DNA from: an uncultured Pelagibacteraceae bacterium
GTDB lineage: Bacteria > Pseudomonadota > Alphaproteobacteria > Pelagibacterales > AG-422-B15
NCBI GenBank assembly: GCA_902611715.1
Contig: CACMAQ010000004.1
Location: 1-60,408, forward strand
Length of the DNA stretch: 60,408 nt
Direction of reading: 5' to 3'
In this document: one piece after another, positions 1 through 60,408 of the stretch
How the letters are laid out: each line of letters begins with the position of its first letter
How positions within the stretch are numbered: position 1 is the stretch's first letter
Program-made: the position numbers and the translations under genes
Notes under the pieces: model-generated
The model's database searches: none
What the model was told of the DNA's origin: nothing
What the model saw: only the letters and a program-made list of their open reading frames with translations

Positions 1-379
1 TGAGTTGGTGCAGGTCTTTACAAATATTATAGATAATTCGATTAAATATGGAAAACTAAACAGCTCAATAGATATATTGGCAGAAAAAATCAAAAAGCAA
101 ACTGATTATAGTGATAATAAAAAACTGTTTCCACAACTTGTATCAAAAATCAGCGTTAAAGATGAAAGCGAAGGCATTCATCCTAAACATCTAGCAAGAT
201 TAACTGAACGTTTTTACCGTGTAGATGCAGCAAGATCAAAAGAAATCGGTGGAACGGGTTTAGGGTTAACCATAGTTAAACATATTTTAAATAAGCACAG
301 AGGACATTTAGATATAAAAAGTGAAATAAATCAAGGCAGTACATTTTCTGTAGAATTGCCTATTGCACCCATTTCATAA
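1..379 (+). CDS. phoR: Phosphate regulon sensor kinase PhoR, C-terminal HATPase domain (5'-truncated by window edge)
   Basis: N box (NIIDNSIKY), ERFYRVD and GGTGLGL motifs; lies upstream of pstSCAB-phoU-phoB. Confidence 0.85.
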   Translation, partial: ELVQVFTNIIDNSIKYGKLNSSIDILAEKIKKQTDYSDNKKLFPQLVSKISVKDESEGIHPKHLARLTERFYRVDAARSKEIGGTGLGLTIVKHILNKHRGHLDIKSEINQGSTFSVELPIAPIS

Positions 380-389
380 GGTGCAATAA
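361..389 (+). terminator. Stem-loop overlapping phoR stop
   Basis: Inverted repeat tattgcacc / ggtgcaata with a 10-11 nt loop. Confidence 0.4.
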
Positions 390-419
390 TAGTTTAACAA
401 ATCTTGGTTAAAATAAGAT

Positions 420-1142
420 ATGGCGACTCAATTTGTTTTGTTTGGTTATCATCATTTGGCAACAATTTTCACAATTGTGACTATTTCAATTTTATTTCCT
501 TTCTTTGTTCGATTTATAAATAATAAAAATGTAACTAGATCAATTTTTTTGTTAATTGGTTTTATATTAATTTCTCATGAGATAATAAAGCCATTTTATC
601 GAGTGATATTTTATGATCATTCTATTTACGAAGTATTGCCATTGCACATTTGCCATATAGCTGCAATATCAATAGGATTATATGTGTATACAAAGATTAA
701 ATTTTTTTTCGAAGTGGGTTATTTTTTTGGATTAAGTGGAAATTTCCTTGCAATCATTACACCAGATTTGGATTTCTCATTTCCTGATGCAGAGTATATT
801 ACTTATTATTTCGGTCATGGTTTATTACTGCTTGGTGTAATATATGCCTGTGTATGTACGAAGGTTCAATTAACCTGGTGGTCAGTTTTACGAGTTCTTT
901 TGTTTGCCGTTTGTTTATTACCTATAATTTATGGACTAAATATTTATATTTCTCAATTCTTTAAAGGTGTAAATTATTGGTATTTAATGATAACGCCTGC
1001 CGCGAACACACTTTTAGATATATTTCCATCTCCTCCAATGCACATTCCTTATTTGGCTGTGTTAACAGTTATTATATTCACATTAATTTATCTTCCCTTT
1101 AAATATCTTAATAAAAACAGTTATTTAAACTATCAACAATAA
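420..1142 (+). CDS. YwaF/TIGR02206 (TMEM164-like) integral membrane protein
   Basis: ~6-7 TM segments; LPLHICH, TPD, YYFGHG and NYWYL motifs. Confidence 0.75.
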   Translation: MATQFVLFGYHHLATIFTIVTISILFPFFVRFINNKNVTRSIFLLIGFILISHEIIKPFYRVIFYDHSIYEVLPLHICHIAAISIGLYVYTKIKFFFEVGYFFGLSGNFLAIITPDLDFSFPDAEYITYYFGHGLLLLGVIYACVCTKVQLTWWSVLRVLLFAVCLLPIIYGLNIYISQFFKGVNYWYLMITPAANTLLDIFPSPPMHIPYLAVLTVIIFTLIYLPFKYLNKNSYLNYQQ

Positions 1143-1147
1143 ACTGA

Positions 1148-1191
1148 CATTCATAAAACTGTAATAAAACTGTTATAAACATGTAACCAAG
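1148..1191 (+). promoter_or_regulatory. Pho box array upstream of pstS
   Basis: Four tandem 11-bp units cattcataaaa / ctgtaataaaa / ctgttataaac / atgtaaccaag resembling CTGTCAT-N4. Confidence 0.85.
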
Positions 1192-1235
1192 TCAAAATAA
1201 TTTATTTACGATTCTAAACCTTAATGGAGAAAATA

Positions 1236-2297
1236 ATGAGATTAATCAAAATAATGATTATTGCAGTTTTCGCTTCATCAATTTTTACATTCAGTTCTCA
1301 AGCTAGAGATACTATAAAAATCGTTGGTTCGTCGACTGTATACCCTTATGCAACCGTAGTTGCTGAGAGATTTGGTAAGACTGGATTTAATACACCAGTG
1401 ATTGAGAGTACTGGTACGGGCGGTGGAATGAAATTATTCTGTGCTGGAGTTGGTACCGATCACCCCGATATTACCAATGCGTCTCGTAAAATTAAAAGTA
1501 AAGAAAAGGCATTATGCGCTAAAAATGGCGTTACTGATATAATTGAAATTACAATTGGTAATGACGGCTTGACGCTTGCTCATAGCTTAGATGCTGCCGA
1601 TGCAGACTTTACGCAAGAGCATTTATTTTTAGCAATTGCAGAAAAAGTACCCGCTAATGTTGCAAAAGATGGCGAGGGTAAAGTCATTGCTGGAAATTTA
1701 ATTGATAACCCATATGAAAAATGGTCTGACATTGATGCTTCATTACCTGATCATAAAATTGAAATCCTAGTTGCACCGCCGACATCTGGTACAAGAGATG
1801 CTTGGAATTCACTTATTATGAAAAAAGGTTGCAAAGCAGCAGGCGCATACACACTTTGGGAAAATGCCGGTGAAAAGGCAAAGAAAAAATGTGCAGTAGT
1901 GCGAGAAGATGGAAGAGTTATTGAAGCTGGTGAAAACGATACTTTAATAGTTCAAAAATTATCAGAGGATCCAGAAAGATTTGGTTACTTTGGTTACAGC
2001 TATCTTTTAGCTAACGAAGATAAAATTAAATCTGCTTCGATCACTGGAATTCAGCCAACGCTTGCCGGTATCCAGGATTATTCTTACCCAATTGCACGAC
2101 CATTACAGTTTTACGTGAAAAAAGCTCACGTAGGTGTTGTGCCAGGAATTGAAGAGTTTCTTGAAGCTTTCACAAGCCCTGATGCAATGGGCGAAGATGG
2201 ATATCTAACTGATATCGGTTTAGTTGCATTATCTGATGGTGATGCATCTGATATAAGATCAAGAGTTGCTAACTTAGAAACACTCGATCTAGACTAA
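1236..2297 (+). CDS. pstS: Phosphate ABC transporter substrate-binding protein
   Basis: Signal peptide; GSSTV, STGTGGG and SGTR motifs; start moved to ATG 1236 after the GGAG RBS. Confidence 0.95.
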   Translation: MRLIKIMIIAVFASSIFTFSSQARDTIKIVGSSTVYPYATVVAERFGKTGFNTPVIESTGTGGGMKLFCAGVGTDHPDITNASRKIKSKEKALCAKNGVTDIIEITIGNDGLTLAHSLDAADADFTQEHLFLAIAEKVPANVAKDGEGKVIAGNLIDNPYEKWSDIDASLPDHKIEILVAPPTSGTRDAWNSLIMKKGCKAAGAYTLWENAGEKAKKKCAVVREDGRVIEAGENDTLIVQKLSEDPERFGYFGYSYLLANEDKIKSASITGIQPTLAGIQDYSYPIARPLQFYVKKAHVGVVPGIEEFLEAFTSPDAMGEDGYLTDIGLVALSDGDASDIRSRVANLETLDLD

Positions 2298-2313
2298 AAG
2301 ACTTGATTAATCC

Positions 2314-2346
2314 ACAACTGAGGCAAGTTATGCTTGTCTCAGTTGT
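2314..2346 (+). terminator. Intercistronic stem-loop after pstS
   Basis: acaactgaggcaag-ttatg-cttgtctcagttgt, 14-bp stem with one GU pair. Confidence 0.7.
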
Positions 2347-2368
2347 TGAATAAGCATTATGGTGAAGC

Positions 2369-3760
2369 ATGGGATTTATATTAATTTCTTTAATTATTCT
2401 AATTGGTATCACCAGCTATTTTCTAGGAAATTTAAGAGCAAAAAATCTTAGGACTTCAAATCAAAAAAATCTTAAATCACTTAGTCATTATTATGGGTAC
2501 TACGTAGCTCTATGGGCTGTTGTGCCGGCGCTGTTGATACTGTTGATGATTACCTCGTTTAAATCATTTTTTATTGAGCAATATGTATTAAGTGATTTCA
2601 TAGCACTTGGCAGTTATACAGAAACAGAACTAAGTTTATTATTTACCCAAATCGAAAACACTGCAATGGGCATAAAACTTTTTGATGAAAATACTATTCT
2701 TATAGATGGCGCCGTAAATAAATTAAATTATATTAATAAGACGAGTGAAAACTTAACTTATGTTACAGTTCTTGGGTTGTCAGGTTTACTGGTTCTTTAC
2801 TCATTATTCAATATTAATAACAAACTTAATTCTAGAAAGATTGTCGAGAAATTTTTACTAGTCTTGTATTTTACATGCTCACTTGTCGCTATAATGACCA
2901 CTGTTGGAATAATTTTTTCTTTATTATATGAAACGTTGCGTTTTTTTTCTCAAGTTCCAATAACCGATTTTTTATTTGGATTAAATTGGAGTCCTCAAAG
3001 AGTTTTTGTAAGAGAAGCTGGAGATCTTGATACAAGAGACTTGGCCAATGCATTTGGCGCTGTTCCATTATTTGCTGGAACATTTCTTATTGCATTAATT
3101 GCAATGTGTGTCTCAGTCCCAGTTGGTTTACTCACAGCCATTTATATGTCTGAATACGCTTCTCCAAAAGTCAGAGATTGGGCGAAGCCAATTATTGAAA
3201 TTCTTGCTGGTATCCCAACGGTTGTATACGGATTTTTTGCAGCGTTAACTGTTGCACCTTTAGTGAGAGATATCGGTCAGGGTGCTGGACTAACTGTTTC
3301 TTCTGAAAGCGCTCTAGCTGCGGGATTTGTTATGGGAATAATGATAATACCATTTATTTCATCACTTTCTGATGATGTAATAAAATCTGTACCTCAAAGT
3401 TTAAGAGAAGGCTCTTATGCCATGGGAGCAACCAAAAGGGAAACAATTGTTAAAGTATTATTGCCAGCTGCGTTGCCAGGTATTGTAGGTTCTTTTTTAT
3501 TAGCTGTCTCAAGAGCGATTGGGGAGACAATGATTGTTGTTATGGCTGCAGGATTAAACGCAAAATTAACAGCTAATCCGCTTGATGCGGCAACTACAAT
3601 TACTACTCAGATTGTTGTTATTTTAATCGGTGATCAAGAATTTGATAGCCCAAAAACACAGTCAGCTTTTGCTTTGGGTTTAACCTTGTTCGTTGTTACA
3701 TTGGCTCTAAATTTTATAGCTTTACAGGTCGTAAAAAAATATACGGAGAGATATGACTGA
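2369..3760 (+). CDS. pstC: Phosphate ABC transporter permease PstC
   Basis: ILAGIPTVVYGFF and RAIGETM motifs; EAA-like loop. Confidence 0.95.
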   Translation: MGFILISLIILIGITSYFLGNLRAKNLRTSNQKNLKSLSHYYGYYVALWAVVPALLILLMITSFKSFFIEQYVLSDFIALGSYTETELSLLFTQIENTAMGIKLFDENTILIDGAVNKLNYINKTSENLTYVTVLGLSGLLVLYSLFNINNKLNSRKIVEKFLLVLYFTCSLVAIMTTVGIIFSLLYETLRFFSQVPITDFLFGLNWSPQRVFVREAGDLDTRDLANAFGAVPLFAGTFLIALIAMCVSVPVGLLTAIYMSEYASPKVRDWAKPIIEILAGIPTVVYGFFAALTVAPLVRDIGQGAGLTVSSESALAAGFVMGIMIIPFISSLSDDVIKSVPQSLREGSYAMGATKRETIVKVLLPAALPGIVGSFLLAVSRAIGETMIVVMAAGLNAKLTANPLDAATTITTQIVVILIGDQEFDSPKTQSAFALGLTLFVVTLALNFIALQVVKKYTERYD

Positions 3761-5036
3761 TAGAATAGAACAAAGAATAAATAGTTTAAATAAAAGGCTA
3801 AATTCAGAGAAAAGATTTAGGATTTATTGTATTGGTGCAATGAGCTTTGCGCTTGCATGGGTGCTTATTTTATTTCTAAATATATTTTCATCTGGCTATT
3901 CAGCATTTTATAGAACTGTTATCCAGGTAGATGTACCTTTTTTAAATCTTATTGAAGACACGACACAATTTTCTGAAATGAGTTCAGAGGATATTAACAA
4001 CCTGTCAATGTATTCTTTTTCCAAAAAGGCTATTTATGGACTTTTCCCAGATATTGAAGAGAAAAAAGATAAGAAAATGTTGATACGATTATTCAGTATT
4101 GAATTTGAGCAAGAAATAAGAGAATTTTTAAAATCGAATAAGTCAAATATAAATGAAACAGAAACAATATATTTAACTGCCTCCGACGATGTAGATCAGG
4201 TTAATAAAGGAAACTACCCAAGGGACTTAGATGAAGACAAAAGAAGAATTAAAGATATTCAACTTTTATTTTTTGATGACCTTGTAGATAGGGGACTTGT
4301 CAGCTATGAATTCAATCTACCATTTTTAATGAGGGGTGACAGCCGAGAACCTGAACTGGCAGGAGTAGGAGGTTCAATAGTAGGTTCTTTATTCACAATT
4401 TTGGTAGTTTTGATTTTGTCTTTTCCTATTGGAATTTTTGCAGCTATTTATCTTGAGGAATTTGCACCAAAAAATAGAGTTACCGATTTTATTGAAATTA
4501 ATATTAATAATTTAGCAGCGGTACCTTCTATTGTATTTGGCTTATTGGGGCTTGGTATTATTTTAAATACATTTGGATTGCCAAGGTCAACACCACTGGT
4601 TGGAGGCATAGTCTTATCTTTAATGACCCTACCAACAATAATTATTGCAACTAGAGCCTCATTAAGGGCGGTGCCACCATCAATAAGAGAAGGAGCATTA
4701 GCAGTCGGAGCAACCAAAATGCAAGCAGTAATGCATCATGTAGTTCCTGTAGCAATGCCTGGTGCATTAACAGGTACAATTATAGGCCTTGCTCAAGCAC
4801 TTGGAGAAACTGCGCCATTATTATTAATTGGTATGGTGGCATTTGTTGTAGATGTTCCACAAACACCGCTGGATGCTTCTGCCTCTTTGCCAGTTCAGGT
4901 TTATTTATGGTCAGAAAGCGCAGAAAGAGGTTATGTTGAAAAAACTTCAGCTACAATTATGATGTTACTTGGATTTTTAATTTTAATGAATTTAGCTGCA
5001 GTATTAATTAGAAGAAAATTTGAAACAAAATGGTAA
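3753..5036 (+). CDS. pstA: Phosphate ABC transporter permease PstA
   Basis: NLAAVPSIVFG and GETAPLL motifs; overlaps pstC. Confidence 0.95.
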   Translation: MTDRIEQRINSLNKRLNSEKRFRIYCIGAMSFALAWVLILFLNIFSSGYSAFYRTVIQVDVPFLNLIEDTTQFSEMSSEDINNLSMYSFSKKAIYGLFPDIEEKKDKKMLIRLFSIEFEQEIREFLKSNKSNINETETIYLTASDDVDQVNKGNYPRDLDEDKRRIKDIQLLFFDDLVDRGLVSYEFNLPFLMRGDSREPELAGVGGSIVGSLFTILVVLILSFPIGIFAAIYLEEFAPKNRVTDFIEININNLAAVPSIVFGLLGLGIILNTFGLPRSTPLVGGIVLSLMTLPTIIIATRASLRAVPPSIREGALAVGATKMQAVMHHVVPVAMPGALTGTIIGLAQALGETAPLLLIGMVAFVVDVPQTPLDASASLPVQVYLWSESAERGYVEKTSATIMMLLGFLILMNLAAVLIRRKFETKW

Positions 5037-5044
5037 AATAGAAT

Positions 5045-5806
5045 ATGAAAAGTATAAAAATAAAAGCGGACAACTTAAATGTTCATTATGGAGAGAAACA
5101 GGCACTCTTCGATGTTTCCATGTACATGGAAGAAAAACAAGTCACTGCTTTAATAGGTCCATCAGGTTGTGGTAAATCAACCTTTATTAGATGCTTAAAT
5201 AGAATGAACGATGTTATTGATATATGCAAAGTACAAGGAAAAATAGAAATCGATGGCAACGATATTTATGCACCAGACATGCAAGTTGAACAACTAAGAG
5301 AACGGGTGGGCATGGTTTTTCAAAAGCCGAACCCCTTTCCAAAATCTATTTTTGAAAATGTAGCTTATGGTCCAAGAATACATGGAATAGCAGAACATAA
5401 ATCTGATTTAGAAGAAATTGTTGTTACCAGTCTAAAAAAAGCGGCTCTCTTTGATGAGGTTAAAGATAGATTATACGATGCGGGAACAGGCCTCTCGGGT
5501 GGACAGCAACAAAGATTGTGTATTGCAAGAGCTATATCCGTAAATCCAGATATTATTCTAATGGATGAGCCTTGTTCAGCTTTGGACCCAATTGCTACGG
5601 CTAGAATTGAAGAATTAATGGGAGATCTTAAAACAGAATATACAATAATTATTGTTACACACTCGATGCAACAAGCCGCTAGAGTTTCATCAAGGACAGG
5701 TTTTTTTCATTTAGGTAAATTAGTTGAAGTTGATAAGACTGAAACAATCTTTTCAAATCCATCAGATCAGAGAACGCAAGATTATATAACAGGGAGGTTT
5801 GGTTAA
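5045..5806 (+). CDS. pstB: Phosphate ABC transporter ATPase PstB
   Basis: [24 protein letters not shown] and DEPCSALDP motifs. Confidence 0.97.
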
Positions 5807-6498
5807 TGAGTGAACACATAGTTTCATCTTATGATGAGCAATTAGATTTAATAAATAGTACATTAATTAAAATGGGAGGATTGGTTGAAACACAGCTTCA
5901 CAATTCTCTTGTTGCTTTGGGTGATAAAGATACTGCTTTTGCAGAAGAAATTTTAAGAGATGATAATAAAATAGATGCCTTAGAAAAGGAAATTGATGCT
6001 TTAACATACAAAATAATTGCAATGAGGCAACCGCTTGCTAATGATTTAAGAACCGTACTTTCGGCACTAAGCATTGCAAACGATCTCGAGAGAATGGGTG
6101 ATCACGCTACCAATATTGCAAAGAGAGTTGCGAATGTAAAAATAAACATGCCCGACACACCAGTTTCAGAAATTGTCAATATGGGTGAGAACGTTCAAAG
6201 AATGATAAAAAATGTTTTAGATGCCTTCGTTCAAAAATCAGATACGCTAGCAATTAATGCTTGGGATTTAGACGGCGATATTGATGAATTGTATTTATCA
6301 ATTTACAGGGATCTTCTTAAGACGATGGCAGAAGACCCAGATACAATTACAGGCTGTTCACACTTATTGTCGATTGCTAAAAACATAGAGAGAATAGGAG
6401 ATTATGTTCAAAATATTGCTGAAGACATTCACTTCATTACAACTGGTCAAGCCTTAGAACGTAAGTCGGAAAAAAGAATTAAGTGGGAAAAGGTGTAA
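5806..6498 (+). CDS. phoU: Phosphate signalling protein PhoU
   Basis: Two PhoU repeats (QPLANDLR, LERMGD, IERIGD). Confidence 0.95.
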   Translation: MSEHIVSSYDEQLDLINSTLIKMGGLVETQLHNSLVALGDKDTAFAEEILRDDNKIDALEKEIDALTYKIIAMRQPLANDLRTVLSALSIANDLERMGDHATNIAKRVANVKINMPDTPVSEIVNMGENVQRMIKNVLDAFVQKSDTLAINAWDLDGDIDELYLSIYRDLLKTMAEDPDTITGCSHLLSIAKNIERIGDYVQNIAEDIHFITTGQALERKSEKRIKWEKV

Positions 6499-7184
6499 TG
6501 AAACCTAAAATCCTAGTAATTGAGGATGAAGTCTCAATAGTTGAATTATTAAAATACAATCTCACAGCTAGTGGATTTGATGTAGACGTATGCTTTGATG
6601 GCGATAGCGCATTGGATAGTATATTTGGTGATATTAAATACGATCTCATAATCGTTGACTGGATGCTCCCAAATATTTCTGGGTTAGAATTGTGTAGACG
6701 AGTACGTAAAGATAAAACTACAAAGAACATTCCTTTAATTATGCTCACAGCTAAAGGAGAAGAAGAAGATAAATTAAGAGCATTTGAAACTGAAATTGAT
6801 GACTACATAACAAAACCATTTTCAGTCAATGAGTTAGTAGCAAGAATTAAAGCAGTACTTAAACGCTTAAGACCTATTTTTTATAATGAAGTTCTTACGT
6901 ATAAGGGAATTCAATTAGATGTTTCAACGCATCGTGTCACCAGGGATAAAACAGAAATAAGTCTTGGACCTACGGAATTTAATTTATTGCGTTTTTTAAT
7001 GGAAAATCAAGGTAAAGTATTTTCAAGACAACAATTATTAGATTATGTATGGACTACAAGTCCATATGTCGAGCCTAGAACAGTTGATGTTCATATCAGA
7101 AGATTAAGAAAAGCATTAAACGAAGGATTTGAATACGACCCAATAAGAACAATTAGATCTGCTGGATATTCTCTTGGTATATGA
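6498..7184 (+). CDS. phoB: Phosphate regulon response regulator PhoB
   Basis: REC domain (DWMLP) plus winged helix (RTVDVHIRRLRK); TAATG coupling to phoU. Confidence 0.95.
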   Translation: MKPKILVIEDEVSIVELLKYNLTASGFDVDVCFDGDSALDSIFGDIKYDLIIVDWMLPNISGLELCRRVRKDKTTKNIPLIMLTAKGEEEDKLRAFETEIDDYITKPFSVNELVARIKAVLKRLRPIFYNEVLTYKGIQLDVSTHRVTRDKTEISLGPTEFNLLRFLMENQGKVFSRQQLLDYVWTTSPYVEPRTVDVHIRRLRKALNEGFEYDPIRTIRSAGYSLGI

Positions 7185-7609
7185 GCATTAAAAATGTTTT
7201 ATATTTATGTACGCAAAATTCAGCCAGAAGCATTATAGCTGAGGCAATTACCAATTATAAATATAGTGAAAGTCTGAAAGGCTATAGCGCTGGTAGCACA
7301 CCTTCAGGAATAATAAATCCTAAAACACTCGATTTATTAGATGATATGAAAATACCGACTGAGAAACTCTATAGTAAAAGTTGGGACGTATTTGGTGAGC
7401 CCAACTCTCCCTCTATGGATTATGTCGTTACTGTGTGTGGAAATGCCGCTAAAGAAACATGTCCGATCTGGCCGGGTGCTCCAAAAACATTTCATTTCAA
7501 TATTGAAGACCCCGTTAAACAGAACTTAAACGAAGTCGATCACAAAAAGTTTTTTAGATCTACATTTGATTATATTGATCAATTAATAAAAGAAAATTTG
7601 CTTAAATAA
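7181..7609 (+). CDS. arsC: Arsenate reductase, LMW-PTP/thioredoxin type
   Basis: CTQNSARS P-loop, TVCGNAAKETCP and EDP motifs; ATGA overlap with phoB. Confidence 0.88.
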   Translation: MSIKNVLYLCTQNSARSIIAEAITNYKYSESLKGYSAGSTPSGIINPKTLDLLDDMKIPTEKLYSKSWDVFGEPNSPSMDYVVTVCGNAAKETCPIWPGAPKTFHFNIEDPVKQNLNEVDHKKFFRSTFDYIDQLIKENLLK

Positions 7610-8248
7610 ATGCCTAAAAAAATACTTTCTGAATATCTGGGTACACTCTTACTTGTTTTCTCGGTAGTAGGATCAGGGATAATGGCCGAAAATCTATCTC
7701 CTACAAATGAAGGTGTTGTATTGCTTGCTAATGCAATAGCAACAGGAGCAATGCTTTACGTGATAATATCAATATTTGGTCCTATATCTGGAGCTCATTT
7801 TAATCCAGTTGTTACACTTTATTTTAGATTTAAATCAGATATTAATAACGTAACGATGATATTATTTATCATTTTTCAACTAGTGGGTGGCACTTCTGGA
7901 GTCATTTTAGCAAATTATATTTTTGATGATTTATTTATTGAATTTTCAACTAAAGAAAGAACAGGAATTAATATTCATGTCTCTGAAGTGGTTGCAACAA
8001 TAGGCTTATTAATTACAATTGTGCTCACACTAAAGGCAAAAAGAGATCCAGCAATAGCGGTGGCTTTATATATAACTGGGGCTTATTGGTTCACATCTTC
8101 AACGTCATTTGCCAATCCAGCTGTCACGATCAGTAGATCATTCACCAACACATTTACCGGTATAGATCCACAGCACGTGTTGATGTTTATTTTTATGCAA
8201 TTAATTGGACTCTTAATTGCATATTTTATTCTTCGATTTTACGATTAA
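7610..8248 (+). CDS. Aquaglyceroporin, AqpS-like arsenite channel (MIP family)
   Basis: SGAHFNPVV and TSSTSFANPA motifs, VVGSGIMA; abuts arsC. Confidence 0.85.
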   Translation: MPKKILSEYLGTLLLVFSVVGSGIMAENLSPTNEGVVLLANAIATGAMLYVIISIFGPISGAHFNPVVTLYFRFKSDINNVTMILFIIFQLVGGTSGVILANYIFDDLFIEFSTKERTGINIHVSEVVATIGLLITIVLTLKAKRDPAIAVALYITGAYWFTSSTSFANPAVTISRSFTNTFTGIDPQHVLMFIFMQLIGLLIAYFILRFYD

Positions 8249-9391
8249 TTATATCGCTTGTCCAGATACCCATACTTTTTTTACTATTGGTAAATTGTTA
8301 TAAATACTGAAACTAACTAGGTCCGCCTTCATGCCGCACTGTATACTACCTCGGTCTAGAAGCTGTGTAGCTATTGCTGGGTTTCTTGAAATAGAGGCAA
8401 TTGCTTTTGGCATATTACCGGACTCTAAACCCCATTTGACAGCTGAAGAAAGTAGGGATGACGGGATATAGTCAGAGCTAAAAATATCAAGGCAATTTTC
8501 GTCTATGAGTTCTTGAGCTGAAATATTTCCAGAATGTGACCCACCTCTCATTAAATTTGGCGAACCCATGATAATTTTCATGTCTTCTTTTTGCGACTCT
8601 TTTGCTGCTTCGATTGTGGTTGGAAATTCTGCTATTGAAACTCCTAGATTTTTTGAACTTAATACATCTTCTATAGTAGTGTCATCATGACTCGCAAGAA
8701 CACATTGAAATCTCATTTGTGCTTCAGATATTTTCTTTATATGTATTTCACTATTTTTTGACTGCAGTGCTTTTAATTTAGAGAAGTGATTTTCCATTTC
8801 TTCATCAGATAGTTGATATTTACCCGCTAAATATTCCTTATATTTATCTGTATTTCTAAATTGTCTTTGTCCCGGTGTATGGTCCATAATGCTTATCATT
8901 TTAACGTTGCTTGATTCATCAAACTCATCAAGTTCACTTGCTAACGTTTCAGATGCGGTTTCTGCACGCAAGTGAATATAATGGTCAATTTTAAAAAGTT
9001 TATTTTTTTTTAAAGTTGAAATTTGGTCAGCTGTTGCTTTAGCATATTTTTTATATTCACCTTGAAGGTTCCCTTTTGGTATCGATCCAACTCTAAGTGC
9101 ATCAAATACCGTGGTTATACCGACGGAAGACAATTCTCTATCATGAGCTAGCAATGCGTTTATAATTGGCCATTCTACTTTTGGCCTGGGTGTTAAATGT
9201 CTTTCGATATTATCTGTATGAAGTTCGATTAAACCAGGAATTAAGAAATCCTTGTTTAAATCGAAAGCAGAATTTCCTGTATAATTTCCTTTACTTAAAT
9301 CCTTTATTATACCGTTTGCAATGTAAACATGGCCCATAAAAGATTCGTCCGGACAAACAATATGGGCATTTTTTATTACAAATTCATTCAT
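8249..9391 (-). CDS. phnM: Alpha-D-ribose 1-methylphosphonate 5-triphosphate diphosphatase
   Basis: ELHTDN, MDHTPGQRQF, SHDD and SSDY amidohydrolase motifs. Confidence 0.95.
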   Translation of the reverse strand: MNEFVIKNAHIVCPDESFMGHVYIANGIIKDLSKGNYTGNSAFDLNKDFLIPGLIELHTDNIERHLTPRPKVEWPIINALLAHDRELSSVGITTVFDALRVGSIPKGNLQGEYKKYAKATADQISTLKKNKLFKIDHYIHLRAETASETLASELDEFDESSNVKMISIMDHTPGQRQFRNTDKYKEYLAGKYQLSDEEMENHFSKLKALQSKNSEIHIKKISEAQMRFQCVLASHDDTTIEDVLSSKNLGVSIAEFPTTIEAAKESQKEDMKIIMGSPNLMRGGSHSGNISAQELIDENCLDIFSSDYIPSSLLSSAVKWGLESGNMPKAIASISRNPAIATQLLDRGSIQCGMKADLVSFSIYNNLPIVKKVWVSGQAI

Positions 9392-9405
9392 ATTTATTTA
9401 ACAAG

Positions 9406-9437
9406 ATATTACTAATTTATTAGATTATTGTTAAAGT
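9406..9437 (-). promoter_or_regulatory. Degenerate Pho-box-like repeats in the phnM/DUF1045 divergent spacer
   Basis: atattac / ttattag / ttgttaa at exact 11-bp spacing (9406, 9417, 9428); AT-rich background weakens the call. Confidence 0.4.
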
Positions 9438-9440
9438 ATT

Positions 9441-10157
9441 ATGACTAATTACAAAAGAGTGGCAATTTACTTTTTGCCTAAAAAAAACTCGAGTTTAGAA
9501 AACTTCGGAAAAAACCTTTTAGGTAGAGATATCAATAAAAAGAAAAAAATATCACTAACAAGACGTCAAAAATATTTTATTAGTAGAGGTTTTACATTCT
9601 TTGATGAACTTAAAGACTATTGTGAACAGCCTGCAAAGTATGGGTTTCACGCAACATTAAAGGCACCATTTAGACTTAAAAGAAATGTTAAAACAAAAAA
9701 TTTTTATGATGTTATTAGCCATATAGCAGCACAACATAGTAGATTTAAGATACAAGGTTTAAAAATTGTTTATAGTAAAAAATTTACTTTCATAACTAGC
9801 AGAAAACCAAACAAATTATTAATAAACCTTGAGAATGATCTTGTTAAACATCTAGATACTTTTAGGGCAGAGCTAAATAAAACAGAAATAAAAAAAAGGA
9901 TCCCTGATTCTTTAACTATTAAGCAAAACAAATATTTAAAAGAGTGGGGATATCCATTCGTCTTTGATCAGTTTAAATTTCATATGACGCTAATGAACCA
10001 AAATAACAATAAATTATCTAACAAACAAAAATTAGAACTAGAAAAATTAATTTACAAAATATCAAATAATGTAATTGAATTTAATGAAATTAGTTTACTT
10101 GGTGAAAATAAAAATGGCCATTTTGAGGAAATAAAAAGGTTTAAATTAAACTTTTAA
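9441..10157 (+). CDS. DUF1045 phosphonate-cluster protein, probable 2H phosphodiesterase
   Basis: RVAIYF start, YGFHATLKAPF, WGYP and FHMTL (two HxT motifs). Confidence 0.85.
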   Translation: MTNYKRVAIYFLPKKNSSLENFGKNLLGRDINKKKKISLTRRQKYFISRGFTFFDELKDYCEQPAKYGFHATLKAPFRLKRNVKTKNFYDVISHIAAQHSRFKIQGLKIVYSKKFTFITSRKPNKLLINLENDLVKHLDTFRAELNKTEIKKRIPDSLTIKQNKYLKEWGYPFVFDQFKFHMTLMNQNNNKLSNKQKLELEKLIYKISNNVIEFNEISLLGENKNGHFEEIKRFKLNF

Positions 10158-10692
10158 TTAATGCAGTTAAATTCATAATACCTTGATTAATACTGCTATT
10201 ATTTTCTACAAATTTTGTACTTGTTGGTAAATTATAATTTTCTCTTTTTATTCGAGAGTTGATTTCGAATTCGTTCTCTCTTTTTCTATCAAAAATTCGT
10301 TGACTCAATAAATTGCTAGTAGCATTTATGTGTATAACGATAGAAGAGGATATATCATATAATATATTATTTATATATTCTCTAGATCCAGCAAATATTA
10401 TGTTTTTTCCATCTTTAAGATCGTCAATTGCATCTTTGTGAATACCATAATTGCAATTATTTGCATTCCATGTTGTACAAAATAAATTTTCACTCTTCAT
10501 TTGTGTAAATATTTTTTCATCAATAGGGTTATAGTCTTCATTAATATCTATTTTAGTTCTTGTAATGTATCTTTTGATCGCCTTTAGATTATCGATATTT
10601 TTACAGGCTCCATTTATAAGGGTATTTTTACCAGATCCTGATGGACCTAAGACGATAAAAGCCTTGCCGTTTCTTTTAATGCTTTGTTTCAA
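10141..10692 (-). CDS. phnN: Ribose 1,5-bisphosphokinase
   Basis: GPSGSGKNT P-loop, RYITR and YGI motifs; follows phnL. Confidence 0.85.
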   Translation of the reverse strand: MKQSIKRNGKAFIVLGPSGSGKNTLINGACKNIDNLKAIKRYITRTKIDINEDYNPIDEKIFTQMKSENLFCTTWNANNCNYGIHKDAIDDLKDGKNIIFAGSREYINNILYDISSSIVIHINATSNLLSQRIFDRKRENEFEINSRIKRENYNLPTSTKFVENNSSINQGIMNLTALIKSLI

Positions 10693-11350
10693 TGTTTAGA
10701 TCAATCTCTCTTACATTCAACTTTTTTCGAGAATATTCGTCATGAAAGATTCCAATAATTGATACGCCTCTATTAGATTTCGCTTTAATTAAATTGATAA
10801 TTATATCACGATTTCTACTGTCAAGACTTGCAGTTGGCTCATCGAGTAACAAGTAAGGAAGGTCTTTTATAAAACCTCGTGCGATATTAATTCTCTGTTG
10901 CTCGCCCCCAGAAAAAGTTAGCGGAGATAAGTGCCACAAATTCTTCTCAATATTTAAGTCCTTTAAAAGTTTTATCGATTTTTTATAAGCATTATTTTTA
11001 TTATCACCTGAATTTAATAATGGTTCCATTATTACATCTAAAGCAGAAATACGGGGTATCACTTTTAAAAATTGGCTCACATACCCAATTGAAGTTTTTC
11101 TAAGTTTAAGTATTTCCTGAGCCGATAGAGTGGCAATATTTTTATTATTTATAATTATAGCACCCTTATCAATTATATAACTTCCATAAATCATCTTTAA
11201 AATACTTGATTTACCTATGCCTGATGGTCCTTTAAGGGCTACAATTTCACCTGGATTAACCTCAAAATTTAAATTTTTAAAAACTGTTATCTTCGCGTTA
11301 TTTTGGTTAAATAAAGTAAACGATTTATTAACTTTTTTTACCTCAATCAT
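10676..11350 (-). CDS. phnL: C-P lyase ABC-type ATPase PhnL
   Basis: GPSGIGKS, YVSQFL, TFSGGEQQRINIAR and IFHD motifs. Confidence 0.95.
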   Translation of the reverse strand: MIEVKKVNKSFTLFNQNNAKITVFKNLNFEVNPGEIVALKGPSGIGKSSILKMIYGSYIIDKGAIIINNKNIATLSAQEILKLRKTSIGYVSQFLKVIPRISALDVIMEPLLNSGDNKNNAYKKSIKLLKDLNIEKNLWHLSPLTFSGGEQQRINIARGFIKDLPYLLLDEPTASLDSRNRDIIINLIKAKSNRGVSIIGIFHDEYSRKKLNVREIDLNIETKH

Positions 11351-11351
11351 A

Positions 11352-12122
11352 TTAAACGTGTAACACCGAACTTACTAATAGCTGTGTATATTCTTGCTGA
11401 GGATCTTCAAGTACCTGATCGCTTAAACCAGACTCGATTACAGTACCGTTTTTCATGACAATCATTTTATCTGCAAGTAATCTGATAACGGCTAAATCAT
11501 GTGATACAATAATTACTGTAAGGTTCAACTCATTAACAAGTGATCTTATCAAATCAAGAACACGAGCTTGAACTGAAACATCTAGCCCACCAGTTGGTTC
11601 ATCCATAAAAATAACATTTGGGCTTGTTATTAGATTTTTTGCTATTTGAAGTCTTTGAAGCATTCCACCTGAGAAAGTAATGGGTAGATCATCAATTCTA
11701 CTTTTGTCTATTTCAACTTTATTAATCCATTTTGTTGCTAAGCTTCTTATATTTCCATAATGTCTATAGCCAACAGACATTAATTTTTCGCCTATATTAC
11801 CACCTGCTGATACATTTAATCTTAATCCGTCACGTGGGTTTTGATGAACAAAAGCTAAATCTGTTCTAATAAATTTTCTTTTCTCTGACTCTGATATATT
11901 TAAAAAGTCGGTTTCTTTGTTGTTAATATTGAAAATTATTTTTCCTCTATCAGGCTCAAGATTGCCGGATAAGCAGTTAATTAAGGTTGTTTTACCGGAA
12001 CCAGACTCACCGACAATGCCCAATACTTCACCTGGATATAGTGACATTGAAATATTTTTACATCCAACAATATTATCATAAGATTTGCTTAAATTTGTAA
12101 CTTTTAAAAGAGGGATTATCAT
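11352..12122 (-). CDS. phnK: C-P lyase ABC-type ATPase PhnK
   Basis: GESGSGKTT, QNPRDGLR and DEPTGGLDVSVQA motifs. Confidence 0.95.
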   Translation of the reverse strand: MIIPLLKVTNLSKSYDNIVGCKNISMSLYPGEVLGIVGESGSGKTTLINCLSGNLEPDRGKIIFNINNKETDFLNISESEKRKFIRTDLAFVHQNPRDGLRLNVSAGGNIGEKLMSVGYRHYGNIRSLATKWINKVEIDKSRIDDLPITFSGGMLQRLQIAKNLITSPNVIFMDEPTGGLDVSVQARVLDLIRSLVNELNLTVIIVSHDLAVIRLLADKMIVMKNGTVIESGLSDQVLEDPQQEYTQLLVSSVLHV

Positions 12123-13009
12123 TTATTTTTTCTTTTATTACAAAAATCTGTATCTGAGCAAATAAAAGATTTATTTCCCGCATCATCAACAATAATTTCA
12201 TCTAAATATGTATTCTTTGATCCACAAATATCACATGCGTGTTCAGCTTTAAATGGGTCAAATGGGTAGTCTTCAAAATCGAGACTTTTAACTTTTGTAT
12301 ATGGTGGAATAGCATAAATTCTTTGTTCTCTTCCAGCACCAAATAGCTGTATCGCTGGTGAGTTATTCATTTTAGGATTATCAAATTTTGGTATTGGGGA
12401 TGGATCCATTATATAACGATCATTAGTTTTTACTGGATAAGCGTAAGCGGTTTCTATATGCCCATTTTTTGATATATCTTCATAGAGCTTTACGTGCATT
12501 GCGCCATATTCGGAAAGAGAGTGCATTTTTATTGTTTCAGATACTTTAGGTTCTAGAAAGGCCAAGGGTTCAGGGATGGGTACCTGATAAACAAATATTT
12601 GTTTCTTTTTTAATGGTGTTTCAGGAATTCTATGTCTAGTTTGTATCAGTGTTGCTTTTTCAGTAATTTCAGTAGTTTTAATATTTGAAGTTTTTTTGAA
12701 AAAATTTCTTATTGATACAGCGTTGGTAGTATCGTCAGCTCCCTGATCTATTATTTTTAAAGTGTCTCTTTTTGTTAAGCAGCTCGCAGTAACTTGGACT
12801 CCACCTGTTCCCCATCCATATGGCATAGGCATTTCTCTAGAGGCAAAAGGAACCTGATAACCTGGAATACATAAAGCTTTTATTATTGCACGTCTTATCA
12901 TTTTTTTTGTATTCTCATCTAAATACGCAAAATTATATTCTTGATCAAAAGGTAGACCTTTGTCTACTTTGAAATCTTTAATCTTAATTACGTTATTTGT
13001 TTTTCTCAT
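12119..13009 (-). CDS. phnJ: C-P lyase radical SAM subunit PhnJ
   Basis: YNFAYLDE, PYGWGTGG and CxxC..C..C (CDIC, ICSDTDFC); start moved to ATG 13009. Confidence 0.97.
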   Translation of the reverse strand: MRKTNNVIKIKDFKVDKGLPFDQEYNFAYLDENTKKMIRRAIIKALCIPGYQVPFASREMPMPYGWGTGGVQVTASCLTKRDTLKIIDQGADDTTNAVSIRNFFKKTSNIKTTEITEKATLIQTRHRIPETPLKKKQIFVYQVPIPEPLAFLEPKVSETIKMHSLSEYGAMHVKLYEDISKNGHIETAYAYPVKTNDRYIMDPSPIPKFDNPKMNNSPAIQLFGAGREQRIYAIPPYTKVKSLDFEDYPFDPFKAEHACDICGSKNTYLDEIIVDDAGNKSFICSDTDFCNKRKNK

Positions 13010-14063
13010 ACTCTTTACGAATTCTTCTAACCAATTCCAGCTCTGATTGAAAATCAACATAATGGGGTAACTTTAAATGTTCCAAAAACCCAGTTGCCTG
13101 TATATTATCACAATGTGACAATACAAACTCTTCATCCTGAGCAGGAGCTCCGACAAACTCTTCACCAATTTCTTTCCACCTTAATGCCCTATCGACTAGG
13201 GCCATTGATACTGCCTTTCTTTCTAATTGACCAAATGTCAATCCATATCCTCGTGTAAATTGTGCGGGTGTTTTTTTGCTTCCTTGAAATTGATTTACAC
13301 TTTCGCACTCAGTAACAATTATTTCTGCAATATCGATCTCAATGTCTAATTCTGGAATGTTGTACTTAACTTTTACATAACCAATTCTTAATTCACCTAC
13401 AAAAGCATGATTTCTAGCGTAGCCTCTTTGAGTTGAATAAGCTAAAGCAAGAAGAAATCCTTCATCGGCTCTAGAAAGTGATTGTAACCTCTCACTTCTA
13501 TTAGCTGGAAACTCAAGTGGATTTCTTGTGATGTCTTTTGGCTGATAATTATTATTTTTTTCTTTTTGAATAAGGCCTTCTTTATTTAAAAATCTCAGTA
13601 CGTGAGGTATTTTTTCCTTTAATACTTTTCGTTTTTCTGCCTTAGGTATATTGCCTTCAGCCAGTAAACTAAAGTCTAAAAGTCTGTGTGTATAATCAAA
13701 TGTAGGCCCCAATTTTTGTTTTCCGGGAATATCTTTATAAGTTGCTGAGATTCTTCTCATGCATACCATATCTTCTGTTTTAATAGGGGGGGATGTTCCA
13801 AATCTTGGTAGAGTTGTACGATAGGCCCTGATTAAGAAGATGGCTTCAATAAGGTCACCTCTTGATTGTTTTATGGCGAGAGCTGCTAGATCAGTATCAT
13901 ATAATGATCCTTCTGACATGACCCTTTCAACAGACAATGTCAACTGTTCTTTAATTTGATCAATTTCGAGGTTGGGAACATTAACATCACCTCTCCTTAT
14001 TTCTGAAAGCCAATTATGAGCATTTTCAATTGCTTTTTCACCACCTTTAACAGCTACATACAT
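12993..14063 (-). CDS. phnI: C-P lyase complex subunit PhnI
   Basis: MYVAVKGGEKAI start; KLPHYVDFQSEL C-terminal motif. Confidence 0.97.
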   Translation of the reverse strand: MYVAVKGGEKAIENAHNWLSEIRRGDVNVPNLEIDQIKEQLTLSVERVMSEGSLYDTDLAALAIKQSRGDLIEAIFLIRAYRTTLPRFGTSPPIKTEDMVCMRRISATYKDIPGKQKLGPTFDYTHRLLDFSLLAEGNIPKAEKRKVLKEKIPHVLRFLNKEGLIQKEKNNNYQPKDITRNPLEFPANRSERLQSLSRADEGFLLALAYSTQRGYARNHAFVGELRIGYVKVKYNIPELDIEIDIAEIIVTECESVNQFQGSKKTPAQFTRGYGLTFGQLERKAVSMALVDRALRWKEIGEEFVGAPAQDEEFVLSHCDNIQATGFLEHLKLPHYVDFQSELELVRRIRKEYEKNK

Positions 14064-14068
14064 AGAAA

Positions 14069-14635
14069 CTATCCTTTCTTTTTAATTTTTATTGATCTTG
14101 GAATGCAAAAAAAATTGCTTTTATTGGTAAAATAGAAATCTATACCAAGGGGGAAGTAGTTATTTACATCACTTATTTTATTCGCATGAGGTAAGTAGAT
14201 ATCTTTGCTACCTTTGATACCGGGCCCCGAAATACTTACATTGTCTGATTTAAATGGTGTCTCAATTATTAATGTACATGATCTATCCGGAAACTCGTCT
14301 GATCCTCTAGAGAATTCTGTAAGGGGCAACATGTCATTGAAAGTACCAATTGCAAAATTTGCAAATTTTTTATCTACTATTTTAGAGTTTGTATGAAAGG
14401 CTACCCAATCTCTTAAGGATTTAGTGTCTAATGATTTTCCAATATAAATGGCGCTGGTGTGATCGCACATAGTGGACAAAATAGTAGCTGAAGATGTAGA
14501 AATTTGTTTAGGTTTATTTATCTCTAAAAACTTTTCAATTGATCCAGGATAAGAAGTTGCAAACAATATAGCTCTGAATGCATCGGCTTTTATAATAGAC
14601 TCGTTTTCATTTGTATTAATCATTTCAAGTTTCAC
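14069..14635 (-). CDS. phnH: C-P lyase complex subunit PhnH
   Basis: PG, FHT, PDRSCTL, GPGIKG and FPLGID motifs. Confidence 0.9.
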   Translation of the reverse strand: MKLEMINTNENESIIKADAFRAILFATSYPGSIEKFLEINKPKQISTSSATILSTMCDHTSAIYIGKSLDTKSLRDWVAFHTNSKIVDKKFANFAIGTFNDMLPLTEFSRGSDEFPDRSCTLIIETPFKSDNVSISGPGIKGSKDIYLPHANKISDVNNYFPLGIDFYFTNKSNFFCIPRSIKIKKKG

Positions 14636-15056
14636 CTCGCACCAATGTAAAGAAATCGACAGCTGTTGACTCTGATTTTGACATTACATCTTTTTTTAAA
14701 TTTTTATCGCTTACAACTAGAGGGCGTATTATATTTTTGATTAAAAAATCTCTTTTATTTGTTTGCAGTAAAGCATCGCATATAGCAACAATTTCAGCCT
14801 TATATTTATTTCTTCCTTGCACGTATCCGTGACCAATTTTTCCTTGTGAGGTTTTCAATTGACAACGGGTAATAGTAACTTCACCAAAATTGAAATTATT
14901 TCCTGTTACTCCAATTTTTCCTTGACACATTATACTGCCTATTTCCGGTTTTCTAAGCCATGTGAAATTTACCTCAATACCAAATTTTTCCCAAAGAGAA
15001 GTTAGGTGGGCATCATTGCATGTAGCCAATGTACTAAGCCAAAATTTTCTTTCCAT
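14625..15056 (-). CDS. phnG: C-P lyase complex subunit PhnG
   Basis: PEIG, FNFGEVTITRC and VDFFTLVRGE motifs. Confidence 0.95.
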   Translation of the reverse strand: MERKFWLSTLATCNDAHLTSLWEKFGIEVNFTWLRKPEIGSIMCQGKIGVTGNNFNFGEVTITRCQLKTSQGKIGHGYVQGRNKYKAEIVAICDALLQTNKRDFLIKNIIRPLVVSDKNLKKDVMSKSESTAVDFFTLVRGET

Positions 15057-15060
15057 ATTA

Positions 15061-15090
15061 ATCTATACAACTATACAAGTATACTATACT
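15061..15090. promoter_or_regulatory. Candidate PhnF (GntR/HutC) operator
   Basis: Repeated ctatacaa-ctatacaa-gtatac-tatact (TGTATAG-like half sites) between divergent phnG and phnF. Confidence 0.55.
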
Positions 15091-15143
15091 TATTATGACG
15101 ATTCGTTTCAATTTATTTATTAAAAATATGTTACAATAGCTAA

Positions 15144-15845
15144 ATGTTTGCCTGGGAAGAAATAAGGGACTCAATAAAAAAAGATATTATTGATCGTAAG
15201 CTTCGATTAGGGGAAAAAATCTATTCTGAAAACTATTATGCTAAGCTTTTTAAGGTGAATAGGCATACAGTTAGACGTGGAATCGAGGCCCTTAAAAAAG
15301 AAAATATCATTTATTCGAGAAGAGGTTTAGGATATTTTCTCAACTCTAAGAAAATAAATTATAAAATCGGAAAAACAGTAAGGGCATCACAGAATTTAAA
15401 TCAAGAGACTACTGATATTGCTGTAGATATTATTTCTATAGATAAGAGAAAAGGGTACAGCAATGAAATAAGAGAATTTAATTTAAAAAAAAATGACTCA
15501 GTTTTCTATATTTATACAATCTCTAAAGCTAATGGTATTCCACTTATTTTAACAGAAAGATTAGTCCCAGAAAAAAGATTTAAAAATTTTGATTTATTTT
15601 TTCGTAAAACTGGCTCTATGACATTGTCCTTTAATAAATATGGATTAAAAAAAATATATAGAAAAAAAACAACAGTATCAGCAGAGAGTGCGAATAATGT
15701 ACAATCCAAATATTTAAAAATAAATATCGGAGACCCGTTAATACATACAAAAGCAATAAATACAGATATTAATAACAAACCAATTGAGATAAGTGATAGT
15801 TATTTCGTTGGAAGTAAAATTCAATTAGAAGTAAGCAAATTATAA
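15144..15845 (+). CDS. phnF: GntR/HutC-family regulator PhnF
   Basis: wHTH with VNRHTVRR plus UTRA domain; divergent from phnG. Confidence 0.85.
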   Translation: MFAWEEIRDSIKKDIIDRKLRLGEKIYSENYYAKLFKVNRHTVRRGIEALKKENIIYSRRGLGYFLNSKKINYKIGKTVRASQNLNQETTDIAVDIISIDKRKGYSNEIREFNLKKNDSVFYIYTISKANGIPLILTERLVPEKRFKNFDLFFRKTGSMTLSFNKYGLKKIYRKKTTVSAESANNVQSKYLKINIGDPLIHTKAINTDINNKPIEISDSYFVGSKIQLEVSKL

Positions 15846-17057
15846 TTATTTGTGCATTTGATTTGTAGGTTTCTCGAAAATTATTAGTGAGAAAGAAAAC
15901 GCTGATAGGATTGCAGTTGTTACAATCGTAATCGTAAATAAGTTTAAATTATACGCAAAAAGAAGTGCACCTAATGCTGGACCTACGGCAAAGCTAATGC
16001 TCCTTGAAAGGGCCATCCACCCTTTAGCTTGGCCATAAATTTGTGACTCAAAATACATATTGGTGACATAACCATATGTTATTGTTAAAACACCGTGACC
16101 CATTCCGAAAAAAGCCATACTAATTGCGGCAACAAAAATATTATTTGTAAATTGAGCTGTAAAAATTGAAAAAATTACAAACAAAAAGGCTATTAAGCCT
16201 GTATATCTTGCGTCGTAATGCTTTCCAATTTTCATTTCCAAGTATCTTCCTACAAGTTGAAACGGGCCATATATACTCGCAAGTACAACCGCGATACTAA
16301 TGTCATTAAATGTTTCTGTAAAAAAATTTACTAATGCAAGGGTAAATGCTACAAAAAAGAAATTTTGTAAAGAAGAGGATATTGTAATATAAAAAAATGA
16401 TTTCTTTTGTGTCTTCTTTAGCTCATTCCAATTAAATAATAACTTGCTTTCATTTAAGTATTCTATATTTGATTTGTATTTCATTTCCTTTGAGGACACA
16501 AGTACATAGCCAATTAATAAAATAATTGAAGTAAATAAACACGTATAGAATAAACCTACATTGTATATAAGTGGATAAATTGAAAGCCAGGTAATAGTGC
16601 TTGCTACCGCTCCATAAAAAGTAATTATTGAAATATTTTTTCTAGAATTGATTTCATCCATTTGGACTGCCGCATTAAACGCTACCTCATAGGTTGACAT
16701 ACCAAGCCCCAAGGTAATTAGAAACATAGAAATAAACACCCACAATACATTTTTGAAAATAAATAAATCAATCTCTGTTATTCCAATAAAAATTGAGCCT
16801 ATCATACCTAATAACAGGCCGTATTTAATTACGATTAGGCTTCCATGATGGTCTGACCATTTTCCAATCCGAGGCGCTAATAGGGCTTGAAATAACAGTG
16901 CTAAACTAAACATTGTGAGAATTAATTCCTCACTTAAATTGGTGTGCAGTGAGATATACTCTTTTAATGGGGCAATAGTATAGAATAAAAATCCGTAACC
17001 AATGATTGTTACAATTCCAATAGTATGAACAGGAAATAAACTATTATTTTCTTTCAA
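15846..17057 (-). CDS. MFS transporter, ArsK-like subfamily
   Basis: ~12 TM; IIGYGFLFY, APRIGKWSD, ASTITW and GPFQLVGR motifs recall ArsK-type MFS. Confidence 0.7.
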   Translation of the reverse strand: MKENNSLFPVHTIGIVTIIGYGFLFYTIAPLKEYISLHTNLSEELILTMFSLALLFQALLAPRIGKWSDHHGSLIVIKYGLLLGMIGSIFIGITEIDLFIFKNVLWVFISMFLITLGLGMSTYEVAFNAAVQMDEINSRKNISIITFYGAVASTITWLSIYPLIYNVGLFYTCLFTSIILLIGYVLVSSKEMKYKSNIEYLNESKLLFNWNELKKTQKKSFFYITISSSLQNFFFVAFTLALVNFFTETFNDISIAVVLASIYGPFQLVGRYLEMKIGKHYDARYTGLIAFLFVIFSIFTAQFTNNIFVAAISMAFFGMGHGVLTITYGYVTNMYFESQIYGQAKGWMALSRSISFAVGPALGALLFAYNLNLFTITIVTTAILSAFSFSLIIFEKPTNQMHK

Positions 17058-17152
17058 CTTGATGCCTGTTTAGTATTTGTTTTTATAAGTCATTGAATAA
17101 ATTTGTTATTTTTACAATAGTTAAAAAATAGATTGTTTACCAATTTTTAAAT

Positions 17153-17191
17153 ATTACAAAAATGTTAAGAAATATTACAATAATATTACAT
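17153..17191 (-). promoter_or_regulatory. Pho-box-like array facing the MFS gene
   Basis: attacaa / gttaaga / attacaa / attacat at spacings 11, 10, 11 (minus strand: ttgtaat-type units). Confidence 0.55.
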
Positions 17192-17534
17192 GAAACGATT
17201 CGTACTTTTAATGTTCATTTTTAAAATTCTGCTGAGCACAAACATCTATGCTGACGACTTTAAGAGTTGTATAGCTTACTTTCAAAACACTTCATCTCTA
17301 GAAATAGGGTACGATGAGACAATAATTAATTGTGAAATATATTTTAATACTCATCCTAGCAGTAACTTCAATGAGTATAGTCTTTGTATGTTGCAGAATA
17401 TTAAATCAGCTAAAAATATTGATGATTATTTTTATGAGTCAGACCAATGTGTGATTAATCACTGTTCTTCTAATATAGAAACTTTTTTTAATGGTAGTGA
17501 TCCTGGCTTTTGTACGTTATTAGAAGAGGTGTAG
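17190..17534 (+). CDS. Secreted hypothetical protein with six cysteines
   Basis: Signal peptide ending IYA-DD; two C-x20-C repeats. Confidence 0.7.
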   Translation: MKRFVLLMFIFKILLSTNIYADDFKSCIAYFQNTSSLEIGYDETIINCEIYFNTHPSSNFNEYSLCMLQNIKSAKNIDDYFYESDQCVINHCSSNIETFFNGSDPGFCTLLEEV

Positions 17535-17972
17535 TTAAAAAATCTGCCACCATGACTTTTCTTTTTCATTTTCTGTCTCTTCTTGCAGTTCGTCTGACTC
17601 ATTAACAATTCCAATTCTCATATCTTGTCCGGCAACATTGCCTTCTCTCGCTATAGTTTGAGCCTCTTTCAATTTCATTTTTGCAAGGACGTTTTGATTT
17701 TTATTACACAATTCCATTCCTTCAAGCATTAAATTATGTGCTTTCGTTGCTGAATCTGGGTCAGCTCGCTGTATATCGTTTTTAATTGATCCACGGAGCG
17801 TTAATATACTTAAATCTTCACAGTTTCCTATATTGCTCTCGTATGTACTTTCAGTATTGGTAGAATAGTCACTTCCAGCTTGCCCAATTGTATTGTCTTC
17901 ATGACTGTCTGCAAGAGCAAGAGATGATAACATGTACGACGTTATTAAAAAGAATTGAATAAATTTGGTCAT
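17535..17972 (-). CDS. Secreted acidic hypothetical protein
   Basis: Signal peptide ending ALA-D; two Cys; C-terminal KSWWQIF. Confidence 0.75.
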   Translation of the reverse strand: MTKFIQFFLITSYMLSSLALADSHEDNTIGQAGSDYSTNTESTYESNIGNCEDLSILTLRGSIKNDIQRADPDSATKAHNLMLEGMELCNKNQNVLAKMKLKEAQTIAREGNVAGQDMRIGIVNESDELQEETENEKEKSWWQIF

Positions 17973-18024
17973 AATTAATTGTACAAATAGATTGTTAAAA
18001 AAATATTAAGATCTCAAAAAAAAA

Positions 18025-19434
18025 TTATTTTTTTGCCATTTTTGCCAATTGTAATTCTGCTCCTAGCGTTTCATCACCAATCAAAGCTCTTCTTACTTTT
18101 GCGGACATTGTATCCATGAAAATAACAACTCCTAAAATCAATAATGACATATACATAACATTTTCCCAACTGGTACCCGTATTTATTGCTCCAAGTAATT
18201 GTAAACCTATGCCGCCTGCGCCCATGGCACCTATAATAACAGCTCCTCTCGTGTTTGATTCTAAGTAGTAAAGAGTTTGGGAAATAAAAATAGGAAGTAT
18301 TTGAGGTATAATTCCAAATCTGTGTTGAAGAGTTTTATTCGCTCCCGTAGACTCTACACCTTCTTGTTGCTTTTCTTCAGTGTTTTCTATTGCTTCAGAC
18401 ATTAATTTTCCAAGAGTTCCTGTATCTGTAATTGCAATAGCAAATATTCCAGTAAATGGTCCTGGTCCGAAGGCTCTTAAAAAAATTAAGCTCCAAATCA
18501 AAAAATCGATGCCTCTTAATGTATCAAATAACCGTCTTAATATCGTTCGAACAAATTTAAAAGGCGTTACATTGTAAGCTGCAAAAAATGCCAGAGGAAA
18601 ACCCAGAAGAGCTGCTAGTAGGGTGCCCAATAGAGCCATAAAAATTGTCTCTAATAAAGCCCACAATATTTGTCCATGATGCCACATATCATTATTTAGA
18701 AATTCTTGAATTAGAAGCGAAAAATTTGAAATATTGGGGTCAACTCTATCGCCTGAGAATGAAAGTGAAATAGCATTCCAAATTCCATATGGTTCTAAAG
18801 GACTGTCAAAGTCAAACCAGAAATAGTTCCAACCAAGATTGTACCTATGTACTTCAACTTTTTTTGAATAAACTTGAACTCTTTCGTAAAGAGATGGTCT
18901 AACCTCTATTTTATTTTCCGTTACCCTTATCCATTTTGGGAGATTATCTACATTTTCAACGTAAGGCTTACCTTGTGCATCAAGACGAAAAACAAGTGTT
19001 TCTTTGGTGTCTGGCCAGTTTTCTATTGTAACTTTATCATCGTATAGATTTGCAAACCCTCCATTTTTAAAACTTATTTTTGTTTCACCCTCTGGACCTA
19101 TGGAAGTCCATTCAGGATACCTTTCTGGAAGACCGTCACTTTTTTGATAGGGGCCAACATACTGAGACCACCTGCTTCCTTCAAAGGATATAATTATATC
19201 ATCTGGTTCACTCCATTTCATTGTGACATGGTCTTTATGTGCATATGTGTCGAGGGCAAACAAAGAAGCTCTTTCAGGACTCCATTTTTTATGAATCTGC
19301 AATATGTCGAGGCTTAAAATTGCTATGATTAAATACACTATAATCCCGAGCACTAAAAAAGTTGACCACATTTTAGATGAAAATTTAGTAACTACTATAT
19401 CTGAATAATTTTTAATAATTTCAGACCTGTTCAT
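18025..19434 (-). CDS. phnE: Phosphonate ABC permease PhnE with long N-terminal periplasmic insert
   Basis: GTLGKLMSEAIE, ESNTRGA and GAGGIG motifs; ATGA coupling to the upstream phnE. Confidence 0.92.
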   Translation of the reverse strand: MNRSEIIKNYSDIVVTKFSSKMWSTFLVLGIIVYLIIAILSLDILQIHKKWSPERASLFALDTYAHKDHVTMKWSEPDDIIISFEGSRWSQYVGPYQKSDGLPERYPEWTSIGPEGETKISFKNGGFANLYDDKVTIENWPDTKETLVFRLDAQGKPYVENVDNLPKWIRVTENKIEVRPSLYERVQVYSKKVEVHRYNLGWNYFWFDFDSPLEPYGIWNAISLSFSGDRVDPNISNFSLLIQEFLNNDMWHHGQILWALLETIFMALLGTLLAALLGFPLAFFAAYNVTPFKFVRTILRRLFDTLRGIDFLIWSLIFLRAFGPGPFTGIFAIAITDTGTLGKLMSEAIENTEEKQQEGVESTGANKTLQHRFGIIPQILPIFISQTLYYLESNTRGAVIIGAMGAGGIGLQLLGAINTGTSWENVMYMSLLILGVVIFMDTMSAKVRRALIGDETLGAELQLAKMAKK

Positions 19435-20297
19435 GATTTCAATCCTATTAATGATTTTCGCCAATAACTTGATAAGTAATCCAATGCAATGATCGTAGAC
19501 ACAAGTAAAAACATTATTGCAATAGTGTCAGCTTCATATTTCCACTGTATATTAGTGTAAAGTTGCTCACCGATACCTCCAGCGCCAACAAATCCCAAAA
19601 TAGTTGAAGCCCTTATATTAATCTCAAATCTTAAAATTGTGTAAGTTAGAAATAGAGGGAGTGCCTGAGTTACCACACCAAATCTTATTCTGGTAAACCA
19701 TGAAGCTCCACAGGACTCAAGACCTTCAATTGGATTTTTGTCGACATTCTCAATAGCTTCTGAAAACAATTTGCCAAGAGCTCCTGCGGTATGAATTATG
19801 ATGGCAATTACAGCAGGCAGTGCTGACTTTCCCAGTAGATACAACAAAACAAGCGCAATAACTAATTCTGGAAACGATCTGCATATATCCATGATGCGTC
19901 GAAATATTAATACAGTAGTTTTACTTTTGATTAGATTACGACTTGAAAAAATACTTAAAAAAAAGGCTAGCAACGTACCCATTGCTGTTGAAAATAGAGC
20001 CATATTAATAGTGCTTATTAAATCTGGAAGGTATTCAAGTAACAATAAATTCCATCTATAGCCGTATTCCCATGACCCAACAAATAGATCAACTGGGTAA
20101 TCGAAAAATTTAGGTAATCCAACCCAGATGCTAGTCGCATTTCCTGTTTCTGCTACAATTAAACCCGAATAAATAACTGCTATCAATGCCGCAATTGAGA
20201 GAAAAGAATAAATTGATCTTGTTCTTGTAAGAGATTTTAAATTATTTTCAATTTTAATTAAATTTTCTGGCAATGATGATTGCACTGTTTCCTCCAA
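19431..20297 (-). CDS. phnE: Phosphonate ABC permease PhnE
   Basis: GALGKLFSEAIE and RFEINIRASTILGFVGAGGIG motifs. Confidence 0.93.
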   Translation of the reverse strand: MEETVQSSLPENLIKIENNLKSLTRTRSIYSFLSIAALIAVIYSGLIVAETGNATSIWVGLPKFFDYPVDLFVGSWEYGYRWNLLLLEYLPDLISTINMALFSTAMGTLLAFFLSIFSSRNLIKSKTTVLIFRRIMDICRSFPELVIALVLLYLLGKSALPAVIAIIIHTAGALGKLFSEAIENVDKNPIEGLESCGASWFTRIRFGVVTQALPLFLTYTILRFEINIRASTILGFVGAGGIGEQLYTNIQWKYEADTIAIMFLLVSTIIALDYLSSYWRKSLIGLKS

Positions 20298-20305
20298 ATA
20301 GACAA

Positions 20306-20344
20306 CTAACTAAGAGGATGGGGCATGCCATCCTCTTAAGTTAG
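20306..20344 (-). terminator. Intercistronic stem-loop after phnD
   Basis: taagaggatgg / ccatcctctta inverted repeat, extended by ctaac/gttag. Confidence 0.7.
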
Positions 20345-20361
20345 CAAACAACTACCGAAAT

Positions 20362-21321
20362 TTATTCGGCTTTTTTAGCTTCAATTTTAGCTTTACGAGC
20401 AGCTACAATAGTTTCATAGAAACTATGGTCGACTGGCACCCAAGCTTTAACAACTCCATTTGCAACATTCTCGCTGCATTGTGGGTCATTTTCATGGATC
20501 CACTGCTTCATGCCTACCATGACCTGATGCGCTCTCACAGGCATATTAGTTGGCATTACAATCGGTCCATTTGGTATCAAAGCAGATGACCAAATCTGTT
20601 TGATGTCATCCATATTTAATAGTCCTTTATCAACCATTTTTCTCAGATTTCCAGAAGAGTAACCTTCGCTCCATTCACCAACTCCAGATACCCATGTCAC
20701 ACCTGCATCGATATCACCATTAAGAACTGCCAAAACGTTATTTTCATGACCACCTGAAAATTGTGTAGAGCCAAAGTATGAGTCTGGATCCATTCCTGCA
20801 GCTTTTAATTCGATTGATGGTATTAGATAACCAGATGTTGAATTAGGATCAGCCCATCCAAAAGATTTACCTTTTAAATCATCAAGTGAATTGATACCCG
20901 AGTCTGATCTTGTAACCATGACTGAATAATAGCCCATATCTCCTGTTGGCTGCATTCTGGTTAAAATTGGTACAGTAGCGGTAGGATCTTCTAGATATAT
21001 ACCCGCATATCCTGATGAGCCGAACCAAGCATAATCTAAGCTGCCACCAAGCATTGACTCCATTGTTCCTGCATAATCTTTAAAAGTATAAATTTTAGCT
21101 GGTACTCCATATGCAACTTCCGCATATTCCTTTAGACATGCATTATTCTTAATAATGTCTTGAGCTGATTCATCGCCTAAAAATCCAAGTCTCATTTCAG
21201 GTTGATATTTACTCAAGTCCATTGTTGGCCCTTTATAGCCAGATACATCCCATGCGTATGCATTTGCAGACACGAAAAGGAATGAACAAGCAATAATAGA
21301 CCTTACTAAATTTTTAATCAT
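20362..21321 (-). CDS. phnD: Phosphonate ABC substrate-binding protein
   Basis: Signal peptide; GYYS, DPNSTSGYLIP, SGGHE and IPNGP motifs. Confidence 0.93.
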   Translation of the reverse strand: MIKNLVRSIIACSFLFVSANAYAWDVSGYKGPTMDLSKYQPEMRLGFLGDESAQDIIKNNACLKEYAEVAYGVPAKIYTFKDYAGTMESMLGGSLDYAWFGSSGYAGIYLEDPTATVPILTRMQPTGDMGYYSVMVTRSDSGINSLDDLKGKSFGWADPNSTSGYLIPSIELKAAGMDPDSYFGSTQFSGGHENNVLAVLNGDIDAGVTWVSGVGEWSEGYSSGNLRKMVDKGLLNMDDIKQIWSSALIPNGPIVMPTNMPVRAHQVMVGMKQWIHENDPQCSENVANGVVKAWVPVDHSFYETIVAARKAKIEAKKAE

Positions 21322-21373
21322 TTTTAGTATATCTCCTTGTTAGTTGTTAAGTTTTTTTTTGAAAAGGCTAACA

Positions 21374-22177
21374 TTATCCTGCCTCTGCAAACTGTTCGTC
21401 ACCAAGTGAAGTTGAAGTAACTGTTGGTTCAAATGCTTCTTCAGCTTCAGCGCCATAAATTTCTCTAGCAACATCATCTTTTAAACTTGAAGGTACATCA
21501 TCAAAAACAATTTCCCCAAGTCTCATGCCAATGATTCTGTCACAATAATTTTTAGCGGTATCAAGAGTATGAAGATTTGCAAGAACAGTAATCTGCTTTT
21601 CTCTATGAATATTTCTAAGTGATTCCATTACAAGTCGGGCATTAAGAGGGTCTAGCGATGCAATAGGCTCGTCGGCTAAAATCATTTTTGGTTGCTGCAT
21701 CATAGCTCTACAAATTGCAACCCTTTGTTGCTGTCCACCAGATAAAGTCTCTGCTCTTTGCAGCGCGGTTTCAGCCATTCCCAATTTATCCAGAGCCATC
21801 AATGCATCAACGCGTTCATCTTTAGTGAAAAGTTTTAAGCTTGATCGTAAAGTACCTTGAATATTTGATCTTCCAAGAATTACATTTGTTAAAACATCTA
21901 AACGGGGCACAAGATTGAATTGCTGAAATATCATGGCACAATCTTTTTGCCATGCTCGTTTGTCTTTCTTTGTTAATGAAAGTATATTTCTGCCTTCAAT
22001 AAAAATAGATCCACTAGTTGCGTCGGTTAGACGATTCATTATTCTCAGTAATGTTGACTTTCCAGCACCAGATCTGCCAATGATACCAATCATTTCAGGT
22101 TTATTAATTTCAAATGTGACATCGTTTACTGCACGGTTGTCACCAAAATACTTATTTAATTTCTCTACTTTGATCAT
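21374..22177 (-). CDS. phnC: Phosphonate ABC ATPase
   Basis: [24 protein letters not shown] and DEPIASLDP motifs; start moved to ATG 22177. Confidence 0.95.
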
Positions 22178-22216
22178 TAGTATGAATAAAAAGTAATACA
22201 AAAAAATTAAATCAAA

Positions 22217-22266
22217 GTTGCATTTTTATTACAGATATTTTGCAATTTATTACACTAATGTTACAG
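22217..22266 (-). promoter_or_regulatory. Pho box array upstream of phnC
   Basis: Minus strand ctgtaac-atta-gtgtaat-aaa-ttgcaaa-atat-ctgtaat-aaaa-atgcaac: five units at ~11-bp period. Confidence 0.8.
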
Positions 22267-22311
22267 CTCAAATTATTGACATTAAAGAAAATATAATTAA
22301 TCATTTAATTC

Positions 22312-22911
22312 ATGCAATTAGATAAAATCCAATCTCTAGAAAATAAATTAAATTCAGCTTCAATTATTGAGCGTACCAATGTTTTATGTGAAATTATTGA
22401 TCAAAGAGGTTCGTGCAGTTTTTATGACGAAGAGATTACTCAATTACAACATGCTCTTCAGTGCGCAACCTTAGCTAAAGAAAATAATGAAAGTGATAAA
22501 TTTATTACTGCTTCAATATTTCACGATTTAGGGCATATGTTGACTGGCGAAGATGTAAATAGCCATGATTTTTTAAACAATGACAAGTATCATGAAAACG
22601 TTGCTGCGTCTTTTTTATCCAAGTATTTCCCTGAAGAAGTTACTTACCCAATTAAAATGCACGTTATTGCAAAGAGATATCTATGTTCCGTTCAATCAGA
22701 TTATTATGACGGTCTTTCAGATGGCTCCAAAAGAAGTTTTAAACTTCAAGGCGGATATTTAAACAAAGATGCTATTCGAAAACTGGAAAGTCATAAATAT
22801 TTTGAAGATGCAGTAAGACTTCGAAAGTATGATGACAATGCAAAAATTAGGGGAAAGAAAACTGAAGCTATTTCATTCTTTCATCCTTTTATTAAAAAGT
22901 CCTATATTTGA
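22312..22911 (+). CDS. phnZ: HD-domain diiron oxygenase, PhnZ/TmpB family
   Basis: Y..E, QHALQ, HDLGH, HE, HVIAKRYL and DD.AK ligand motifs all present. Confidence 0.75.
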   Translation: MQLDKIQSLENKLNSASIIERTNVLCEIIDQRGSCSFYDEEITQLQHALQCATLAKENNESDKFITASIFHDLGHMLTGEDVNSHDFLNNDKYHENVAASFLSKYFPEEVTYPIKMHVIAKRYLCSVQSDYYDGLSDGSKRSFKLQGGYLNKDAIRKLESHKYFEDAVRLRKYDDNAKIRGKKTEAISFFHPFIKKSYI

Positions 22912-23423
22912 ACTTTACTAAAATAAAGCTTTCGAAAATTGTTAAAGCAAAAAAAAATCTTGGTAATTTGGTTATATCCAGTTGTCCAGGTATCAGTAAT
23001 TCTAGATTTGATAAATTTACTTATAAAAAAGATTTAACCATTATCATCGACTTAAATATATTACTCGTTGTTTCATTGATAGAACTTAATGAAATTAGAA
23101 ATTTTGAAATTAATCAGTTCCATAAAGATCTAGAGGAGAAGAATGTTAGGGCCTACAGCATGCCCATAAAAAACTATGGTATTCCAGCTCAGATTAAAAA
23201 AAATGAATATAGTCAAATTATCAGAGATTGTGTTACTCAGTTAGAACTCAATAAAAATGTTTACCTGCATTGTTATGCTGGATTAGGTAGATCTGGAATG
23301 TTTGCTTCACTTATTTTAAAGGCACTAGGACTAGATTCAAACCAATGCATAAATCATGTAAGGAATTGCCGGCCAGGTACAATTGAAACAGAGGAACAAG
23401 AAAAATTTGTAATCAACTTTTAA
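22908..23423 (+). CDS. Cys-dependent PTP/dual-specificity phosphatase (CDKN3-like)
   Basis: HCYAGLGRS CX5R motif, CPG and RPGTIET.EQ; overlaps phnZ stop. Confidence 0.85.
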   Translation: MNFTKIKLSKIVKAKKNLGNLVISSCPGISNSRFDKFTYKKDLTIIIDLNILLVVSLIELNEIRNFEINQFHKDLEEKNVRAYSMPIKNYGIPAQIKKNEYSQIIRDCVTQLELNKNVYLHCYAGLGRSGMFASLILKALGLDSNQCINHVRNCRPGTIETEEQEKFVINF

Positions 23424-24256
23424 GGCCCTTCACCACGTGAAAGCCTTTTGTTAATATCATAAATAACGGCCTCGATATCTGCAATAGTTTCTATTACGTA
23501 ATGCGCACCTGCTTTATAAAGCAGATCTTTTGCATATCCTTGTTTCATATCAATTTCTTCTTTACTCAGTTCATCAGCTTCTTCTAAGGAATTTATATTC
23601 ATATAATTCGAATATCGCGTTACACCAACACCCCAACAACCAGCATTAATTGCTTCTCCAATTCCTGAAACAGTATCATCAACTTTTATAACTGATTGAA
23701 TGGATTCTATATTCATTATATCTAAATTTTTATATAACATGTGGGGAAGGGGCCGAACGCCATTTTTAACATCATCACCTGCAACTGACGCATCAGGGAC
23801 ATATCCCTGTTTTGCTGATTCTTCCTCTAAAATATTAACCATTGACCGCACAAAACCAGTTGTGCAACCAACTTTTATACCGCTATTTTGAACCCGTTTA
23901 ATTACTTCTGCTGTTCCGGGTAATAATTTTGAGTATTGTTTTAAGCATTTAAGCTGCAGTGGAACAAAATCTGCGTACATATTTTCAACATCAGACATTT
24001 GTGGGTCTTTACCATGTACTATGTTCCAGCGCTTTCTTATTTCAGCGTTCTCTGTGAGTGCTTTTATATGTAAATCTTTTCGTAAACCCATGGGTTCTCT
24101 TGCCTCTTCCATGGAGATTACAACCTTTTGTTTCTTAAAAACCTCAACAAACACTATAGTTGGAGCAATCACGTATGCGTCAGCAGTAGTTCCACTCCAG
24201 TCTAATACCAAACCTTTTATCTCTCCTTTATATCTATTTTCTGACAAATATTTCAA
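23420..24256 (-). CDS. phnX: Phosphonoacetaldehyde hydrolase (phosphonatase)
   Basis: HAD DWSGT, PMGLRK (Schiff-base Lys), KVDDT and GAHYVI motifs. Confidence 0.9.
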   Translation of the reverse strand: MKYLSENRYKGEIKGLVLDWSGTTADAYVIAPTIVFVEVFKKQKVVISMEEAREPMGLRKDLHIKALTENAEIRKRWNIVHGKDPQMSDVENMYADFVPLQLKCLKQYSKLLPGTAEVIKRVQNSGIKVGCTTGFVRSMVNILEEESAKQGYVPDASVAGDDVKNGVRPLPHMLYKNLDIMNIESIQSVIKVDDTVSGIGEAINAGCWGVGVTRYSNYMNINSLEEADELSKEEIDMKQGYAKDLLYKAGAHYVIETIADIEAVIYDINKRLSRGEGP

Positions 24257-24292
24257 AACTATTTAACCTTTTCTTGCTTTATTTAGACACTA

Positions 24293-24919
24293 TTATGGCG
24301 TTAGCCATTCCTTGTTTAAACTGCCATTTGTGGATGTAAACAATGCTCGGCGATGACCTTGACGATGCAAATAAAGCCACTCAATCGAGTGAATTTGAAT
24401 TTCCACTAAAGTAAAGTTGTTGTAACCGTTTTGTAAAAGATCATCGTCCGGCAGTTCGTTTTCATGCTCTGGTAAGTACCCTGAAGTTGGTTCTTCTGAG
24501 GGGGTTCCAGGTGCCTTTTCAACAACATAACATTTCTTGCTAAATGACCTTGAGTTATCCCAGGCCATTTTTGCTTTATCGTTTTTATGATTAATTTCAG
24601 CTTTTCCCGACACTTTAATTTGTATCTTTTTGCCATGATCGTAAAACAGCATGGTTACAGAGTTATTTTTTTTTATTTCATCAATTTTACTGGATCGGAT
24701 ATCCGTATGAAAGCTTATGGTATTTTTTTTCTTATCAATATGCCTGAGGACAACTGTTCTAACAGATGGAAATGAGTCATTGAATGTTGAAATATACCCT
24801 TGATGTAATTCAGATTTTGATTTTGATTTACCAATTATGAGTTGATCCCAAATATTTTCATAAGTCTTATCAAGATCATTATAGAAATCAGGTTTATCGT
24901 GTGTATGATCTTTTACCAT
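24293..24919 (-). CDS. Pyridoxamine 5'-phosphate oxidase-related FMN-binding protein
   Basis: RTVVLR, FHTDIRSSK and EWLYL..GHRRA motifs. Confidence 0.85.
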   Translation of the reverse strand: MVKDHTHDKPDFYNDLDKTYENIWDQLIIGKSKSKSELHQGYISTFNDSFPSVRTVVLRHIDKKKNTISFHTDIRSSKIDEIKKNNSVTMLFYDHGKKIQIKVSGKAEINHKNDKAKMAWDNSRSFSKKCYVVEKAPGTPSEEPTSGYLPEHENELPDDDLLQNGYNNFTLVEIQIHSIEWLYLHRQGHRRALFTSTNGSLNKEWLTP

Positions 24920-25590
24920 TCTAGCTTTTTTCCTTCATAATTTAAAAATGAGCCAGAGTTATCAAGATTTAGTTCATTTATAACATTGATCATTCGGGTA
25001 ATGCTCTCAGGTATCTCTAATTTCGCACTTGTGCCACCCATATCGGTTTTTACCCATCCTGGGTGCAAAATAAGGACAGATATACCATCTTCTTTCCAAT
25101 CTATTGATAAGCTTCTTGCTGCAGAATTGAGAGCTGATTTTGACGAGCGATAAAAATAAAATCTACCAGAGTAATTGTCATCAATACTTCCCATTTGACT
25201 GGATATAAAAACGACTTTCTTATCAGATCCCATTTTTAAGTTATTTTTTAATTTTCGTGCAAGAATTATGGGTATCACAGCATTAATTCTCATTTCATTC
25301 ATCCAGGCATCTGTATCAAGATCTTCTTTTAATTGCTCATCACTAAAAATACCTGCGTTGTGAATGAGTATATCAATTTTTTGAGACCCGATAGTTGTTA
25401 CAAAATTATTCACGCTTGCATCAGAAGTTAAGTCAAGTTCAGCGATATCGATATTGTTAATTTCATTCAATTCTTTTGAGTTTTCTTTATTTCGAGTGGT
25501 TGCAATGATATTATGGTTTGTATTGCTGTATTGCTTTACAAACTCAAGCCCAAGACCTCGATTGGCTCCTATGATTAATATATTGCTCAT
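24913..25590 (-). CDS. Short-chain dehydrogenase, CsgA/C-factor-like
   Basis: GANRGLG, NAG, YRSSK and HPGWVKTDMGG motifs. Confidence 0.9.
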   Translation of the reverse strand: MSNILIIGANRGLGLEFVKQYSNTNHNIIATTRNKENSKELNEINNIDIAELDLTSDASVNNFVTTIGSQKIDILIHNAGIFSDEQLKEDLDTDAWMNEMRINAVIPIILARKLKNNLKMGSDKKVVFISSQMGSIDDNYSGRFYFYRSSKSALNSAARSLSIDWKEDGISVLILHPGWVKTDMGGTSAKLEIPESITRMINVINELNLDNSGSFLNYEGKKLEW

Positions 25591-25616
25591 TTTATATATA
25601 AACTTATAGTACGTTC

Positions 25617-25979
25617 ATGAGCATTTTAGCAAATCCTCTTCGACTAATCTTCTTTTTTTATTTATTTTATCTTTATTACTCATATGTGCGACCTGTGCCT
25701 GTTGACTCTACAGTAAGAGAAGTAGCAAATTTAATTACTGATTATGGAATACACTTTATCTCATTTTTCATACTTGGCGCCTTGGCACAATTGGCTAACA
25801 ATAAAAACAATGACTTTGTATTTGGTATCAGCTTAGCCCTGATCACAAGTGTTTTTATTGAGTTTATACATTTTTTTATACCGTTTCGTGATTTTGTAAT
25901 AATGGAAGGTTTTGCAAGTATAGTTGGTTGTGTATCAGCTATTTATCTAATAAGTTATTTAAGAAAAAAAAATGAGTAA
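25617..25979 (+). CDS. VanZ-like membrane protein
   Basis: 4 TM; IHF and IEFIHFFIPFR motifs. Confidence 0.6.
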   Translation: MSILANPLRLIFFFYLFYLYYSYVRPVPVDSTVREVANLITDYGIHFISFFILGALAQLANNKNNDFVFGISLALITSVFIEFIHFFIPFRDFVIMEGFASIVGCVSAIYLISYLRKKNE

Positions 25980-26340
25980 ACTTTTAATTAGAAATATATG
26001 TCAACCACCGGATAGCAATCCCTACGGCACGGCACATGGAGCCTGGATCGTGAAGCAAATGGCCCATGGAGGTATTTATATGACTCAGCTTGTTTCAAAA
26101 GGAAATGCCGTATTAGTTGAGTCTAAAGTTAAATATAAAAATCCAATGCATGTTGGTAAATTCATCAATGTTTACGGATCAATTGTATCTGTAAAGCAGT
26201 CCAAAATGATATTCAAAATTACCGCAATGCGTTCTGAAATGAACCAAAAGGAAGTTGAAGTGGCGGTAGGGGAGTTTTCCTACGTTGCTATCAATGACAA
26301 AAATAAAACAAGAAAATTTAAACCAAATTTAAAGATTTAA
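25972..26340 (+). CDS. Hotdog-fold acyl-CoA thioesterase (YciA-like)
   Basis: DSNPYGTAHGAWI and YVAIND motifs. Confidence 0.75.
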   Translation: MSKLLIRNICQPPDSNPYGTAHGAWIVKQMAHGGIYMTQLVSKGNAVLVESKVKYKNPMHVGKFINVYGSIVSVKQSKMIFKITAMRSEMNQKEVEVAVGEFSYVAINDKNKTRKFKPNLKI

Positions 26341-26368
26341 AAAAAAGCCCCCAAATTAATGGGGGCTT
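26339..26368 (-). terminator. Rho-independent terminator oriented for the minus strand
   Basis: aagccccca-aattaa-tgggggctt preceded on + by an A8 run, i.e. a U-tract on the minus strand. Confidence 0.85.
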
Positions 26369-26375
26369 AATGTAG

Positions 26376-26474
26376 TTAAAACGGAGCTCCACTCAAAAAG
26401 TGGAGGTTTCCACATCTACAATCACATGGAATTTCACTACTCGAGCAAAGCTCCTCTATACTACCTATAGACAT
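26376..26474 (-). CDS. Unannotated 32-aa Cys-rich peptide MSIGSIEELCSSSEIPCDCRCGNLHFLSGAPF (or structured sRNA)
   Basis: GAAAGGAGGTG SD 4 nt before ATG, open frame to TAA, terminator 8 nt downstream. Confidence 0.7.
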   Translation of the reverse strand: MSIGSIEELCSSSEIPCDCRCGNLHFLSGAPF

Positions 26475-26559
26475 AGACCACCTCCTTTCATTAAATATGG
26501 TTAAAACTGTATTAGTATATATAATTTACTGGATTCTTATTTCAATCAAGGAGTTTATT

Positions 26560-26997
26560 ATGCAACCCGAATTAATTTTTGAGCCAGTCATCAATATGTT
26601 ATGGCTTTCTCTGGCTGTTTTTGCCTTTGGGACAGTACTTAGACTAAAGGCCATTGTCATCGATAAGAAGAATACAGAAGATGATTTTAAAATACCCACA
26701 TTTGAAAATGGCAGTGAATTAATTCAAAATAGTCAGCGAAATTTGACGAATTTGTTCGAATTTCCAATCTTCTTTTACGCAGTTTGCATTATGATTTATG
26801 CAACGGGAACAGTAGATGAGTATTTTGTGCAACTAGCAACTTGGTTCTTTTGGTTAAGGGTACTTCACTCAATCGTTCACATATTTTACAATAAAATTAT
26901 ACCTGGTGTTGCCTTACCAGTTAGAACGCTATTTTGGTTACCGTCTACGATTATCCTTGCGTGGATGGCTTATCGAGCCTGCTCTTTAATGATCTGA
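26560..26997 (+). CDS. MAPEG family membrane protein
   Basis: NLFEFPIFFY and RVLHSIVH motifs; start moved to ATG 26560 after AAGGAG. Confidence 0.85.
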   Translation: MQPELIFEPVINMLWLSLAVFAFGTVLRLKAIVIDKKNTEDDFKIPTFENGSELIQNSQRNLTNLFEFPIFFYAVCIMIYATGTVDEYFVQLATWFFWLRVLHSIVHIFYNKIIPGVALPVRTLFWLPSTIILAWMAYRACSLMI

Positions 26998-27419
26998 TGT
27001 TAACTAATATTTTAGTCCCAGCGCTTGGGCTTATTTTATTAACTTTTGTTATTGGATTAATTCATACAATCGCATCAGTTAATCTAATGGGTAAAGGCAA
27101 GGACTGGGAGGAAAGTGGAATTCCTATTGAGCCATATAAAGATGCACCACTATATTTAAAAATTATAAAAAATAATATTTCAAATATATTTGAGTTTTCA
27201 GTTATTTTTTATTTTCTAATAGGCGTTATCGTTTTTATTGAAATCGAAAGTACTTTTTTGCTAATTTGCGCATGGCTATATTTATTATTTAGAGTGATCC
27301 ATTCCACTATACACATCTGTTTCAATAACACTGCGGCAAGAGGCGCCATATGGATTTTTTCACAAACTGCTTTGTTGTTATTGTTTTTTGGAACAGCGTA
27401 TTATGTTTTAAGTAGCTGA
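26997..27419 (+). CDS. MAPEG family membrane protein (paralogue)
   Basis: NIFEFSVIFY and RVIHSTIH motifs; TGATG coupling. Confidence 0.85.
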   Translation: MLTNILVPALGLILLTFVIGLIHTIASVNLMGKGKDWEESGIPIEPYKDAPLYLKIIKNNISNIFEFSVIFYFLIGVIVFIEIESTFLLICAWLYLLFRVIHSTIHICFNNTAARGAIWIFSQTALLLLFFGTAYYVLSS

Positions 27420-27749
27420 TACCCCGGCATCAGACAATCTTTTCTTAAGTTTGCCTGTAAGCATTAAATAAGCCATATGATGATCACCAATGAGAGACCA
27501 TAAAGGATATTTAAACGTAGCGGGTTTATTTTTTTCTATAAAGAAATGTCCAATCCATGCAGGACCATAACCTGCAAGTAAAATTAAAGGCAGGAATAAG
27601 TAATTTTGAGTTAGCAGCAGGGACCATAATAGAACTTGATAGCCAATCGTTCCAAAATAATGCAGCAACCTTGTGCTTTTTTTGCTGTGTTCCCTTAAAT
27701 AGAATGGAAAAAAATCTTTGTAATTTGTATATCTAGCTGGATTTTCCAT
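27408..27749 (-). CDS. DUF962/Mpo1-like protein
   Basis: FYLREH, LHYFG and AWIGHFFIEKNKPATFKYP motifs. Confidence 0.9.
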   Translation of the reverse strand: MENPARYTNYKDFFPFYLREHSKKSTRLLHYFGTIGYQVLLWSLLLTQNYLFLPLILLAGYGPAWIGHFFIEKNKPATFKYPLWSLIGDHHMAYLMLTGKLKKRLSDAGVSAT

Positions 27750-27772
27750 AGAATAAACATTATATTTCGATC

Positions 27773-27853
27773 ATGAATCTAGACAACAAAATAATGTACA
27801 TAATGGTTGCTGCTTTTGTGGTCTTTATACTGATATCAAGCTTCAGCGCATAA
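27773..27853 (+). CDS. Unannotated 26-aa single-TM peptide MNLDNKIMYIMVAAFVVFILISSFSA
   Basis: Fills the spacer, one hydrophobic helix, stop 4 nt before the next ATG. Confidence 0.55.
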   Translation: MNLDNKIMYIMVAAFVVFILISSFSA

Positions 27854-27857
27854 TTTC

Positions 27858-28568
27858 ATGACAAATTTTGGCTATATTCCTGTATATGCGCTTAGATTCA
27901 TGGTTGCATATTTTATTGTAACGAATGCCGCGGCAATGATTTTATTTCCAGGTGGAACTTTATTTAATCCAGATTTAAATTCTTACTCTTTTACTGGAAA
28001 TTTTTTCAGTGACCTGGGAATCACATTTACTCGCGACGGCACCCAGAACTTTCTCTCAAGTTTTTTATTTAACAGTTCTTTATTGATAATGGGATTATGC
28101 GCTGTCTCTCACTTATTTGTACCAAATTTATTTAGAGAGAATAAGAAAACTTATGTGATTTCAGTCATTGCCTCGATTTTATTAGTTATCTCCGGCATAT
28201 CTTTTATTGGCGTTGGTTTAACACCAGCTGATATTTATTTTGAAGAGCATGTTTGGTTTGTTATTTTAGCTTTTAACGCTCAAACTGTTGGTATTTTTTT
28301 TATGACAATCGCATTTTTACTAAGCAAAATAAGTAATAGATATACTATTGTTGCTTTTATCTATTTTATAAATGTTGCTCTTTATACAATATTTGAAACA
28401 AGTGAACCTCCACCTGACTTCAATCCATTTGAATTGGAAAATGTTGGAGAGTTCATAGATTATAACCGTTTCACAATATCAGTTATTTGGCAAAAAATAA
28501 TTACAGTTATTTCTATGATAAGTATTCTGATCTTTACATTTGGATACAAGAAACTTTTAAATGACTAG
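27858..28568 (+). CDS. DUF998/Frag1-like polytopic membrane protein, copy 1
   Basis: FPGG, YSF..NFFSDLG, TPADIY...H and QK motifs. Confidence 0.7.
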   Translation: MTNFGYIPVYALRFMVAYFIVTNAAAMILFPGGTLFNPDLNSYSFTGNFFSDLGITFTRDGTQNFLSSFLFNSSLLIMGLCAVSHLFVPNLFRENKKTYVISVIASILLVISGISFIGVGLTPADIYFEEHVWFVILAFNAQTVGIFFMTIAFLLSKISNRYTIVAFIYFINVALYTIFETSEPPPDFNPFELENVGEFIDYNRFTISVIWQKIITVISMISILIFTFGYKKLLND

Positions 28569-29277
28569 GTTCTGGTGTGTGCATATCCTACGAATTGCAT
28601 CTGCATATTATATTTTTGCGGTAATCATTGCTATGCTTCTCTATCCTGGCGGTAATCATATAGAGCTAGATCAAGTAGGTTATTCATTACATAAGAATTT
28701 TCTAAGTGAGCTAGGTTTTCATAAAACAATGTCTGGAGATTTAAATTTTTTTTCATCCTTTTTTTGGAATACTGCAATGTACATGCTCTTATTACAAGGT
28801 ATAGCTTTTTTGTTTATTCCGAGTTTATTTAGAGTAAATCGTTACTCGTTTATATTTGCTTGTTTAGGAACATTATTTATGTTTCCGGCTTGTGTTTTTT
28901 TTGTAGGTGTTGCCTTAACACCAGGTGATATTTACTTTGATGCACATCTATTTACTACAACTATGGCATTTAATTTATACTCTGTAGCAATTCTTTTTTA
29001 TGTTCTTGCTTTTTTATTTAGTCCATTATCAAACTATTATGCGTCAGGAGGTATACTACTTTTTATAGCAGTAGGAGTTTATGCTTATTATCTTGGTGAT
29101 TTTCAGCCGATTGATGCGATAAATGATCGTGTTCGTTTCTTAGAAACGTACACAATGGACTTCTTAATATTTAATGTAGTGCTGCAGAAGGTGATGATTA
29201 TTCTAATGATTACAACAATTATCATGTTTACGTTTGGCCTCGATAAGTTAATAGGAAAAAAAAATGCAAATAACTAA
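28561..29277 (+). CDS. DUF998/Frag1-like polytopic membrane protein, copy 2
   Basis: YPGG, YSL..NFLSELG, TPGDIY...H and QK motifs. Confidence 0.7.
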   Translation: MTRFWCVHILRIASAYYIFAVIIAMLLYPGGNHIELDQVGYSLHKNFLSELGFHKTMSGDLNFFSSFFWNTAMYMLLLQGIAFLFIPSLFRVNRYSFIFACLGTLFMFPACVFFVGVALTPGDIYFDAHLFTTTMAFNLYSVAILFYVLAFLFSPLSNYYASGGILLFIAVGVYAYYLGDFQPIDAINDRVRFLETYTMDFLIFNVVLQKVMIILMITTIIMFTFGLDKLIGKKNANN

Positions 29278-29947
29278 ATTTTGGACAGTCTATGTCATTC
29301 GATTTGTATCAATTTTTTTTGTTGTATCAGTAATTATTGCTTCATATTTTTTTCCAGGAGGAAACATACACAATCCTGACCAAATAGGTTATTCATTTAG
29401 TCATAACTTTTTAAGTGAATTGGGCGGGTACATTACATTTGCAGGAGATATTAACAGCATTTCATCATTTTTTTTTAACTCCGCGCTTTTTTGTTTTTTA
29501 TTGGTTGGAGTATCAAGCTTTTTTATTCCATCATTATTTAAAGAAAATAAAGTTTCATATCTTTGTGCATGTATAGCAGCAGTACTATTTTTCATTGGTA
29601 TGGTCTTTTTTGCTGGAGTAGCCTTAACACCGCATGATTTATATAGAGATGCACATATATTTTTTGCTTTGAATGCATTTCGTTGGTTAGTACCAGCATC
29701 GCTATTCTTTGTAATAGCCTTTTTTTTAAGTGATGCAGACAATAAGTATACTGTTGTGAATATTATTTTTCTTATATCAACTGTTATCTATGTAATTTAT
29801 CAAATATACTCCGGGGATCCAAGACTGAACGAAGAACTATTAGTGCAAAATGTATTAATGCAAAAATCTATAGCAATAATCCATATTATCAGTATTTTTT
29901 CTCTTACCTTCTGCTTCAATAGCCAAATAAAGAATAAAAATTTATAA
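29264..29947 (+). CDS. DUF998/Frag1-like polytopic membrane protein, copy 3
   Basis: FPGG, YSF..NFLSELG, TPHDLY...H and QK motifs. Confidence 0.7.
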   Translation: MQITKFWTVYVIRFVSIFFVVSVIIASYFFPGGNIHNPDQIGYSFSHNFLSELGGYITFAGDINSISSFFFNSALFCFLLVGVSSFFIPSLFKENKVSYLCACIAAVLFFIGMVFFAGVALTPHDLYRDAHIFFALNAFRWLVPASLFFVIAFFLSDADNKYTVVNIIFLISTVIYVIYQIYSGDPRLNEELLVQNVLMQKSIAIIHIISIFSLTFCFNSQIKNKNL

Positions 29948-31444
29948 ATTTGGAGTTTTGTTAATCCAAGGAGATATTTCCTCTAATTGTGCTGCTAAAG
30001 ATATAAGTGTTTTCTCATCTGCGTATCTCGATGCAAATTGTACGCCTAAAGGTAGATTGTCATTAGTCCAGTAAGTTGGTAAAGAAATTGACGGTTGCCC
30101 AGTAATGTTCTGAAGCATTGCATCAGGGGAGTACCATAAACTCTCAGGTGCTAGGTTATTAAGAATTGAGTCTCTAATTGATTGAATACGAAACACCCAA
30201 CCCAATTTTAAAGTCATAATGATTTCACTTAAAATACTTGCTTGTTTATTTGGTCTTATTTCACCTATGTGAGGAGGTTTTTGAGAAATAATAGGAGTTA
30301 AGACTACATCGTACTTATCAGTTTCTTCCATAACTGATCGAGCAATCTTTTGCATAGTATAACGTGCCCATGTATAGTCACTTGCTGTAAAACTTTTTCC
30401 CAAGTAATTAAATAATCTAGTTGCAGTTTCAACTTCATTTTTCTTAAATCCTCTTCCAACAACATCTTTCAATTCATTAAACATCTGGGTTACATGAGAC
30501 GATATAGTTATTATAAATGCTCTTGCAGCAAGAAGTCCGTCATAACTGAAATTCATTTCTTCAACATCGTGACCTAAGTCTTCACATAACTTGGCATTGA
30601 ATTTAATTGCATCAATTGCATCAGAGGAGGGATCTATGCCAACAGGACTTTTCAGATTAAACCCAATCTTAAGTTTATTTTTTTTACCCAAGGCTTCAAC
30701 AAGAGAACCTTTTTCGTATGGAACACCGTAAGGATCACCCACAACGTTTCCGAACAAACAATCATACATATGAGCCGTGTCTCTGACTGTTCTAGAAACA
30801 ATACCGGAGTGGGTAAGACCTCCCCATTTATCACCGTGAGAAGGCGCAAATGATGTTCTTGCTCTATTAGGCTTTAATCCAACCAGACCGCATGATGCAG
30901 CAGGAATTCGAATTGATCCGCCACCATCACTTGCATGTGCAATAGGAACTATGCGACTTGAAACTGCTGAAGCTGCACCACCACTTGAGCCACCTGTCGT
31001 TCTATCGGTATCCCAAGGATTTCTTGTTGGGCCAAATTCAGTTGGTTCAGTTGTAACCATGAGACCGTATTCAGGTGTTGCAGATTTTCCACATATAACG
31101 GCACCAGTTTCTCTAAATTGCCTTGTGAGGTGGTTATCGTAAGACATTTTAGTATTTTTCAAATATTTACTGCCTTGCATCATGTGATAGTTAGCTAAAG
31201 AACTATCCATATCTTTCATAAGAAATGGAACTCCAACAAAAGTTCCATTTAATTCTTTGTTTCTGTTTATTGACTCGAATGCATAGTGATACATTGTACG
31301 ATGCACTGCATTTAATTTAGGGTTTAGCTTTTCAATTAGATCAATGGCACTATCAAGAGGATCAATTGGGGATATTTCTTTATTTCTAATTAATTCGGCT
31401 ATGCCCAAACCATCATAATTTGTATATTCTTTGAAAATAGCCAT
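29942..31444 (-). CDS. Amidase signature family enzyme
   Basis: Lys (MKD), GGSSGG and SDGGGSIRIPA catalytic motifs. Confidence 0.92.
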   Translation of the reverse strand: MAIFKEYTNYDGLGIAELIRNKEISPIDPLDSAIDLIEKLNPKLNAVHRTMYHYAFESINRNKELNGTFVGVPFLMKDMDSSLANYHMMQGSKYLKNTKMSYDNHLTRQFRETGAVICGKSATPEYGLMVTTEPTEFGPTRNPWDTDRTTGGSSGGAASAVSSRIVPIAHASDGGGSIRIPAASCGLVGLKPNRARTSFAPSHGDKWGGLTHSGIVSRTVRDTAHMYDCLFGNVVGDPYGVPYEKGSLVEALGKKNKLKIGFNLKSPVGIDPSSDAIDAIKFNAKLCEDLGHDVEEMNFSYDGLLAARAFIITISSHVTQMFNELKDVVGRGFKKNEVETATRLFNYLGKSFTASDYTWARYTMQKIARSVMEETDKYDVVLTPIISQKPPHIGEIRPNKQASILSEIIMTLKLGWVFRIQSIRDSILNNLAPESLWYSPDAMLQNITGQPSISLPTYWTNDNLPLGVQFASRYADEKTLISLAAQLEEISPWINKTPNL

Positions 31445-31518
31445 TATTGATTATATTAACCTCAAAAATATGATAATCTCTTTAAAATTTTTTTAATGAT
31501 TCAGTCTATTTAAAACCT

Positions 31519-32157
31519 ATGGCAGATGCAAATAAGAAAAAAGGCAACCCAGTCATTAATTTTATTAAAAGGTATTTTTTTACAGGTCTTTTAATATCGG
31601 CGCCAATTGGAGCGACGATTTATATTACAATATTTATTGTCGAATTTATTGCTGGTCTGGTTCCAGATAGATTTAACCCAAATGGGCTGCTACCTGAGAT
31701 TATTGGCTATAAAATTCCTGGTCTTGAATTAATAATAGCATTTCTATCTTTTATCTTAATTGGTCTAATATTTTCGACTTTATTTGGAAAAGCTATACTC
31801 GGTTATTTTGATAATCTTATTACACGTATTCCATTAGCTGGTAATGTCTATAAAGCTATCAAACAAATCACCGAGACATTTTCAAACACAGATTCAGCAT
31901 ATCAAAAGGTTGTTCTTATTGAGTATCCAAGAAAAGATATATATGCAATTGGCTTTATGACGGGTGAGACAAAAGGTGAAATTAAGGAAAGACAGAAAAT
32001 AGAAATGGTCAATGTATTTGTTCCAACCACACCAAATCCTACCTCAGGGTTTTTACTCTTCATACCTAAAGATGATATCGTTGAACTTGATATGTCTGTT
32101 GAAGATGCGATTAAATTGGTTGTATCAGCAGGCATGGTGGTACCACCAAGGAAATAA
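31519..32157 (+). CDS. DUF502 membrane protein
   Basis: VFVPTTPNPTSGF and EYPR motifs. Confidence 0.9.
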   Translation: MADANKKKGNPVINFIKRYFFTGLLISAPIGATIYITIFIVEFIAGLVPDRFNPNGLLPEIIGYKIPGLELIIAFLSFILIGLIFSTLFGKAILGYFDNLITRIPLAGNVYKAIKQITETFSNTDSAYQKVVLIEYPRKDIYAIGFMTGETKGEIKERQKIEMVNVFVPTTPNPTSGFLLFIPKDDIVELDMSVEDAIKLVVSAGMVVPPRK

Positions 32158-34215
32158 TTAGCCAGTTTTTAAATAATCGATTGCAACTTGATTTCTAAAT
32201 AGATGCAAAAGTGTTCTTTGTGCCTTGCCCGCAGATTTTTTCAAATCCGGATCTTCTCTAACGATATCCATGGCAACACCTCTCGCTTCCTCGAGTATAT
32301 GCTTATGCTTGTCTAGATTTGATAGTCTAAAATTTGGAATACCACTTTGTTTTGAGCCTAATATTTCCCCAGCACCACGAATATCAAGGTCTTCTTCGGC
32401 GATCAAGAAACCATCGTTTGTTTCCTTCATCACTTTTAATCTTCGTTTAGCATTATCGGTGAGTGGCCCCTCAAAAAGTAATATGCACGTTGACTGTACA
32501 TTTCCTCTACCAACTCTTCCTCGAAGTTGATGAAGTTGTGAAAGGCCATACCTCTCAGAATTTTCAATAATCATCACAGTTGCATCAGGGTCGTCTATTC
32601 CTACTTCTATTACTGATGTTGCGACTAAAATATCTATTTTATTATCTTTAAACTTTGACATGACATCATTTTTTTCTTCTTGTGACATTTGACCGTGAAC
32701 TAAACCAACATTGTTTGATGAGTAATATTTTTTTAAGTCATTGACTCTTGAGTTGACTGATTGCAATTGAAGTTTTTCGGATTCATCAATTAAAGGGCAC
32801 ACCCAATAAATCTTTTGTTTCTTATTTAATATTTTTGTAAGGCTTTCTTTTAGTTGGTCAATTTTATTGATATTGATTGATTTGGTGATTATTTCCTTTC
32901 TGTTTTTAGGTTTTTCAGAAATTTTGGATATATCCATATCCCCATACGCTGCCAATTCCATCGTTCGAGGTATAGGAGTAGCGGTCATCAATAAGATGTC
33001 ACAACTATTTCCTGCTTTTTCATTTAATAAAATCCTTTGGTGCACTCCAAACTTATGTTGTTCATCAATGATAACCAAGCCTATATTTTCAAAGATTACT
33101 TTTTGCTGAAATAATGCATGTGTTCCAATAATAATGTCAGCTTCAAAATTATGATTATTTTTATTTGAGGATGTAATTAGTGAACATGTTAGGTTTAAAT
33201 CACTGATAAATTCTTTGATGGTATTAAAATGCTGCTCAGCAAGAATTTCTGTTGGTGCCATTAAAACTGATCTTTTATTATTTTCAATGCATTGCATCAT
33301 AGCAAATAATGCAACAATGGTTTTCCCGCTACCTACATCTCCTTGCAGAAGTCTTAACATTTTACTTGAACCTTCTTGATCGTTTGAAATTTCTTCAATA
33401 GTTGTTTCTTGATCACCAGTGAGTTGAAATTTCAATTGATCTCTTAATTGTTTTGATAATTTATTTTTTTTAGGAAGTGAAATTCCATTTTTATGACTAA
33501 TTTTGTTTTTAATTAATCTAATTGTTAACTGTTGAGAGAACAGCTCATCAAAAACAAGCCGTTCTATATATTTATTATCATCATTTTCCTTCACATCTTT
33601 AGGATTATGCATTTGATAAATAGAGTCTTTCCATGATGGCCATTTGTTTCTTTCTAAAACCTTTTCAGGTATCCATTCAGGTAATTCATCAACCATACTT
33701 AATGCAGAATTAATTGATTTTTGTATAATTTTAGATGTCATTCCTGCTGTTAAAGGGTAAACACATTCAATCTTTTTAACAGAATCTAAGTTTTTAATAT
33801 CAACTACATGATGAGGATGTGTAATTTGATACAAATCGTTAAATTTTTCAATTTTACCACTTATAACCCTAGTACTACCGATCGGTAAGATTTTTTTTAT
33901 GTATGGACCTCGTAGATTAAAATATACAATTGACATTTGTCCGCTGTCATCAGAGACATTAACTCGATATGGCATTCTTCTATTGAAAGCAGGAGTGTGA
34001 CTATCAATTTTAACAACGACAGTTGCAATGCTTCCTTCTTCTAAATCAATAATTTTAGGATTATTTCTTCTGTCTATGTATGCGGCTGGTTTATGAAATA
34101 ATAAATCAATAATATATTTACCGCATAATCTCTCGATTATTTTAGAGTTCTTTGGTCCAATCCCATTTATCGTCATTATATTTGAAAAAAGCTTGTATAA
34201 GATCTTTGGCCTCAT
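32158..34215 (-). CDS. recG: ATP-dependent DNA helicase RecG
   Basis: GDVGSGKT, DEQH, TATPIPRT and QLRGRVGR motifs; OB wedge domain. Confidence 0.95.
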   Translation of the reverse strand: MRPKILYKLFSNIMTINGIGPKNSKIIERLCGKYIIDLLFHKPAAYIDRRNNPKIIDLEEGSIATVVVKIDSHTPAFNRRMPYRVNVSDDSGQMSIVYFNLRGPYIKKILPIGSTRVISGKIEKFNDLYQITHPHHVVDIKNLDSVKKIECVYPLTAGMTSKIIQKSINSALSMVDELPEWIPEKVLERNKWPSWKDSIYQMHNPKDVKENDDNKYIERLVFDELFSQQLTIRLIKNKISHKNGISLPKKNKLSKQLRDQLKFQLTGDQETTIEEISNDQEGSSKMLRLLQGDVGSGKTIVALFAMMQCIENNKRSVLMAPTEILAEQHFNTIKEFISDLNLTCSLITSSNKNNHNFEADIIIGTHALFQQKVIFENIGLVIIDEQHKFGVHQRILLNEKAGNSCDILLMTATPIPRTMELAAYGDMDISKISEKPKNRKEIITKSININKIDQLKESLTKILNKKQKIYWVCPLIDESEKLQLQSVNSRVNDLKKYYSSNNVGLVHGQMSQEEKNDVMSKFKDNKIDILVATSVIEVGIDDPDATVMIIENSERYGLSQLHQLRGRVGRGNVQSTCILLFEGPLTDNAKRRLKVMKETNDGFLIAEEDLDIRGAGEILGSKQSGIPNFRLSNLDKHKHILEEARGVAMDIVREDPDLKKSAGKAQRTLLHLFRNQVAIDYLKTG

Positions 34216-34248
34216 ATATGTATTGTATCAAAGATCGATAAAAAAAAT

Positions 34249-34512
34249 ATGAACGATTTACATACACTTCAAAAAAAGCTTCAATTCAAATCCTCCCATC
34301 GGGGATCAAAGGAAATGGATATTCTCTTGGGATCTTTTGTTGAGAAATACATCAAACTATTTAATGAAGGTGAGCTTCAAATGTTAGAGGCTATATTAGA
34401 ACTTGATGATAATGACATATATCGATATGCGCTAGATAAGGTGACAATTCCAAAAGAAATTGACAATCGCGTCATACAATTACTCAAAGATTTTACTATG
34501 CTTAAAAAATGA
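34249..34512 (+). CDS. sdhE: Succinate dehydrogenase flavinylation factor SdhE
   Basis: RGSKEMD (RGxxExD) motif; recG-sdhE-mfd synteny. Confidence 0.88.
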   Translation: MNDLHTLQKKLQFKSSHRGSKEMDILLGSFVEKYIKLFNEGELQMLEAILELDDNDIYRYALDKVTIPKEIDNRVIQLLKDFTMLKK

Positions 34513-36875
34513 CGAAACCACGCTTAAAGACTCAAATTAATGAGAATTTAAATATCAACATTGAAGAAAAATTTGATTATGAAAGAACAATTAACTATTT
34601 ATCTGCCAATGGTTATGCACGCGTAAGTTCAATTCGTGAAAATGGTGAATTCTCTGTTAAAGGAGATGTTATTGATATTTTTCCAACAGACTTCAAGAAT
34701 CCAGTTCGTATTAACATTTTTGGTGATGAGATCGAAAAATTTGAGGAATTTAATCCTAAAAATCAAAAATCGATACAAAGTCTGTTCAGACTCATTATTA
34801 AACCTTTTAATGAGTTCTCTTTCAATCAAAGCAAACGAACAATTAAAGCAGATACTTTTTTAACTGATCTCAGTACTTTTGAACAAGATGATCTAATTGT
34901 TCATGTTGATCATGGAGTAGGAAAATTTAATGGATTAAAAAATGTTACTGTCCTAGAAAACGATCATGATTGCATTGAAATAACATATTTCAATAATGAT
35001 AAACTTTATGTACCTGTTGAGAATATTGAACTTTTGTCAAAGTATGGTGGGAATAGTGAATTCGTACAAATTGATAAACTGGGAAGTTCAAATTGGCAAT
35101 TTAGAAAAGCCAGCGCAAAAAATAAAATAAATGAAATTGCCGAAGATTTAATAAAAGTTGCGGCAGAAAGATCTCTAAATGAAGCGACAAAATATACCGT
35201 TCAAGAACCTTATTATTCAAATTTTATAAATGAATTTGAATTTCAGGATACAGAAGATCAAGCAAATGTAACATCAGAATTACTGTTTGATCTAAACAGT
35301 GGGCTTCCAATGGACCGTTTGATATGTGGCGATGTTGGTTTTGGTAAGACAGAAGTTGCATTAAGAGGAGCATTCAACGTAGCTATGAGCGGTGCTCAAG
35401 TTGCATTTATTGTTCCGACAACACTACTATGCAGTCAACACTACGAAAATTTTACAAAAAGATTCAAAAATTTTCCATTGAAAGTAGATCAAATCTCAAG
35501 ATTAAACTCAACTTCTGAAAACAATAAAATTATTGAAAGAATTAATAGTGGAGAAAGTGATGTAGTTGTTGGGACACATGCACTTCTTAACAGTAGAATT
35601 AAATTTAAAAAATTAGGTATGCTTATTATTGATGAAGAGCAGCACTTTGGAGTTTCTCAAAAAGAAAAAATTAAGTCATTGCGTTCAAATGTACATGTGC
35701 TTGCTTTAACAGCTACGCCAATACCACGTACATTACAAATGTCACTTGTAGGTCTTAGGGATTTGTCAATTATTTCTACAGCACCATTAAATAGGCAAAA
35801 TATAAATACTGAAGTTATTGATTTTAATGATGAAAAAATAATCCCTGCAATTGAATATGAATTAAGTCGTAATGGCCAGGTGTATTATGTCTGCCCAAGA
35901 ATTAACGAATTAAAAGAAGTTGAGGATTTTTTAAAAAGTAAACTTCCAAATGTAAAGTATCAAATTGCCCACGGTCAAATGCCGTCCAAAAACCTTAAAA
36001 ATACGATGATTGATTTTTACAATAATGAATTTCAATTATTACTGTGTACCACAATTGTCGAGTCGGGTCTGGATTTGCAGAAAACTAACACAATGATTAT
36101 TCATAATTCTGATAAATTTGGATTATCTCAACTTTATCAGTTAAGAGGACGAATTGGCAGATCTAATATTGAAGCATTTTGTTTTTATACAGTTAAAGAC
36201 ATCAATGGAATAACTGAAAATGCCTACAAAAGACTTATGCTTCTTAAAAAATTTAATTCTAGAGGCTCAAGTTTTAATCTTTCGAGTCATGATTTAGATA
36301 TGAGAGGATCAGGAAACATTATAGGCGATGCTCAATCTGGGCATATTAGAGAAGTTGGTCTCGAACTTTACCATAAATTGCTAAAAGATAAGATATTGGA
36401 ATTAAAATCAGATACATCGACAGTAGATAATGAGTGGTCTCCACAAATAAATCTTGGTTTAAGCGTCTTAATACCTGAAAAGTATATACCAAATTTAAAC
36501 ACTAGACTGTTTTATTACCGGCAGCTTGCTTACTTAAGTTCGAGTGAGGAATTAAGCAAAATTAAGGAAGAAATGAGTGAGCGATTTGGCGAAGCTCCTA
36601 AAGAGGTTGAACATTTGTATAACATCACTGAGCTTAGAATTATATGTAAACAGTTGAAAATAGAAAAATTTGATATTGGAAATAAAGGTTTAACTATAAA
36701 ATTTAAAAACAATCATTTTGAAAAAACAAACCAATTGGTTGAATTTATGTCTCAATATAAATATGACTTAAAGTTAAGATCAGACCAAACATTGGTGTAT
36801 AATTACCAAAAAAAATCAAATAAAGATCGAATATACAAAGCTTTTTCTTTTGCAAAGGAATTGCAGGCATTATAG
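34509..36875 (+). CDS. mfd: Transcription-repair coupling factor, N-terminally reduced (788 aa)
   Basis: UvrB-like D2 (GEFSVKGDVIDIFP), RID (VHVDHGVG), GDVGFGKT, DEEQ and TRCF C-terminal domain. Confidence 0.92.
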   Translation: MTKPRLKTQINENLNINIEEKFDYERTINYLSANGYARVSSIRENGEFSVKGDVIDIFPTDFKNPVRINIFGDEIEKFEEFNPKNQKSIQSLFRLIIKPFNEFSFNQSKRTIKADTFLTDLSTFEQDDLIVHVDHGVGKFNGLKNVTVLENDHDCIEITYFNNDKLYVPVENIELLSKYGGNSEFVQIDKLGSSNWQFRKASAKNKINEIAEDLIKVAAERSLNEATKYTVQEPYYSNFINEFEFQDTEDQANVTSELLFDLNSGLPMDRLICGDVGFGKTEVALRGAFNVAMSGAQVAFIVPTTLLCSQHYENFTKRFKNFPLKVDQISRLNSTSENNKIIERINSGESDVVVGTHALLNSRIKFKKLGMLIIDEEQHFGVSQKEKIKSLRSNVHVLALTATPIPRTLQMSLVGLRDLSIISTAPLNRQNINTEVIDFNDEKIIPAIEYELSRNGQVYYVCPRINELKEVEDFLKSKLPNVKYQIAHGQMPSKNLKNTMIDFYNNEFQLLLCTTIVESGLDLQKTNTMIIHNSDKFGLSQLYQLRGRIGRSNIEAFCFYTVKDINGITENAYKRLMLLKKFNSRGSSFNLSSHDLDMRGSGNIIGDAQSGHIREVGLELYHKLLKDKILELKSDTSTVDNEWSPQINLGLSVLIPEKYIPNLNTRLFYYRQLAYLSSSEELSKIKEEMSERFGEAPKEVEHLYNITELRIICKQLKIEKFDIGNKGLTIKFKNNHFEKTNQLVEFMSQYKYDLKLRSDQTLVYNYQKKSNKDRIYKAFSFAKELQAL

Positions 36876-36883
36876 TAGAAAAC

Positions 36884-38017
36884 ATGGGTGTTCTATCTGG
36901 ATATAAGATAATTGAATTGTCAGGGATTGGGCCGGGGCCATTGTGTGGAATGTTGTTTGCCGATCTTGGCGCTGAAGTTATTCGTGTTGACAGAAAAAAT
37001 ACTGTTATGCCCAATCAACAACCAAAATTTGATATTACAGGAAGAAATAAGAAATCCATTTGTTTAAATTTAAAGGATCCCGCGTCTAAAGAGGTTTTAT
37101 TTAAATTAATAAAAAATGCAGACGCGCTAATAGAAGGCTATCGACCAGGTGTAACTGAAAAACTAGGGATTGGACCTGAAGAATGTTTAAAACAAAATGA
37201 AAAGTTAGTTTATGGCAGAATTACAGGTTGGGGTCAAAATGGTCCTCTAGCACAGGCGGCTGGCCATGATATCAATTATATCGCACTAGCAGGCGCTCTA
37301 TATTCAATTTGGGGTGAAAATAAACCATCAATACCCCTCAATTTAATTGGTGATTATGGTGGAGGCACTATGTTTCTTGCATTTGGTGTATGCGCAGCTT
37401 TACTGTCAGCGAATAGAACAGGTAAAGGTCAAGTAGTTGATGCCGCTATGATTGATGGAGTTTCGGTTCTTACGTCAATATTTCATAGTTTATCTCAGTC
37501 AGGACTGTGGAATGTAAATAATAGAGGTAATAATTTATTTGATGGTGGTGCGCCCTTTTATCAAGTCTATGAGACAAAAGACAACATGCACGTTTCAATA
37601 GGATCTTTAGAGCCTCAATTTTACCAACTCTTAATTGAGAAATTAAATCTTGGTGATGAATTTAAAAATCAAATGCAATTAGATCAGTGGGATAATATGA
37701 AAATTAAATTAGCTGAAATATTTAAAACTAAAACAAGGGATGAATGGGATGAAATCTTTGAAGGGTCTGATGTTTGTTATTCACCAGTTCTCTCTATCGA
37801 AGAGGCAGCTAATCATAAACACATGAAAGCGCGTGATAATTTTGTAAATATTAACGATGTACGCCAACCATCACCGGCACCACGTTTTAGTGTTACACCA
37901 TCCGAAAAACCATTGCCTGCACCAGAAGTTGGTCAAGATAACAAAAGCATAATGCTTGATATTGGTTTTTCTGAGGAACAAATCAAAGAATTAGAAAATA
38001 AAGGAGTTCTATTATAG
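36884..38017 (+). CDS. CaiB/BaiF class III CoA-transferase, alpha-methylacyl-CoA racemase-like
   Basis: GIGPGP, GHDINY and DYGGG motifs. Confidence 0.9.
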   Translation: MGVLSGYKIIELSGIGPGPLCGMLFADLGAEVIRVDRKNTVMPNQQPKFDITGRNKKSICLNLKDPASKEVLFKLIKNADALIEGYRPGVTEKLGIGPEECLKQNEKLVYGRITGWGQNGPLAQAAGHDINYIALAGALYSIWGENKPSIPLNLIGDYGGGTMFLAFGVCAALLSANRTGKGQVVDAAMIDGVSVLTSIFHSLSQSGLWNVNNRGNNLFDGGAPFYQVYETKDNMHVSIGSLEPQFYQLLIEKLNLGDEFKNQMQLDQWDNMKIKLAEIFKTKTRDEWDEIFEGSDVCYSPVLSIEEAANHKHMKARDNFVNINDVRQPSPAPRFSVTPSEKPLPAPEVGQDNKSIMLDIGFSEEQIKELENKGVLL

Positions 38018-38502
38018 TGCCTAGTTTCGATGTTGTTAGCAGAGTTGAAATGCAGGAGGTTGATAATGCTATATCTAATTCAATGAAGGAAATTGGACAG
38101 AGATATGACTTTAAAGGTTCTGCCTCCAAATTGGAGAGAACTGAGGGAGGGATTATCTTGCTTTCTGAGGACGAAATGAAGGCTAAACAGGTATTAGATA
38201 TTCTAATTTCAAATTTAATAAAACGTAACGTTGACCCAAAAGTAATAAAACTAAAATCATCTGAAAGTGCATCTGGCAATACAATCAGACAAAATTACGA
38301 TCTAATGGAAGGTATTGATCAAGAGGTGGGGAAAAAAATTACAAAATCAATCAAAGAGTCAAAATTGAAGGTGCAAGCAAAAATTCAAGGAAATGAGCTG
38401 AGAATAAGTGGCGCAAAAAAAGACAATTTACAAGAAGCAATATCGAAAATTAAAGAACTAAAATTAGAATTACCTCTTCAATATATTAATTTTAGAGACT
38501 GA
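38017..38502 (+). CDS. yajQ: YajQ family nucleotide-binding protein
   Basis: MPSFDVVS start, RYDFKG and LQYINFRD end. Confidence 0.95.
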   Translation: MPSFDVVSRVEMQEVDNAISNSMKEIGQRYDFKGSASKLERTEGGIILLSEDEMKAKQVLDILISNLIKRNVDPKVIKLKSSESASGNTIRQNYDLMEGIDQEVGKKITKSIKESKLKVQAKIQGNELRISGAKKDNLQEAISKIKELKLELPLQYINFRD

Positions 38503-38503
38503 G

Positions 38504-39451
38504 TTATCTTAACGGTTGGTCTGTTGTTATTTCTTGTTCTTTAATTTTCTCTCTATACAAAATAAATATTCCCGCTGAAACAATAATTAATATACCAATT
38601 ATTGTTCTCAATGAAACAGTTTCACTCCAAATAAACCAGCCCAATAGTACAGCCCAAATTAAAAATACATACTCAAATGGTGCAACAATATAAGGTTTAC
38701 CGTATCGATATGCGTTAAAAATAAATACAAAACCAAAAATTACACAAACACCAACTAAAAATAACATCAAGAGAGTTGTTGCGTCATTGAAGGACCAATA
38801 TCTAAATAAAAATTCTAAAATTTCATTTCCAGAATTATCCATATCAAAATAAAAACCAGAATAGGTAATTATGGGACATAAAATTATAGTAGCGATGTAT
38901 ACATGAAGTGTTTGTGTGTAAACATTATCCTCATTTGATGTATATTTTATTATAATCATACTGCCAGAATATCCTGCAGCACATAGTATTGGAAATATCA
39001 TGAATATATTAATGGTCTCGAAATCTGGTGAAACAATGAGCATTACACCTGCAAAACCATAAATAATTGTCAGCCATCTAATGATGCCAACTTTTTCTTT
39101 AAGAAAAATAGATGAAAATATAGTAATAAAGAATGGTGCTGTAAAAAAAAGAGCCGTTGTAACTGCAAAAGACAAGTACGCAAGACCAATATAATAAAAT
39201 ACGAACGCAAAAATAAACATTATTGTTCTAAAGATTGTTAACTTTGGGTAATGAGTTTTCCAAATTAGTTTTTGGTCTGTAAAATAAAAAAATAGTACAA
39301 GAAGAACAATAGCGATGACACTTCTTGCAAACATGACCTGAAGTATTGATATATCAACAGCTAATAATCTTACTGCAGTATCTTGAAATGCAAATGCAGT
39401 CATACCCATTAAAATATAAGCTATTGCTAAAAAATTATTTTCTTTTGCCAT
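38504..39451 (-). CDS. DMT/EamA family transporter
   Basis: 10 TM; LKEKVG..RW and APFEY motifs. Confidence 0.88.
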   Translation of the reverse strand: MAKENNFLAIAYILMGMTAFAFQDTAVRLLAVDISILQVMFARSVIAIVLLVLFFYFTDQKLIWKTHYPKLTIFRTIMFIFAFVFYYIGLAYLSFAVTTALFFTAPFFITIFSSIFLKEKVGIIRWLTIIYGFAGVMLIVSPDFETINIFMIFPILCAAGYSGSMIIIKYTSNEDNVYTQTLHVYIATIILCPIITYSGFYFDMDNSGNEILEFLFRYWSFNDATTLLMLFLVGVCVIFGFVFIFNAYRYGKPYIVAPFEYVFLIWAVLLGWFIWSETVSLRTIIGILIIVSAGIFILYREKIKEQEITTDQPLR

Positions 39452-39454
39452 CGA

Positions 39455-39497
39455 TAAAATATTAGTACATAAGTTTTAGTAATAAAATATATTAATT
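39455..39497 (+). repeat. 43-bp imperfect direct repeat, left copy
   Basis: taaaatattagtacataagttttagtaataaaatatattaatt; 38/43 identical to 41253-41295. Confidence 0.85.
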
Positions 39498-39569
39498 GTT
39501 CTATAAGATTTGATATTAAATAATTTGCTAGTCAAAAAATATTGAGAAGTATAAAAAAAGTAATTTATT

Positions 39570-41240
39570 ATGGTAAAAATCGATACTGAATACGACTATA
39601 TCATTGTTGGCGCTGGATCTGCTGGCTGTGTATTAGCGAATAGATTGACCTCAAATTCAAAGAATACTGTCCTTCTTCTTGAAGCGGGCGGGGAAGACAA
39701 ATCCTTAACCTTAAAGATGCCTGCTGCCGTTTTATCGAATCTCAAAAGTACTAAACACAATTGGGCATTTAAAGGTGAGCCAGAACCCGAACTAAATGGC
39801 CGTCAACTTCAACATGACCGTGGTAAAACCATTGGTGGCTCATCATCAATAAATGGAATGGTCTATATAAGAGGAAACACACTTGATTATGAGGGTTGGA
39901 GACAAATGGGATGCGATGGATGGGGATATGCAGATGTCTTGCCATATTTTAAGAAAATGGAATGTTACAGTGGAGGAGGGGATGATTTTCGAGGTGAGTC
40001 AGGTCCATTAAAGGTACATAGAAGCATTCCCAAAGACCCACTTTCACTGGCTTTTATTAATGCAGGAAAAGAAGCAGGATATAAAGAAACAGATGATATA
40101 AGTGGATTTTGCCAAGAAGGTTTTGGTATATTTGATCGGACAGTATTCAACGGTGAGCGATGGAGCGCATCAAAGGGTTACCTTGATCCGATACGTAATA
40201 GAAAAAACTTAACAATTTTAACAAATGCGCTTGTTTGTAATTTAAGTTTTAAAGATAACACAGCAGAAGGCATATGTTTTAAAAATAAAAATAATGAAAC
40301 AGTAAATGTAAAGGCAAAAAAAGAAGTAATTCTGAGTGCTGGTGCAGTTGGATCACCACACATACTTATGCTCTCAGGAATTGGGCCGAAAGAGCATTTA
40401 GATTCAATAGGAGTTAATACATTAGCTGATTTACAGGGTGTTGGACAAAATCTTCAAGATCATCCTGATTTTATAATGAAATATAAATGCTTAAAACCTG
40501 TTTCACTTTGGCCAAAAACAAAGAGATTAAGTAGTATAGGATCTGGTATACAATGGCTAATAACTAAAGAGGGTATGTGTGCATCCAATCACTTCGATAC
40601 TGTTGCATGTGTAAGATCAGCACCTGGTGTTGAGTACCCTGACCTACAATTATGTATTTCACCAATTGCCATGAAAGACAATAGTTGGGAACTGCTTCAA
40701 GAACATGCATTTCAAGTTCACGTCGGTTTGATGCGAACTCACAGTCGTGGTAAGATCGAATTACGATCAAAAAATCCTGCTGATCCGCCTCGTATTCTTG
40801 TCAATTATCTCAAAGACAAACGTGATAGAGAATTGTTACGAAAGGGCATTCATTTGGCTCGCGAACTACTTAATCAACCTGCTTTTTCAAACATAAAGGG
40901 TGATGAAATCTTTCCTGGTGAAAACTTCAAATCAGATGACGAACTTGATGCAAAATTAAATTCCAACATTACGAGTCAATGGCACTTATGCTGCACGGCA
41001 CGCATGGGGTTAAAAACAGATAAATATGCAGTTGTTGATAATCAAGGCAGAGTTCACGGTTTCAATAGTTTGCGTGTTGTTGATGCTTCGATTATGCCTT
41101 TTGCGACAAATGGAAATACAAATGCACCAACAATTATGATTGCTGAAAAAATAAGTGACAATATATTGGGTGATAAGCCTCTGCCCCGAATAGAATTAAA
41201 AACTTGGCAAAGTCCTAACTATCAGATTTATCAAAGGTAA
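39570..41240 (+). CDS. betA: GMC oxidoreductase, choline dehydrogenase-like
   Basis: GAGSAG, GGSSSINGM, NLQDH and GNTNAPTIMIAEK motifs; substrate unverified. Confidence 0.75.
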   Translation: MVKIDTEYDYIIVGAGSAGCVLANRLTSNSKNTVLLLEAGGEDKSLTLKMPAAVLSNLKSTKHNWAFKGEPEPELNGRQLQHDRGKTIGGSSSINGMVYIRGNTLDYEGWRQMGCDGWGYADVLPYFKKMECYSGGGDDFRGESGPLKVHRSIPKDPLSLAFINAGKEAGYKETDDISGFCQEGFGIFDRTVFNGERWSASKGYLDPIRNRKNLTILTNALVCNLSFKDNTAEGICFKNKNNETVNVKAKKEVILSAGAVGSPHILMLSGIGPKEHLDSIGVNTLADLQGVGQNLQDHPDFIMKYKCLKPVSLWPKTKRLSSIGSGIQWLITKEGMCASNHFDTVACVRSAPGVEYPDLQLCISPIAMKDNSWELLQEHAFQVHVGLMRTHSRGKIELRSKNPADPPRILVNYLKDKRDRELLRKGIHLARELLNQPAFSNIKGDEIFPGENFKSDDELDAKLNSNITSQWHLCCTARMGLKTDKYAVVDNQGRVHGFNSLRVVDASIMPFATNGNTNAPTIMIAEKISDNILGDKPLPRIELKTWQSPNYQIYQR

Positions 41241-41252
41241 GTATTTAGATCG

Positions 41253-41295
41253 TAAAATATTAATACATAAGTATTAGTGTTAAAATATACTAATT
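41253..41295 (+). repeat. 43-bp imperfect direct repeat, right copy
   Basis: taaaatattaatacataagtattagtgttaaaatatactaatt; contains an internal hairpin. Confidence 0.85.
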
Positions 41296-41357
41296 ACTCA
41301 CTCAAATTTCATACTTAACATAAAGTCAATCAATAATTTGTTTACAAAGGAGATCTT

Positions 41358-41666
41358 ATGTTACACATAAGCAAATGGGAAAGACAAGAAAATGCAAGCA
41401 GAGATAAACTGGGAACAGCTGCATTGAATTTGTGTAAGGTTGCAAAAAGTACTGATGGAGTTCGTTCAGCAAAGTTCTATTGGCCAAATCCAAATATGGT
41501 TGCATTCGTAGTTGAAGCTGAAACAGGTTCATGGGGAATTGGAGCTGAGCCTACGGGTGAGGCAATGAAGGCATTTTTTGATTTAGGTGATGCTGCATCT
41601 TGCGTGATGGATGAAACATGGGTTGATGCTAGTCTTGGTCAAAAAAGGTCTGATAGAGCAGGCTAA
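41358..41666 (+). CDS. Hypothetical protein
   Basis: AAAGGAG RBS; 102-aa frame with natural composition. Confidence 0.8.
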   Translation: MLHISKWERQENASRDKLGTAALNLCKVAKSTDGVRSAKFYWPNPNMVAFVVEAETGSWGIGAEPTGEAMKAFFDLGDAASCVMDETWVDASLGQKRSDRAG

Positions 41667-41676
41667 TAGGAATTCT

Positions 41677-41768
<92 letters not shown>

Positions 41769-41811
41769 CTTGAAGAAATTAATTTATTGAATTTATTATT
41801 TAAAACAATAA

Positions 41812-42210
41812 TTAATTTAGAAACCCAACTTTGCTGATTGTATATACAGTCAGTAGTGAAATTGCAGTACAAAGTGCCATACCCCATGCAATATCTGAAA
41901 TGACAATAGTCCAGTTAAATACATTAAACACCGCTTTTACAGTTAGTGCATATGTTGCGTAAGTTGCAAGTCCATACATAGCAGCTGGCACTATTACACT
42001 TGTTAAAGAAGCATTCTTAAATGGAGCCACTACAAAATAAACTAGCCCGAGTACAAATATTAGATAAAAAATTACAGCGGAAGTTATATCGAGATTAATT
42101 TTTAGATTATCTGGAAGATTTTTATTATAAATACGTACAACAAATGTTTGAATACCGATTGTATCTATTATCAAAAAGTAAAATAGGGTAGTCAAATAGA
42201 GTTTTATCAT
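41812..42210 (-). CDS. DUF2177 family membrane protein
   Basis: YGLATYATYALT and DIAWG motifs; ATG start at 42210. Confidence 0.85.
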   Translation of the reverse strand: MIKLYLTTLFYFLIIDTIGIQTFVVRIYNKNLPDNLKINLDITSAVIFYLIFVLGLVYFVVAPFKNASLTSVIVPAAMYGLATYATYALTVKAVFNVFNWTIVISDIAWGMALCTAISLLTVYTISKVGFLN

Positions 42211-42224
42211 AGACAATTAAATTA

Positions 42225-42680
42225 ATGAATAAACAAGCTTTGATCAATGCATTATTTAGTTCATTAGGAGCTTTTGTGTGTATAGGATTTTTAGCATATT
42301 TAAATTCTTCTATTGAAGGTGCGATATGGCTTATACCGCCCTTTGGCGCATCAATGGTTTTAGTCATGGCTGTTTATGATAGCCCACTAGCAAAACCTAA
42401 AAATTTAATTCTTGGCCATATACTATCAGCATTGTCTGGAGTAATTATTTTTTATCTTCTCGGTAATACGTTTATCTCGTTAGGCTTAGGAGTGGCTTTA
42501 GCTGTTTTTGTAATGATGATGACTAACACCGTACATCCTCCAGCAGGAGCAAACCCAATAATTGTGATATTAACTGGCCAGAGTATAAGCTTTGTTTTCT
42601 TACCTGTTGCTGTTGGGGCTTTTATAATTGTTGTTTTTGCTTATTTGTATAACAGGCTTCTTAAGAGAAATTATATCTAA
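42225..42680 (+). CDS. HPP family membrane protein
   Basis: PPFGAS, SPLAKP and HPPAGA motifs. Confidence 0.92.
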   Translation: MNKQALINALFSSLGAFVCIGFLAYLNSSIEGAIWLIPPFGASMVLVMAVYDSPLAKPKNLILGHILSALSGVIIFYLLGNTFISLGLGVALAVFVMMMTNTVHPPAGANPIIVILTGQSISFVFLPVAVGAFIIVVFAYLYNRLLKRNYI

Positions 42681-42961
42681 GAGATTTTATTAAGCTTTTC
42701 TACTTCAGTGCAATACTGATCAATAAAAGCTGATCTCATTGGATTTGGAGGCAAGCGATCGAATTTAAACGATTCAATGTTCTTTAGTTGATTTGTAGAG
42801 ATTTTTGTTTTTGAAGCGATGGTTTTTAAATCTATTGAGATAGATTTTCTTAATTTTGAAATTTCCTTAATTTTATTTACCAGCTCTTCGTCCATATCAG
42901 TTTTGCTGTTATCAAGTTTTTTATATGGCATGACAAACATTCCAGTTTCATTTTGTACCAT
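42677..42961 (-). CDS. Short XRE/HTH_25 protein resembling the RodZ N-terminus
   Basis: IASKTKIS...LKNIE...FD.LP....AFIDQY; ATG 42961 after GGAG. Confidence 0.7.
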   Translation of the reverse strand: MVQNETGMFVMPYKKLDNSKTDMDEELVNKIKEISKLRKSISIDLKTIASKTKISTNQLKNIESFKFDRLPPNPMRSAFIDQYCTEVEKLNKIS

Positions 42962-42987
42962 ATAAGTGATTTCTCCAAGTGTTAATT

Positions 42988-43014
42988 TGTAGGTGCAGAA
43001 AAACCGCACCTACA
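42988..43014 (-). other. GC-rich stem-loop upstream of the HTH gene
   Basis: tgtaggtgcgg-ttttt-ctgcacctaca (minus strand), 11-bp stem, no U-tract. Confidence 0.6.
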
Positions 43015-43093
43015 TTGGGCTTTAAATTAATTATCTAATAATATGGTTTAAAATTAAAGCTTATAAATACCCATTTTGGGTTATCTTAACGAT

Positions 43094-44284
43094 CTATATT
43101 TTACTTGGACCTTCAAATAAAACGTCAGCATTTTTTAATCTATCAATTAATGTTGACCCTAGGCCAGTTGAAGTAGTTAAGACACCACCAGCGTTGGTAT
43201 GGGGGAGATTTTCACTATTTAATGCAAGACATAGAGCGGACTCGCATATTAATTTAGCAGTTGATTTATAACCGGGATCACCTTTGCAAAACATCCTCAC
43301 TTTATATTTTTCGTTATTTTTATTTTTTCCGATAAAAATACTCTCAAACCAACCATTTTCTCTTGTTTTTTTATCAGGTCCATTACCAGCTTTAGTAAAT
43401 AATTTTCTAAAGAGACCACTTATTGGACTTATTAACATCAGTCCAAAAACAGCAAGTCCGGCTGTCACAAGAAATGCAGAACTGTATTTTTTTAACATCA
43501 TATATTCTTGATATTTAAATTCACTTCCATAACTTGCCTGATTTTTATCATGGATTTCAGAGCTTCTTCTGACAACTCTAGTGTTTGCAATTGCCATAAC
43601 AAAGGGCGCAGACCATAATTTAATATCATCGATGTATTTTATTTTGAAATTATCCTTATTTTCAGAAACATTTTGAGTTGTTATATATTCCTTTGAATTG
43701 AGTAAAAATGGATGTCCCATTGAATATTTGCTTTTGTAGTTACGCATGGAAAATGCACTTTCAATCGTACCACCACTTACACCTCCATTACCTCGATGAT
43801 AACCATCAATTCTCTGTAACTCTTGATTGAGACTTCTTTGCAAGTAAAAGCACCCCATATCTGATGGAATAGAGTCATAACCACATGATGGAATAATTTT
43901 TATTTGCTTTTTTTCTGCTGCCTCGTGATGTTTATCAATAAGATCACGTACCCATATATTTTCCCCAGTAATGTCTAAATAATGAGTTCCAGCTTCAACG
44001 CATTGTGTAACTAAATTATTACTATACTTGTTAAATGGACCAGCTAAAGATGCAATAACACGCGTTTTGGAAGCAATTCTTAGCAAATTTTCATTATCTT
44101 CACTGTCTGCAATAAAATAATCAGGTTTACACTTACTATTTTTGGATATGTTGACTAATTTATCCTCATTACGTCCCGCTATAGCCCAATTTAGGTCGCT
44201 ATAGTTTTCATCTAAGTACTCAACAGCTAATCTTCCGGTAAAACCAGATGCCCCATAGATTATTAAATCGTATTCTCTATTCAT
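43094..44284 (-). CDS. Saccharopine dehydrogenase-like oxidoreductase
   Basis: GASGFTG, AGR, GP, DITGE, GYDSIPSD and GDPGY motifs. Confidence 0.88.
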   Translation of the reverse strand: MNREYDLIIYGASGFTGRLAVEYLDENYSDLNWAIAGRNEDKLVNISKNSKCKPDYFIADSEDNENLLRIASKTRVIASLAGPFNKYSNNLVTQCVEAGTHYLDITGENIWVRDLIDKHHEAAEKKQIKIIPSCGYDSIPSDMGCFYLQRSLNQELQRIDGYHRGNGGVSGGTIESAFSMRNYKSKYSMGHPFLLNSKEYITTQNVSENKDNFKIKYIDDIKLWSAPFVMAIANTRVVRRSSEIHDKNQASYGSEFKYQEYMMLKKYSSAFLVTAGLAVFGLMLISPISGLFRKLFTKAGNGPDKKTRENGWFESIFIGKNKNNEKYKVRMFCKGDPGYKSTAKLICESALCLALNSENLPHTNAGGVLTTSTGLGSTLIDRLKNADVLFEGPSKI

Positions 44285-44323
44285 ATTTATGTAATATTTG
44301 CAAAATTATGTTAAAATTATCGT

Positions 44324-44407
44324 ATGTTAGACTGGATAATAGGTGGCCTAGTAACGATCTCATTCTTATATCTACTTTATTGGGCATTGACACTGATTTT
44401 TGCATAG
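44324..44407 (+). CDS. Unannotated 27-aa TM peptide MLDWIIGGLVTISFLYLLYWALTLIFA
   Basis: Open frame in a 320-bp spacer; entirely hydrophobic helix. Confidence 0.55.
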   Translation: MLDWIIGGLVTISFLYLLYWALTLIFA

Positions 44408-44408
44408 A

Positions 44409-44531
44409 GTGATCGAGTTTTTAATTTCATTATTTCAAGACCTTTCACTTATATTTTATGCATTTTCATTCATTATTTTGATTTTGATAGTGGGAGCGTA
44501 TTTATTCAATTTTTTTAAAAATATTAAGTAA
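44409..44531 (+). CDS. Unannotated 40-aa TM peptide MIEFLISLFQDLSLIFYAFSFIILILIVGAYLFNFFKNIK
   Basis: GTG 1 nt after the previous stop; TM helix with basic C-tail. Confidence 0.5.
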   Translation: MIEFLISLFQDLSLIFYAFSFIILILIVGAYLFNFFKNIK

Positions 44532-44604
44532 AATCAGTATATTATAATATTATATTCAAATAATACTTTAATATTAATTTTTATTAAAAATTTACTTTAT
44601 TAAA

Positions 44605-45504
44605 ATGATACAAAATATTGATTATATTGACAAAAATAGAATTACTCGAGGTATAGTTGCAAATGCTAATAATGATTTGATTCTAAAGACAATTATGGAT
44701 GCAGAAAGTCAAAAATTAATAAATCCAGTACTCATAGGAAATATTGAATTTATGACAGCCTTCATTGATAAGCATGAGTGGTCATTATCAAAAGATAAAT
44801 TAATTGAGAGTTATTCAGAAGAAGAGTCATCAAAAATTGCCTGTGAGGTAGCGAGTAGGGACACCGGTTTAGAAAAAAATATAATCATAAAAGGCCATCT
44901 TCATACAGATGTTTTAATGGGCGAGTATATAAAAAAAGAATATAATTTAAGAATAAGGGGAAAGCGCTTAAGCCACATTTGGTTTATGACTTTTCCAAAT
45001 GATTCACGTAATCCAATTATTATTACTGATGGTGCTTTGAATATATCCCCAAGTTTAGAGACAAAAAAACATATTTTATCGAATGTACTCGATTACATTA
45101 AAAAAATTTCTTCTTTCGATCCATATGTTGCCGTTTTATCAGCAACCGAAGAGAAACTAAAGCAAATGCCAAGCTCTATTGAAGCACATGATCTCGTTGA
45201 ATGGGCAAAAAGTAATTACTCAGATACTCCTGTTGAAGGACCTTTTGCTTTGGATAATGCTATTTCACAAGAATCCGCAAAAATAAAAGGAACACTAGGG
45301 AAAGTTCCAGGTAATGCCAATGTTATTATTGTTCCAAATATAGAAACAGGAAATGCACTCGTTAAATCTCTTGTACATTTTGCGAACGCTACTGCTGGAG
45401 GATTTGTAATTGGCGGTAAAAGTCCTGTTGTTATAACAAGTAGATCAGATGATGAAAAATCTAGAATAGCATCTATTGTAAATGCAGTAATTTGTACATA
45501 TTAA
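44605..45504 (+). CDS. Phosphate acetyl/butyryltransferase family
   Basis: KGHLHT, LSH, TDGALN, GPFALDNAIS and TSRSD motifs. Confidence 0.88.
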   Translation: MIQNIDYIDKNRITRGIVANANNDLILKTIMDAESQKLINPVLIGNIEFMTAFIDKHEWSLSKDKLIESYSEEESSKIACEVASRDTGLEKNIIIKGHLHTDVLMGEYIKKEYNLRIRGKRLSHIWFMTFPNDSRNPIIITDGALNISPSLETKKHILSNVLDYIKKISSFDPYVAVLSATEEKLKQMPSSIEAHDLVEWAKSNYSDTPVEGPFALDNAISQESAKIKGTLGKVPGNANVIIVPNIETGNALVKSLVHFANATAGGFVIGGKSPVVITSRSDDEKSRIASIVNAVICTY

Positions 45505-46672
45505 TTATTTAAAAGCTTGATTTAAGTCCTCTATAAGATCATCACTGTCTTCTATGCCAACAGATAATCTGACAAGCTTTTTGGGTACTTGATTAAAGGA
45601 TTTATCGTCTAAATATGCATGTGTCATTAAAGCAGGGGACTCTATTAAAGACTCAACTCCCCCCCAAACTCTCAGCTATAGTAAAAATTCTTAATTTACG
45701 CATAAATTTGGATATTTCTGACATATTCCCATCATAGATAAAAGTGATCATTCCACCAAAACCGTTCATTTGTTTCTGTGCAATATCTTTCTGTTTATGA
45801 TTTGGTAATCCAGGATACGTTACGTTTAATGCTTTTTTATGTGATCTTAAAAAGCGAGCAACTTTAATTCCATTTTCATTATGTTTTTTCATTCTAATAG
45901 CTAGTGTTTTAATTCCTCTCAAGGTAAGAAAACAATCAAAAGGACTTGGAACGGCGCCCGTAGAATTTTGTATTAGGGCTAATTTTTTCTCAAGTTTCTT
46001 ATTCTTTCTAATTACCAAGGCTCCACCAATAACATCAGAGTGACCGTTGATATATTTTGTTGTCGAGTGATTAACAATATCAATTCCATGCTCAAGCGGT
46101 CTTTGATTGTAAGGTGTGGCAAATGTATTATCACATACAGTTATAAGCTTATTTTTTCTTGCAATACGCGCTATTCTTTTTAAGTCTGTAATTTTTAGCA
46201 ATGGGTTTGTTGGAGTTTCAATCCAAATCATTTTTGTATTCTTTTTAATTTCTTTTGAAAAATTTGTATTTAAATCAATGAATGTGAATTCAATATTTGA
46301 TGACTTGCTCTTAATTTCATTAAACAATCTAAAAGTGCCGCCATATAGGTCATCAAAAGCAATTACATGATCTCCAGGATTTAGAAGATCTAAAACCGCT
46401 GTTTGAGCAGCAACCCCTGAAGCAAACGCAAATGCTTTATGTCCGCTTTCTAATTCAGCAATTGAATTTTCTAAAACTTCTCTCGTAGGATTTTGACTTC
46501 TTGAATATTCATATCCTTTATGCTCCCCAGGTCTATCATGAGCATAAGTGGATGTAGCATAAATAGGAGTCATTACGGCTCCAGTTAATGGATCCGTTTT
46601 AACTCCAGCGTGTACTGATAAAGTATCAAGCTGATTTATTTTTTTTATATAAGATTTTTTTCTTTTAACCAT
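45505..46672 (-). pseudogene. Cystathionine gamma-lyase/synthase with +1 frameshift in a G7 run
   Basis: YSRSQNPT, ETPTNP, DNTFATP and HSTTKY motifs; second frame continues GVESLIESPALMTH...RLSVGIED to a stop at 45505. Confidence 0.85.
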
Positions 46673-47616
46673 TCTTCATTATATGCTGTATTTAAATATT
46701 TTTCACCATTATCGCAAACAAATGTAACAACATTTTTTTCTTTATCTTGGTCCTTGCAATATTTAATTGCTGCTGAAATAAGAGTTCCACTTGATGAACC
46801 TCCTAATATTCCCTCTTTCAAAGCCAATTCTCTAATCATGCTAAATGCTTCTTCATTTGTAACTTCATAAGCTTTTTTTATATACTTTAATTCTAAAGTG
46901 TCAGGAATGAAATCTTCACCTATGCCCTCAACAAGCCATGAATAGTCTGCTTTTTTTAATGGTTTGTTTTCAACAGCATCTTTAACTATTGAACCCTTTG
47001 GATCTGCAAGAACCATTTCGGTTTTTGGACTATGCTCAGAAAAAAATTTACCCAAGCCTGAAATTGTTCCTCCTGTACCAACCCCGCAAACAACAGCATC
47101 AACATCATTACTCATTTGATCCAGAATTTCTGGACCAGTTGAATATTCATGAGCCTGGGGATTTGACATATTTGTAAACTGGTTGGCCATAAATGAATCA
47201 GGAGTATTATTTGCAACTTCTTTAGCCACATTTACATAATGCTCAAGACTATCAGGTCCCACATCACTCCTTGCCAAAATAACTTCTGCGCCGAGAGATT
47301 TAAGATGAAGTATTTTGTTATGGTTCATCTTATCAAGAATTACAACTTTTGACTTATATCCTTTTAAAAGTGCAATCAATGCTAGGCCAAGGCCGGTGTT
47401 ACCAGCTGTAGCTTCAACAACTGTTGATCCTTTCTTTAACTTCCCTTGAGCTTCAGCATCCTCAATGATTCTTAGAGCCACTCTATCCTTTATGGATGAG
47501 CCTGGATTAAGGCTTTCCATTTTAAGAAAAAGATTACATTTTCCGGTGTCTAAATTTTTAGCTTGAACAATCGGAGTATTACCAATTAAATCAACCAATG
47601 ACTTTATTTTCTTCAT
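46645..47616 (-). CDS. PLP-dependent cysteine synthase / cystathionine beta-synthase family
   Basis: IGNTP, NPGSSIKDR, TAGNTG, GTGGT and EGIGEDF motifs. Confidence 0.9.
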   Translation of the reverse strand: MKKIKSLVDLIGNTPIVQAKNLDTGKCNLFLKMESLNPGSSIKDRVALRIIEDAEAQGKLKKGSTVVEATAGNTGLGLALIALLKGYKSKVVILDKMNHNKILHLKSLGAEVILARSDVGPDSLEHYVNVAKEVANNTPDSFMANQFTNMSNPQAHEYSTGPEILDQMSNDVDAVVCGVGTGGTISGLGKFFSEHSPKTEMVLADPKGSIVKDAVENKPLKKADYSWLVEGIGEDFIPDTLELKYIKKAYEVTNEEAFSMIRELALKEGILGGSSSGTLISAAIKYCKDQDKEKNVVTFVCDNGEKYLNTAYNEEWLKEKNLI

Positions 47617-48629
47617 CAAATTTAATTATTTATATTTCTAAATTAGTTAATATATTCACTGTAATAACAGTATTTACTATAATTAATTTATCTACATTGC
47701 AAGCAGATGAACAAGGATCTTTTGAAGATTGGCTTATTTATATCGAAAATCTCGCGCTCAAAGAGGGGATCTCAAAAGAAACAATAAATAATAGCATCAA
47801 GAATATTACACAGAATGAAAGAGTATTAGAACTCGATAGATCTCAACCTGAATTTACTCTTACACTTGAGAAATATTTATCTAATACCACTCCTGCAAGT
47901 AGAGTGAAAAAAGGGAAAAAGCTCTATAAAGAAAATAAAAATATTTTAGAAAAAGTTTCAAATGAATTTGGTGTTCAACCACGCTTTCTTTTAGCACTAT
48001 GGGGTATAGAAACAAGTTTTGGTAAATTTACAGGATCATTTAATGTAATACGATCACTCTCAACATTATCTCACGATCTTCGCAGAAGAGACTTTTTTAC
48101 TGAAGAGCTAATTAATGCACTTAAAATTATTAATGAAGGACATATTGATGCAGAGAATATGATGGGTTCTTGGGCAGGTGCAATGGGTCAAAACCAATTT
48201 ATGCCCTCTAGTTTTCTAAGTTACGCAATTGATTACAATGAGGATGAAAAAAAAGATATATGGACCACCCTAGATGATGTATTTGCATCTTCCGCTAATT
48301 ATTTAAGCGGCTCAGGATGGGATAATAACCTTACGTGGGGCAGGGAAGTCATTACTACCCAACCTATAAATAAGGACCTTATTACCACTTCTGCAAAAAA
48401 AATAGAAATTTCAAAAAAATTATCTGAATGGTCAGAATTAGGAGTTTTAAAAGCAAATGGAGGAAAACTTCCAAATAAAAACTTAGATGCATATTTAGTA
48501 TTTCCTGAAGGTGAAGACGGAAAAAAATTCTTAGTATATGAAAATTTCAAAGTCATCATGAAGTGGAATAGGTCATTATTTTTTGGAATATCAGTTGGCA
48601 CTCTTTCTGATATGATAGAATATCATTGA
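47598..48629 (+). CDS. Lytic murein transglycosylase, MltB-like (start uncertain)
   Basis: QPEF, WGIETSFG and GSWAGAMGQNQFMPSS motifs. Confidence 0.9.
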   Translation: MTLFSSSNLIIYISKLVNIFTVITVFTIINLSTLQADEQGSFEDWLIYIENLALKEGISKETINNSIKNITQNERVLELDRSQPEFTLTLEKYLSNTTPASRVKKGKKLYKENKNILEKVSNEFGVQPRFLLALWGIETSFGKFTGSFNVIRSLSTLSHDLRRRDFFTEELINALKIINEGHIDAENMMGSWAGAMGQNQFMPSSFLSYAIDYNEDEKKDIWTTLDDVFASSANYLSGSGWDNNLTWGREVITTQPINKDLITTSAKKIEISKKLSEWSELGVLKANGGKLPNKNLDAYLVFPEGEDGKKFLVYENFKVIMKWNRSLFFGISVGTLSDMIEYH

Positions 48630-49480
48630 TGAAATATATTTATTTATTATTAATTCTTTTATTGTCACAATGCGCTGCTGTTAATATCGTTCCATTAGCA
48701 ATTGAAGATAGTAATAAAAATAAAAATATTTCACTTATAGAGAAATATATCGAGGATCCTTATCAGGTTGATGGTAAATGGTTTTATCCGAGAGATTATA
48801 AATCGTTTATAGAAGTAGGAATTGCTGAAATTGAGATTGAATTAAACAATGGCGACTTGACAACAAATAAGGAATTTTTTCATAATGAAGCATTCTCTGG
48901 ATCTCATAGATCACTTCCTTTGCCATCTATCCTTGAAGTTACAAACTTAGAAAACGGAAGAAAAACAAAAGTAAGAGTCAATAACAGGGGAGCTTATTCA
49001 TCTACGCATATAATAAGTTTATCATCAGGAGTATTTAAAGAATTAAATTTGAATAGCGGAGGTGGGTTGGTGAAAATAGAACTGATTAATACAAATGAAA
49101 GCTTTATTCTGTCTGAAACACAAACTTTTGAAGAGGAGAAGAGGGTGGTAGAAGCACCCATCTCAGATGTTGTTGTGATAGATGCTGAAATTACTAATTC
49201 AGAAATACTTACTAATGTGTCTGATATTCAGACTACAGAGAAACGGCAATATAATGAAATTTATCTAAATATTGCAACATTTTCATTTTTAGAAAACGCA
49301 AAAATTGTTTTAGATGAATTATCCAATTTCAAAGCTAAAGTCTATAACATGACAACTAATGGGGGTGCTCAAATATTTAGAGTACTTATTGGGCCATATG
49401 AAGACGTGAATAAGTTAATCAATGATCTCAAAGATGACACATTCAAAAAATATGAAGATTTATCAATATTTTTAATATAA
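48626..49480 (+). CDS. rlpA: RlpA-like lipoprotein with SPOR domain
   Basis: Lipobox-like LSQC, HRSLPLPS..VTNLENG, RVNNRG and RVLIGP motifs. Confidence 0.8.
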   Translation: MMKYIYLLLILLLSQCAAVNIVPLAIEDSNKNKNISLIEKYIEDPYQVDGKWFYPRDYKSFIEVGIAEIEIELNNGDLTTNKEFFHNEAFSGSHRSLPLPSILEVTNLENGRKTKVRVNNRGAYSSTHIISLSSGVFKELNLNSGGGLVKIELINTNESFILSETQTFEEEKRVVEAPISDVVVIDAEITNSEILTNVSDIQTTEKRQYNEIYLNIATFSFLENAKIVLDELSNFKAKVYNMTTNGGAQIFRVLIGPYEDVNKLINDLKDDTFKKYEDLSIFLI

Positions 49481-49489
49481 AAAGATAAT

Positions 49490-50626
49490 ATGCATTTACT
49501 AAGACTATTCATTCTTTACCTGATATTTATTCCTATTCCCTTTGTGCAAGCGTCATTCATAGATACTGAAGCTGAAACTGCAGTAATTATTGATGCTACT
49601 ACAGGTAAAGTTCTTTTTGAAAAAGAAATGAATAAGAAAACATACCCTGCCTCAATGACAAAAATCATGACAACATTAATAGTATTTGAAAAATTATCTA
49701 ATGGAACTTTATCATTAGATGATAAATTTCTTGTCTCAGAAAAAGCTTGGAGAGAGCGAGAAGGGTCATCTATGTTTGTCGAAGTAGATAAAGAAATTAG
49801 AGTTGAAGACTTATTAAGAGGAATTATTGTTCAATCTGGAAATGATGCTTGCATAGTTATTGCTGAAAATATTGCAGGATCCGAAGAAGCATTTGCGATT
49901 ATTATGACATCCAAAGCTGGAGAAATTGGCATGTTAAACACAAATTTTACTAACTCAACAGGAATGCATAGTAACGATAATTATTCGACTGCATACGATA
50001 TAGCAATTTTATCTCAATATTTAATTAATGAGTTTCCAGAGTATTATCATTTATTTGCCGAAACTGAATTTGAATGGTCTGGAATAAAACAAAAAAATAG
50101 AAATCCATTATTATATAAAAAGATGGGTGTGGATGGCCTTAAAACAGGTCATTTATCAATTTCAGGTTACGGACTTGCAGCATCTGCAGTTGAAGGAAAT
50201 CGGAGGGTAATAGCGGTTACAAACGGTTTTAGCTCACAACAAAAAAGGTCTCAAGGCTCATCAAGACTTATTACTTGGGCATTTAGAGAATATGAAAATA
50301 TTGAGCTTTTTAAAAAGTCTCAAGAAATTGATTTGATTAAGGTTCCTGGTTCAAATGAGTCGTTGTCATCAGTTAGTGCTTCGTCAGATATAATTTTAAC
50401 GGTTCCTAAAGCGAAAAATAAGAGTTTAGATTTTAGCATCGAGTTGGACAGCCAAATAAGTTTTCCAGTTGTAGCTGGAACAAAAATCGGACAATTAAAA
50501 GTAAACATACCCAATGAATCATCTGAGTATTTTGATATCTATTCTACAAATGAACTAAAAAGGGCAAATATTTTCTCAAGATTTTTTAGCTACATTTATC
50601 AATCTATTGTTAATTTATTTGTCTAA
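49490..50626 (+). CDS. dacA: D-alanyl-D-alanine carboxypeptidase
   Basis: SMTK, SGN and KTG motifs. Confidence 0.92.
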   Translation: MHLLRLFILYLIFIPIPFVQASFIDTEAETAVIIDATTGKVLFEKEMNKKTYPASMTKIMTTLIVFEKLSNGTLSLDDKFLVSEKAWREREGSSMFVEVDKEIRVEDLLRGIIVQSGNDACIVIAENIAGSEEAFAIIMTSKAGEIGMLNTNFTNSTGMHSNDNYSTAYDIAILSQYLINEFPEYYHLFAETEFEWSGIKQKNRNPLLYKKMGVDGLKTGHLSISGYGLAASAVEGNRRVIAVTNGFSSQQKRSQGSSRLITWAFREYENIELFKKSQEIDLIKVPGSNESLSSVSASSDIILTVPKAKNKSLDFSIELDSQISFPVVAGTKIGQLKVNIPNESSEYFDIYSTNELKRANIFSRFFSYIYQSIVNLFV

Positions 50627-50629
50627 TCA

Positions 50630-51256
50630 GTGATTAATTCACATTTCATATCTTTTGAGGGCGGAGAAGGGTCTGGTAAATCTACTCAAATCAAACTTCT
50701 TGCTAAAAAATTATCAAAAAAGAGAAAAGTTATAATCACCAGAGAACCAGGCGGGACAAAAGACGCTGAAAAAATAAGGAAATTAATTGTAAAAGATAAA
50801 AATCAGAAATGGTCTGGAGCTGTTGAAACAATGCTACTTTTTGCAGCGCGTAAAGACCATATAGATAAGGTCATTATACCAAATCTTAAAAAAGGATACT
50901 GGGTATTATGTGACAGGTACATTGATTCAACCATGGCATATCAGGGATATGGTAAAAAAGTTGACCTTAAACTCATAAATTCATTAAATAAAATTTTAAT
51001 TAATAACCTAGTACCGAGTATAACATTTCTTCTTGATATCGATCCTAAGACAGGTCTAGCTAGATCAAAAAGAAAAGGCAATGATGAATTAAGATATGAA
51101 AATATGCACATAAGCTTTCATAGAAAAGTAAGAACCTCTTTTTTGAAAATTGCCAAAATAAACAAAAGTAGAATTAAGATTATCGATGCTAGTAAGAAAA
51201 AAAATGAAATATCAGAAAAGATATGGAAAATATTAGAGACAAGTAAAAGAATATGA
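50630..51256 (+). CDS. tmk: Thymidylate kinase
   Basis: EGGEGSGKST, REPGGT and DRYIDSTMAYQG motifs. Confidence 0.96.
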   Translation: MINSHFISFEGGEGSGKSTQIKLLAKKLSKKRKVIITREPGGTKDAEKIRKLIVKDKNQKWSGAVETMLLFAARKDHIDKVIIPNLKKGYWVLCDRYIDSTMAYQGYGKKVDLKLINSLNKILINNLVPSITFLLDIDPKTGLARSKRKGNDELRYENMHISFHRKVRTSFLKIAKINKSRIKIIDASKKKNEISEKIWKILETSKRI

Positions 51257-52197
51257 GCAGTTTAGATCATGTATATTTTGAACAAAAGGAAAGGTTATTT
51301 AGTTTATACAAAAACAATTTACCTCAATCTATTATTTTATCAGGAGGAGAAATTGAACTTTTATCAGACATAGCAACCTCATTTTCTGAATTAATAGTTA
51401 AAAATAATACTGATCAAACATTTGAAGATTTTCTTAATACTTGCTCAGATGTTAACCATAACATTTCACCATTTGTATATATGATTACAAAAATTTATTT
51501 AGAAGATAAAAAAAGATTTAAAAATCAAATTTATAGGGATGATATATCAAATGTTCATTCATTTTTTCAGACTAAAGACGATATTGGTCAAAAGAGAGTA
51601 TGTATTATTAAAACATTAGACGATCTTTCGATAGAAGCCAGTAATTCCCTGCTCAAATTAATAGAAGAGCCAAATAAAAATTCTCATTTCATAATCATAA
51701 ATTATAATAAAGCTAAAGTTTTACAAACTATCAAATCAAGATCATATTTTTTAAATTTTAATAAATTAAATGAGGAAGCATTCTTTAAAAATTTAAACAG
51801 TGACATTTCCATTAATAGAGATCTTCTAAATCTAACAAATGGATCTTTGAGTCTTTCAAGAAAATTTATAAATTATGATTTACATGAAATTCAAGATCAT
51901 TTTAAAGAATTAATAAATGATCGTAAGTTAATCAAATCGAATACAGCAACACATTATTCTAATTTTATTTCGAAAAAATTTAATAAAGATGACGATATTT
52001 CTATATTTTTTGATTATATCTATCTTATTACGTCTTACGAAGTAAAGTCTATGGCCAGAGAGGGAAAAGAAACAGACGTTCTTAATTTGCTTAAAATCTC
52101 AGAAATTGTTAAAACTTATCGAAATTATTTTAAAAGATTAAATCTAGATTATACCACTCTTATAGTTTCTCTTTTTTATAAAATGAAAAATGTCTAA
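51253..52197 (+). CDS. holB: DNA polymerase III delta-prime subunit, divergent
   Basis: ASNSLLKLIEEP and TIKSR motifs; tmk-holB-metG synteny. Confidence 0.8.
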   Translation: MSSLDHVYFEQKERLFSLYKNNLPQSIILSGGEIELLSDIATSFSELIVKNNTDQTFEDFLNTCSDVNHNISPFVYMITKIYLEDKKRFKNQIYRDDISNVHSFFQTKDDIGQKRVCIIKTLDDLSIEASNSLLKLIEEPNKNSHFIIINYNKAKVLQTIKSRSYFLNFNKLNEEAFFKNLNSDISINRDLLNLTNGSLSLSRKFINYDLHEIQDHFKELINDRKLIKSNTATHYSNFISKKFNKDDDISIFFDYIYLITSYEVKSMAREGKETDVLNLLKISEIVKTYRNYFKRLNLDYTTLIVSLFYKMKNV

Positions 52198-53725
52198 TAA
52201 ATACTATATAACCACACCAATTTATTATGTAAATGACAAGCCTCATATAGGCCACGCATATACTTCAGTAGCTACAGATTTTATTGCAAGATTTATGAGC
52301 CTTAGAGGGTATGATGTTAGATTTCAAACTGGAACAGACGAACATGGATTGAAAATACAAAAAGCAGCCGATGCAAAAAAAATAAACCCTCTAGAACTTT
52401 GTGATCAAAACTCACAAATCTTTAAAGATCTAACTGTCTCATTAAATTTATCAAATGATGATTTTATAAGGACCACTGAAGAACGACATATTGAAGGTGC
52501 CTCATATTTATGGAAACGACTTTATGAAAGAGATCAGATTTATTTAGGGGAGTATACTGGATGGTACTCAATAAATGACGAAACATTTTATAATGAAAAA
52601 GATTTAGTAAAACAGAATGATGGTTCATTTAAAACTATAACCGGCGGCCCTGTCGAATGGATTACAGAAAAATCTTATTTTTTCAAGCTTTCAGAATGGT
52701 CTGATAAATTATTAAACATATATAAAAATAATCCAAATTTCATTAGCCCAACTTCAAAAAGAAATGAAGTTATTAAATTTGTCGAGTCTGGTTTAAATGA
52801 TTTATCTGTATCAAGAACATCTTTTGAGTGGGGAATCAAAACACCAACTGATGATAATCATATAATGTACGTATGGTTAGATGCATTAACTTGCTATGCA
52901 AACGGGGTTAATTACTTAAATGACAATGATAACGAATTGAAGGAATATTGGAAAAATGTAGTACATATAGTTGGTAAAGATATTTTAAGACATCATGCTG
53001 TTTACTGGCCAGCATTTTTATTGGCAGCAGATTTAGAACTACCAAGAAAAATATTTGCACATGGGTGGTGGACAAATGAAGGTAAGAAAATTTCTAAATC
53101 TTTAGGCAATGTTATTGATCCAATTGAGATTATTAACAATTATGGCCTTGATCAGTTCAGATACTTTTTACTTAGAGAAGTTCCATTTGGCAATGATGGA
53201 GATTTTTCAAAAAATGCTATGATAAATAGAATTAATAGCGATTTAGTAAATGATCTAGGAAATTTATGTCAAAGATCACTTACAATGATTGAAAAAAAAC
53301 TAAATTCAATAATACCTCCAGTGAATAATAAAAGTAAAAATGGAGATAAGTTGGTTAAAATGTATTACGAAACAGTTGAGGAATCTTCAACACTTGTAGA
53401 AGAATACAAATTACACGATTATATTAAGTTGGTATGGCTATACATTAATGAAGTAAATAAATTTTTCAATGACAGTAAGCCCTGGGAATTATCTGAGAGT
53501 AATCCAAAATTATTTTCCGATATTCTTGGTTTAACAAGTGATAGTATTAAAAAAATAGCTTTTTTAATAAATCCAATTATGCCAGAAACATCATTAAAAA
53601 TATTTAATATGCTTGCCTTAAAACTTGATAATATAAGTTTCGAAATGGAAAAATCTATTTCAATCAGTGGAAATAAATTAAATCAAGTAAATCATTTATT
53701 CTCGAGAGTGCAGAATGATAATTGA
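52190..53725 (+). CDS. metG: Methionyl-tRNA synthetase
   Basis: HIGH and KISKS motifs; YVWLDAL. Confidence 0.97.
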   Translation: MSNKYYITTPIYYVNDKPHIGHAYTSVATDFIARFMSLRGYDVRFQTGTDEHGLKIQKAADAKKINPLELCDQNSQIFKDLTVSLNLSNDDFIRTTEERHIEGASYLWKRLYERDQIYLGEYTGWYSINDETFYNEKDLVKQNDGSFKTITGGPVEWITEKSYFFKLSEWSDKLLNIYKNNPNFISPTSKRNEVIKFVESGLNDLSVSRTSFEWGIKTPTDDNHIMYVWLDALTCYANGVNYLNDNDNELKEYWKNVVHIVGKDILRHHAVYWPAFLLAADLELPRKIFAHGWWTNEGKKISKSLGNVIDPIEIINNYGLDQFRYFLLREVPFGNDGDFSKNAMINRINSDLVNDLGNLCQRSLTMIEKKLNSIIPPVNNKSKNGDKLVKMYYETVEESSTLVEEYKLHDYIKLVWLYINEVNKFFNDSKPWELSESNPKLFSDILGLTSDSIKKIAFLINPIMPETSLKIFNMLALKLDNISFEMEKSISISGNKLNQVNHLFSRVQNDN

Positions 53726-54488
53726 TAGTCACTGTCATCTACTGAATAAAAATAATGAAAAATCATTAGATGAAATAATTTTAAATGCTAAAAAAAATGG
53801 AGTTGAAAAATTTTTAAATATTTCAACACGTGAAGATGAATTCAGACCTATTTTAAATATATCTAATAATAACAAAAATATTTTCTCCACTCTTGGTATT
53901 CATCCTCATGAAGCAGATAACATGACAAGTGAAATAAAAAACACAATAACAAAACTATCGTCAAATAAAAAAGTTATTGGAATAGGGGAAACTGGATTAG
54001 ATTTTTATTATGAAAATTCCAATAAAGAAAATCAAATAAAAAGTTTTATTATGCACATTGAAATTTCTCAAAAATTAGGTCTACCTCTAGTTATTCATAT
54101 GAGAAATGCTGAAAGTGAAACATTCGATATAATTAAAACATATTATAAAAAAAAGGAATTTTCCGGTGTCATACATTGTTTTACAGGGTCCACAGAATTC
54201 ATGCAAAACCTTCTGCCATATAATTTTTTCTTTTCTATTAGTGGCATTGTTACATTTAAGAACTCTACTGAACTCAGAGAAACGGTTAAAATGATACCTA
54301 TTAACAAAATATTAGTTGAAACAGACTCACCTTATCTCGCACCCGTTCCTGTAAGGGGCAAGGCAAATGAACCAGCATATATTATTCATACTGTTGAATA
54401 TGTATCAAAAATGTTTAATCTTGAGTACAGTGATTTTTCAGTAATTACTAGTAACAATTTTTTTAATCTATTTAAAAGAGCTTCATAA
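53715..54488 (+). CDS. tatD: TatD family hydrolase
   Basis: DSHCH, GIHPH, GETGLD and ETDSPYLAP motifs. Confidence 0.93.
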   Translation: MIIDSHCHLLNKNNEKSLDEIILNAKKNGVEKFLNISTREDEFRPILNISNNNKNIFSTLGIHPHEADNMTSEIKNTITKLSSNKKVIGIGETGLDFYYENSNKENQIKSFIMHIEISQKLGLPLVIHMRNAESETFDIIKTYYKKKEFSGVIHCFTGSTEFMQNLLPYNFFFSISGIVTFKNSTELRETVKMIPINKILVETDSPYLAPVPVRGKANEPAYIIHTVEYVSKMFNLEYSDFSVITSNNFFNLFKRAS

Positions 54489-54491
54489 GTC

Positions 54492-54878
54492 ATGAAAATT
54501 AATATACCTGCATCAATTGGTGAGCTTTTTGATAAAATAACAATACTCGAAATTAAAAAATCAAAGATAAAAGACGATAATAAATTAATATTTATTAATA
54601 AAGAGCTTAATCTTCTTAAAAAGGTAGTGAGATCAAAAAAAATAAATACTAGAAGTTTAGGACCATTAATAAAAAAATTGAAAAATGTTAACCTAAAACT
54701 CTGGAACGTAGAAGACAAACTGAGAAAATTTGAGAAGAATAAACAATTTAAACAAGATTTTATAAATTATGCACGTAAGGTTTATTACACCAATGATAAA
54801 AGATCAATTTTAAAAAATGAAATAAATTTAAAAACAAATTCAATTATTAGTGAAGTTAAATCATATGAAAAATATTAA
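54492..54878 (+). CDS. DUF6165-like protein common in glycan clusters
   Basis: SIGELFDKITILEIK, LWNVED and SEVKSY motifs. Confidence 0.8.
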   Translation: MKINIPASIGELFDKITILEIKKSKIKDDNKLIFINKELNLLKKVVRSKKINTRSLGPLIKKLKNVNLKLWNVEDKLRKFEKNKQFKQDFINYARKVYYTNDKRSILKNEINLKTNSIISEVKSYEKY

Positions 54879-56049
54879 ATATAATTTAGCAAGTGACTCG
54901 TGGGATGGCGAAGAAATATCTGCAATTAATGATGTTATAAAATCCAATCGCTTTACAATGGGACCAAAAGTAAAAAAATTTGAAGATGAATTTGCTTCAC
55001 ATTTTAATTCAGATTATGCAATCATGGTGAATTCTGGCTCATCAGCTAACCTTCTTATGATCGCATCTTTATTTTATTCAAAAGAATACGATCTAAAGGA
55101 AGGCGATGAAGTAATTGTACCGGCAGTAAGCTGGAGTACAACATATTATCCAGTACACCAATATGGTCTTAAACTCATATTTGTAGATGTTGACCGTAAT
55201 ACTCTAAATATTAGTTCAGAAGAAATAAAAAAAGCTATTAGTCCAAAAACAAAGGTTATTTTTGCTGTAAATTTATTGGGTAATCCCTGCGAATTTGATG
55301 AAATAATTAGAATTTGCAAAAAAAATAATATCATACTGATAGAAGACAATTGTGAAAGTCTAGGGGCAACTTACAAAGATAAGTATACAGGAACTTGTGG
55401 TATAATGGGTTCTTTTAGCTTCTTTTTTTCCCACCATTTACAGACTATGGAAGGAGGAATGATACTTACTAACGATAAAAATTTGTACGAGCTTTGTGTA
55501 TCGCTAAGAGCACATGGATGGATTAGGGATTTGCCTGATGATAATAGTATAGAAAAGAAAACAGGAAACTCATTCCATGACTCATTTAACTTTGTCACAC
55601 CCGGCTATGGTATTAGACCATTGGAAATGAGTGGAGCAATTGGCTCTGTTCAATTGCAAAAATTACCGATCTTCATTAGTAATAGAAAGAAAAATGCAAC
55701 TATATTTAAATCATTATTTGAAAATGAGCCAAATATCTCTATTCAGCAAGAAACAGAAGTGTCTTCATGGTTTGGATTTTCTCTTTTATTAACAAATAAA
55801 TTATCAAGTTTCAGAGATAATTTGATAAATATTTTAATGGAAAATAAAATTGAGTGCAGACCTATAGTTGCTGGAAATTTTACAAAAAATCCTGTTATAA
55901 AATTTATGGATTATGATATTTGCGGAGAATTATCAGCATCGGATGAAATTGATAAAAATGGTTTTTTTGTTGGTAACGACTTTAGAGATTTAAAGAATGA
56001 AATCCACTATTTACACGAACTAATTAAAGAATTTGAAAATAGTGTTTAA
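54865..56049 (+). CDS. colD: GDP-4-keto-6-deoxymannose 3-dehydratase (ColD-type DegT family)
   Basis: SFFFSHHLQTMEGG with His in place of the PLP Lys; NSGSSANLL and RAHGW motifs; adjacent to gmd. Confidence 0.8.
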   Translation: MKNIKYNLASDSWDGEEISAINDVIKSNRFTMGPKVKKFEDEFASHFNSDYAIMVNSGSSANLLMIASLFYSKEYDLKEGDEVIVPAVSWSTTYYPVHQYGLKLIFVDVDRNTLNISSEEIKKAISPKTKVIFAVNLLGNPCEFDEIIRICKKNNIILIEDNCESLGATYKDKYTGTCGIMGSFSFFFSHHLQTMEGGMILTNDKNLYELCVSLRAHGWIRDLPDDNSIEKKTGNSFHDSFNFVTPGYGIRPLEMSGAIGSVQLQKLPIFISNRKKNATIFKSLFENEPNISIQQETEVSSWFGFSLLLTNKLSSFRDNLINILMENKIECRPIVAGNFTKNPVIKFMDYDICGELSASDEIDKNGFFVGNDFRDLKNEIHYLHELIKEFENSV

Positions 56050-56066
56050 TTAGATAGGAAGCAAAA

Positions 56067-57089
56067 ATGAAAAATGCCTTAATTACAGGAATAACCGGTC
56101 AAGATGGTGCATATTTAGCAAAATTACTTATTGAGAAGGGATACAAAGTTTATGGTACTGTACGCAGAAGCACTTCTGAGAAGTTTGTTAATTTAAAATA
56201 CCTAAATATTTACGACAAAATTAAGTTTTATGATTTTGATTTATTAGAACTGAGCAATATACAAAATGTTATTAAAGATACAAAACCACATGAAATATAT
56301 CATTTAGCTGCTCAAAGCTTTGTTCCAACATCATTTCAAGTACCAATAGTTACCACTGATATTAATTCGTTAGGAACATTACGAATTTTAGACTCAATTA
56401 ACTCTATAAATAAAAAGATAAAGTTTTACCAAGCTTCTACATCTGAAATGTTTGGAAAAGTACAGCAGATACCACAAACTGAAAAAACACCATTTTACCC
56501 AAGAAGTCCATATGGAGTGTCAAAAGTATTTTCGCATTGGATTACAGTAAACTATAGAGAATCCTATAATATACATGCATCTTCTGGTATTTTATTCAAT
56601 CATGAGTCACCTTTAAGAGGAGGTGAGTTCGTAACAAAAAAAATTACGTCATCACTAACAAGAATTAAGCATGGTTCAAAAGAAATTCTAAAAGTCGGTA
56701 ATATTAACGCTAAAAGAGATTGGGGATATGCGGGAGATTATGTTTATGCAATGTGGTTAATGCTTCAGCAAAAAAACCCAGATGATTATGTAATTGCTAC
56801 TGGGAAAACACACAGTGTAAGAGAATTTATAAATTTGACATTAAAATATTTAAACTTCGAATATAAGTGGGTAGGACAGGGCATGAATGAAAGAGCAATT
56901 AACAAAAAAAACAGTAAGACGATTATAAAGATTGATAAAGAATTTTTTAGACCAGCTGAAGTTGACTTATTAATTGGAAACCCAGGTAAAGCAAAACGTA
57001 AACTTAAATGGAAACCAAATACCAGTTTAAAAAAGCTAGTTAAGCTGATGGTTGATTATGACGTGAGTCAAATAAAAAATACACACTAA
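56067..57089 (+). CDS. gmd: GDP-mannose 4,6-dehydratase
   Basis: GITGQDG, YQASTSE, PRSPY and FNHESP motifs. Confidence 0.96.
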   Translation: MKNALITGITGQDGAYLAKLLIEKGYKVYGTVRRSTSEKFVNLKYLNIYDKIKFYDFDLLELSNIQNVIKDTKPHEIYHLAAQSFVPTSFQVPIVTTDINSLGTLRILDSINSINKKIKFYQASTSEMFGKVQQIPQTEKTPFYPRSPYGVSKVFSHWITVNYRESYNIHASSGILFNHESPLRGGEFVTKKITSSLTRIKHGSKEILKVGNINAKRDWGYAGDYVYAMWLMLQQKNPDDYVIATGKTHSVREFINLTLKYLNFEYKWVGQGMNERAINKKNSKTIIKIDKEFFRPAEVDLLIGNPGKAKRKLKWKPNTSLKKLVKLMVDYDVSQIKNTH

Positions 57090-58097
57090 ATGTTAGGAAA
57101 TAGTAAATCTGTTTTATTTATAGATAACTCAGACTCTGATTTTACAGGTAATGATCTCAATAGTACTAAAGTAAGAGGTACAGAGAGTTCACTTATTTTA
57201 CTAGCGGAGAGTTTTGTAAAAAAAAATATCAACGTTAAGGTATTAACTGAAGTTAAACAAGACGTAGTTTGTAACGGAGTTGTCTATAGCAATAAACATT
57301 CTAGTCAAGACAATTACTATGACTTATGTATAGCAATTTCTAATGCAAATCTATTTAGAAACATATCTTCAAAAAAAAAAGTGGTTTGGTCTAACTCATT
57401 ACAACCATTTGAAAAATTTTTAAGAAAAAAACAATTACTTCCGTTTTTAAAATATAAACCTGAAGTTGTGACAATGTGTAATTACCAGTATCGTAACAGG
57501 AGTTATCTTACATCTATGTTTGGAAAACATATGATAACTTTGTCAGTGGATCCAAGATTTTACACAGAACCAGTAGATCTTAAAAAAATTCCAGAGCCAT
57601 ATGCGCTAAATAATGTGAGGTCTTTAAGGAATTTAGATTGGCTTATAGATATATGGTTGAATAAATTTCAGAATAAAGAAAAGAAGGCAAAACTTTTTAT
57701 AAACCCAAATTTAATTTCATATACAGAAGAACTGCGTAATTCTAATATATTTGAGAGAAAACTTGGTTCCAGAGAAGATCTAATTAATGAACTAAGAAAT
57801 ACAAGAGTATTTGCGTACACTGGTCACAAATCTGATATTTGGGTTTTAACAGTAGAAGAGGCAGTTCAAATGTGTGTACCAGTTGTTACGTATGGCATTG
57901 GTTCTGTTGAAGACAGAGTAATCCATAATGAAACTGGATTTATAGCTAAAAATGATAAGGAATTTGCTCATTACTTAGAAAAACTTTTATTTAATAATGA
58001 TTTTTATAACGCCATAAAACAAAAAATGTTTAAAAGAAGAGGCTTTAAAAATTGGGACAATATTGCTGATATATGGATAAAAAAATTCTTATATTAA
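57090..58097 (+). CDS. Glycosyltransferase, GT4-like
   Basis: RGTE N-terminal motif; EA...VPVV and HNETGF motifs. Confidence 0.8.
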   Translation: MLGNSKSVLFIDNSDSDFTGNDLNSTKVRGTESSLILLAESFVKKNINVKVLTEVKQDVVCNGVVYSNKHSSQDNYYDLCIAISNANLFRNISSKKKVVWSNSLQPFEKFLRKKQLLPFLKYKPEVVTMCNYQYRNRSYLTSMFGKHMITLSVDPRFYTEPVDLKKIPEPYALNNVRSLRNLDWLIDIWLNKFQNKEKKAKLFINPNLISYTEELRNSNIFERKLGSREDLINELRNTRVFAYTGHKSDIWVLTVEEAVQMCVPVVTYGIGSVEDRVIHNETGFIAKNDKEFAHYLEKLLFNNDFYNAIKQKMFKRRGFKNWDNIADIWIKKFLY

Positions 58098-59047
58098 AAA
58101 ATGACAGAGTAGGCGATTTTTTTCACTCACTTAGAAATATTGAACATCTTAGGAACCACTTTTCTGAACACGTCACTGATATATACCTATCTGAAATAAA
58201 TATAAAATTCGCAAGTGTCTTACCTCAGTCAAAATTAAATATAATTCAAGTCAATTATAATCTTTCCAATATAGAAAAATTTAATTTATTTCGTAAGTTA
58301 TTTAGAAATAAATACGAGTATGTATTCATACTTTCTCCTAAAAATTTCTACTTTTTTTTGCCTATTGTATTTAGAAATACAAAATTTCTTGGGATTTGCG
58401 TCGATAATGAAAAGAGGAAAAGACCATGTAATTTTTTAAGGAAATATCTATTTAAATATGAGGTCAATAATAGATCTAAAAATGTCAGAAAAAACCCTAT
58501 TTATGATTTGGAGAAAAAGCTTCTAGAGAATGTCATTAAACCAACAAAATATAAAATTCCATATAATGAAATAAAGTACGACGTAAACGGAAAACCAATC
58601 GATGCTTTATTTCATTACAAATCAGATATTTTCGGAGATATAGACAAAAATATACATCAATTTGATAAATTATTTTTACAATTAACAAATCAATTTAATA
58701 TAAAAATAAGAGTAAGCACGGATCTTGAATTTAAAATAACGGAAGATAAATATAAGGAAATTTTTGAAAATAATAAAAATATTCAGTTTTTAGGACCTAT
58801 AAACGCTGATGATTTAATGAAAGAAGTGGGGTGTTCAGATCTTGTTATTAGTCCGCATGGGGCGATAACATGTATTGGAGCTTATTATAATAAAAACATA
58901 ATTGATATATTCGACAGAACTATAACTAAAAACGCTTATTTTGAATTTAGACCTTATACAAGAGGAAAATATCAGTTCATATTTAAGTCTTTAGATATAA
59001 GAAAAACTTTTTTAAAATTATCCTATAAAATCAGTAATTTATTTTAA
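58073..59047 (+). CDS. GT9 heptosyltransferase-like protein
   Basis: KILILKNDRVGD N-terminus. Confidence 0.65.
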   Translation: MDKKILILKNDRVGDFFHSLRNIEHLRNHFSEHVTDIYLSEINIKFASVLPQSKLNIIQVNYNLSNIEKFNLFRKLFRNKYEYVFILSPKNFYFFLPIVFRNTKFLGICVDNEKRKRPCNFLRKYLFKYEVNNRSKNVRKNPIYDLEKKLLENVIKPTKYKIPYNEIKYDVNGKPIDALFHYKSDIFGDIDKNIHQFDKLFLQLTNQFNIKIRVSTDLEFKITEDKYKEIFENNKNIQFLGPINADDLMKEVGCSDLVISPHGAITCIGAYYNKNIIDIFDRTITKNAYFEFRPYTRGKYQFIFKSLDIRKTFLKLSYKISNLF

Positions 59048-59115
59048 TTATATAATATATTACCTTATATATTAAATATTTTTATTTAAGTATTGTTTTA
59101 ACTACATATAATATT

Positions 59116-59143
59116 ATTTTACATAATATATATTATACGAATT
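59116..59143 (-). other. dif-like XerCD recombination site
   Basis: Minus strand AATTCGTATAA-TATATA-TTATGTAAAAT: 11-6-11 layout; XerD arm 10/11 to TTATGTTAAAT. Confidence 0.75.
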
Positions 59144-59228
59144 AAAATATATTACTAATCTCTAATATATTTATAACTCATAAGAAGTATACCCTTGCTT
59201 ATTCATTAAAAAAACAAGGAGAAAAAAT

Positions 59229-59654
59229 ATGAGTCCTGAAGAATTTCAAATATGGTCTATTTTTAATTCATTTAGAATTGGAAGTGCTTTAGCTTTCGTT
59301 GCATCAGCAATATTCATATGGCTGGGTTTTAGAATAGCTGTAGGTACTCGTGTACCAGCATCAGGTGAAGAACCTACTATGTTTGGCAAAATAATATCTT
59401 CTATTTTTTGTGGTATTATAGTACTTGGTACGTGGATACAGTTTACAGAGGCTGTTGGTAATTATATTGCTTCAGCATTTGCATTCGAACAGTTAAAAGA
59501 AGCTGGAACAGAAATATCGCCAGTTGCTGAAGGTTGGATAAATTATGTTGGTACAACCGAAGCTACATTCACGCCTACACCTTTAGGTATGGTGTTCTTA
59601 GTTATTGTAGCAATTATGTATGCGGCAATAATTTGGTATCCAAAGCAAAAATAA
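59229..59654 (+). CDS. Hypothetical membrane protein (3 TM)
   Basis: AAGGAG RBS, hydrophobic segments, own terminator. Confidence 0.85.
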   Translation: MSPEEFQIWSIFNSFRIGSALAFVASAIFIWLGFRIAVGTRVPASGEEPTMFGKIISSIFCGIIVLGTWIQFTEAVGNYIASAFAFEQLKEAGTEISPVAEGWINYVGTTEATFTPTPLGMVFLVIVAIMYAAIIWYPKQK

Positions 59655-59665
59655 TTTATTAATAT

Positions 59666-59708
59666 AAATAATACTTTAGCATTCAATTAGTCTGCTAAAG
59701 TATTATTT
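59666..59708. terminator. Hairpin between convergent genes
   Basis: aaataatactttagca / tgctaaagtattattt 16-bp inverted repeat. Confidence 0.75.
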
Positions 59709-60408
59709 AAAATATTGATGAATTGGCCAACCATAATCACTCTCAGGTTTATTTCTAAATGCAATTTCAAGAAAATAATTGGTTACAATTTTTTCATTAT
59801 AGAATTTATGACCCCTCTCCCATCCATTTTTAGCAATTCTTCTAGTTTCATTTTGATTAGAAATATAATAAGAAATCTTTTTACCAAAATCATCTAAATC
59901 ATCAGTTTCAAAAAAAATAACCTCATCATTTGTAAATAGATCTTCTAATTGTGAATTTTTATCAACAAATACACATGATCCATTTCCGAGATATTGAGAT
60001 ATCCTATCTGAGCTATAATATTTAAGATGAGGCTTTCTACTAAGGTTTAAACTTAATGGTGATTTGCTAATTTCTCTCTCAAATTGAGCTCCCCATATGG
60101 GTTGAATATTGTCATAACCAAAAAAATTTGTTTTTATTTTAGGATATTCTTTTTTAATAAAATCAAGATAGACCTCTCTATCATAATCTGATTTGTTTGT
60201 TCTAATTATGCCAGACCCAACTCCATAACTAAGAGCATAAAATATGTCGTATTCAAATGAATTATTTTCAAAAATCCTTAATTGCTCAATTGATGAATCA
60301 AATATATTAGGGAAAAATGAAATTGAATTATTATCATTTAAGCATGATTTAATTGACTCATCTGCATTAGTAATAAAAAAAGCATCAATTAGATCCGTTC
60401 TTTTTGTA
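59703..60408 (-). CDS. Glycosyltransferase, CgeB/Glyco_trans_1_2-like (5'-truncated; absent from ORF track)
   Basis: Hand translation is open: QPIWG...LNLSRKPHLKYYSSDRISQYLGNG...IAKNG; stop at 59703. Confidence 0.8.
   Translation of the reverse strand, partial: TKRTDLIDAFFITNADESIKSCLNDNNSISFFPNIFDSSIEQLRIFENNSFEYDIFYALSYGVGSGIIRTNKSDYDREVYLDFIKKEYPKIKTNFFGYDNIQPIWGAQFEREISKSPLSLNLSRKPHLKYYSSDRISQYLGNGSCVFVDKNSQLEDLFTNDEVIFFETDDLDDFGKKISYYISNQNETRRIAKNGWERGHKFYNEKIVTNYFLEIAFRNKPESDYGWPIHQYFK

Follow-up and report, generated by a model that had tools for sequence, protein, structure and literature searches.

What controls an arsenate reductase gene that lies directly behind a phosphate regulator gene, and is arsenic the signal? 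The locus belongs to a 60,408-nucleotide stretch of DNA (the window) from a SAR11-type (Pelagibacteraceae) genome, whose phosphorus island it carries. An initial annotation had proposed a feed-forward circuit triggered by P starvation, with arsC and a channel gene for inorganic arsenic, and a transporter and a phosphatase of the phn cluster for organo-arsenic by-catch. For the arsC-aqp pair this idea is upheld by the gene structure, the lack of ArsR and a published induction. The organo-arsenic arm formed by the transporter and the phosphatase did not hold. Our preferred reading, at a probability of about 0.75, is that arsC-aqp, the last two genes of the phosphate-uptake operon, is a PhoB-driven, anticipatory arsenate detoxification pair.

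arsC and a channel gene close the pst-phoU-phoB unit

The unit runs in one direction with tight packing: phoR, a TMEM164-like gene, pstSCAB, phoU, phoB, arsC and an AqpS-type MIP gene. Only the 3' part of phoR is present (2..379, + strand; TIGR02966 phoR_proteo positions 229-332, 127 bits), truncated at the contig end. In congeners, a 365-aa frame upstream of pstS sits where this fragment does. From pstS through MIP every gene is on the + strand. The high-affinity phosphate uptake operon (1224..6498) consists of pstS (1224-2297), pstC (2369-3760), pstA (3753-5036), pstB (5045-5806) and phoU (5806-6498), recognized by Pfam PBP_like_2, BPD_transp_1 with DUF3708/DUF3333, ABC_tran and PhoU. It is followed by the response regulator gene phoB (6498..7184; TIGR02154, 301.3 bits, cut-off 296.2), a gene for an LMWP-type arsenate reductase, arsC (7181..7609), and the MIP channel gene (7610..8248).

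From phoU to MIP, the junctions leave no space between the genes. The phoU stop overlaps the phoB start in TAATG (6496-6500), and the phoB TGA and arsC ATG share the ATGA at 7181-7184. The MIP ATG (7610) comes directly after the arsC TAA (7607-7609). Both the arsC overlap and the abutting channel gene were correctly described in the initial annotation. On the far side, the stop of the convergent phnM abuts the MIP stop. A sequence scan found no + strand terminator-like sites past 3864. Promoter-like matches in 900-9600 are fewer than in shuffled sequence (29 versus 37.7 expected), and on the + strand of 6498-8248 there are two only, both weak, inside arsC (7346) and MIP (7992). Marine metatranscriptome contigs bridge the phoB/arsC junction in four runs of four studies, in two of them the arsC/MIP junction as well, and a single 2612-nt contig spans 6365-8976. 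Contigs do not prove one transcript; these also extend into convergent phnM, and DNA may be present in RNA libraries.

Pho boxes lie upstream of pstS

The pstS promoter carries three Pho-box half-sites (TGTAAT/TGTTAT/TGTAAC; 1160..1187, + strand) at a spacing of 11 bp. From it we took the pattern TGTWAY-N5-TGTWAY. When 10 other alphaproteobacterial genomes were tested, 8 had this pattern ahead of pstS too. The 60 kb window holds four exact matches, against 0.30 expected, and none of 100 shuffles reached four. Two of them overlap upstream of pstS (1160-1187), so that the promoter of the unit has the tandem boxes that are a feature of the Pho regulon. The other two lie on the - strand, oriented as their genes, upstream of an MFS transporter gene and of phnC (22249..22265).

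There is no Pho-box site directly upstream of arsC, within phoB. Control would therefore be by read-through from pstS. The overlaps and abutments, the Pho boxes, the lack of a terminator-like site and the conserved order behind phoB (below) together support the proposal that arsC and the channel gene share the pstS transcript. On this anatomy, the two genes would belong structurally to one transcription unit with pst-phoU-phoB.

The pair resembles an LMWP-type arsenate reductase and an AqpS-type channel

The arsC product matches Pfam LMWPc (55 bits, cut-off 23.2) and has the phosphate-binding loop CX5R(S) as C10-TQNSA-R16-S17. Among solved structures it comes closest to LMWP arsenate reductases (1jl3, E 5.3e-13). 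C86, C94 and D110 align with that structure, B. subtilis ArsC, as equivalents of the redox cysteine pair C82/C89 and the aspartate general acid. C10, R16, C86, C94 and D110 are each kept in 51-52 of 53 ArsC orthologues. The C86-C94 spacing is C-X7-C, one residue longer than the C-X6-C of pI258-type enzymes. The protein falls far under the NCBIfam equivalog cut-off (TIGR02691, 64.5 versus 174.3 bits), and it is 42% identical to ArsC of an S. meliloti plasmid operon, arsR-arsC-MIP-arsH. The TIGR02691 model gives poor coverage of the alphaproteobacterial sub-clade in which the window's protein falls. We read this protein as a three-cysteine LMWP-type reductase, probably thioredoxin-coupled.

The channel (Pfam MIP, 87.8 bits) has two NPA-type boxes, NPV and then NPA in NPAVTISR. 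The first box is NPA in 81 of 97 channel orthologues, and the second is NPAVTxAR in most of the clade, without the usual NPAR arginine. The protein is 48% identical to the MIP of the same S. meliloti operon. Across the 97 orthologous loci, an LMWP arsC is adjacent in 53 and an ArsR is nearby in 52. The channel is presumed to be an exit for As(OH)3.

Could the two proteins instead serve phosphorus metabolism directly, for example as a phosphatase and a glycerol or small-solute channel? The LMWP fold is common to protein-tyrosine phosphatases, the protein lies below ArsC equivalog cut-offs, and the channel substrate is a presumed one. In one further genome, PPK2 and Ppx come after the arsC-aqp pair. 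Against this, the three redox cysteines and the aspartate are all conserved, ArsR accompanies the orthologues in 35 of 53 arsC-aqp loci, and ArsH accompanies them in both named plasmids inspected. In addition, arsenate tolerance is higher in strain HTCC7211, a carrier of the pair, than in HTCC1062, a strain without it (PMC6426599). A direct role in phosphorus metabolism is thus highly improbable, and we retain the assignment to arsenate detoxification.

No arsenic-sensing repressor or arsenite pump was found

The initial annotation had noted that the window lacks arsR. This extends beyond the window: the ArsR families HTH_5 and HTH_20 have no match in its own genome (60% complete) or in any of five congeners, 90-100% complete, that carry the same arsC, and both matched in all 14 control genomes. 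As a test for an ArsR-regulated ars operon, an ArsR/SmtB repressor was thus sought and not found in the locus or the genome. The arsenite pumps ACR3 and ArsB were likewise not found in the same five congeners. With neither ArsR nor an energy-driven arsenite pump, the pair would respond to the state in which the danger arises, not to arsenic.

The proposed sequence of events is as follows. Under P starvation, PhoB~P would bind the tandem Pho boxes at pstS, and transcription would continue past phoB to include arsC and the channel gene. The induced Pst system would bring in arsenate as by-catch; uptake of arsenate by Pst is established. ArsC would reduce As(V) to As(III), as its conserved residues and its orthologues in arsR-arsC-aqp-arsH operons suggest. 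The channel would then allow passive exit of As(OH)3, as in the Sinorhizobium AqpS pathway.

That pathway, which Yang et al. reportedly described in 2005 for Sinorhizobium meliloti, comprises arsR, aqpS, arsC and arsH. It is alike in pairing an LMWP-type ArsC with an MIP that replaces an ArsB/ACR3 pump and lets As(III) leave downhill. It differs in having ArsR and ArsH and in being arsenic-sensed, whereas the window has neither gene and the pair is fused to pst-phoU-phoB. Links between phosphate and arsenic are known elsewhere. Prochlorococcus has P-starvation-induced ars genes under the control of phosphate status, and PhoB/PstS are involved in arsenite oxidation in Agrobacterium and Halomonas. 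These systems reportedly keep arsenic-responsive regulators (ArsR, AioXSR). The phosphate control is alike, but no arsenic-responsive regulator was found in the window.

The pair stays behind phoB in SAR11 relatives

Among 58 genomes from this family, arsC was detected in 28. The order phoU-phoB-arsC-MIP is found in all 24 loci from other genomes, with ArsC alleles 68-100% identical. Three genomes without the phn block (G039, G014 and G013) still have arsC-MIP behind phoB. The island occurs in three configurations, and in each of them the pair remains attached to phoB.

For warm-water SAR11, Giovannoni et al. 2019 (mBio; PMC6426599) reported these two genes, in this order, as an 'LMWPc_ArsC + aquaporin' module. 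The pair is present in most Ia.3 strains, and the frequency of the genes rises as seawater phosphate falls (PMC6426599). In P-starved HTCC7211 it was induced 2.3-fold, and it was not induced by dimethylarsenate (DMA) (PMC6426599). ArsR (Table S1), ArsB, ArsA, ArsH and ArsJ were not detected, and the same paper raises, as speculation, an encounter of C-P lyase or PhnD with methylarsenicals (PMC6426599). The core idea, a P-linked arsC-aqp without ArsR, is therefore supported and yet largely published for SAR11. To call it an under-described system, as the initial annotation did, is an overstatement for SAR11, since the module, the P link and the methylarsenical idea are already in PMC6426599. 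In that paper, 'phoB' does not occur in the main text, and ArsK is not among the genes searched, having been left out of the Table S1 survey for want of a query. Beyond it, the present analysis describes the phoB overlap, locates the Pho boxes, distinguishes three configurations of the island and compares the pair with its ArsR-linked relatives.

The reported 2.3-fold induction (PMC6426599) is small, and it would also fit partial read-through combined with a constitutive internal promoter. arsC-aqp might then be expressed mainly from such a promoter, constitutive or otherwise regulated, and its place behind phoB would reflect genome compaction. SAR11 packs unrelated genes tightly, as the abutting MIP and phnM stops illustrate, and the weak matches at 7346 and 7992 could be promoters. 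But the attachment to phoB persists down to 68% ArsC identity and across the three island configurations. In other lineages, an arsC-aqp that is not behind phoB carries its own Pho boxes, which argues for selection on Pho control and not chance packing. We consider expression mainly from an internal promoter unlikely, and PhoB-driven read-through remains the preferred reading.

Pho boxes accompany many ArsR-less pairs in other families

The comparison set held 97 loci from other alphaproteobacterial families, with 53 arsC-aqp loci (35 ArsR-linked and 18 ArsR-less). A Pho-box dimer lies within 200 bp upstream of arsC in 11 of the 18 ArsR-less loci versus 1 of the 35 ArsR-linked. The half-site definition was fixed after 8 of the 18 upstream regions had been viewed, and 6 of the 11 positives are among the 10 unseen loci. 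In total, the ArsR-less loci have 13 sites upstream of arsC, against 0.42 expected. Counting all ORF upstream regions, a site occurs in 15 of 183 in the ArsR-less loci (arsC's own included) and in 0 of 331 in the ArsR-linked. The division is not complete: the site is missing in 7 of the 18 ArsR-less loci, and 28 of the 97 loci have neither ArsR nor any Pho mark.

Gene neighbourhood points the same way. In small marine genomes the module is often beside pst-phoB; of 8 loci in genomes no larger than 1.6 Mb, 4 have pst/pho genes at most 5 kb away, and one genome (G085) has the order pstCAB-phoU-phoB-arsC. The pst-phoB link thus seems to recur in other marine relatives. Judging from these upstream regions, PhoB-driven arsC-aqp is probably a wider regulatory variant beyond SAR11. 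The split in other families between ArsR-linked and ArsR-less, Pho-boxed arsC-aqp was not found in print.

The MFS transporter belongs with the phn block

Downstream of the pair are the C-P lyase genes phnM, phnN, phnL, phnK, phnJ, phnI, phnH and phnG (8249..15056, - strand), which are context and not arsenic genes, with a DUF1045 gene among them (9441-10157, +). They are followed by phnF, a GntR/UTRA repressor gene (15144..15845, +; TIGR02325, 154.2 bits versus a cut-off of 156.8), the MFS transporter gene (15846..17057, -) and a phosphonate ABC importer, phnE-phnE-phnD-phnC (18025..22201, -). Between transporter and importer lie two small ORFs of 114 aa (+) and 145 aa (-) (17190..17972), with signal-peptide-like N-termini and no Pfam or NCBIfam match. 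A relative of the 145-aa ORF, 26% identical, adjoins an MFS homologue in three other loci (L072, L073 and L079).

In the fuller circuit first proposed, the transporter is an ArsK-type exporter of As(III) or methylarsenite, a CX5R phosphatase is an arsenic-locus enzyme, and organo-arsenic by-catch of phn is detoxified under PhoB. The best NCBIfam match of the transporter is indeed ArsK (NF033733, E 6e-33), which we take to be an MFS efflux family for As(III), Sb(III) and methylarsenite. The Pho-box-like array noted at this gene is also real, an exact dimer (TGTAAT-N5-TGTAAT, 17174..17190, - strand) 117-133 bp upstream of the MFS start. The published speculation on methylarsenicals at C-P lyase or PhnD, with ArsK outside Table S1, leaves room for such a role (PMC6426599).

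The details speak against it. The ArsK score is 114.2 bits versus a cut-off of 400, which ranks the transporter 69th of 71 ArsK-profile matches in 301 alphaproteobacterial genomes; one match only passes the cut-off. In the tree, which has no outgroup, its 16-row clade stands apart from all 30 ArsK/ArsK-like rows (SH-aLRT 100), and the single true ArsK nests among the ArsK-like rows. ArsK is thus the nearest curated family and shares the MFS fold, but the transporter lies outside the ArsK clade, in a marine clade often beside phn genes. A place outside that clade is an outcome that the initial annotation had itself named as counting against its idea. Its neighbours are phn genes in 19 of 19 SAR11 loci and in 9 of 61 non-SAR11 loci (C-P lyase or phnCDE), and its homologues also adjoin GDPD twice and TauD twice. 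No ars families were found among 99 ORFs neighbouring MFS homologues (13 of 17 chosen loci). The gene is missing from genomes that keep arsC-aqp without the phn block; its inheritance follows that of the C-P lyase block. Elsewhere, its homologues show no enrichment of upstream Pho boxes, with 3 of 59 loci positive against 1.35 sites expected. An ArsK-type arsenical exporter is therefore unsupported. A phosphorus-scavenging function as a member of the phn block is more likely.

The phosphatase pairs with a PhnZ-like gene

The phosphatase, of the small DSP/PTP type (22908..23423, +), overlaps the stop of a gene for a PhnZ-family HD-domain oxygenase (22312..22911, +) that is below equivalog cut-offs (NF052439, 186.4 versus 300 bits; TIGR03276, 176.1 versus 214.6). 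Its catalytic loop HCX5R(S/T) is HCYAGLGRS. The CX5R loop of the initial annotation is thus present; the CDKN3 likeness is weak (23.7 bits, cut-off 20.7), and PTP-SAK fits better (46.3 bits). Among known structures, small archaeal PTPs and DUSP23 come nearest.

CX5R folds of the LMWP and Cdc25 types are established arsenate reductases in other families, which would favour an arsenic role here too. But the link that the initial annotation drew between this phosphatase family and gapdh-arsJ loci found no support: ars, GAPDH and ArsJ-like families were absent from 33 ORFs (3 loci) near its homologues and from 87 ORFs (23 loci) around more distant ones. Where the pairing recurs (G249), the phosphatase again follows a PhnZ-like HD gene, beside PhoU_div-PHO4. 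As an ars-locus family the phosphatase is thus unsupported; it pairs with PhnZ-like HD genes in P islands, and is more likely a phosphorus-scavenging member of the phn block. With the evidence on the transporter, this makes the fuller organo-arsenic circuit quite improbable, and the PhoB-driven reading applies to the arsC-aqp pair.

Near one phosphatase homologue (L207), a single LMWPc gene stands alone. In 6 of the 23 loci scanned for more distant homologues, the homologue is either fused to ADP-ribosylglycohydrolase or lies next to it.

A probable arsenic module at the end of the pst operon

The window is low in G+C (about 0.26-0.37) and comes from an assembly that is only 60% complete. ORF listing and family scans place the 3' end of phoR at 2-379 on the + strand, followed on the same strand by pstSCAB, phoU, phoB, an LMWP-family arsC (7181-7609) and an MIP channel (7610-8248), in that order. 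Between phoR and pstS lies a gene for a TMEM164-related integral membrane acyltransferase (420-1142, + strand; TIGR02206, 135.7 bits), with a 47%-identical copy at the equivalent place in a second genome, G002. The C-P lyase genes, phnM through phnG, run convergently toward this array on the - strand. Beyond them come phnF (+), a major facilitator (MFS) gene (15846-17057, -), two small secreted-looking ORFs and phnEEDC (-). These are followed by a PhnZ-family HD oxygenase gene (22312-22911, +), a small cysteine phosphatase gene (22908-23423, +) and phnX (-). Past phnX, at 24293, is the PNPOx gene of a conserved PNPOx-SDR pair.

An initial annotation had proposed that arsenic genes are wired to PhoB here, and everything it read directly from the DNA holds. 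The genes phoB and arsC share an ATGA at 7181-7184, and the ATG of the channel directly follows the arsC stop. The phoB start is in turn overlapped by the phoU stop.

The arsC product aligns with solved LMWP arsenate reductases and keeps C10, R16, C86, C94 and D110, each of them shared by 51-52 of 53 orthologues. Its identity to the ArsC encoded in a Sinorhizobium meliloti arsR-arsC-MIP-arsH operon is 42%, and it scores far under the curated equivalog cut-off (64.5 vs 174.3 bits). The channel is 48% identical to the MIP of the same operon. Of 400 other alphaproteobacterial genomes sampled, 100 have an orthologue of the channel, and about 10 kb was fetched around 97 of these orthologues. In 53 of the 97 loci, an LMWP arsC adjoins the channel gene. 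An ArsR-like gene, called by our own profile made from seven Pfam-confirmed ArsR ORFs, lies no more than 2.5 kb away in 52. The second box of this ars-associated clade, compared over the window channel and the 97 orthologues, mostly reads NPAVT[IVL]AR, where the usual form is NPAR. Valine thus replaces the usual arginine after NPA, and an arginine is conserved four residues later.

The window has no arsR, as first noted. Of the ArsR-family helix-turn-helix domains, neither HTH_5 nor HTH_20 has a match in the 60%-complete source genome. Both are also absent from five congeners, 90-100% complete, that carry an identical arsC; the same search detected both families in 14 of 14 control genomes. 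ACR3 and ArsB are absent from the same five congeners. This leaves the channel as the sole candidate route for arsenite to leave the cell.

Pho boxes and transcripts

A Pho pattern, TGTWAY-N5-TGTWAY, was derived from three half-sites of the pstS promoter. Exact matches number four in 60 kb, where 0.30 would be expected: two at pstS, one 5' of the MFS gene and one 5' of phnC, each on the same strand as its gene. If one mismatch is tolerated, there are 19 matches window-wide vs 9.87 expected, a weak excess that 3 of 100 shuffles reach, and window-wide calls were confined to exact matches. No terminator-like signal was found by sequence scan between phoB and the channel stop, and the two promoter-like matches there are weak and lie inside arsC and the channel gene. 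Matches in the sigma-70 and terminator scan do not exceed those in shuffles, and all that the scan establishes is the lack of an obvious signal between phoB and arsC. In four runs from four studies, the phoB/arsC junction is spanned by metatranscriptome contigs, and two also cover the arsC/channel junction. These contigs indicate presence, not one transcript, as they continue into phnM, which is convergent, and DNA may be present in RNA libraries. One contig, from run X16, skips 7509-7608.

The best explanation, to which we give a probability of about 0.75, is a sensor-free two-gene arsenate detoxification module that is driven by PhoB and carried along with the pst operon. Where the ocean is poor in phosphate, high-affinity uptake of phosphate unavoidably brings in arsenate as well. 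A gene pair switched on by the phosphate regulator, with neither an arsenic sensor nor a pump that spends energy, answers this in a minimal, feed-forward way. The group that carries it is among the most abundant bacteria on Earth.

Much of this is in print for SAR11. In Giovannoni et al. (2019; PMC6426599), an LMWPc_ArsC gene and a downstream AqpS-like aquaporin gene are the sole arsenic genes found in SAR11, and are present in most Ia.3 strains. ArsR, ArsB, ArsA, ArsH and ArsJ were not detected; ArsK had no query in that search. The same study reports greater arsenate tolerance in strain HTCC7211, a 2.3-fold rise of arsC in P-starved cells with no induction by dimethylarsenate, and a gene frequency inversely related to seawater phosphate. 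It also raises the idea that methylarsenicals may be met by C-P lyase or PhnD. The central inference of the initial annotation is therefore essentially published. The feature it singled out as under-described is real, and its substance was already known for SAR11. The main text of PMC6426599 never uses the word phoB, and the part for which we found no prior statement is the operon fusion of arsC and the channel gene to pst-phoU-phoB itself. Likewise, nothing on point about Pho boxes at arsC was found in the searchable literature, which mostly excludes subscription journals. With the SAR11 module and its phosphorus link already published, the window adds mainly operon anatomy.

The module follows phoB rather than phn

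Among 58 Pelagibacteraceae genomes, arsC is present in 28 and phoB in 35. The arsC-channel pair directly follows phoB in all 24 loci from other genomes, with ArsC alleles 68-100% identical. Comparison of ten loci (L240-L249) showed three main states of the place between phoB and the PNPOx-SDR pair. Six genomes have a membrane ORF alone, three (G039, G014 and G013) have arsC and the channel alone, and the window and many others have both genes plus a 16-kb phn block. In a fourth variant (genome G057), the pair is followed by HD-like and phnX-like genes. Since the pair is found with and without phn and always behind phoB, it is tied to phoB and not to phn.

The arsC-to-phnX island (7181-24256) was also compared with 19 loci (L027-L045) from other species-level SAR11 genomes. 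Every aligned block is 99.2-100% identical in nucleotide sequence to 13 of the 19, and the PNPOx-SDR flank only 94-98%. Protein identities along phoU-phoB-arsC-channel-phnM are mosaic in some genomes. From these alignments, the island looks like a case of recent cross-species spread by recombination.

The MFS transporter and the small phosphatase

The initial annotation extended the arsenic circuit to two genes of the phn block. It took the MFS for an ArsK-type exporter and named membership of the ArsK clade as the test. An ArsK model gave 71 matches in 301 alphaproteobacterial genomes, one of them above cut-off; the window protein ranks 69th, at 113.7 bits. In a tree built with no outgroup, its clade (16 members) stands cleanly apart from true ArsK and 29 ArsK-like proteins, and the MFS fails the test. 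The gene is present in 19 of 19 SAR11 loci with phn and absent where arsC and the channel stand without phn. Across 19 uncultured Pelagibacteraceae loci it is 95-100% identical, with the surrounding gene order kept, which marks the window as belonging to a SAR11-type genome. Outside SAR11, 9 of 61 loci have the homologue beside C-P lyase or phnCDE genes, Litoricola and Oceanospirillales records among them. At 13 further loci, no ars family matched among 99 ORFs neighbouring homologues, and the recurrent neighbours are GDPD and TauD-family genes. ESM Atlas returned generic MFS clusters only.

The Pho box first reported at this gene is real in the window. No enrichment is seen 5' of non-SAR11 homologues: of 59 usable loci, three have a site, where 1.35 sites would be expected, and each of these sites overlaps the start codon. 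Arsenical efflux finds no support and is improbable, and in our reading the MFS is a P-starvation-induced transporter in the phosphonate or organophosphate sphere.

The HCX5R loop of the phosphatase is intact, and the protein is similar to small archaeal PTPs and to DUSP23. It had been linked to a family known from ars loci; no ars family was found among the ORFs scanned at 26 loci round its homologues, and the sole LMWPc gene near one of them (locus L207) stands alone. At six loci (L185, L186, L188, L193, L200 and L204), more distant homologues, with 25-33% identity, adjoin ADP-ribosylglycohydrolase domains or are fused to them, a hint that the wider family may act on sugar-phosphate or ADP-ribose-phosphate substrates. 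Of the proposed PhoB-wired circuit, then, the arsC-channel core stands and the extension to the MFS and the phosphatase is to be dropped.

The order HD gene then phosphatase is repeated within a P island of an unrelated 1.6-Mb genome, G249 (L207, 6550-7641), next to PhoU_div-PHO4, class-V aminotransferase and aldehyde dehydrogenase genes. The HD oxygenase and phosphatase (window 22312-23423) are thus a conserved pair in two distant families. No PhnY-like partner adjoins the pair in the window.

A proposed split into ArsR-type and Pho-type modules across Alphaproteobacteria

The phosphorus link recurs in small-genome relatives. In genome G085, pstCAB-phoU-phoB-arsC share a strand and the channel gene is convergent to them; G068 has pstS next to the channel gene. 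The pair lies 1.2 kb from phoB in G166 and 4.4 kb in G305. In G416 (locus L173) a Pho box precedes arsC-MIP-PPK2-Ppx, an arrangement that apparently joins arsenate detoxification and polyphosphate genes in one unit. ArsR had no match above cut-off in five such small genomes. In G452 (locus L175), a second Pho-box site precedes a calcineurin-like phosphoesterase gene just 3' of the channel gene.

We scanned the 200 bp before arsC for a TGT[ACT]A[CT] dimer with 11-bp spacing, allowing one mismatch. Where ArsR is lacking, 11 of 18 loci have a site, with 13 sites vs 0.42 expected from the background of each locus itself. The half-site was defined after inspection of eight of the 18 regions, and 6 of the 11 positives fall among the ten unseen loci. 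Where ArsR is linked, a site precedes arsC in 1 of 35 loci. As a control, ORF upstream regions were scanned. The ArsR-less loci gave sites in 15 of 183, arsC's own included; seven of the 15 lie in real intergenic gaps, and five of those seven belong to arsC itself. The ArsR-linked loci gave 0 of 331. In 8 of 10 of these genomes the same Pho pattern stands ahead of pstS, usually in tandem.

Over the 97 loci, 51 were classed as ArsR, 17 as Pho, 1 as both and 28 as neither. On the channel tree these two labels need nine changes by parsimony, at least three of them forced by well-supported branches. We lean slightly towards reading the alphaproteobacterial module as having two interchangeable forms, substrate-sensing under ArsR and anticipatory under PhoB (by way of Pho boxes, or by being fused to pst-phoU-phoB), that were switched several times. 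Streamlined marine oligotrophs, SAR11 included, would on balance have settled on the sensor-free anticipatory form because phosphate starvation is a better predictor of arsenate stress than ambient arsenic is. Such a split within a single module, in which streamlined marine genomes fall on the Pho side, was not found in the searchable literature, and it may matter more widely than the window itself. If it is real, the gene pair could serve in metagenomes and metatranscriptomes as a marker of P stress, not arsenic exposure, and would offer a tractable example of regulator replacement in genome streamlining.

The small-genome channel sequences cluster on the same tree (SH-aLRT 98). Shared descent or gene transfer as the reading of this cluster was set aside, as all seven have deviant amino-acid composition.

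Other features of the phosphorus island

Two small ORFs (114 and 145 aa; 17190-17972) between the MFS gene and phnE have signal-peptide-like N-termini, and no family could be assigned to either. The 114-aa ORF is Cys-rich. At three other alphaproteobacterial loci (L072, L073 and L079), a relative of the 145-aa ORF with 26% identity adjoins the MFS homologue.

The divergent region between phnG and phnF (15057-15143) contains repeats, CTATACAACTATACAAGTATACTATAC, that flank a GTATAC palindrome and may form a PhnF operator. Its sole Pho-box match, at 15119-15135 on the - strand, has one mismatch. With this imperfect box beside the candidate operator, control of the C-P lyase genes may fall to PhnF, and that of the transporter genes to PhoB.

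Follow-up and report, generated by a model that had tools for sequence, protein, structure and literature searches.

The closest described systems to the element presented here are the rre small mRNAs, rreB in the Bradyrhizobiaceae and rreR in the Rhodobacter/Roseobacter lineage, described by Hahn et al. 2017 (PMC5711450; statements on rre below follow that paper). These mRNAs are ~165 nt long, with a Shine-Dalgarno (SD) sequence of 16-17 nt running up to the start codon of a short ORF, and the criterion in searching for them was perfect complementarity by BLASTN over at least 16 nt. The ORF is conserved within a lineage and not between lineages, and in different lineages the genes occupy unrelated contexts. 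The start codon is GTG, with ATG in the Azospirillum form, and the peptide is unstructured by CD/NMR. The rreB mRNA binds the 30S subunit strongly, is translated weakly and is turned over in a manner dependent on the start codon. The authors argue against simple sequestration of ribosomes as its principal function.

We have analysed a window comprising a whole stretch of 60,408 nucleotides from an uncultured Pelagibacteraceae bacterium. On its minus strand the region 26474-26489, a 32-codon ORF and a minus-strand terminator form consecutive parts of one unannotated unit. A sequence-only reading of the window had proposed here a hidden, terminator-bounded transcription unit with an exceptional anti-16S SD, a small ORF and dense RNA structure. 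The sequence features of such a unit are borne out, with SD, ORF and minus-oriented terminator all lying where that reading had placed them, and the region is GC-rich as it had claimed (39.5% for 26339-26495 vs 33.5% for the genome). The RNA would be ~150-175 nt in length, transcribed from the minus strand from a predicted start, with its own promoter and terminator. We consider it probable that the unit is an rre-type small mRNA, lineage-specific and found in one SAR11 family. Its features are as follows.

26474..26489, minus strand: extended Shine-Dalgarno sequence, pairing with the 16S 3' tail over 16 contiguous positions, the last being the A of ATG
26376..26474, minus strand: small ORF of 32 codons with a TAA stop (relatives have 32-33 codons)
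26372..26464, minus strand: long hairpin round the ORF, from folding, arm shuffling and compensatory changes
26387..26405, minus strand: alternative local hairpin CUCCACU/AGUGGAG, from a terminator-like scan and the RNAalifold family consensus
26339..26368, minus strand: intrinsic terminator, 9-bp stem, 6-nt loop, 8 U
26518..26545, minus strand: promoter-like site, TTGAAA plus TATATA, read from the sequence
26496..26497, strand not assigned: possible discrete RNA end, from a single metatranscriptome contig (run X5)

The minus strand at 26490-26472 reads TGAAAGGAGGTGGTCT, then ATG. The genome's own 16S 3' end was found on contig C27, and a 19-nt tail forms a duplex with 26489-26474 of 16 contiguous pairs (14 Watson-Crick and two G-U), with an energy of -27.5 kcal/mol. 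The final pair is made between the A of ATG and the U preceding GGATC in the 16S tail. Complementarity thus reaches as far as the start codon's initial base, as it does in the rre mRNAs, although two of the 16 SAR11 pairs are G-U and the rre criterion is perfect complementarity. The SD has the longest contiguous complementarity to the 16S tail outside the rDNA (15 of the 16 nt tested; the runner-up site has 13), and its duplex ranks best among 6171 non-rDNA sites containing GGAG or GAGG (median -9.2, next -23.0 kcal/mol). On these two grounds the extended SD is beyond chance. It had been claimed as far stronger than any other ribosome binding site in the window, and it is in fact the top non-rDNA site in the whole 897-kb assembly. 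Of 14 aligned family sequences, 12 agree at all 15 nt preceding the ATG. One variant has GATCT, with 15 Watson-Crick pairs; a second, the L021 type, has GGTCC and an additional G before the ATG.

The ORF (26474..26376, minus strand) translates to MSIGSIEELCSSSEIPCDCRCGNLHFLSGAPF. There are 15 distinct peptide variants of 32-33 aa in four genera, and the two ends are conserved, with MSISSI[EM]E at the N-terminus and GNLHF[LVM]SGAP[FNVK] at the C-terminus. The peptide alignment has 13 invariant columns, and these are only M1, S2, S5, E8, G22-N-L-H-F and S28-G-A-P. The start codon is ATG in all 15 variants. This differs from the GTG of rre, a feature that is not strictly defining given the ATG of Azospirillum. 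At 32-33 codons the ORF is about twice the length of RreB (14 aa) or RreR (18 aa), and there is no detectable similarity between the peptides. AlphaFold gave no confident fold for the SAR11 peptide (pLDDT 60.3, pTM 0.13, secondary structure absent), and a predicted lack of structure is in keeping with the CD/NMR result for rre.

Searches with the peptide returned little. Four peptides gave no match in Pfam and NCBIfam, a PDB profile search gave one chance match only (E = 1.7), and the top score in the ESM Atlas was 0.76, under the level of a lead. Against 1.84 billion protein representatives phmmer found a single true homologue, P0002, a protein of 39 aa that is the L021-type form starting at an in-frame upstream ATG; two further matches were repeat proteins and were judged spurious. 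With one homologue among so many representatives, it follows that gene callers miss this small gene. A type I toxin was considered and rejected, the peptide not being hydrophobic judging from its sequence.

In the genus of the window the peptide has four cysteines and one histidine, spaced C-x6-CxCxC-x3-H, and the sequence-only reading had suggested from this a Cys-rich mini-protein binding a metal or As(III). The homologues contradict it. C21 is replaced by Tyr in three of the 15 variants (g1/g7), C17 and C19 are likewise replaced in the L021 type and genus g7, and all eight variants from genera g5 and g6 lack Cys altogether, leaving no invariant Cys column. Nor are arsenic or metal genes adjacent. 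A metal-binding peptide is therefore extremely improbable as an account of the unit, and a secondary role in metal binding specific to one genus is all that could remain of it.

The RNA is highly structured. The segment 26339-26520 of the minus strand has a minimum free energy of -61.6 kcal/mol (z = -5.2), and none of 200 shuffled sequences folds equally well. A long hairpin encloses the ORF, starting at codon 4 and ending 4 nt beyond the stop, with an outer stem GUAGU/ACUAC and inward from it GGAGC/GCUCC; one arm pairs with GGAAACCUC, and the 3' arm codes for the conserved C-terminal motif. The energy of the ORF hairpin is -29 to -42 kcal/mol. When only the variable 5' arm is shuffled, the native arm outperforms its own shuffles in each of 10 representatives (z = -2.5 to -6.5). 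Depending on genus, codon 27 contributes its first base to a U-A, G-C or A-U pair. The Leu codon (CUC/CUU) is paired at its third base as C-G or U-A, and several G-U pairs of the hairpin are changed to A-U or G-C in relatives. Thus the variable 5' arm keeps its pairing with the conserved 3' arm, and the hairpin is clearly selected. A lineage-conserved short ORF lying within a conserved hairpin is common to the SAR11 unit and rre.

Four serial hairpins had been read from the window's letters. The dense structure stands, but it is better described as one long hairpin than as four separate ones. The pairing ctata/tatag is not kept in relatives, and ttccatgt/atgtggaa forms the apex of the long hairpin. 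The element ctccact/agtggag is a conserved alternative local hairpin, incompatible with the inner part of the long one, and in the RNAalifold consensus it shows changes of C-G to U-G and of U-G to U-A. An anti-SD-like ACCUCC lies directly upstream in this 26387..26405 element.

The terminator begins 7 nt past the stop codon, a gap of 7-11 nt in the family. Its stem (26368-26345, minus strand) has nine pairs, six of them G-C, and is followed by a run of eight T that is present on the minus-strand side only, confirming the orientation proposed for it. The stem is preserved across genera by changes of G-C to A-U and of C-G to U-G or U-A. An Rfam scan had been suggested as a check, and no Rfam family matches the unit. 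At the gathering threshold the sole match in the whole window is a tRNA at 41682-41768, and in a permissive scan of 26100-26800 every match was below threshold and driven by the terminator.

With a hairpin under such clear selection, the unit might be a purely non-coding structured RNA, a binder of the 30S subunit or anti-SD or a base-pairing sRNA working through its SD-like and anti-SD-like segments, the ORF being a by-product of blocks kept for the sake of the RNA. Variable sites fall at 16, 18 and 17 of 34 in the three codon positions. There is thus no third-position excess, so that classical purifying selection is not acting on the peptide's middle. Within the conserved blocks all three codon positions are invariant, a pattern that RNA constraints alone could give. 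The peptide is predicted to be unstructured, and rreB itself is translated weakly (PMC5711450). Yet the ATG at ideal spacing from the SD and the TAA stop are both invariant, and frame 0 is free of stops in all 10 representatives although their middle part has diverged, with 1-5 stops in each of frames 1 and 2; a shuffled middle stays open by chance with a probability of 0.36-0.54 per lineage. The distance from ATG to stop is exclusively 99 or 102 nt, a net change of 3 nt, against indels of 1, 2 and 3 nt outside the ORF. Replacements at codons 3, 6, 24 and 27 are synonymous or conservative; Ile codon 3 is variously ATA, ATC or ATT, and codon 27 encodes Leu, Val or Met. These observations, together with the lack of a matching Rfam family, lead us to regard a non-coding RNA as unlikely.

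No other stretch of the locus is as conserved as the unit, and purifying selection on it is strong. Across 3.2 kb aligned from 27 loci, variation is lowest in the two 50-nt bins of 26380-26479, with 9 of 53 and 9 of 51 columns variable; flanking coding bins vary at 12-45 per 50. Frame and structure, the two properties by which homologues were to be judged in the sequence-only reading, are both kept across relatives. By BLAST the unit is present in 45 of 58 family genomes, including 11 of 11 of high quality and four of four genera; the 13 genomes without a match are every one 51-87% complete. In everything searched outside the SAR11 family there was no example. A covariance model scores 165-189 bits within the family and at most 33 bits in the sister family, where the matches are terminator-like only. 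The best of these align in the terminator alone, and the single full-length alignment inspected, sister-family L134, has neither the SD nor the conserved blocks. When 185,579 species were searched with a degenerate DNA pattern of the C-terminal motif, 44 records matched; every one is labelled Pelagibacteraceae or Pelagibacterales, one of them AG-422-B15. Our search of the literature on SAR11/Pelagibacter small RNAs and on rreB/rreR follow-ups found no description of the element, and none of the motifs in section 10 of Meyer et al. 2009 (PMC2704228) has this gene context.

The unit lies in a gene order common to the four genera: VanZ-like, 4HBT thioesterase, the small unit on the opposite strand, MAPEG1 and MAPEG2. 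The next gene downstream is the thioesterase (25972-26340), which is on the opposite strand and convergent. A MAPEG query found no match in five sister-family genomes, and there is consequently no syntenic site for comparison there. The putative minus-strand promoter comprises TTGAAA (26545-26540), a spacer of 16 nt and TATATA (26523-26518). The blocks TTG[AC]TTGAA and ATTATATA are conserved in 14 of 14 aligned family sequences, and a consensus promoter scan of the region did not list the TTGAAA/TATATA site. On the plus strand a TATAAT at 26520-26525 overlaps the TATATA and probably serves the MAPEG gene. A plus-strand reading of the locus, as a MAPEG riboswitch or 5' UTR or as the plus-strand ORF 26400-26504, was rejected. 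The G-U pairs, as had been proposed, and the T run function on the minus strand only; antisense frames do not stay intact in other genera (g7, g5 and two of four g6 representatives); and the probable MAPEG promoter is downstream of the conserved core.

Four metatranscriptome runs were compared with 25900-27100, as contigs that carry no strand. Flanking genes are also covered and DNA is a possible source. The contigs indicate presence in RNA libraries only and mark no transcript boundary, with the exception of an end at 26497 that abuts adapter-like letters. There a contig of run X5 stops and continues into 19 extra letters, which we take to be the start of the Illumina read-1 adapter. From this one strandless contig in one run, 26496..26497 is a possible discrete RNA end. 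The SAR11 reads of a Red Sea mdRNA-Seq study (PMC5069720) were mapped to a clade Ia genome and are therefore uninformative for this family.

Could the unit act in cis on its neighbours, by antisense or promoter interference on the divergent MAPEG gene or as a leader-peptide attenuator? In the latter case a ribosome halted at the stop codon would cover the terminator and allow antisense transcription into the thioesterase gene. The order of genes from VanZ-like to MAPEG2 is kept in all four genera, the plus-strand TATAAT overlaps the minus-strand TATATA, the stop codon is close to the terminator stem, and one RNA contig extends from 26497 through the terminator to 26134. However, synteny is weak evidence when gene order is generally stable in small genomes, and rre genes elsewhere are in unrelated contexts (PMC5711450). 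On the minus strand there is no downstream gene, the next being convergent, so that a classical attenuator has nothing to control. Neither antisense action nor interference needs conserved peptide ends and an extended SD, and we think a cis-acting device very unlikely.

Ribosome-dependent leader and arrest peptides of the trpL, tnaC and secM types share with the unit a small ORF, a conserved C-terminal stretch and a stop a few nt before an intrinsic terminator. The SAR11 unit differs in having no downstream gene on the same strand, and no alternative antiterminator structure was identified. Dual-function small RNAs that encode a small protein (SgrS/SgrT, RNAIII/hld, SR1/SR1P) resemble it as short, structured, independent RNAs with a small ORF and constraints on both RNA and peptide. 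Here, in contrast, pairing with the ribosome is the dominant conserved feature, and no base-pairing target or seed was found.

The rre mRNAs remain the closest comparison. Both systems are alphaproteobacterial and have their own intrinsic terminator, and the predicted length of the SAR11 RNA would match the ~165 nt of rre. An rre-type SD-GTG pattern occurs in six of 151 sampled alphaproteobacterial genomes, and at all six loci an ORF of 21-26 codons lies in a long hairpin whose closing stem joins codons 3-5 to sequence past the stop, with a terminator after it. Three of the six align in the same register with the full length of the SAR11 covariance model, at weak scores of 18.3, 10.9 and 10.6 bits (E = 0.013-0.45), and no match at E < 1 was obtained for the remaining three. 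Similarity at the level of the nucleotide model is thus weak, and the likeness may reflect convergence or rest on the SD and terminator. The systems differ too in that 30S binding and weak translation are known for rreB, and the SAR11 unit is known from its sequence. The suggestion of a dual-function sRNA or ribosome-sequestering RNA was in the right direction, as the closest described relatives, rreB, bind 30S strongly and are translated weakly; simple sequestration is disfavored by the rreB authors' argument.

In the rre-type reading we infer 30S binding, translation and any cellular role for the peptide or RNA. The 5' part would dock on the 30S subunit through the 16-bp helix with the 16S 3' tail, the A of the ATG making the final pair. 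The ORF of 32-33 codons would then be presented almost wholly inside a long hairpin closing just past the stop, directly upstream of the intrinsic terminator. A ribosome would bind very tightly, but because of that placement of the ORF it would have to melt the entire hairpin in order to translate it. The ribosome would then be the point at which peptide output and RNA turnover are set, a 'ribosome-regulated expression' as shown for rreB.

The RNA could instead be the main product, tuning or reading the pool of free 30S subunits, with the hairpin as a gate; we hold this to be distinctly unlikely. The SD helix would capture the subunit, the ORF-wide hairpin would decide whether it proceeds, and GNLHFxSGAP would act inside the ribosome at the stop codon, 7-11 nt ahead of the terminator. 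This would couple translation capacity to RNA decay or to antisense read-through into the thioesterase. If it were true, alphaproteobacteria in general would sense their translation capacity through rre-type RNAs.

Few known genomes are as streamlined as those of SAR11, which carry few regulatory RNAs. That a unit of ~170 nt is more conserved than the neighboring genes in such a genome makes it likely to be important. As an rre-type mRNA it would extend to the Pelagibacterales a class described once, in 2017 (PMC5711450). In the SAR11 units a variable hairpin arm has co-evolved with a frozen, peptide-coding arm, and this separates three constraints, on the SD, the hairpin and the peptide ends, that any model of rre function would have to explain.

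The unit lies on the minus strand between two genes of the + strand, and its parts and neighbours are as follows.

Parts of the unit and its flanking features
25972-26340, + strand: 4HBT-type thioesterase gene, flanking the unit
26339-26368, minus strand: terminator hairpin with a 9-bp stem (6 G-C pairs) followed by 8 T, 7 nt past the ORF
26474-26376, minus strand: small ORF of 32 codons, peptide MSIGSIEELCSSSEIPCDCRCGNLHFLSGAPF, read from the window sequence
Directly 5' of the ATG (26474), minus strand: extended Shine-Dalgarno (SD) sequence TGAAAGGAGGTGGTCT, read from the window sequence
26545-26540 (TTGAAA), 16 nt, 26523-26518 (TATATA), minus strand: promoter-like site, inferred from sequence
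26520-26525, + strand: perfect TATAAT, ~34 nt before the MAPEG start codon, overlapping the minus-strand TATATA
26560-26997, + strand: first of two MAPEG-family genes, flanking the unit on its other side

The SD sequence before a minus-strand ATG, the small ORF, the minus-oriented terminator and the GC-richness that were picked out in the sequence-only reading are all present, with a GC content of 39.5% in the unit compared with 33.5% in the assembly (897 kb, 60% complete). The T run of the terminator is found in the window only on the minus-strand side. The same hairpin is common to the convergent thioesterase gene, whose stop codon lies at 26338-26340, and with the poor T tract that follows it on the + strand, + transcripts may run on into the antisense of the unit. 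The two MAPEG-family genes are in tandem (26560-27419, + strand), and as listed the last ~60 nt of the first are also part of the second, which begins at 26934. Three tandem paralogous ORFs at 27858-29947 (+ strand; 236, 238 and 227 aa) have similar hydrophobic sequences with shared motifs including YPGG, FLSELG and ALTP.D.Y, and look like a small membrane-protein gene family.

The strength of the SD was compared with that of other sites in the genome, whose 16S 3' end was located on contig C27. The element makes 15 contiguous pairs with the last 16 nt of its own 16S rRNA, the longest run outside the antisense of the rDNA itself, and the next-longest site makes 13. With a 19-nt 16S tail the duplex comprises 16 contiguous pairs (14 Watson-Crick and 2 G-U) at -27.5 kcal/mol, the last of which uses the A of the ATG. 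Among 6171 sites containing GGAG or GAGG the median duplex is -9.2 kcal/mol and the next non-rDNA site -23.0 kcal/mol. The claim of an exceptional anti-16S SD is therefore borne out genome-wide. The innermost two or three 16S positions may belong to helix 45, and thus all 16 pairs may require local melting. A further ATG lies inside the extended SD (ATGAAAGGAGG..., 26485-26492, minus strand); it is out of frame in the window and opens a 9-codon ORF.

The pattern GAAAGGAGGTGRTCY was searched over 399 genomes of the order, and its non-rDNA forms GGTCT, GATCT and GGTCC are confined to the family of the unit. A further form, GATCC, corresponds in the window's genome to the 16S end read in antisense. 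This 15-nt complement of the family's 16S 3' end occurs in none of 274 genomes of g3, the largest sister genus, a set including many single-contig genomes at 99% completeness, so that the g3 16S 3' terminus must differ within those 15 nt.

The unit is widely distributed in its own family. BLAST finds it in 45 of 58 family genomes (34/44 in the window's genus g1, and 5/6, 4/5 and 1/2 in the genera g5, g6 and g7) and in all 11 of high quality; completeness is 51-87% in the 13 genomes where it is not found. The same method gave no match in 24 sister-family genomes. When 17 family sequences were made into a covariance model, 45 of 57 genomes of the family scored 165-189 bits, and the sister family yielded matches in 20 of 91 genomes, none above 33 bits. 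The best of these weak matches are confined to the terminator, and the single full-length sister-family alignment inspected lacks the conserved blocks as well as the SD. Searched as a degenerate DNA pattern, the C-terminal peptide motif returned 44 records among 185,579 species, all labelled Pelagibacteraceae or Pelagibacterales, one being AG-422-B15. The element is present in all 113 fetched loci (many representing the same genomes more than once), which comprise 26 different sequences of the element and encode 15 different peptides of 32-33 aa. The gene order VanZ-like, thioesterase, small unit (opposite strand), MAPEG1, MAPEG2 is retained in all four genera, with protein identities across genera of 61-80% for the thioesterase and 45-74% for MAPEG1. 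With the query used, the first MAPEG gene had no match in five sister-family genomes. In a 3.2-kb alignment of 27 loci of the genus, bins 26380-26429 and 26430-26479 have the fewest variable columns of all (9/53 and 9/51), compared with 12-45 per 50 in the coding bins to the left of the unit. The scan of Rfam that had been proposed yielded no family for the unit, the sole match across the window being a tRNA-Ser; a permissive scan of 26100-26800 gave sub-threshold matches only, driven by the terminator.

Both promoter blocks are conserved in 14 of 14 aligned family sequences, a conservation that does not tell which strand they serve; given the overlap of TATAAT with TATATA, the divergent units may have a single AT-rich -10 region in common. 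Of the RNA-labelled runs, 14 contain part of a 501-nt stretch around the unit. Over 25900-27100, contigs span the unit in each of four runs from four studies, and the flanking genes too; these are strandless contigs that may include DNA. One contig from the metatranscriptome run X5 stops at 26497 and continues with 19 adapter-like letters, which we take to be the Illumina read-1 adapter. This hints weakly that an RNA may end at a defined point 7-8 nt 5' of the complementarity region.

The dense RNA structure proposed for the minus strand is upheld. The region 26339-26520 folds at -61.6 kcal/mol (z = -5.2; none of 200 shuffles as good), whereas the + strand folds less well (-48.4 kcal/mol). Each genus forms one long hairpin from codon 4 to just past the stop, with near-invariant outer stems GUAGU/ACUAC and GGAGC/GCUCC. 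The 3' arm, encoding GNLHFxSGAP, is frozen; the 5' arm varies among genera with retention of its pairing to the 3' arm. When the variable segment alone was shuffled the hairpin was weaker in all 10 representatives (z = -2.5 to -6.5), with a fraction of at most 0.012 as good as the native. Among the 26 distinct sequences, the pair formed by base 1 of codon 27 is U-A (16), G-C (3), G-U (1) or A-U (4), and that formed by base 3 of the Leu codon is C-G (2) or U-A (6); several 3'-arm positions alternate G-U with A-U or G-C. These partners are drawn from the minimum-energy fold of each sequence, and the statistical weight rests on the shuffle test. There is no covariation within the genus alone because almost nothing varies there. 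The RNA structure is under selection. An alternative local hairpin (26405-26387) is also retained with compatible changes, and an ACCUCC just 5' of it could pair with the SD core. The predicted unpaired probability is 0.44-0.52 for the SD region and 0.17-0.19 for codons 4-9, a modelled profile that would fit a docking site followed by a barrier.

The reading frame is also maintained, which speaks for translation. Frame 0 contains no stop in 10 of 10 representatives, compared with 1-5 in each of frames 1 and 2. In g7, g5 and two of four g6 representatives the three frames of the antisense strand are interrupted. The chance of the diverged middle being open is 0.36-0.54 per lineage, or ~0.03 if four lineages are taken as independent. 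The distance from ATG to stop is only ever 99 or 102 nt, compared with indels of 1, 2 and 3 nt just outside the ORF. Start codon (ATG), stop codon (TAA) and SD spacing do not vary, except that the variant form typified by locus L021 has 1 nt inserted between its SD and ATG. Residues M1, S2, S5, E8, G22-N-L-H-F and S28-G-A-P are invariant in the 15 variants. In most variants codon 3 encodes Ile, as ATA, ATC or ATT; codon 24 reads CTC or CTT, and codon 27 is TTG, GTA or ATG (Leu, Val or Met). Variable sites number 16, 18 and 17 of 34 at codon positions 1, 2 and 3, and there is thus no third-position excess; in the conserved blocks all three codon positions are frozen, contrary to the classical coding signal.

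A metal-binding mini-protein, as suggested by the Cys motif in the window, was rejected because the Cys ligands vary or vanish among the 15 variants. Tyr takes the place of C21 in three, the L021 type and g7 have substitutions at C17 and C19 as well, and none of the eight variants from g5 and g6 contains Cys. The peptide matched no protein family, solved structure or Atlas cluster, and AlphaFold with the 15-sequence alignment gave no secondary structure (pLDDT 60.3, pTM 0.13). Of 1.84 billion protein representatives, a single true homologue has been called, the 39-aa P0002 from an L021-type variant; it consists of MKGGGP plus the peptide, since the 1-nt insertion puts the upstream ATG within the SD in frame.

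The observation of the unit is confirmed well beyond chance. Its best explanation, predicted from sequence, is a lineage-specific small mRNA of the rre type. The SD region would be a tight 30S docking site, and the ORF would be readable only by melting the long hairpin; conserved ends of the peptide and a terminator complete the unit.

According to Hahn et al. 2017 (PMC5711450), the rreB mRNA of Bradyrhizobiaceae is 165 nt long and has a promoter and a terminator of its own. It binds 30S subunits strongly, is translated weakly and becomes more stable once its start codon is removed, and its synthetic peptide is unstructured. Analogues with 16-17 nt of complementarity occur in Caulobacterales, Rhizobiales, Rhodobacterales (rreR, 18 codons) and Rhodospirillales, with one ATG-started form in Azospirillum; the peptides are kept within lineages and not between them. 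Since RNA overproduction left growth unchanged, those authors consider that simple ribosome sequestration, also raised in the sequence-only reading, is not the main function.

An rre-type SD-plus-GTG pattern matched 6 of 151 alphaproteobacterial genomes (about one per family), and a reversed control none. The six loci (L168-L173, from six other alphaproteobacterial families) have ORFs of 21-26 codons, all starting MSH. Each ORF lies within a single long hairpin whose closing stem is formed by codons 3-5 and a segment past the stop, and a strong terminator comes immediately after. Their peptides (21-26 aa) begin MSHCH in five and contain W[IV] in all six, and the loci share a CAAC-containing sequence shortly before the SD. 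Peptides of this type seem to be conserved more broadly than the published 14-aa and 18-aa forms. The SAR11 unit has the same layout of SD, hairpin-enclosed ORF and terminator. Three of the six can be aligned to its covariance model over the full length and in register, with low scores (18.3, 10.9 and 10.6 bits; E = 0.013-0.45) that make common descent possible and do not show it. Unlike the published rre genes, the SAR11 unit starts with ATG, has two G-U pairs in its SD helix and has an ORF about twice as long. We found no description of it for SAR11 in the literature searched, including section 10 of Meyer et al. 2009, though a listing in supplementary files of these papers is possible. The unit adds to a kind of small mRNA that is known but poorly understood.
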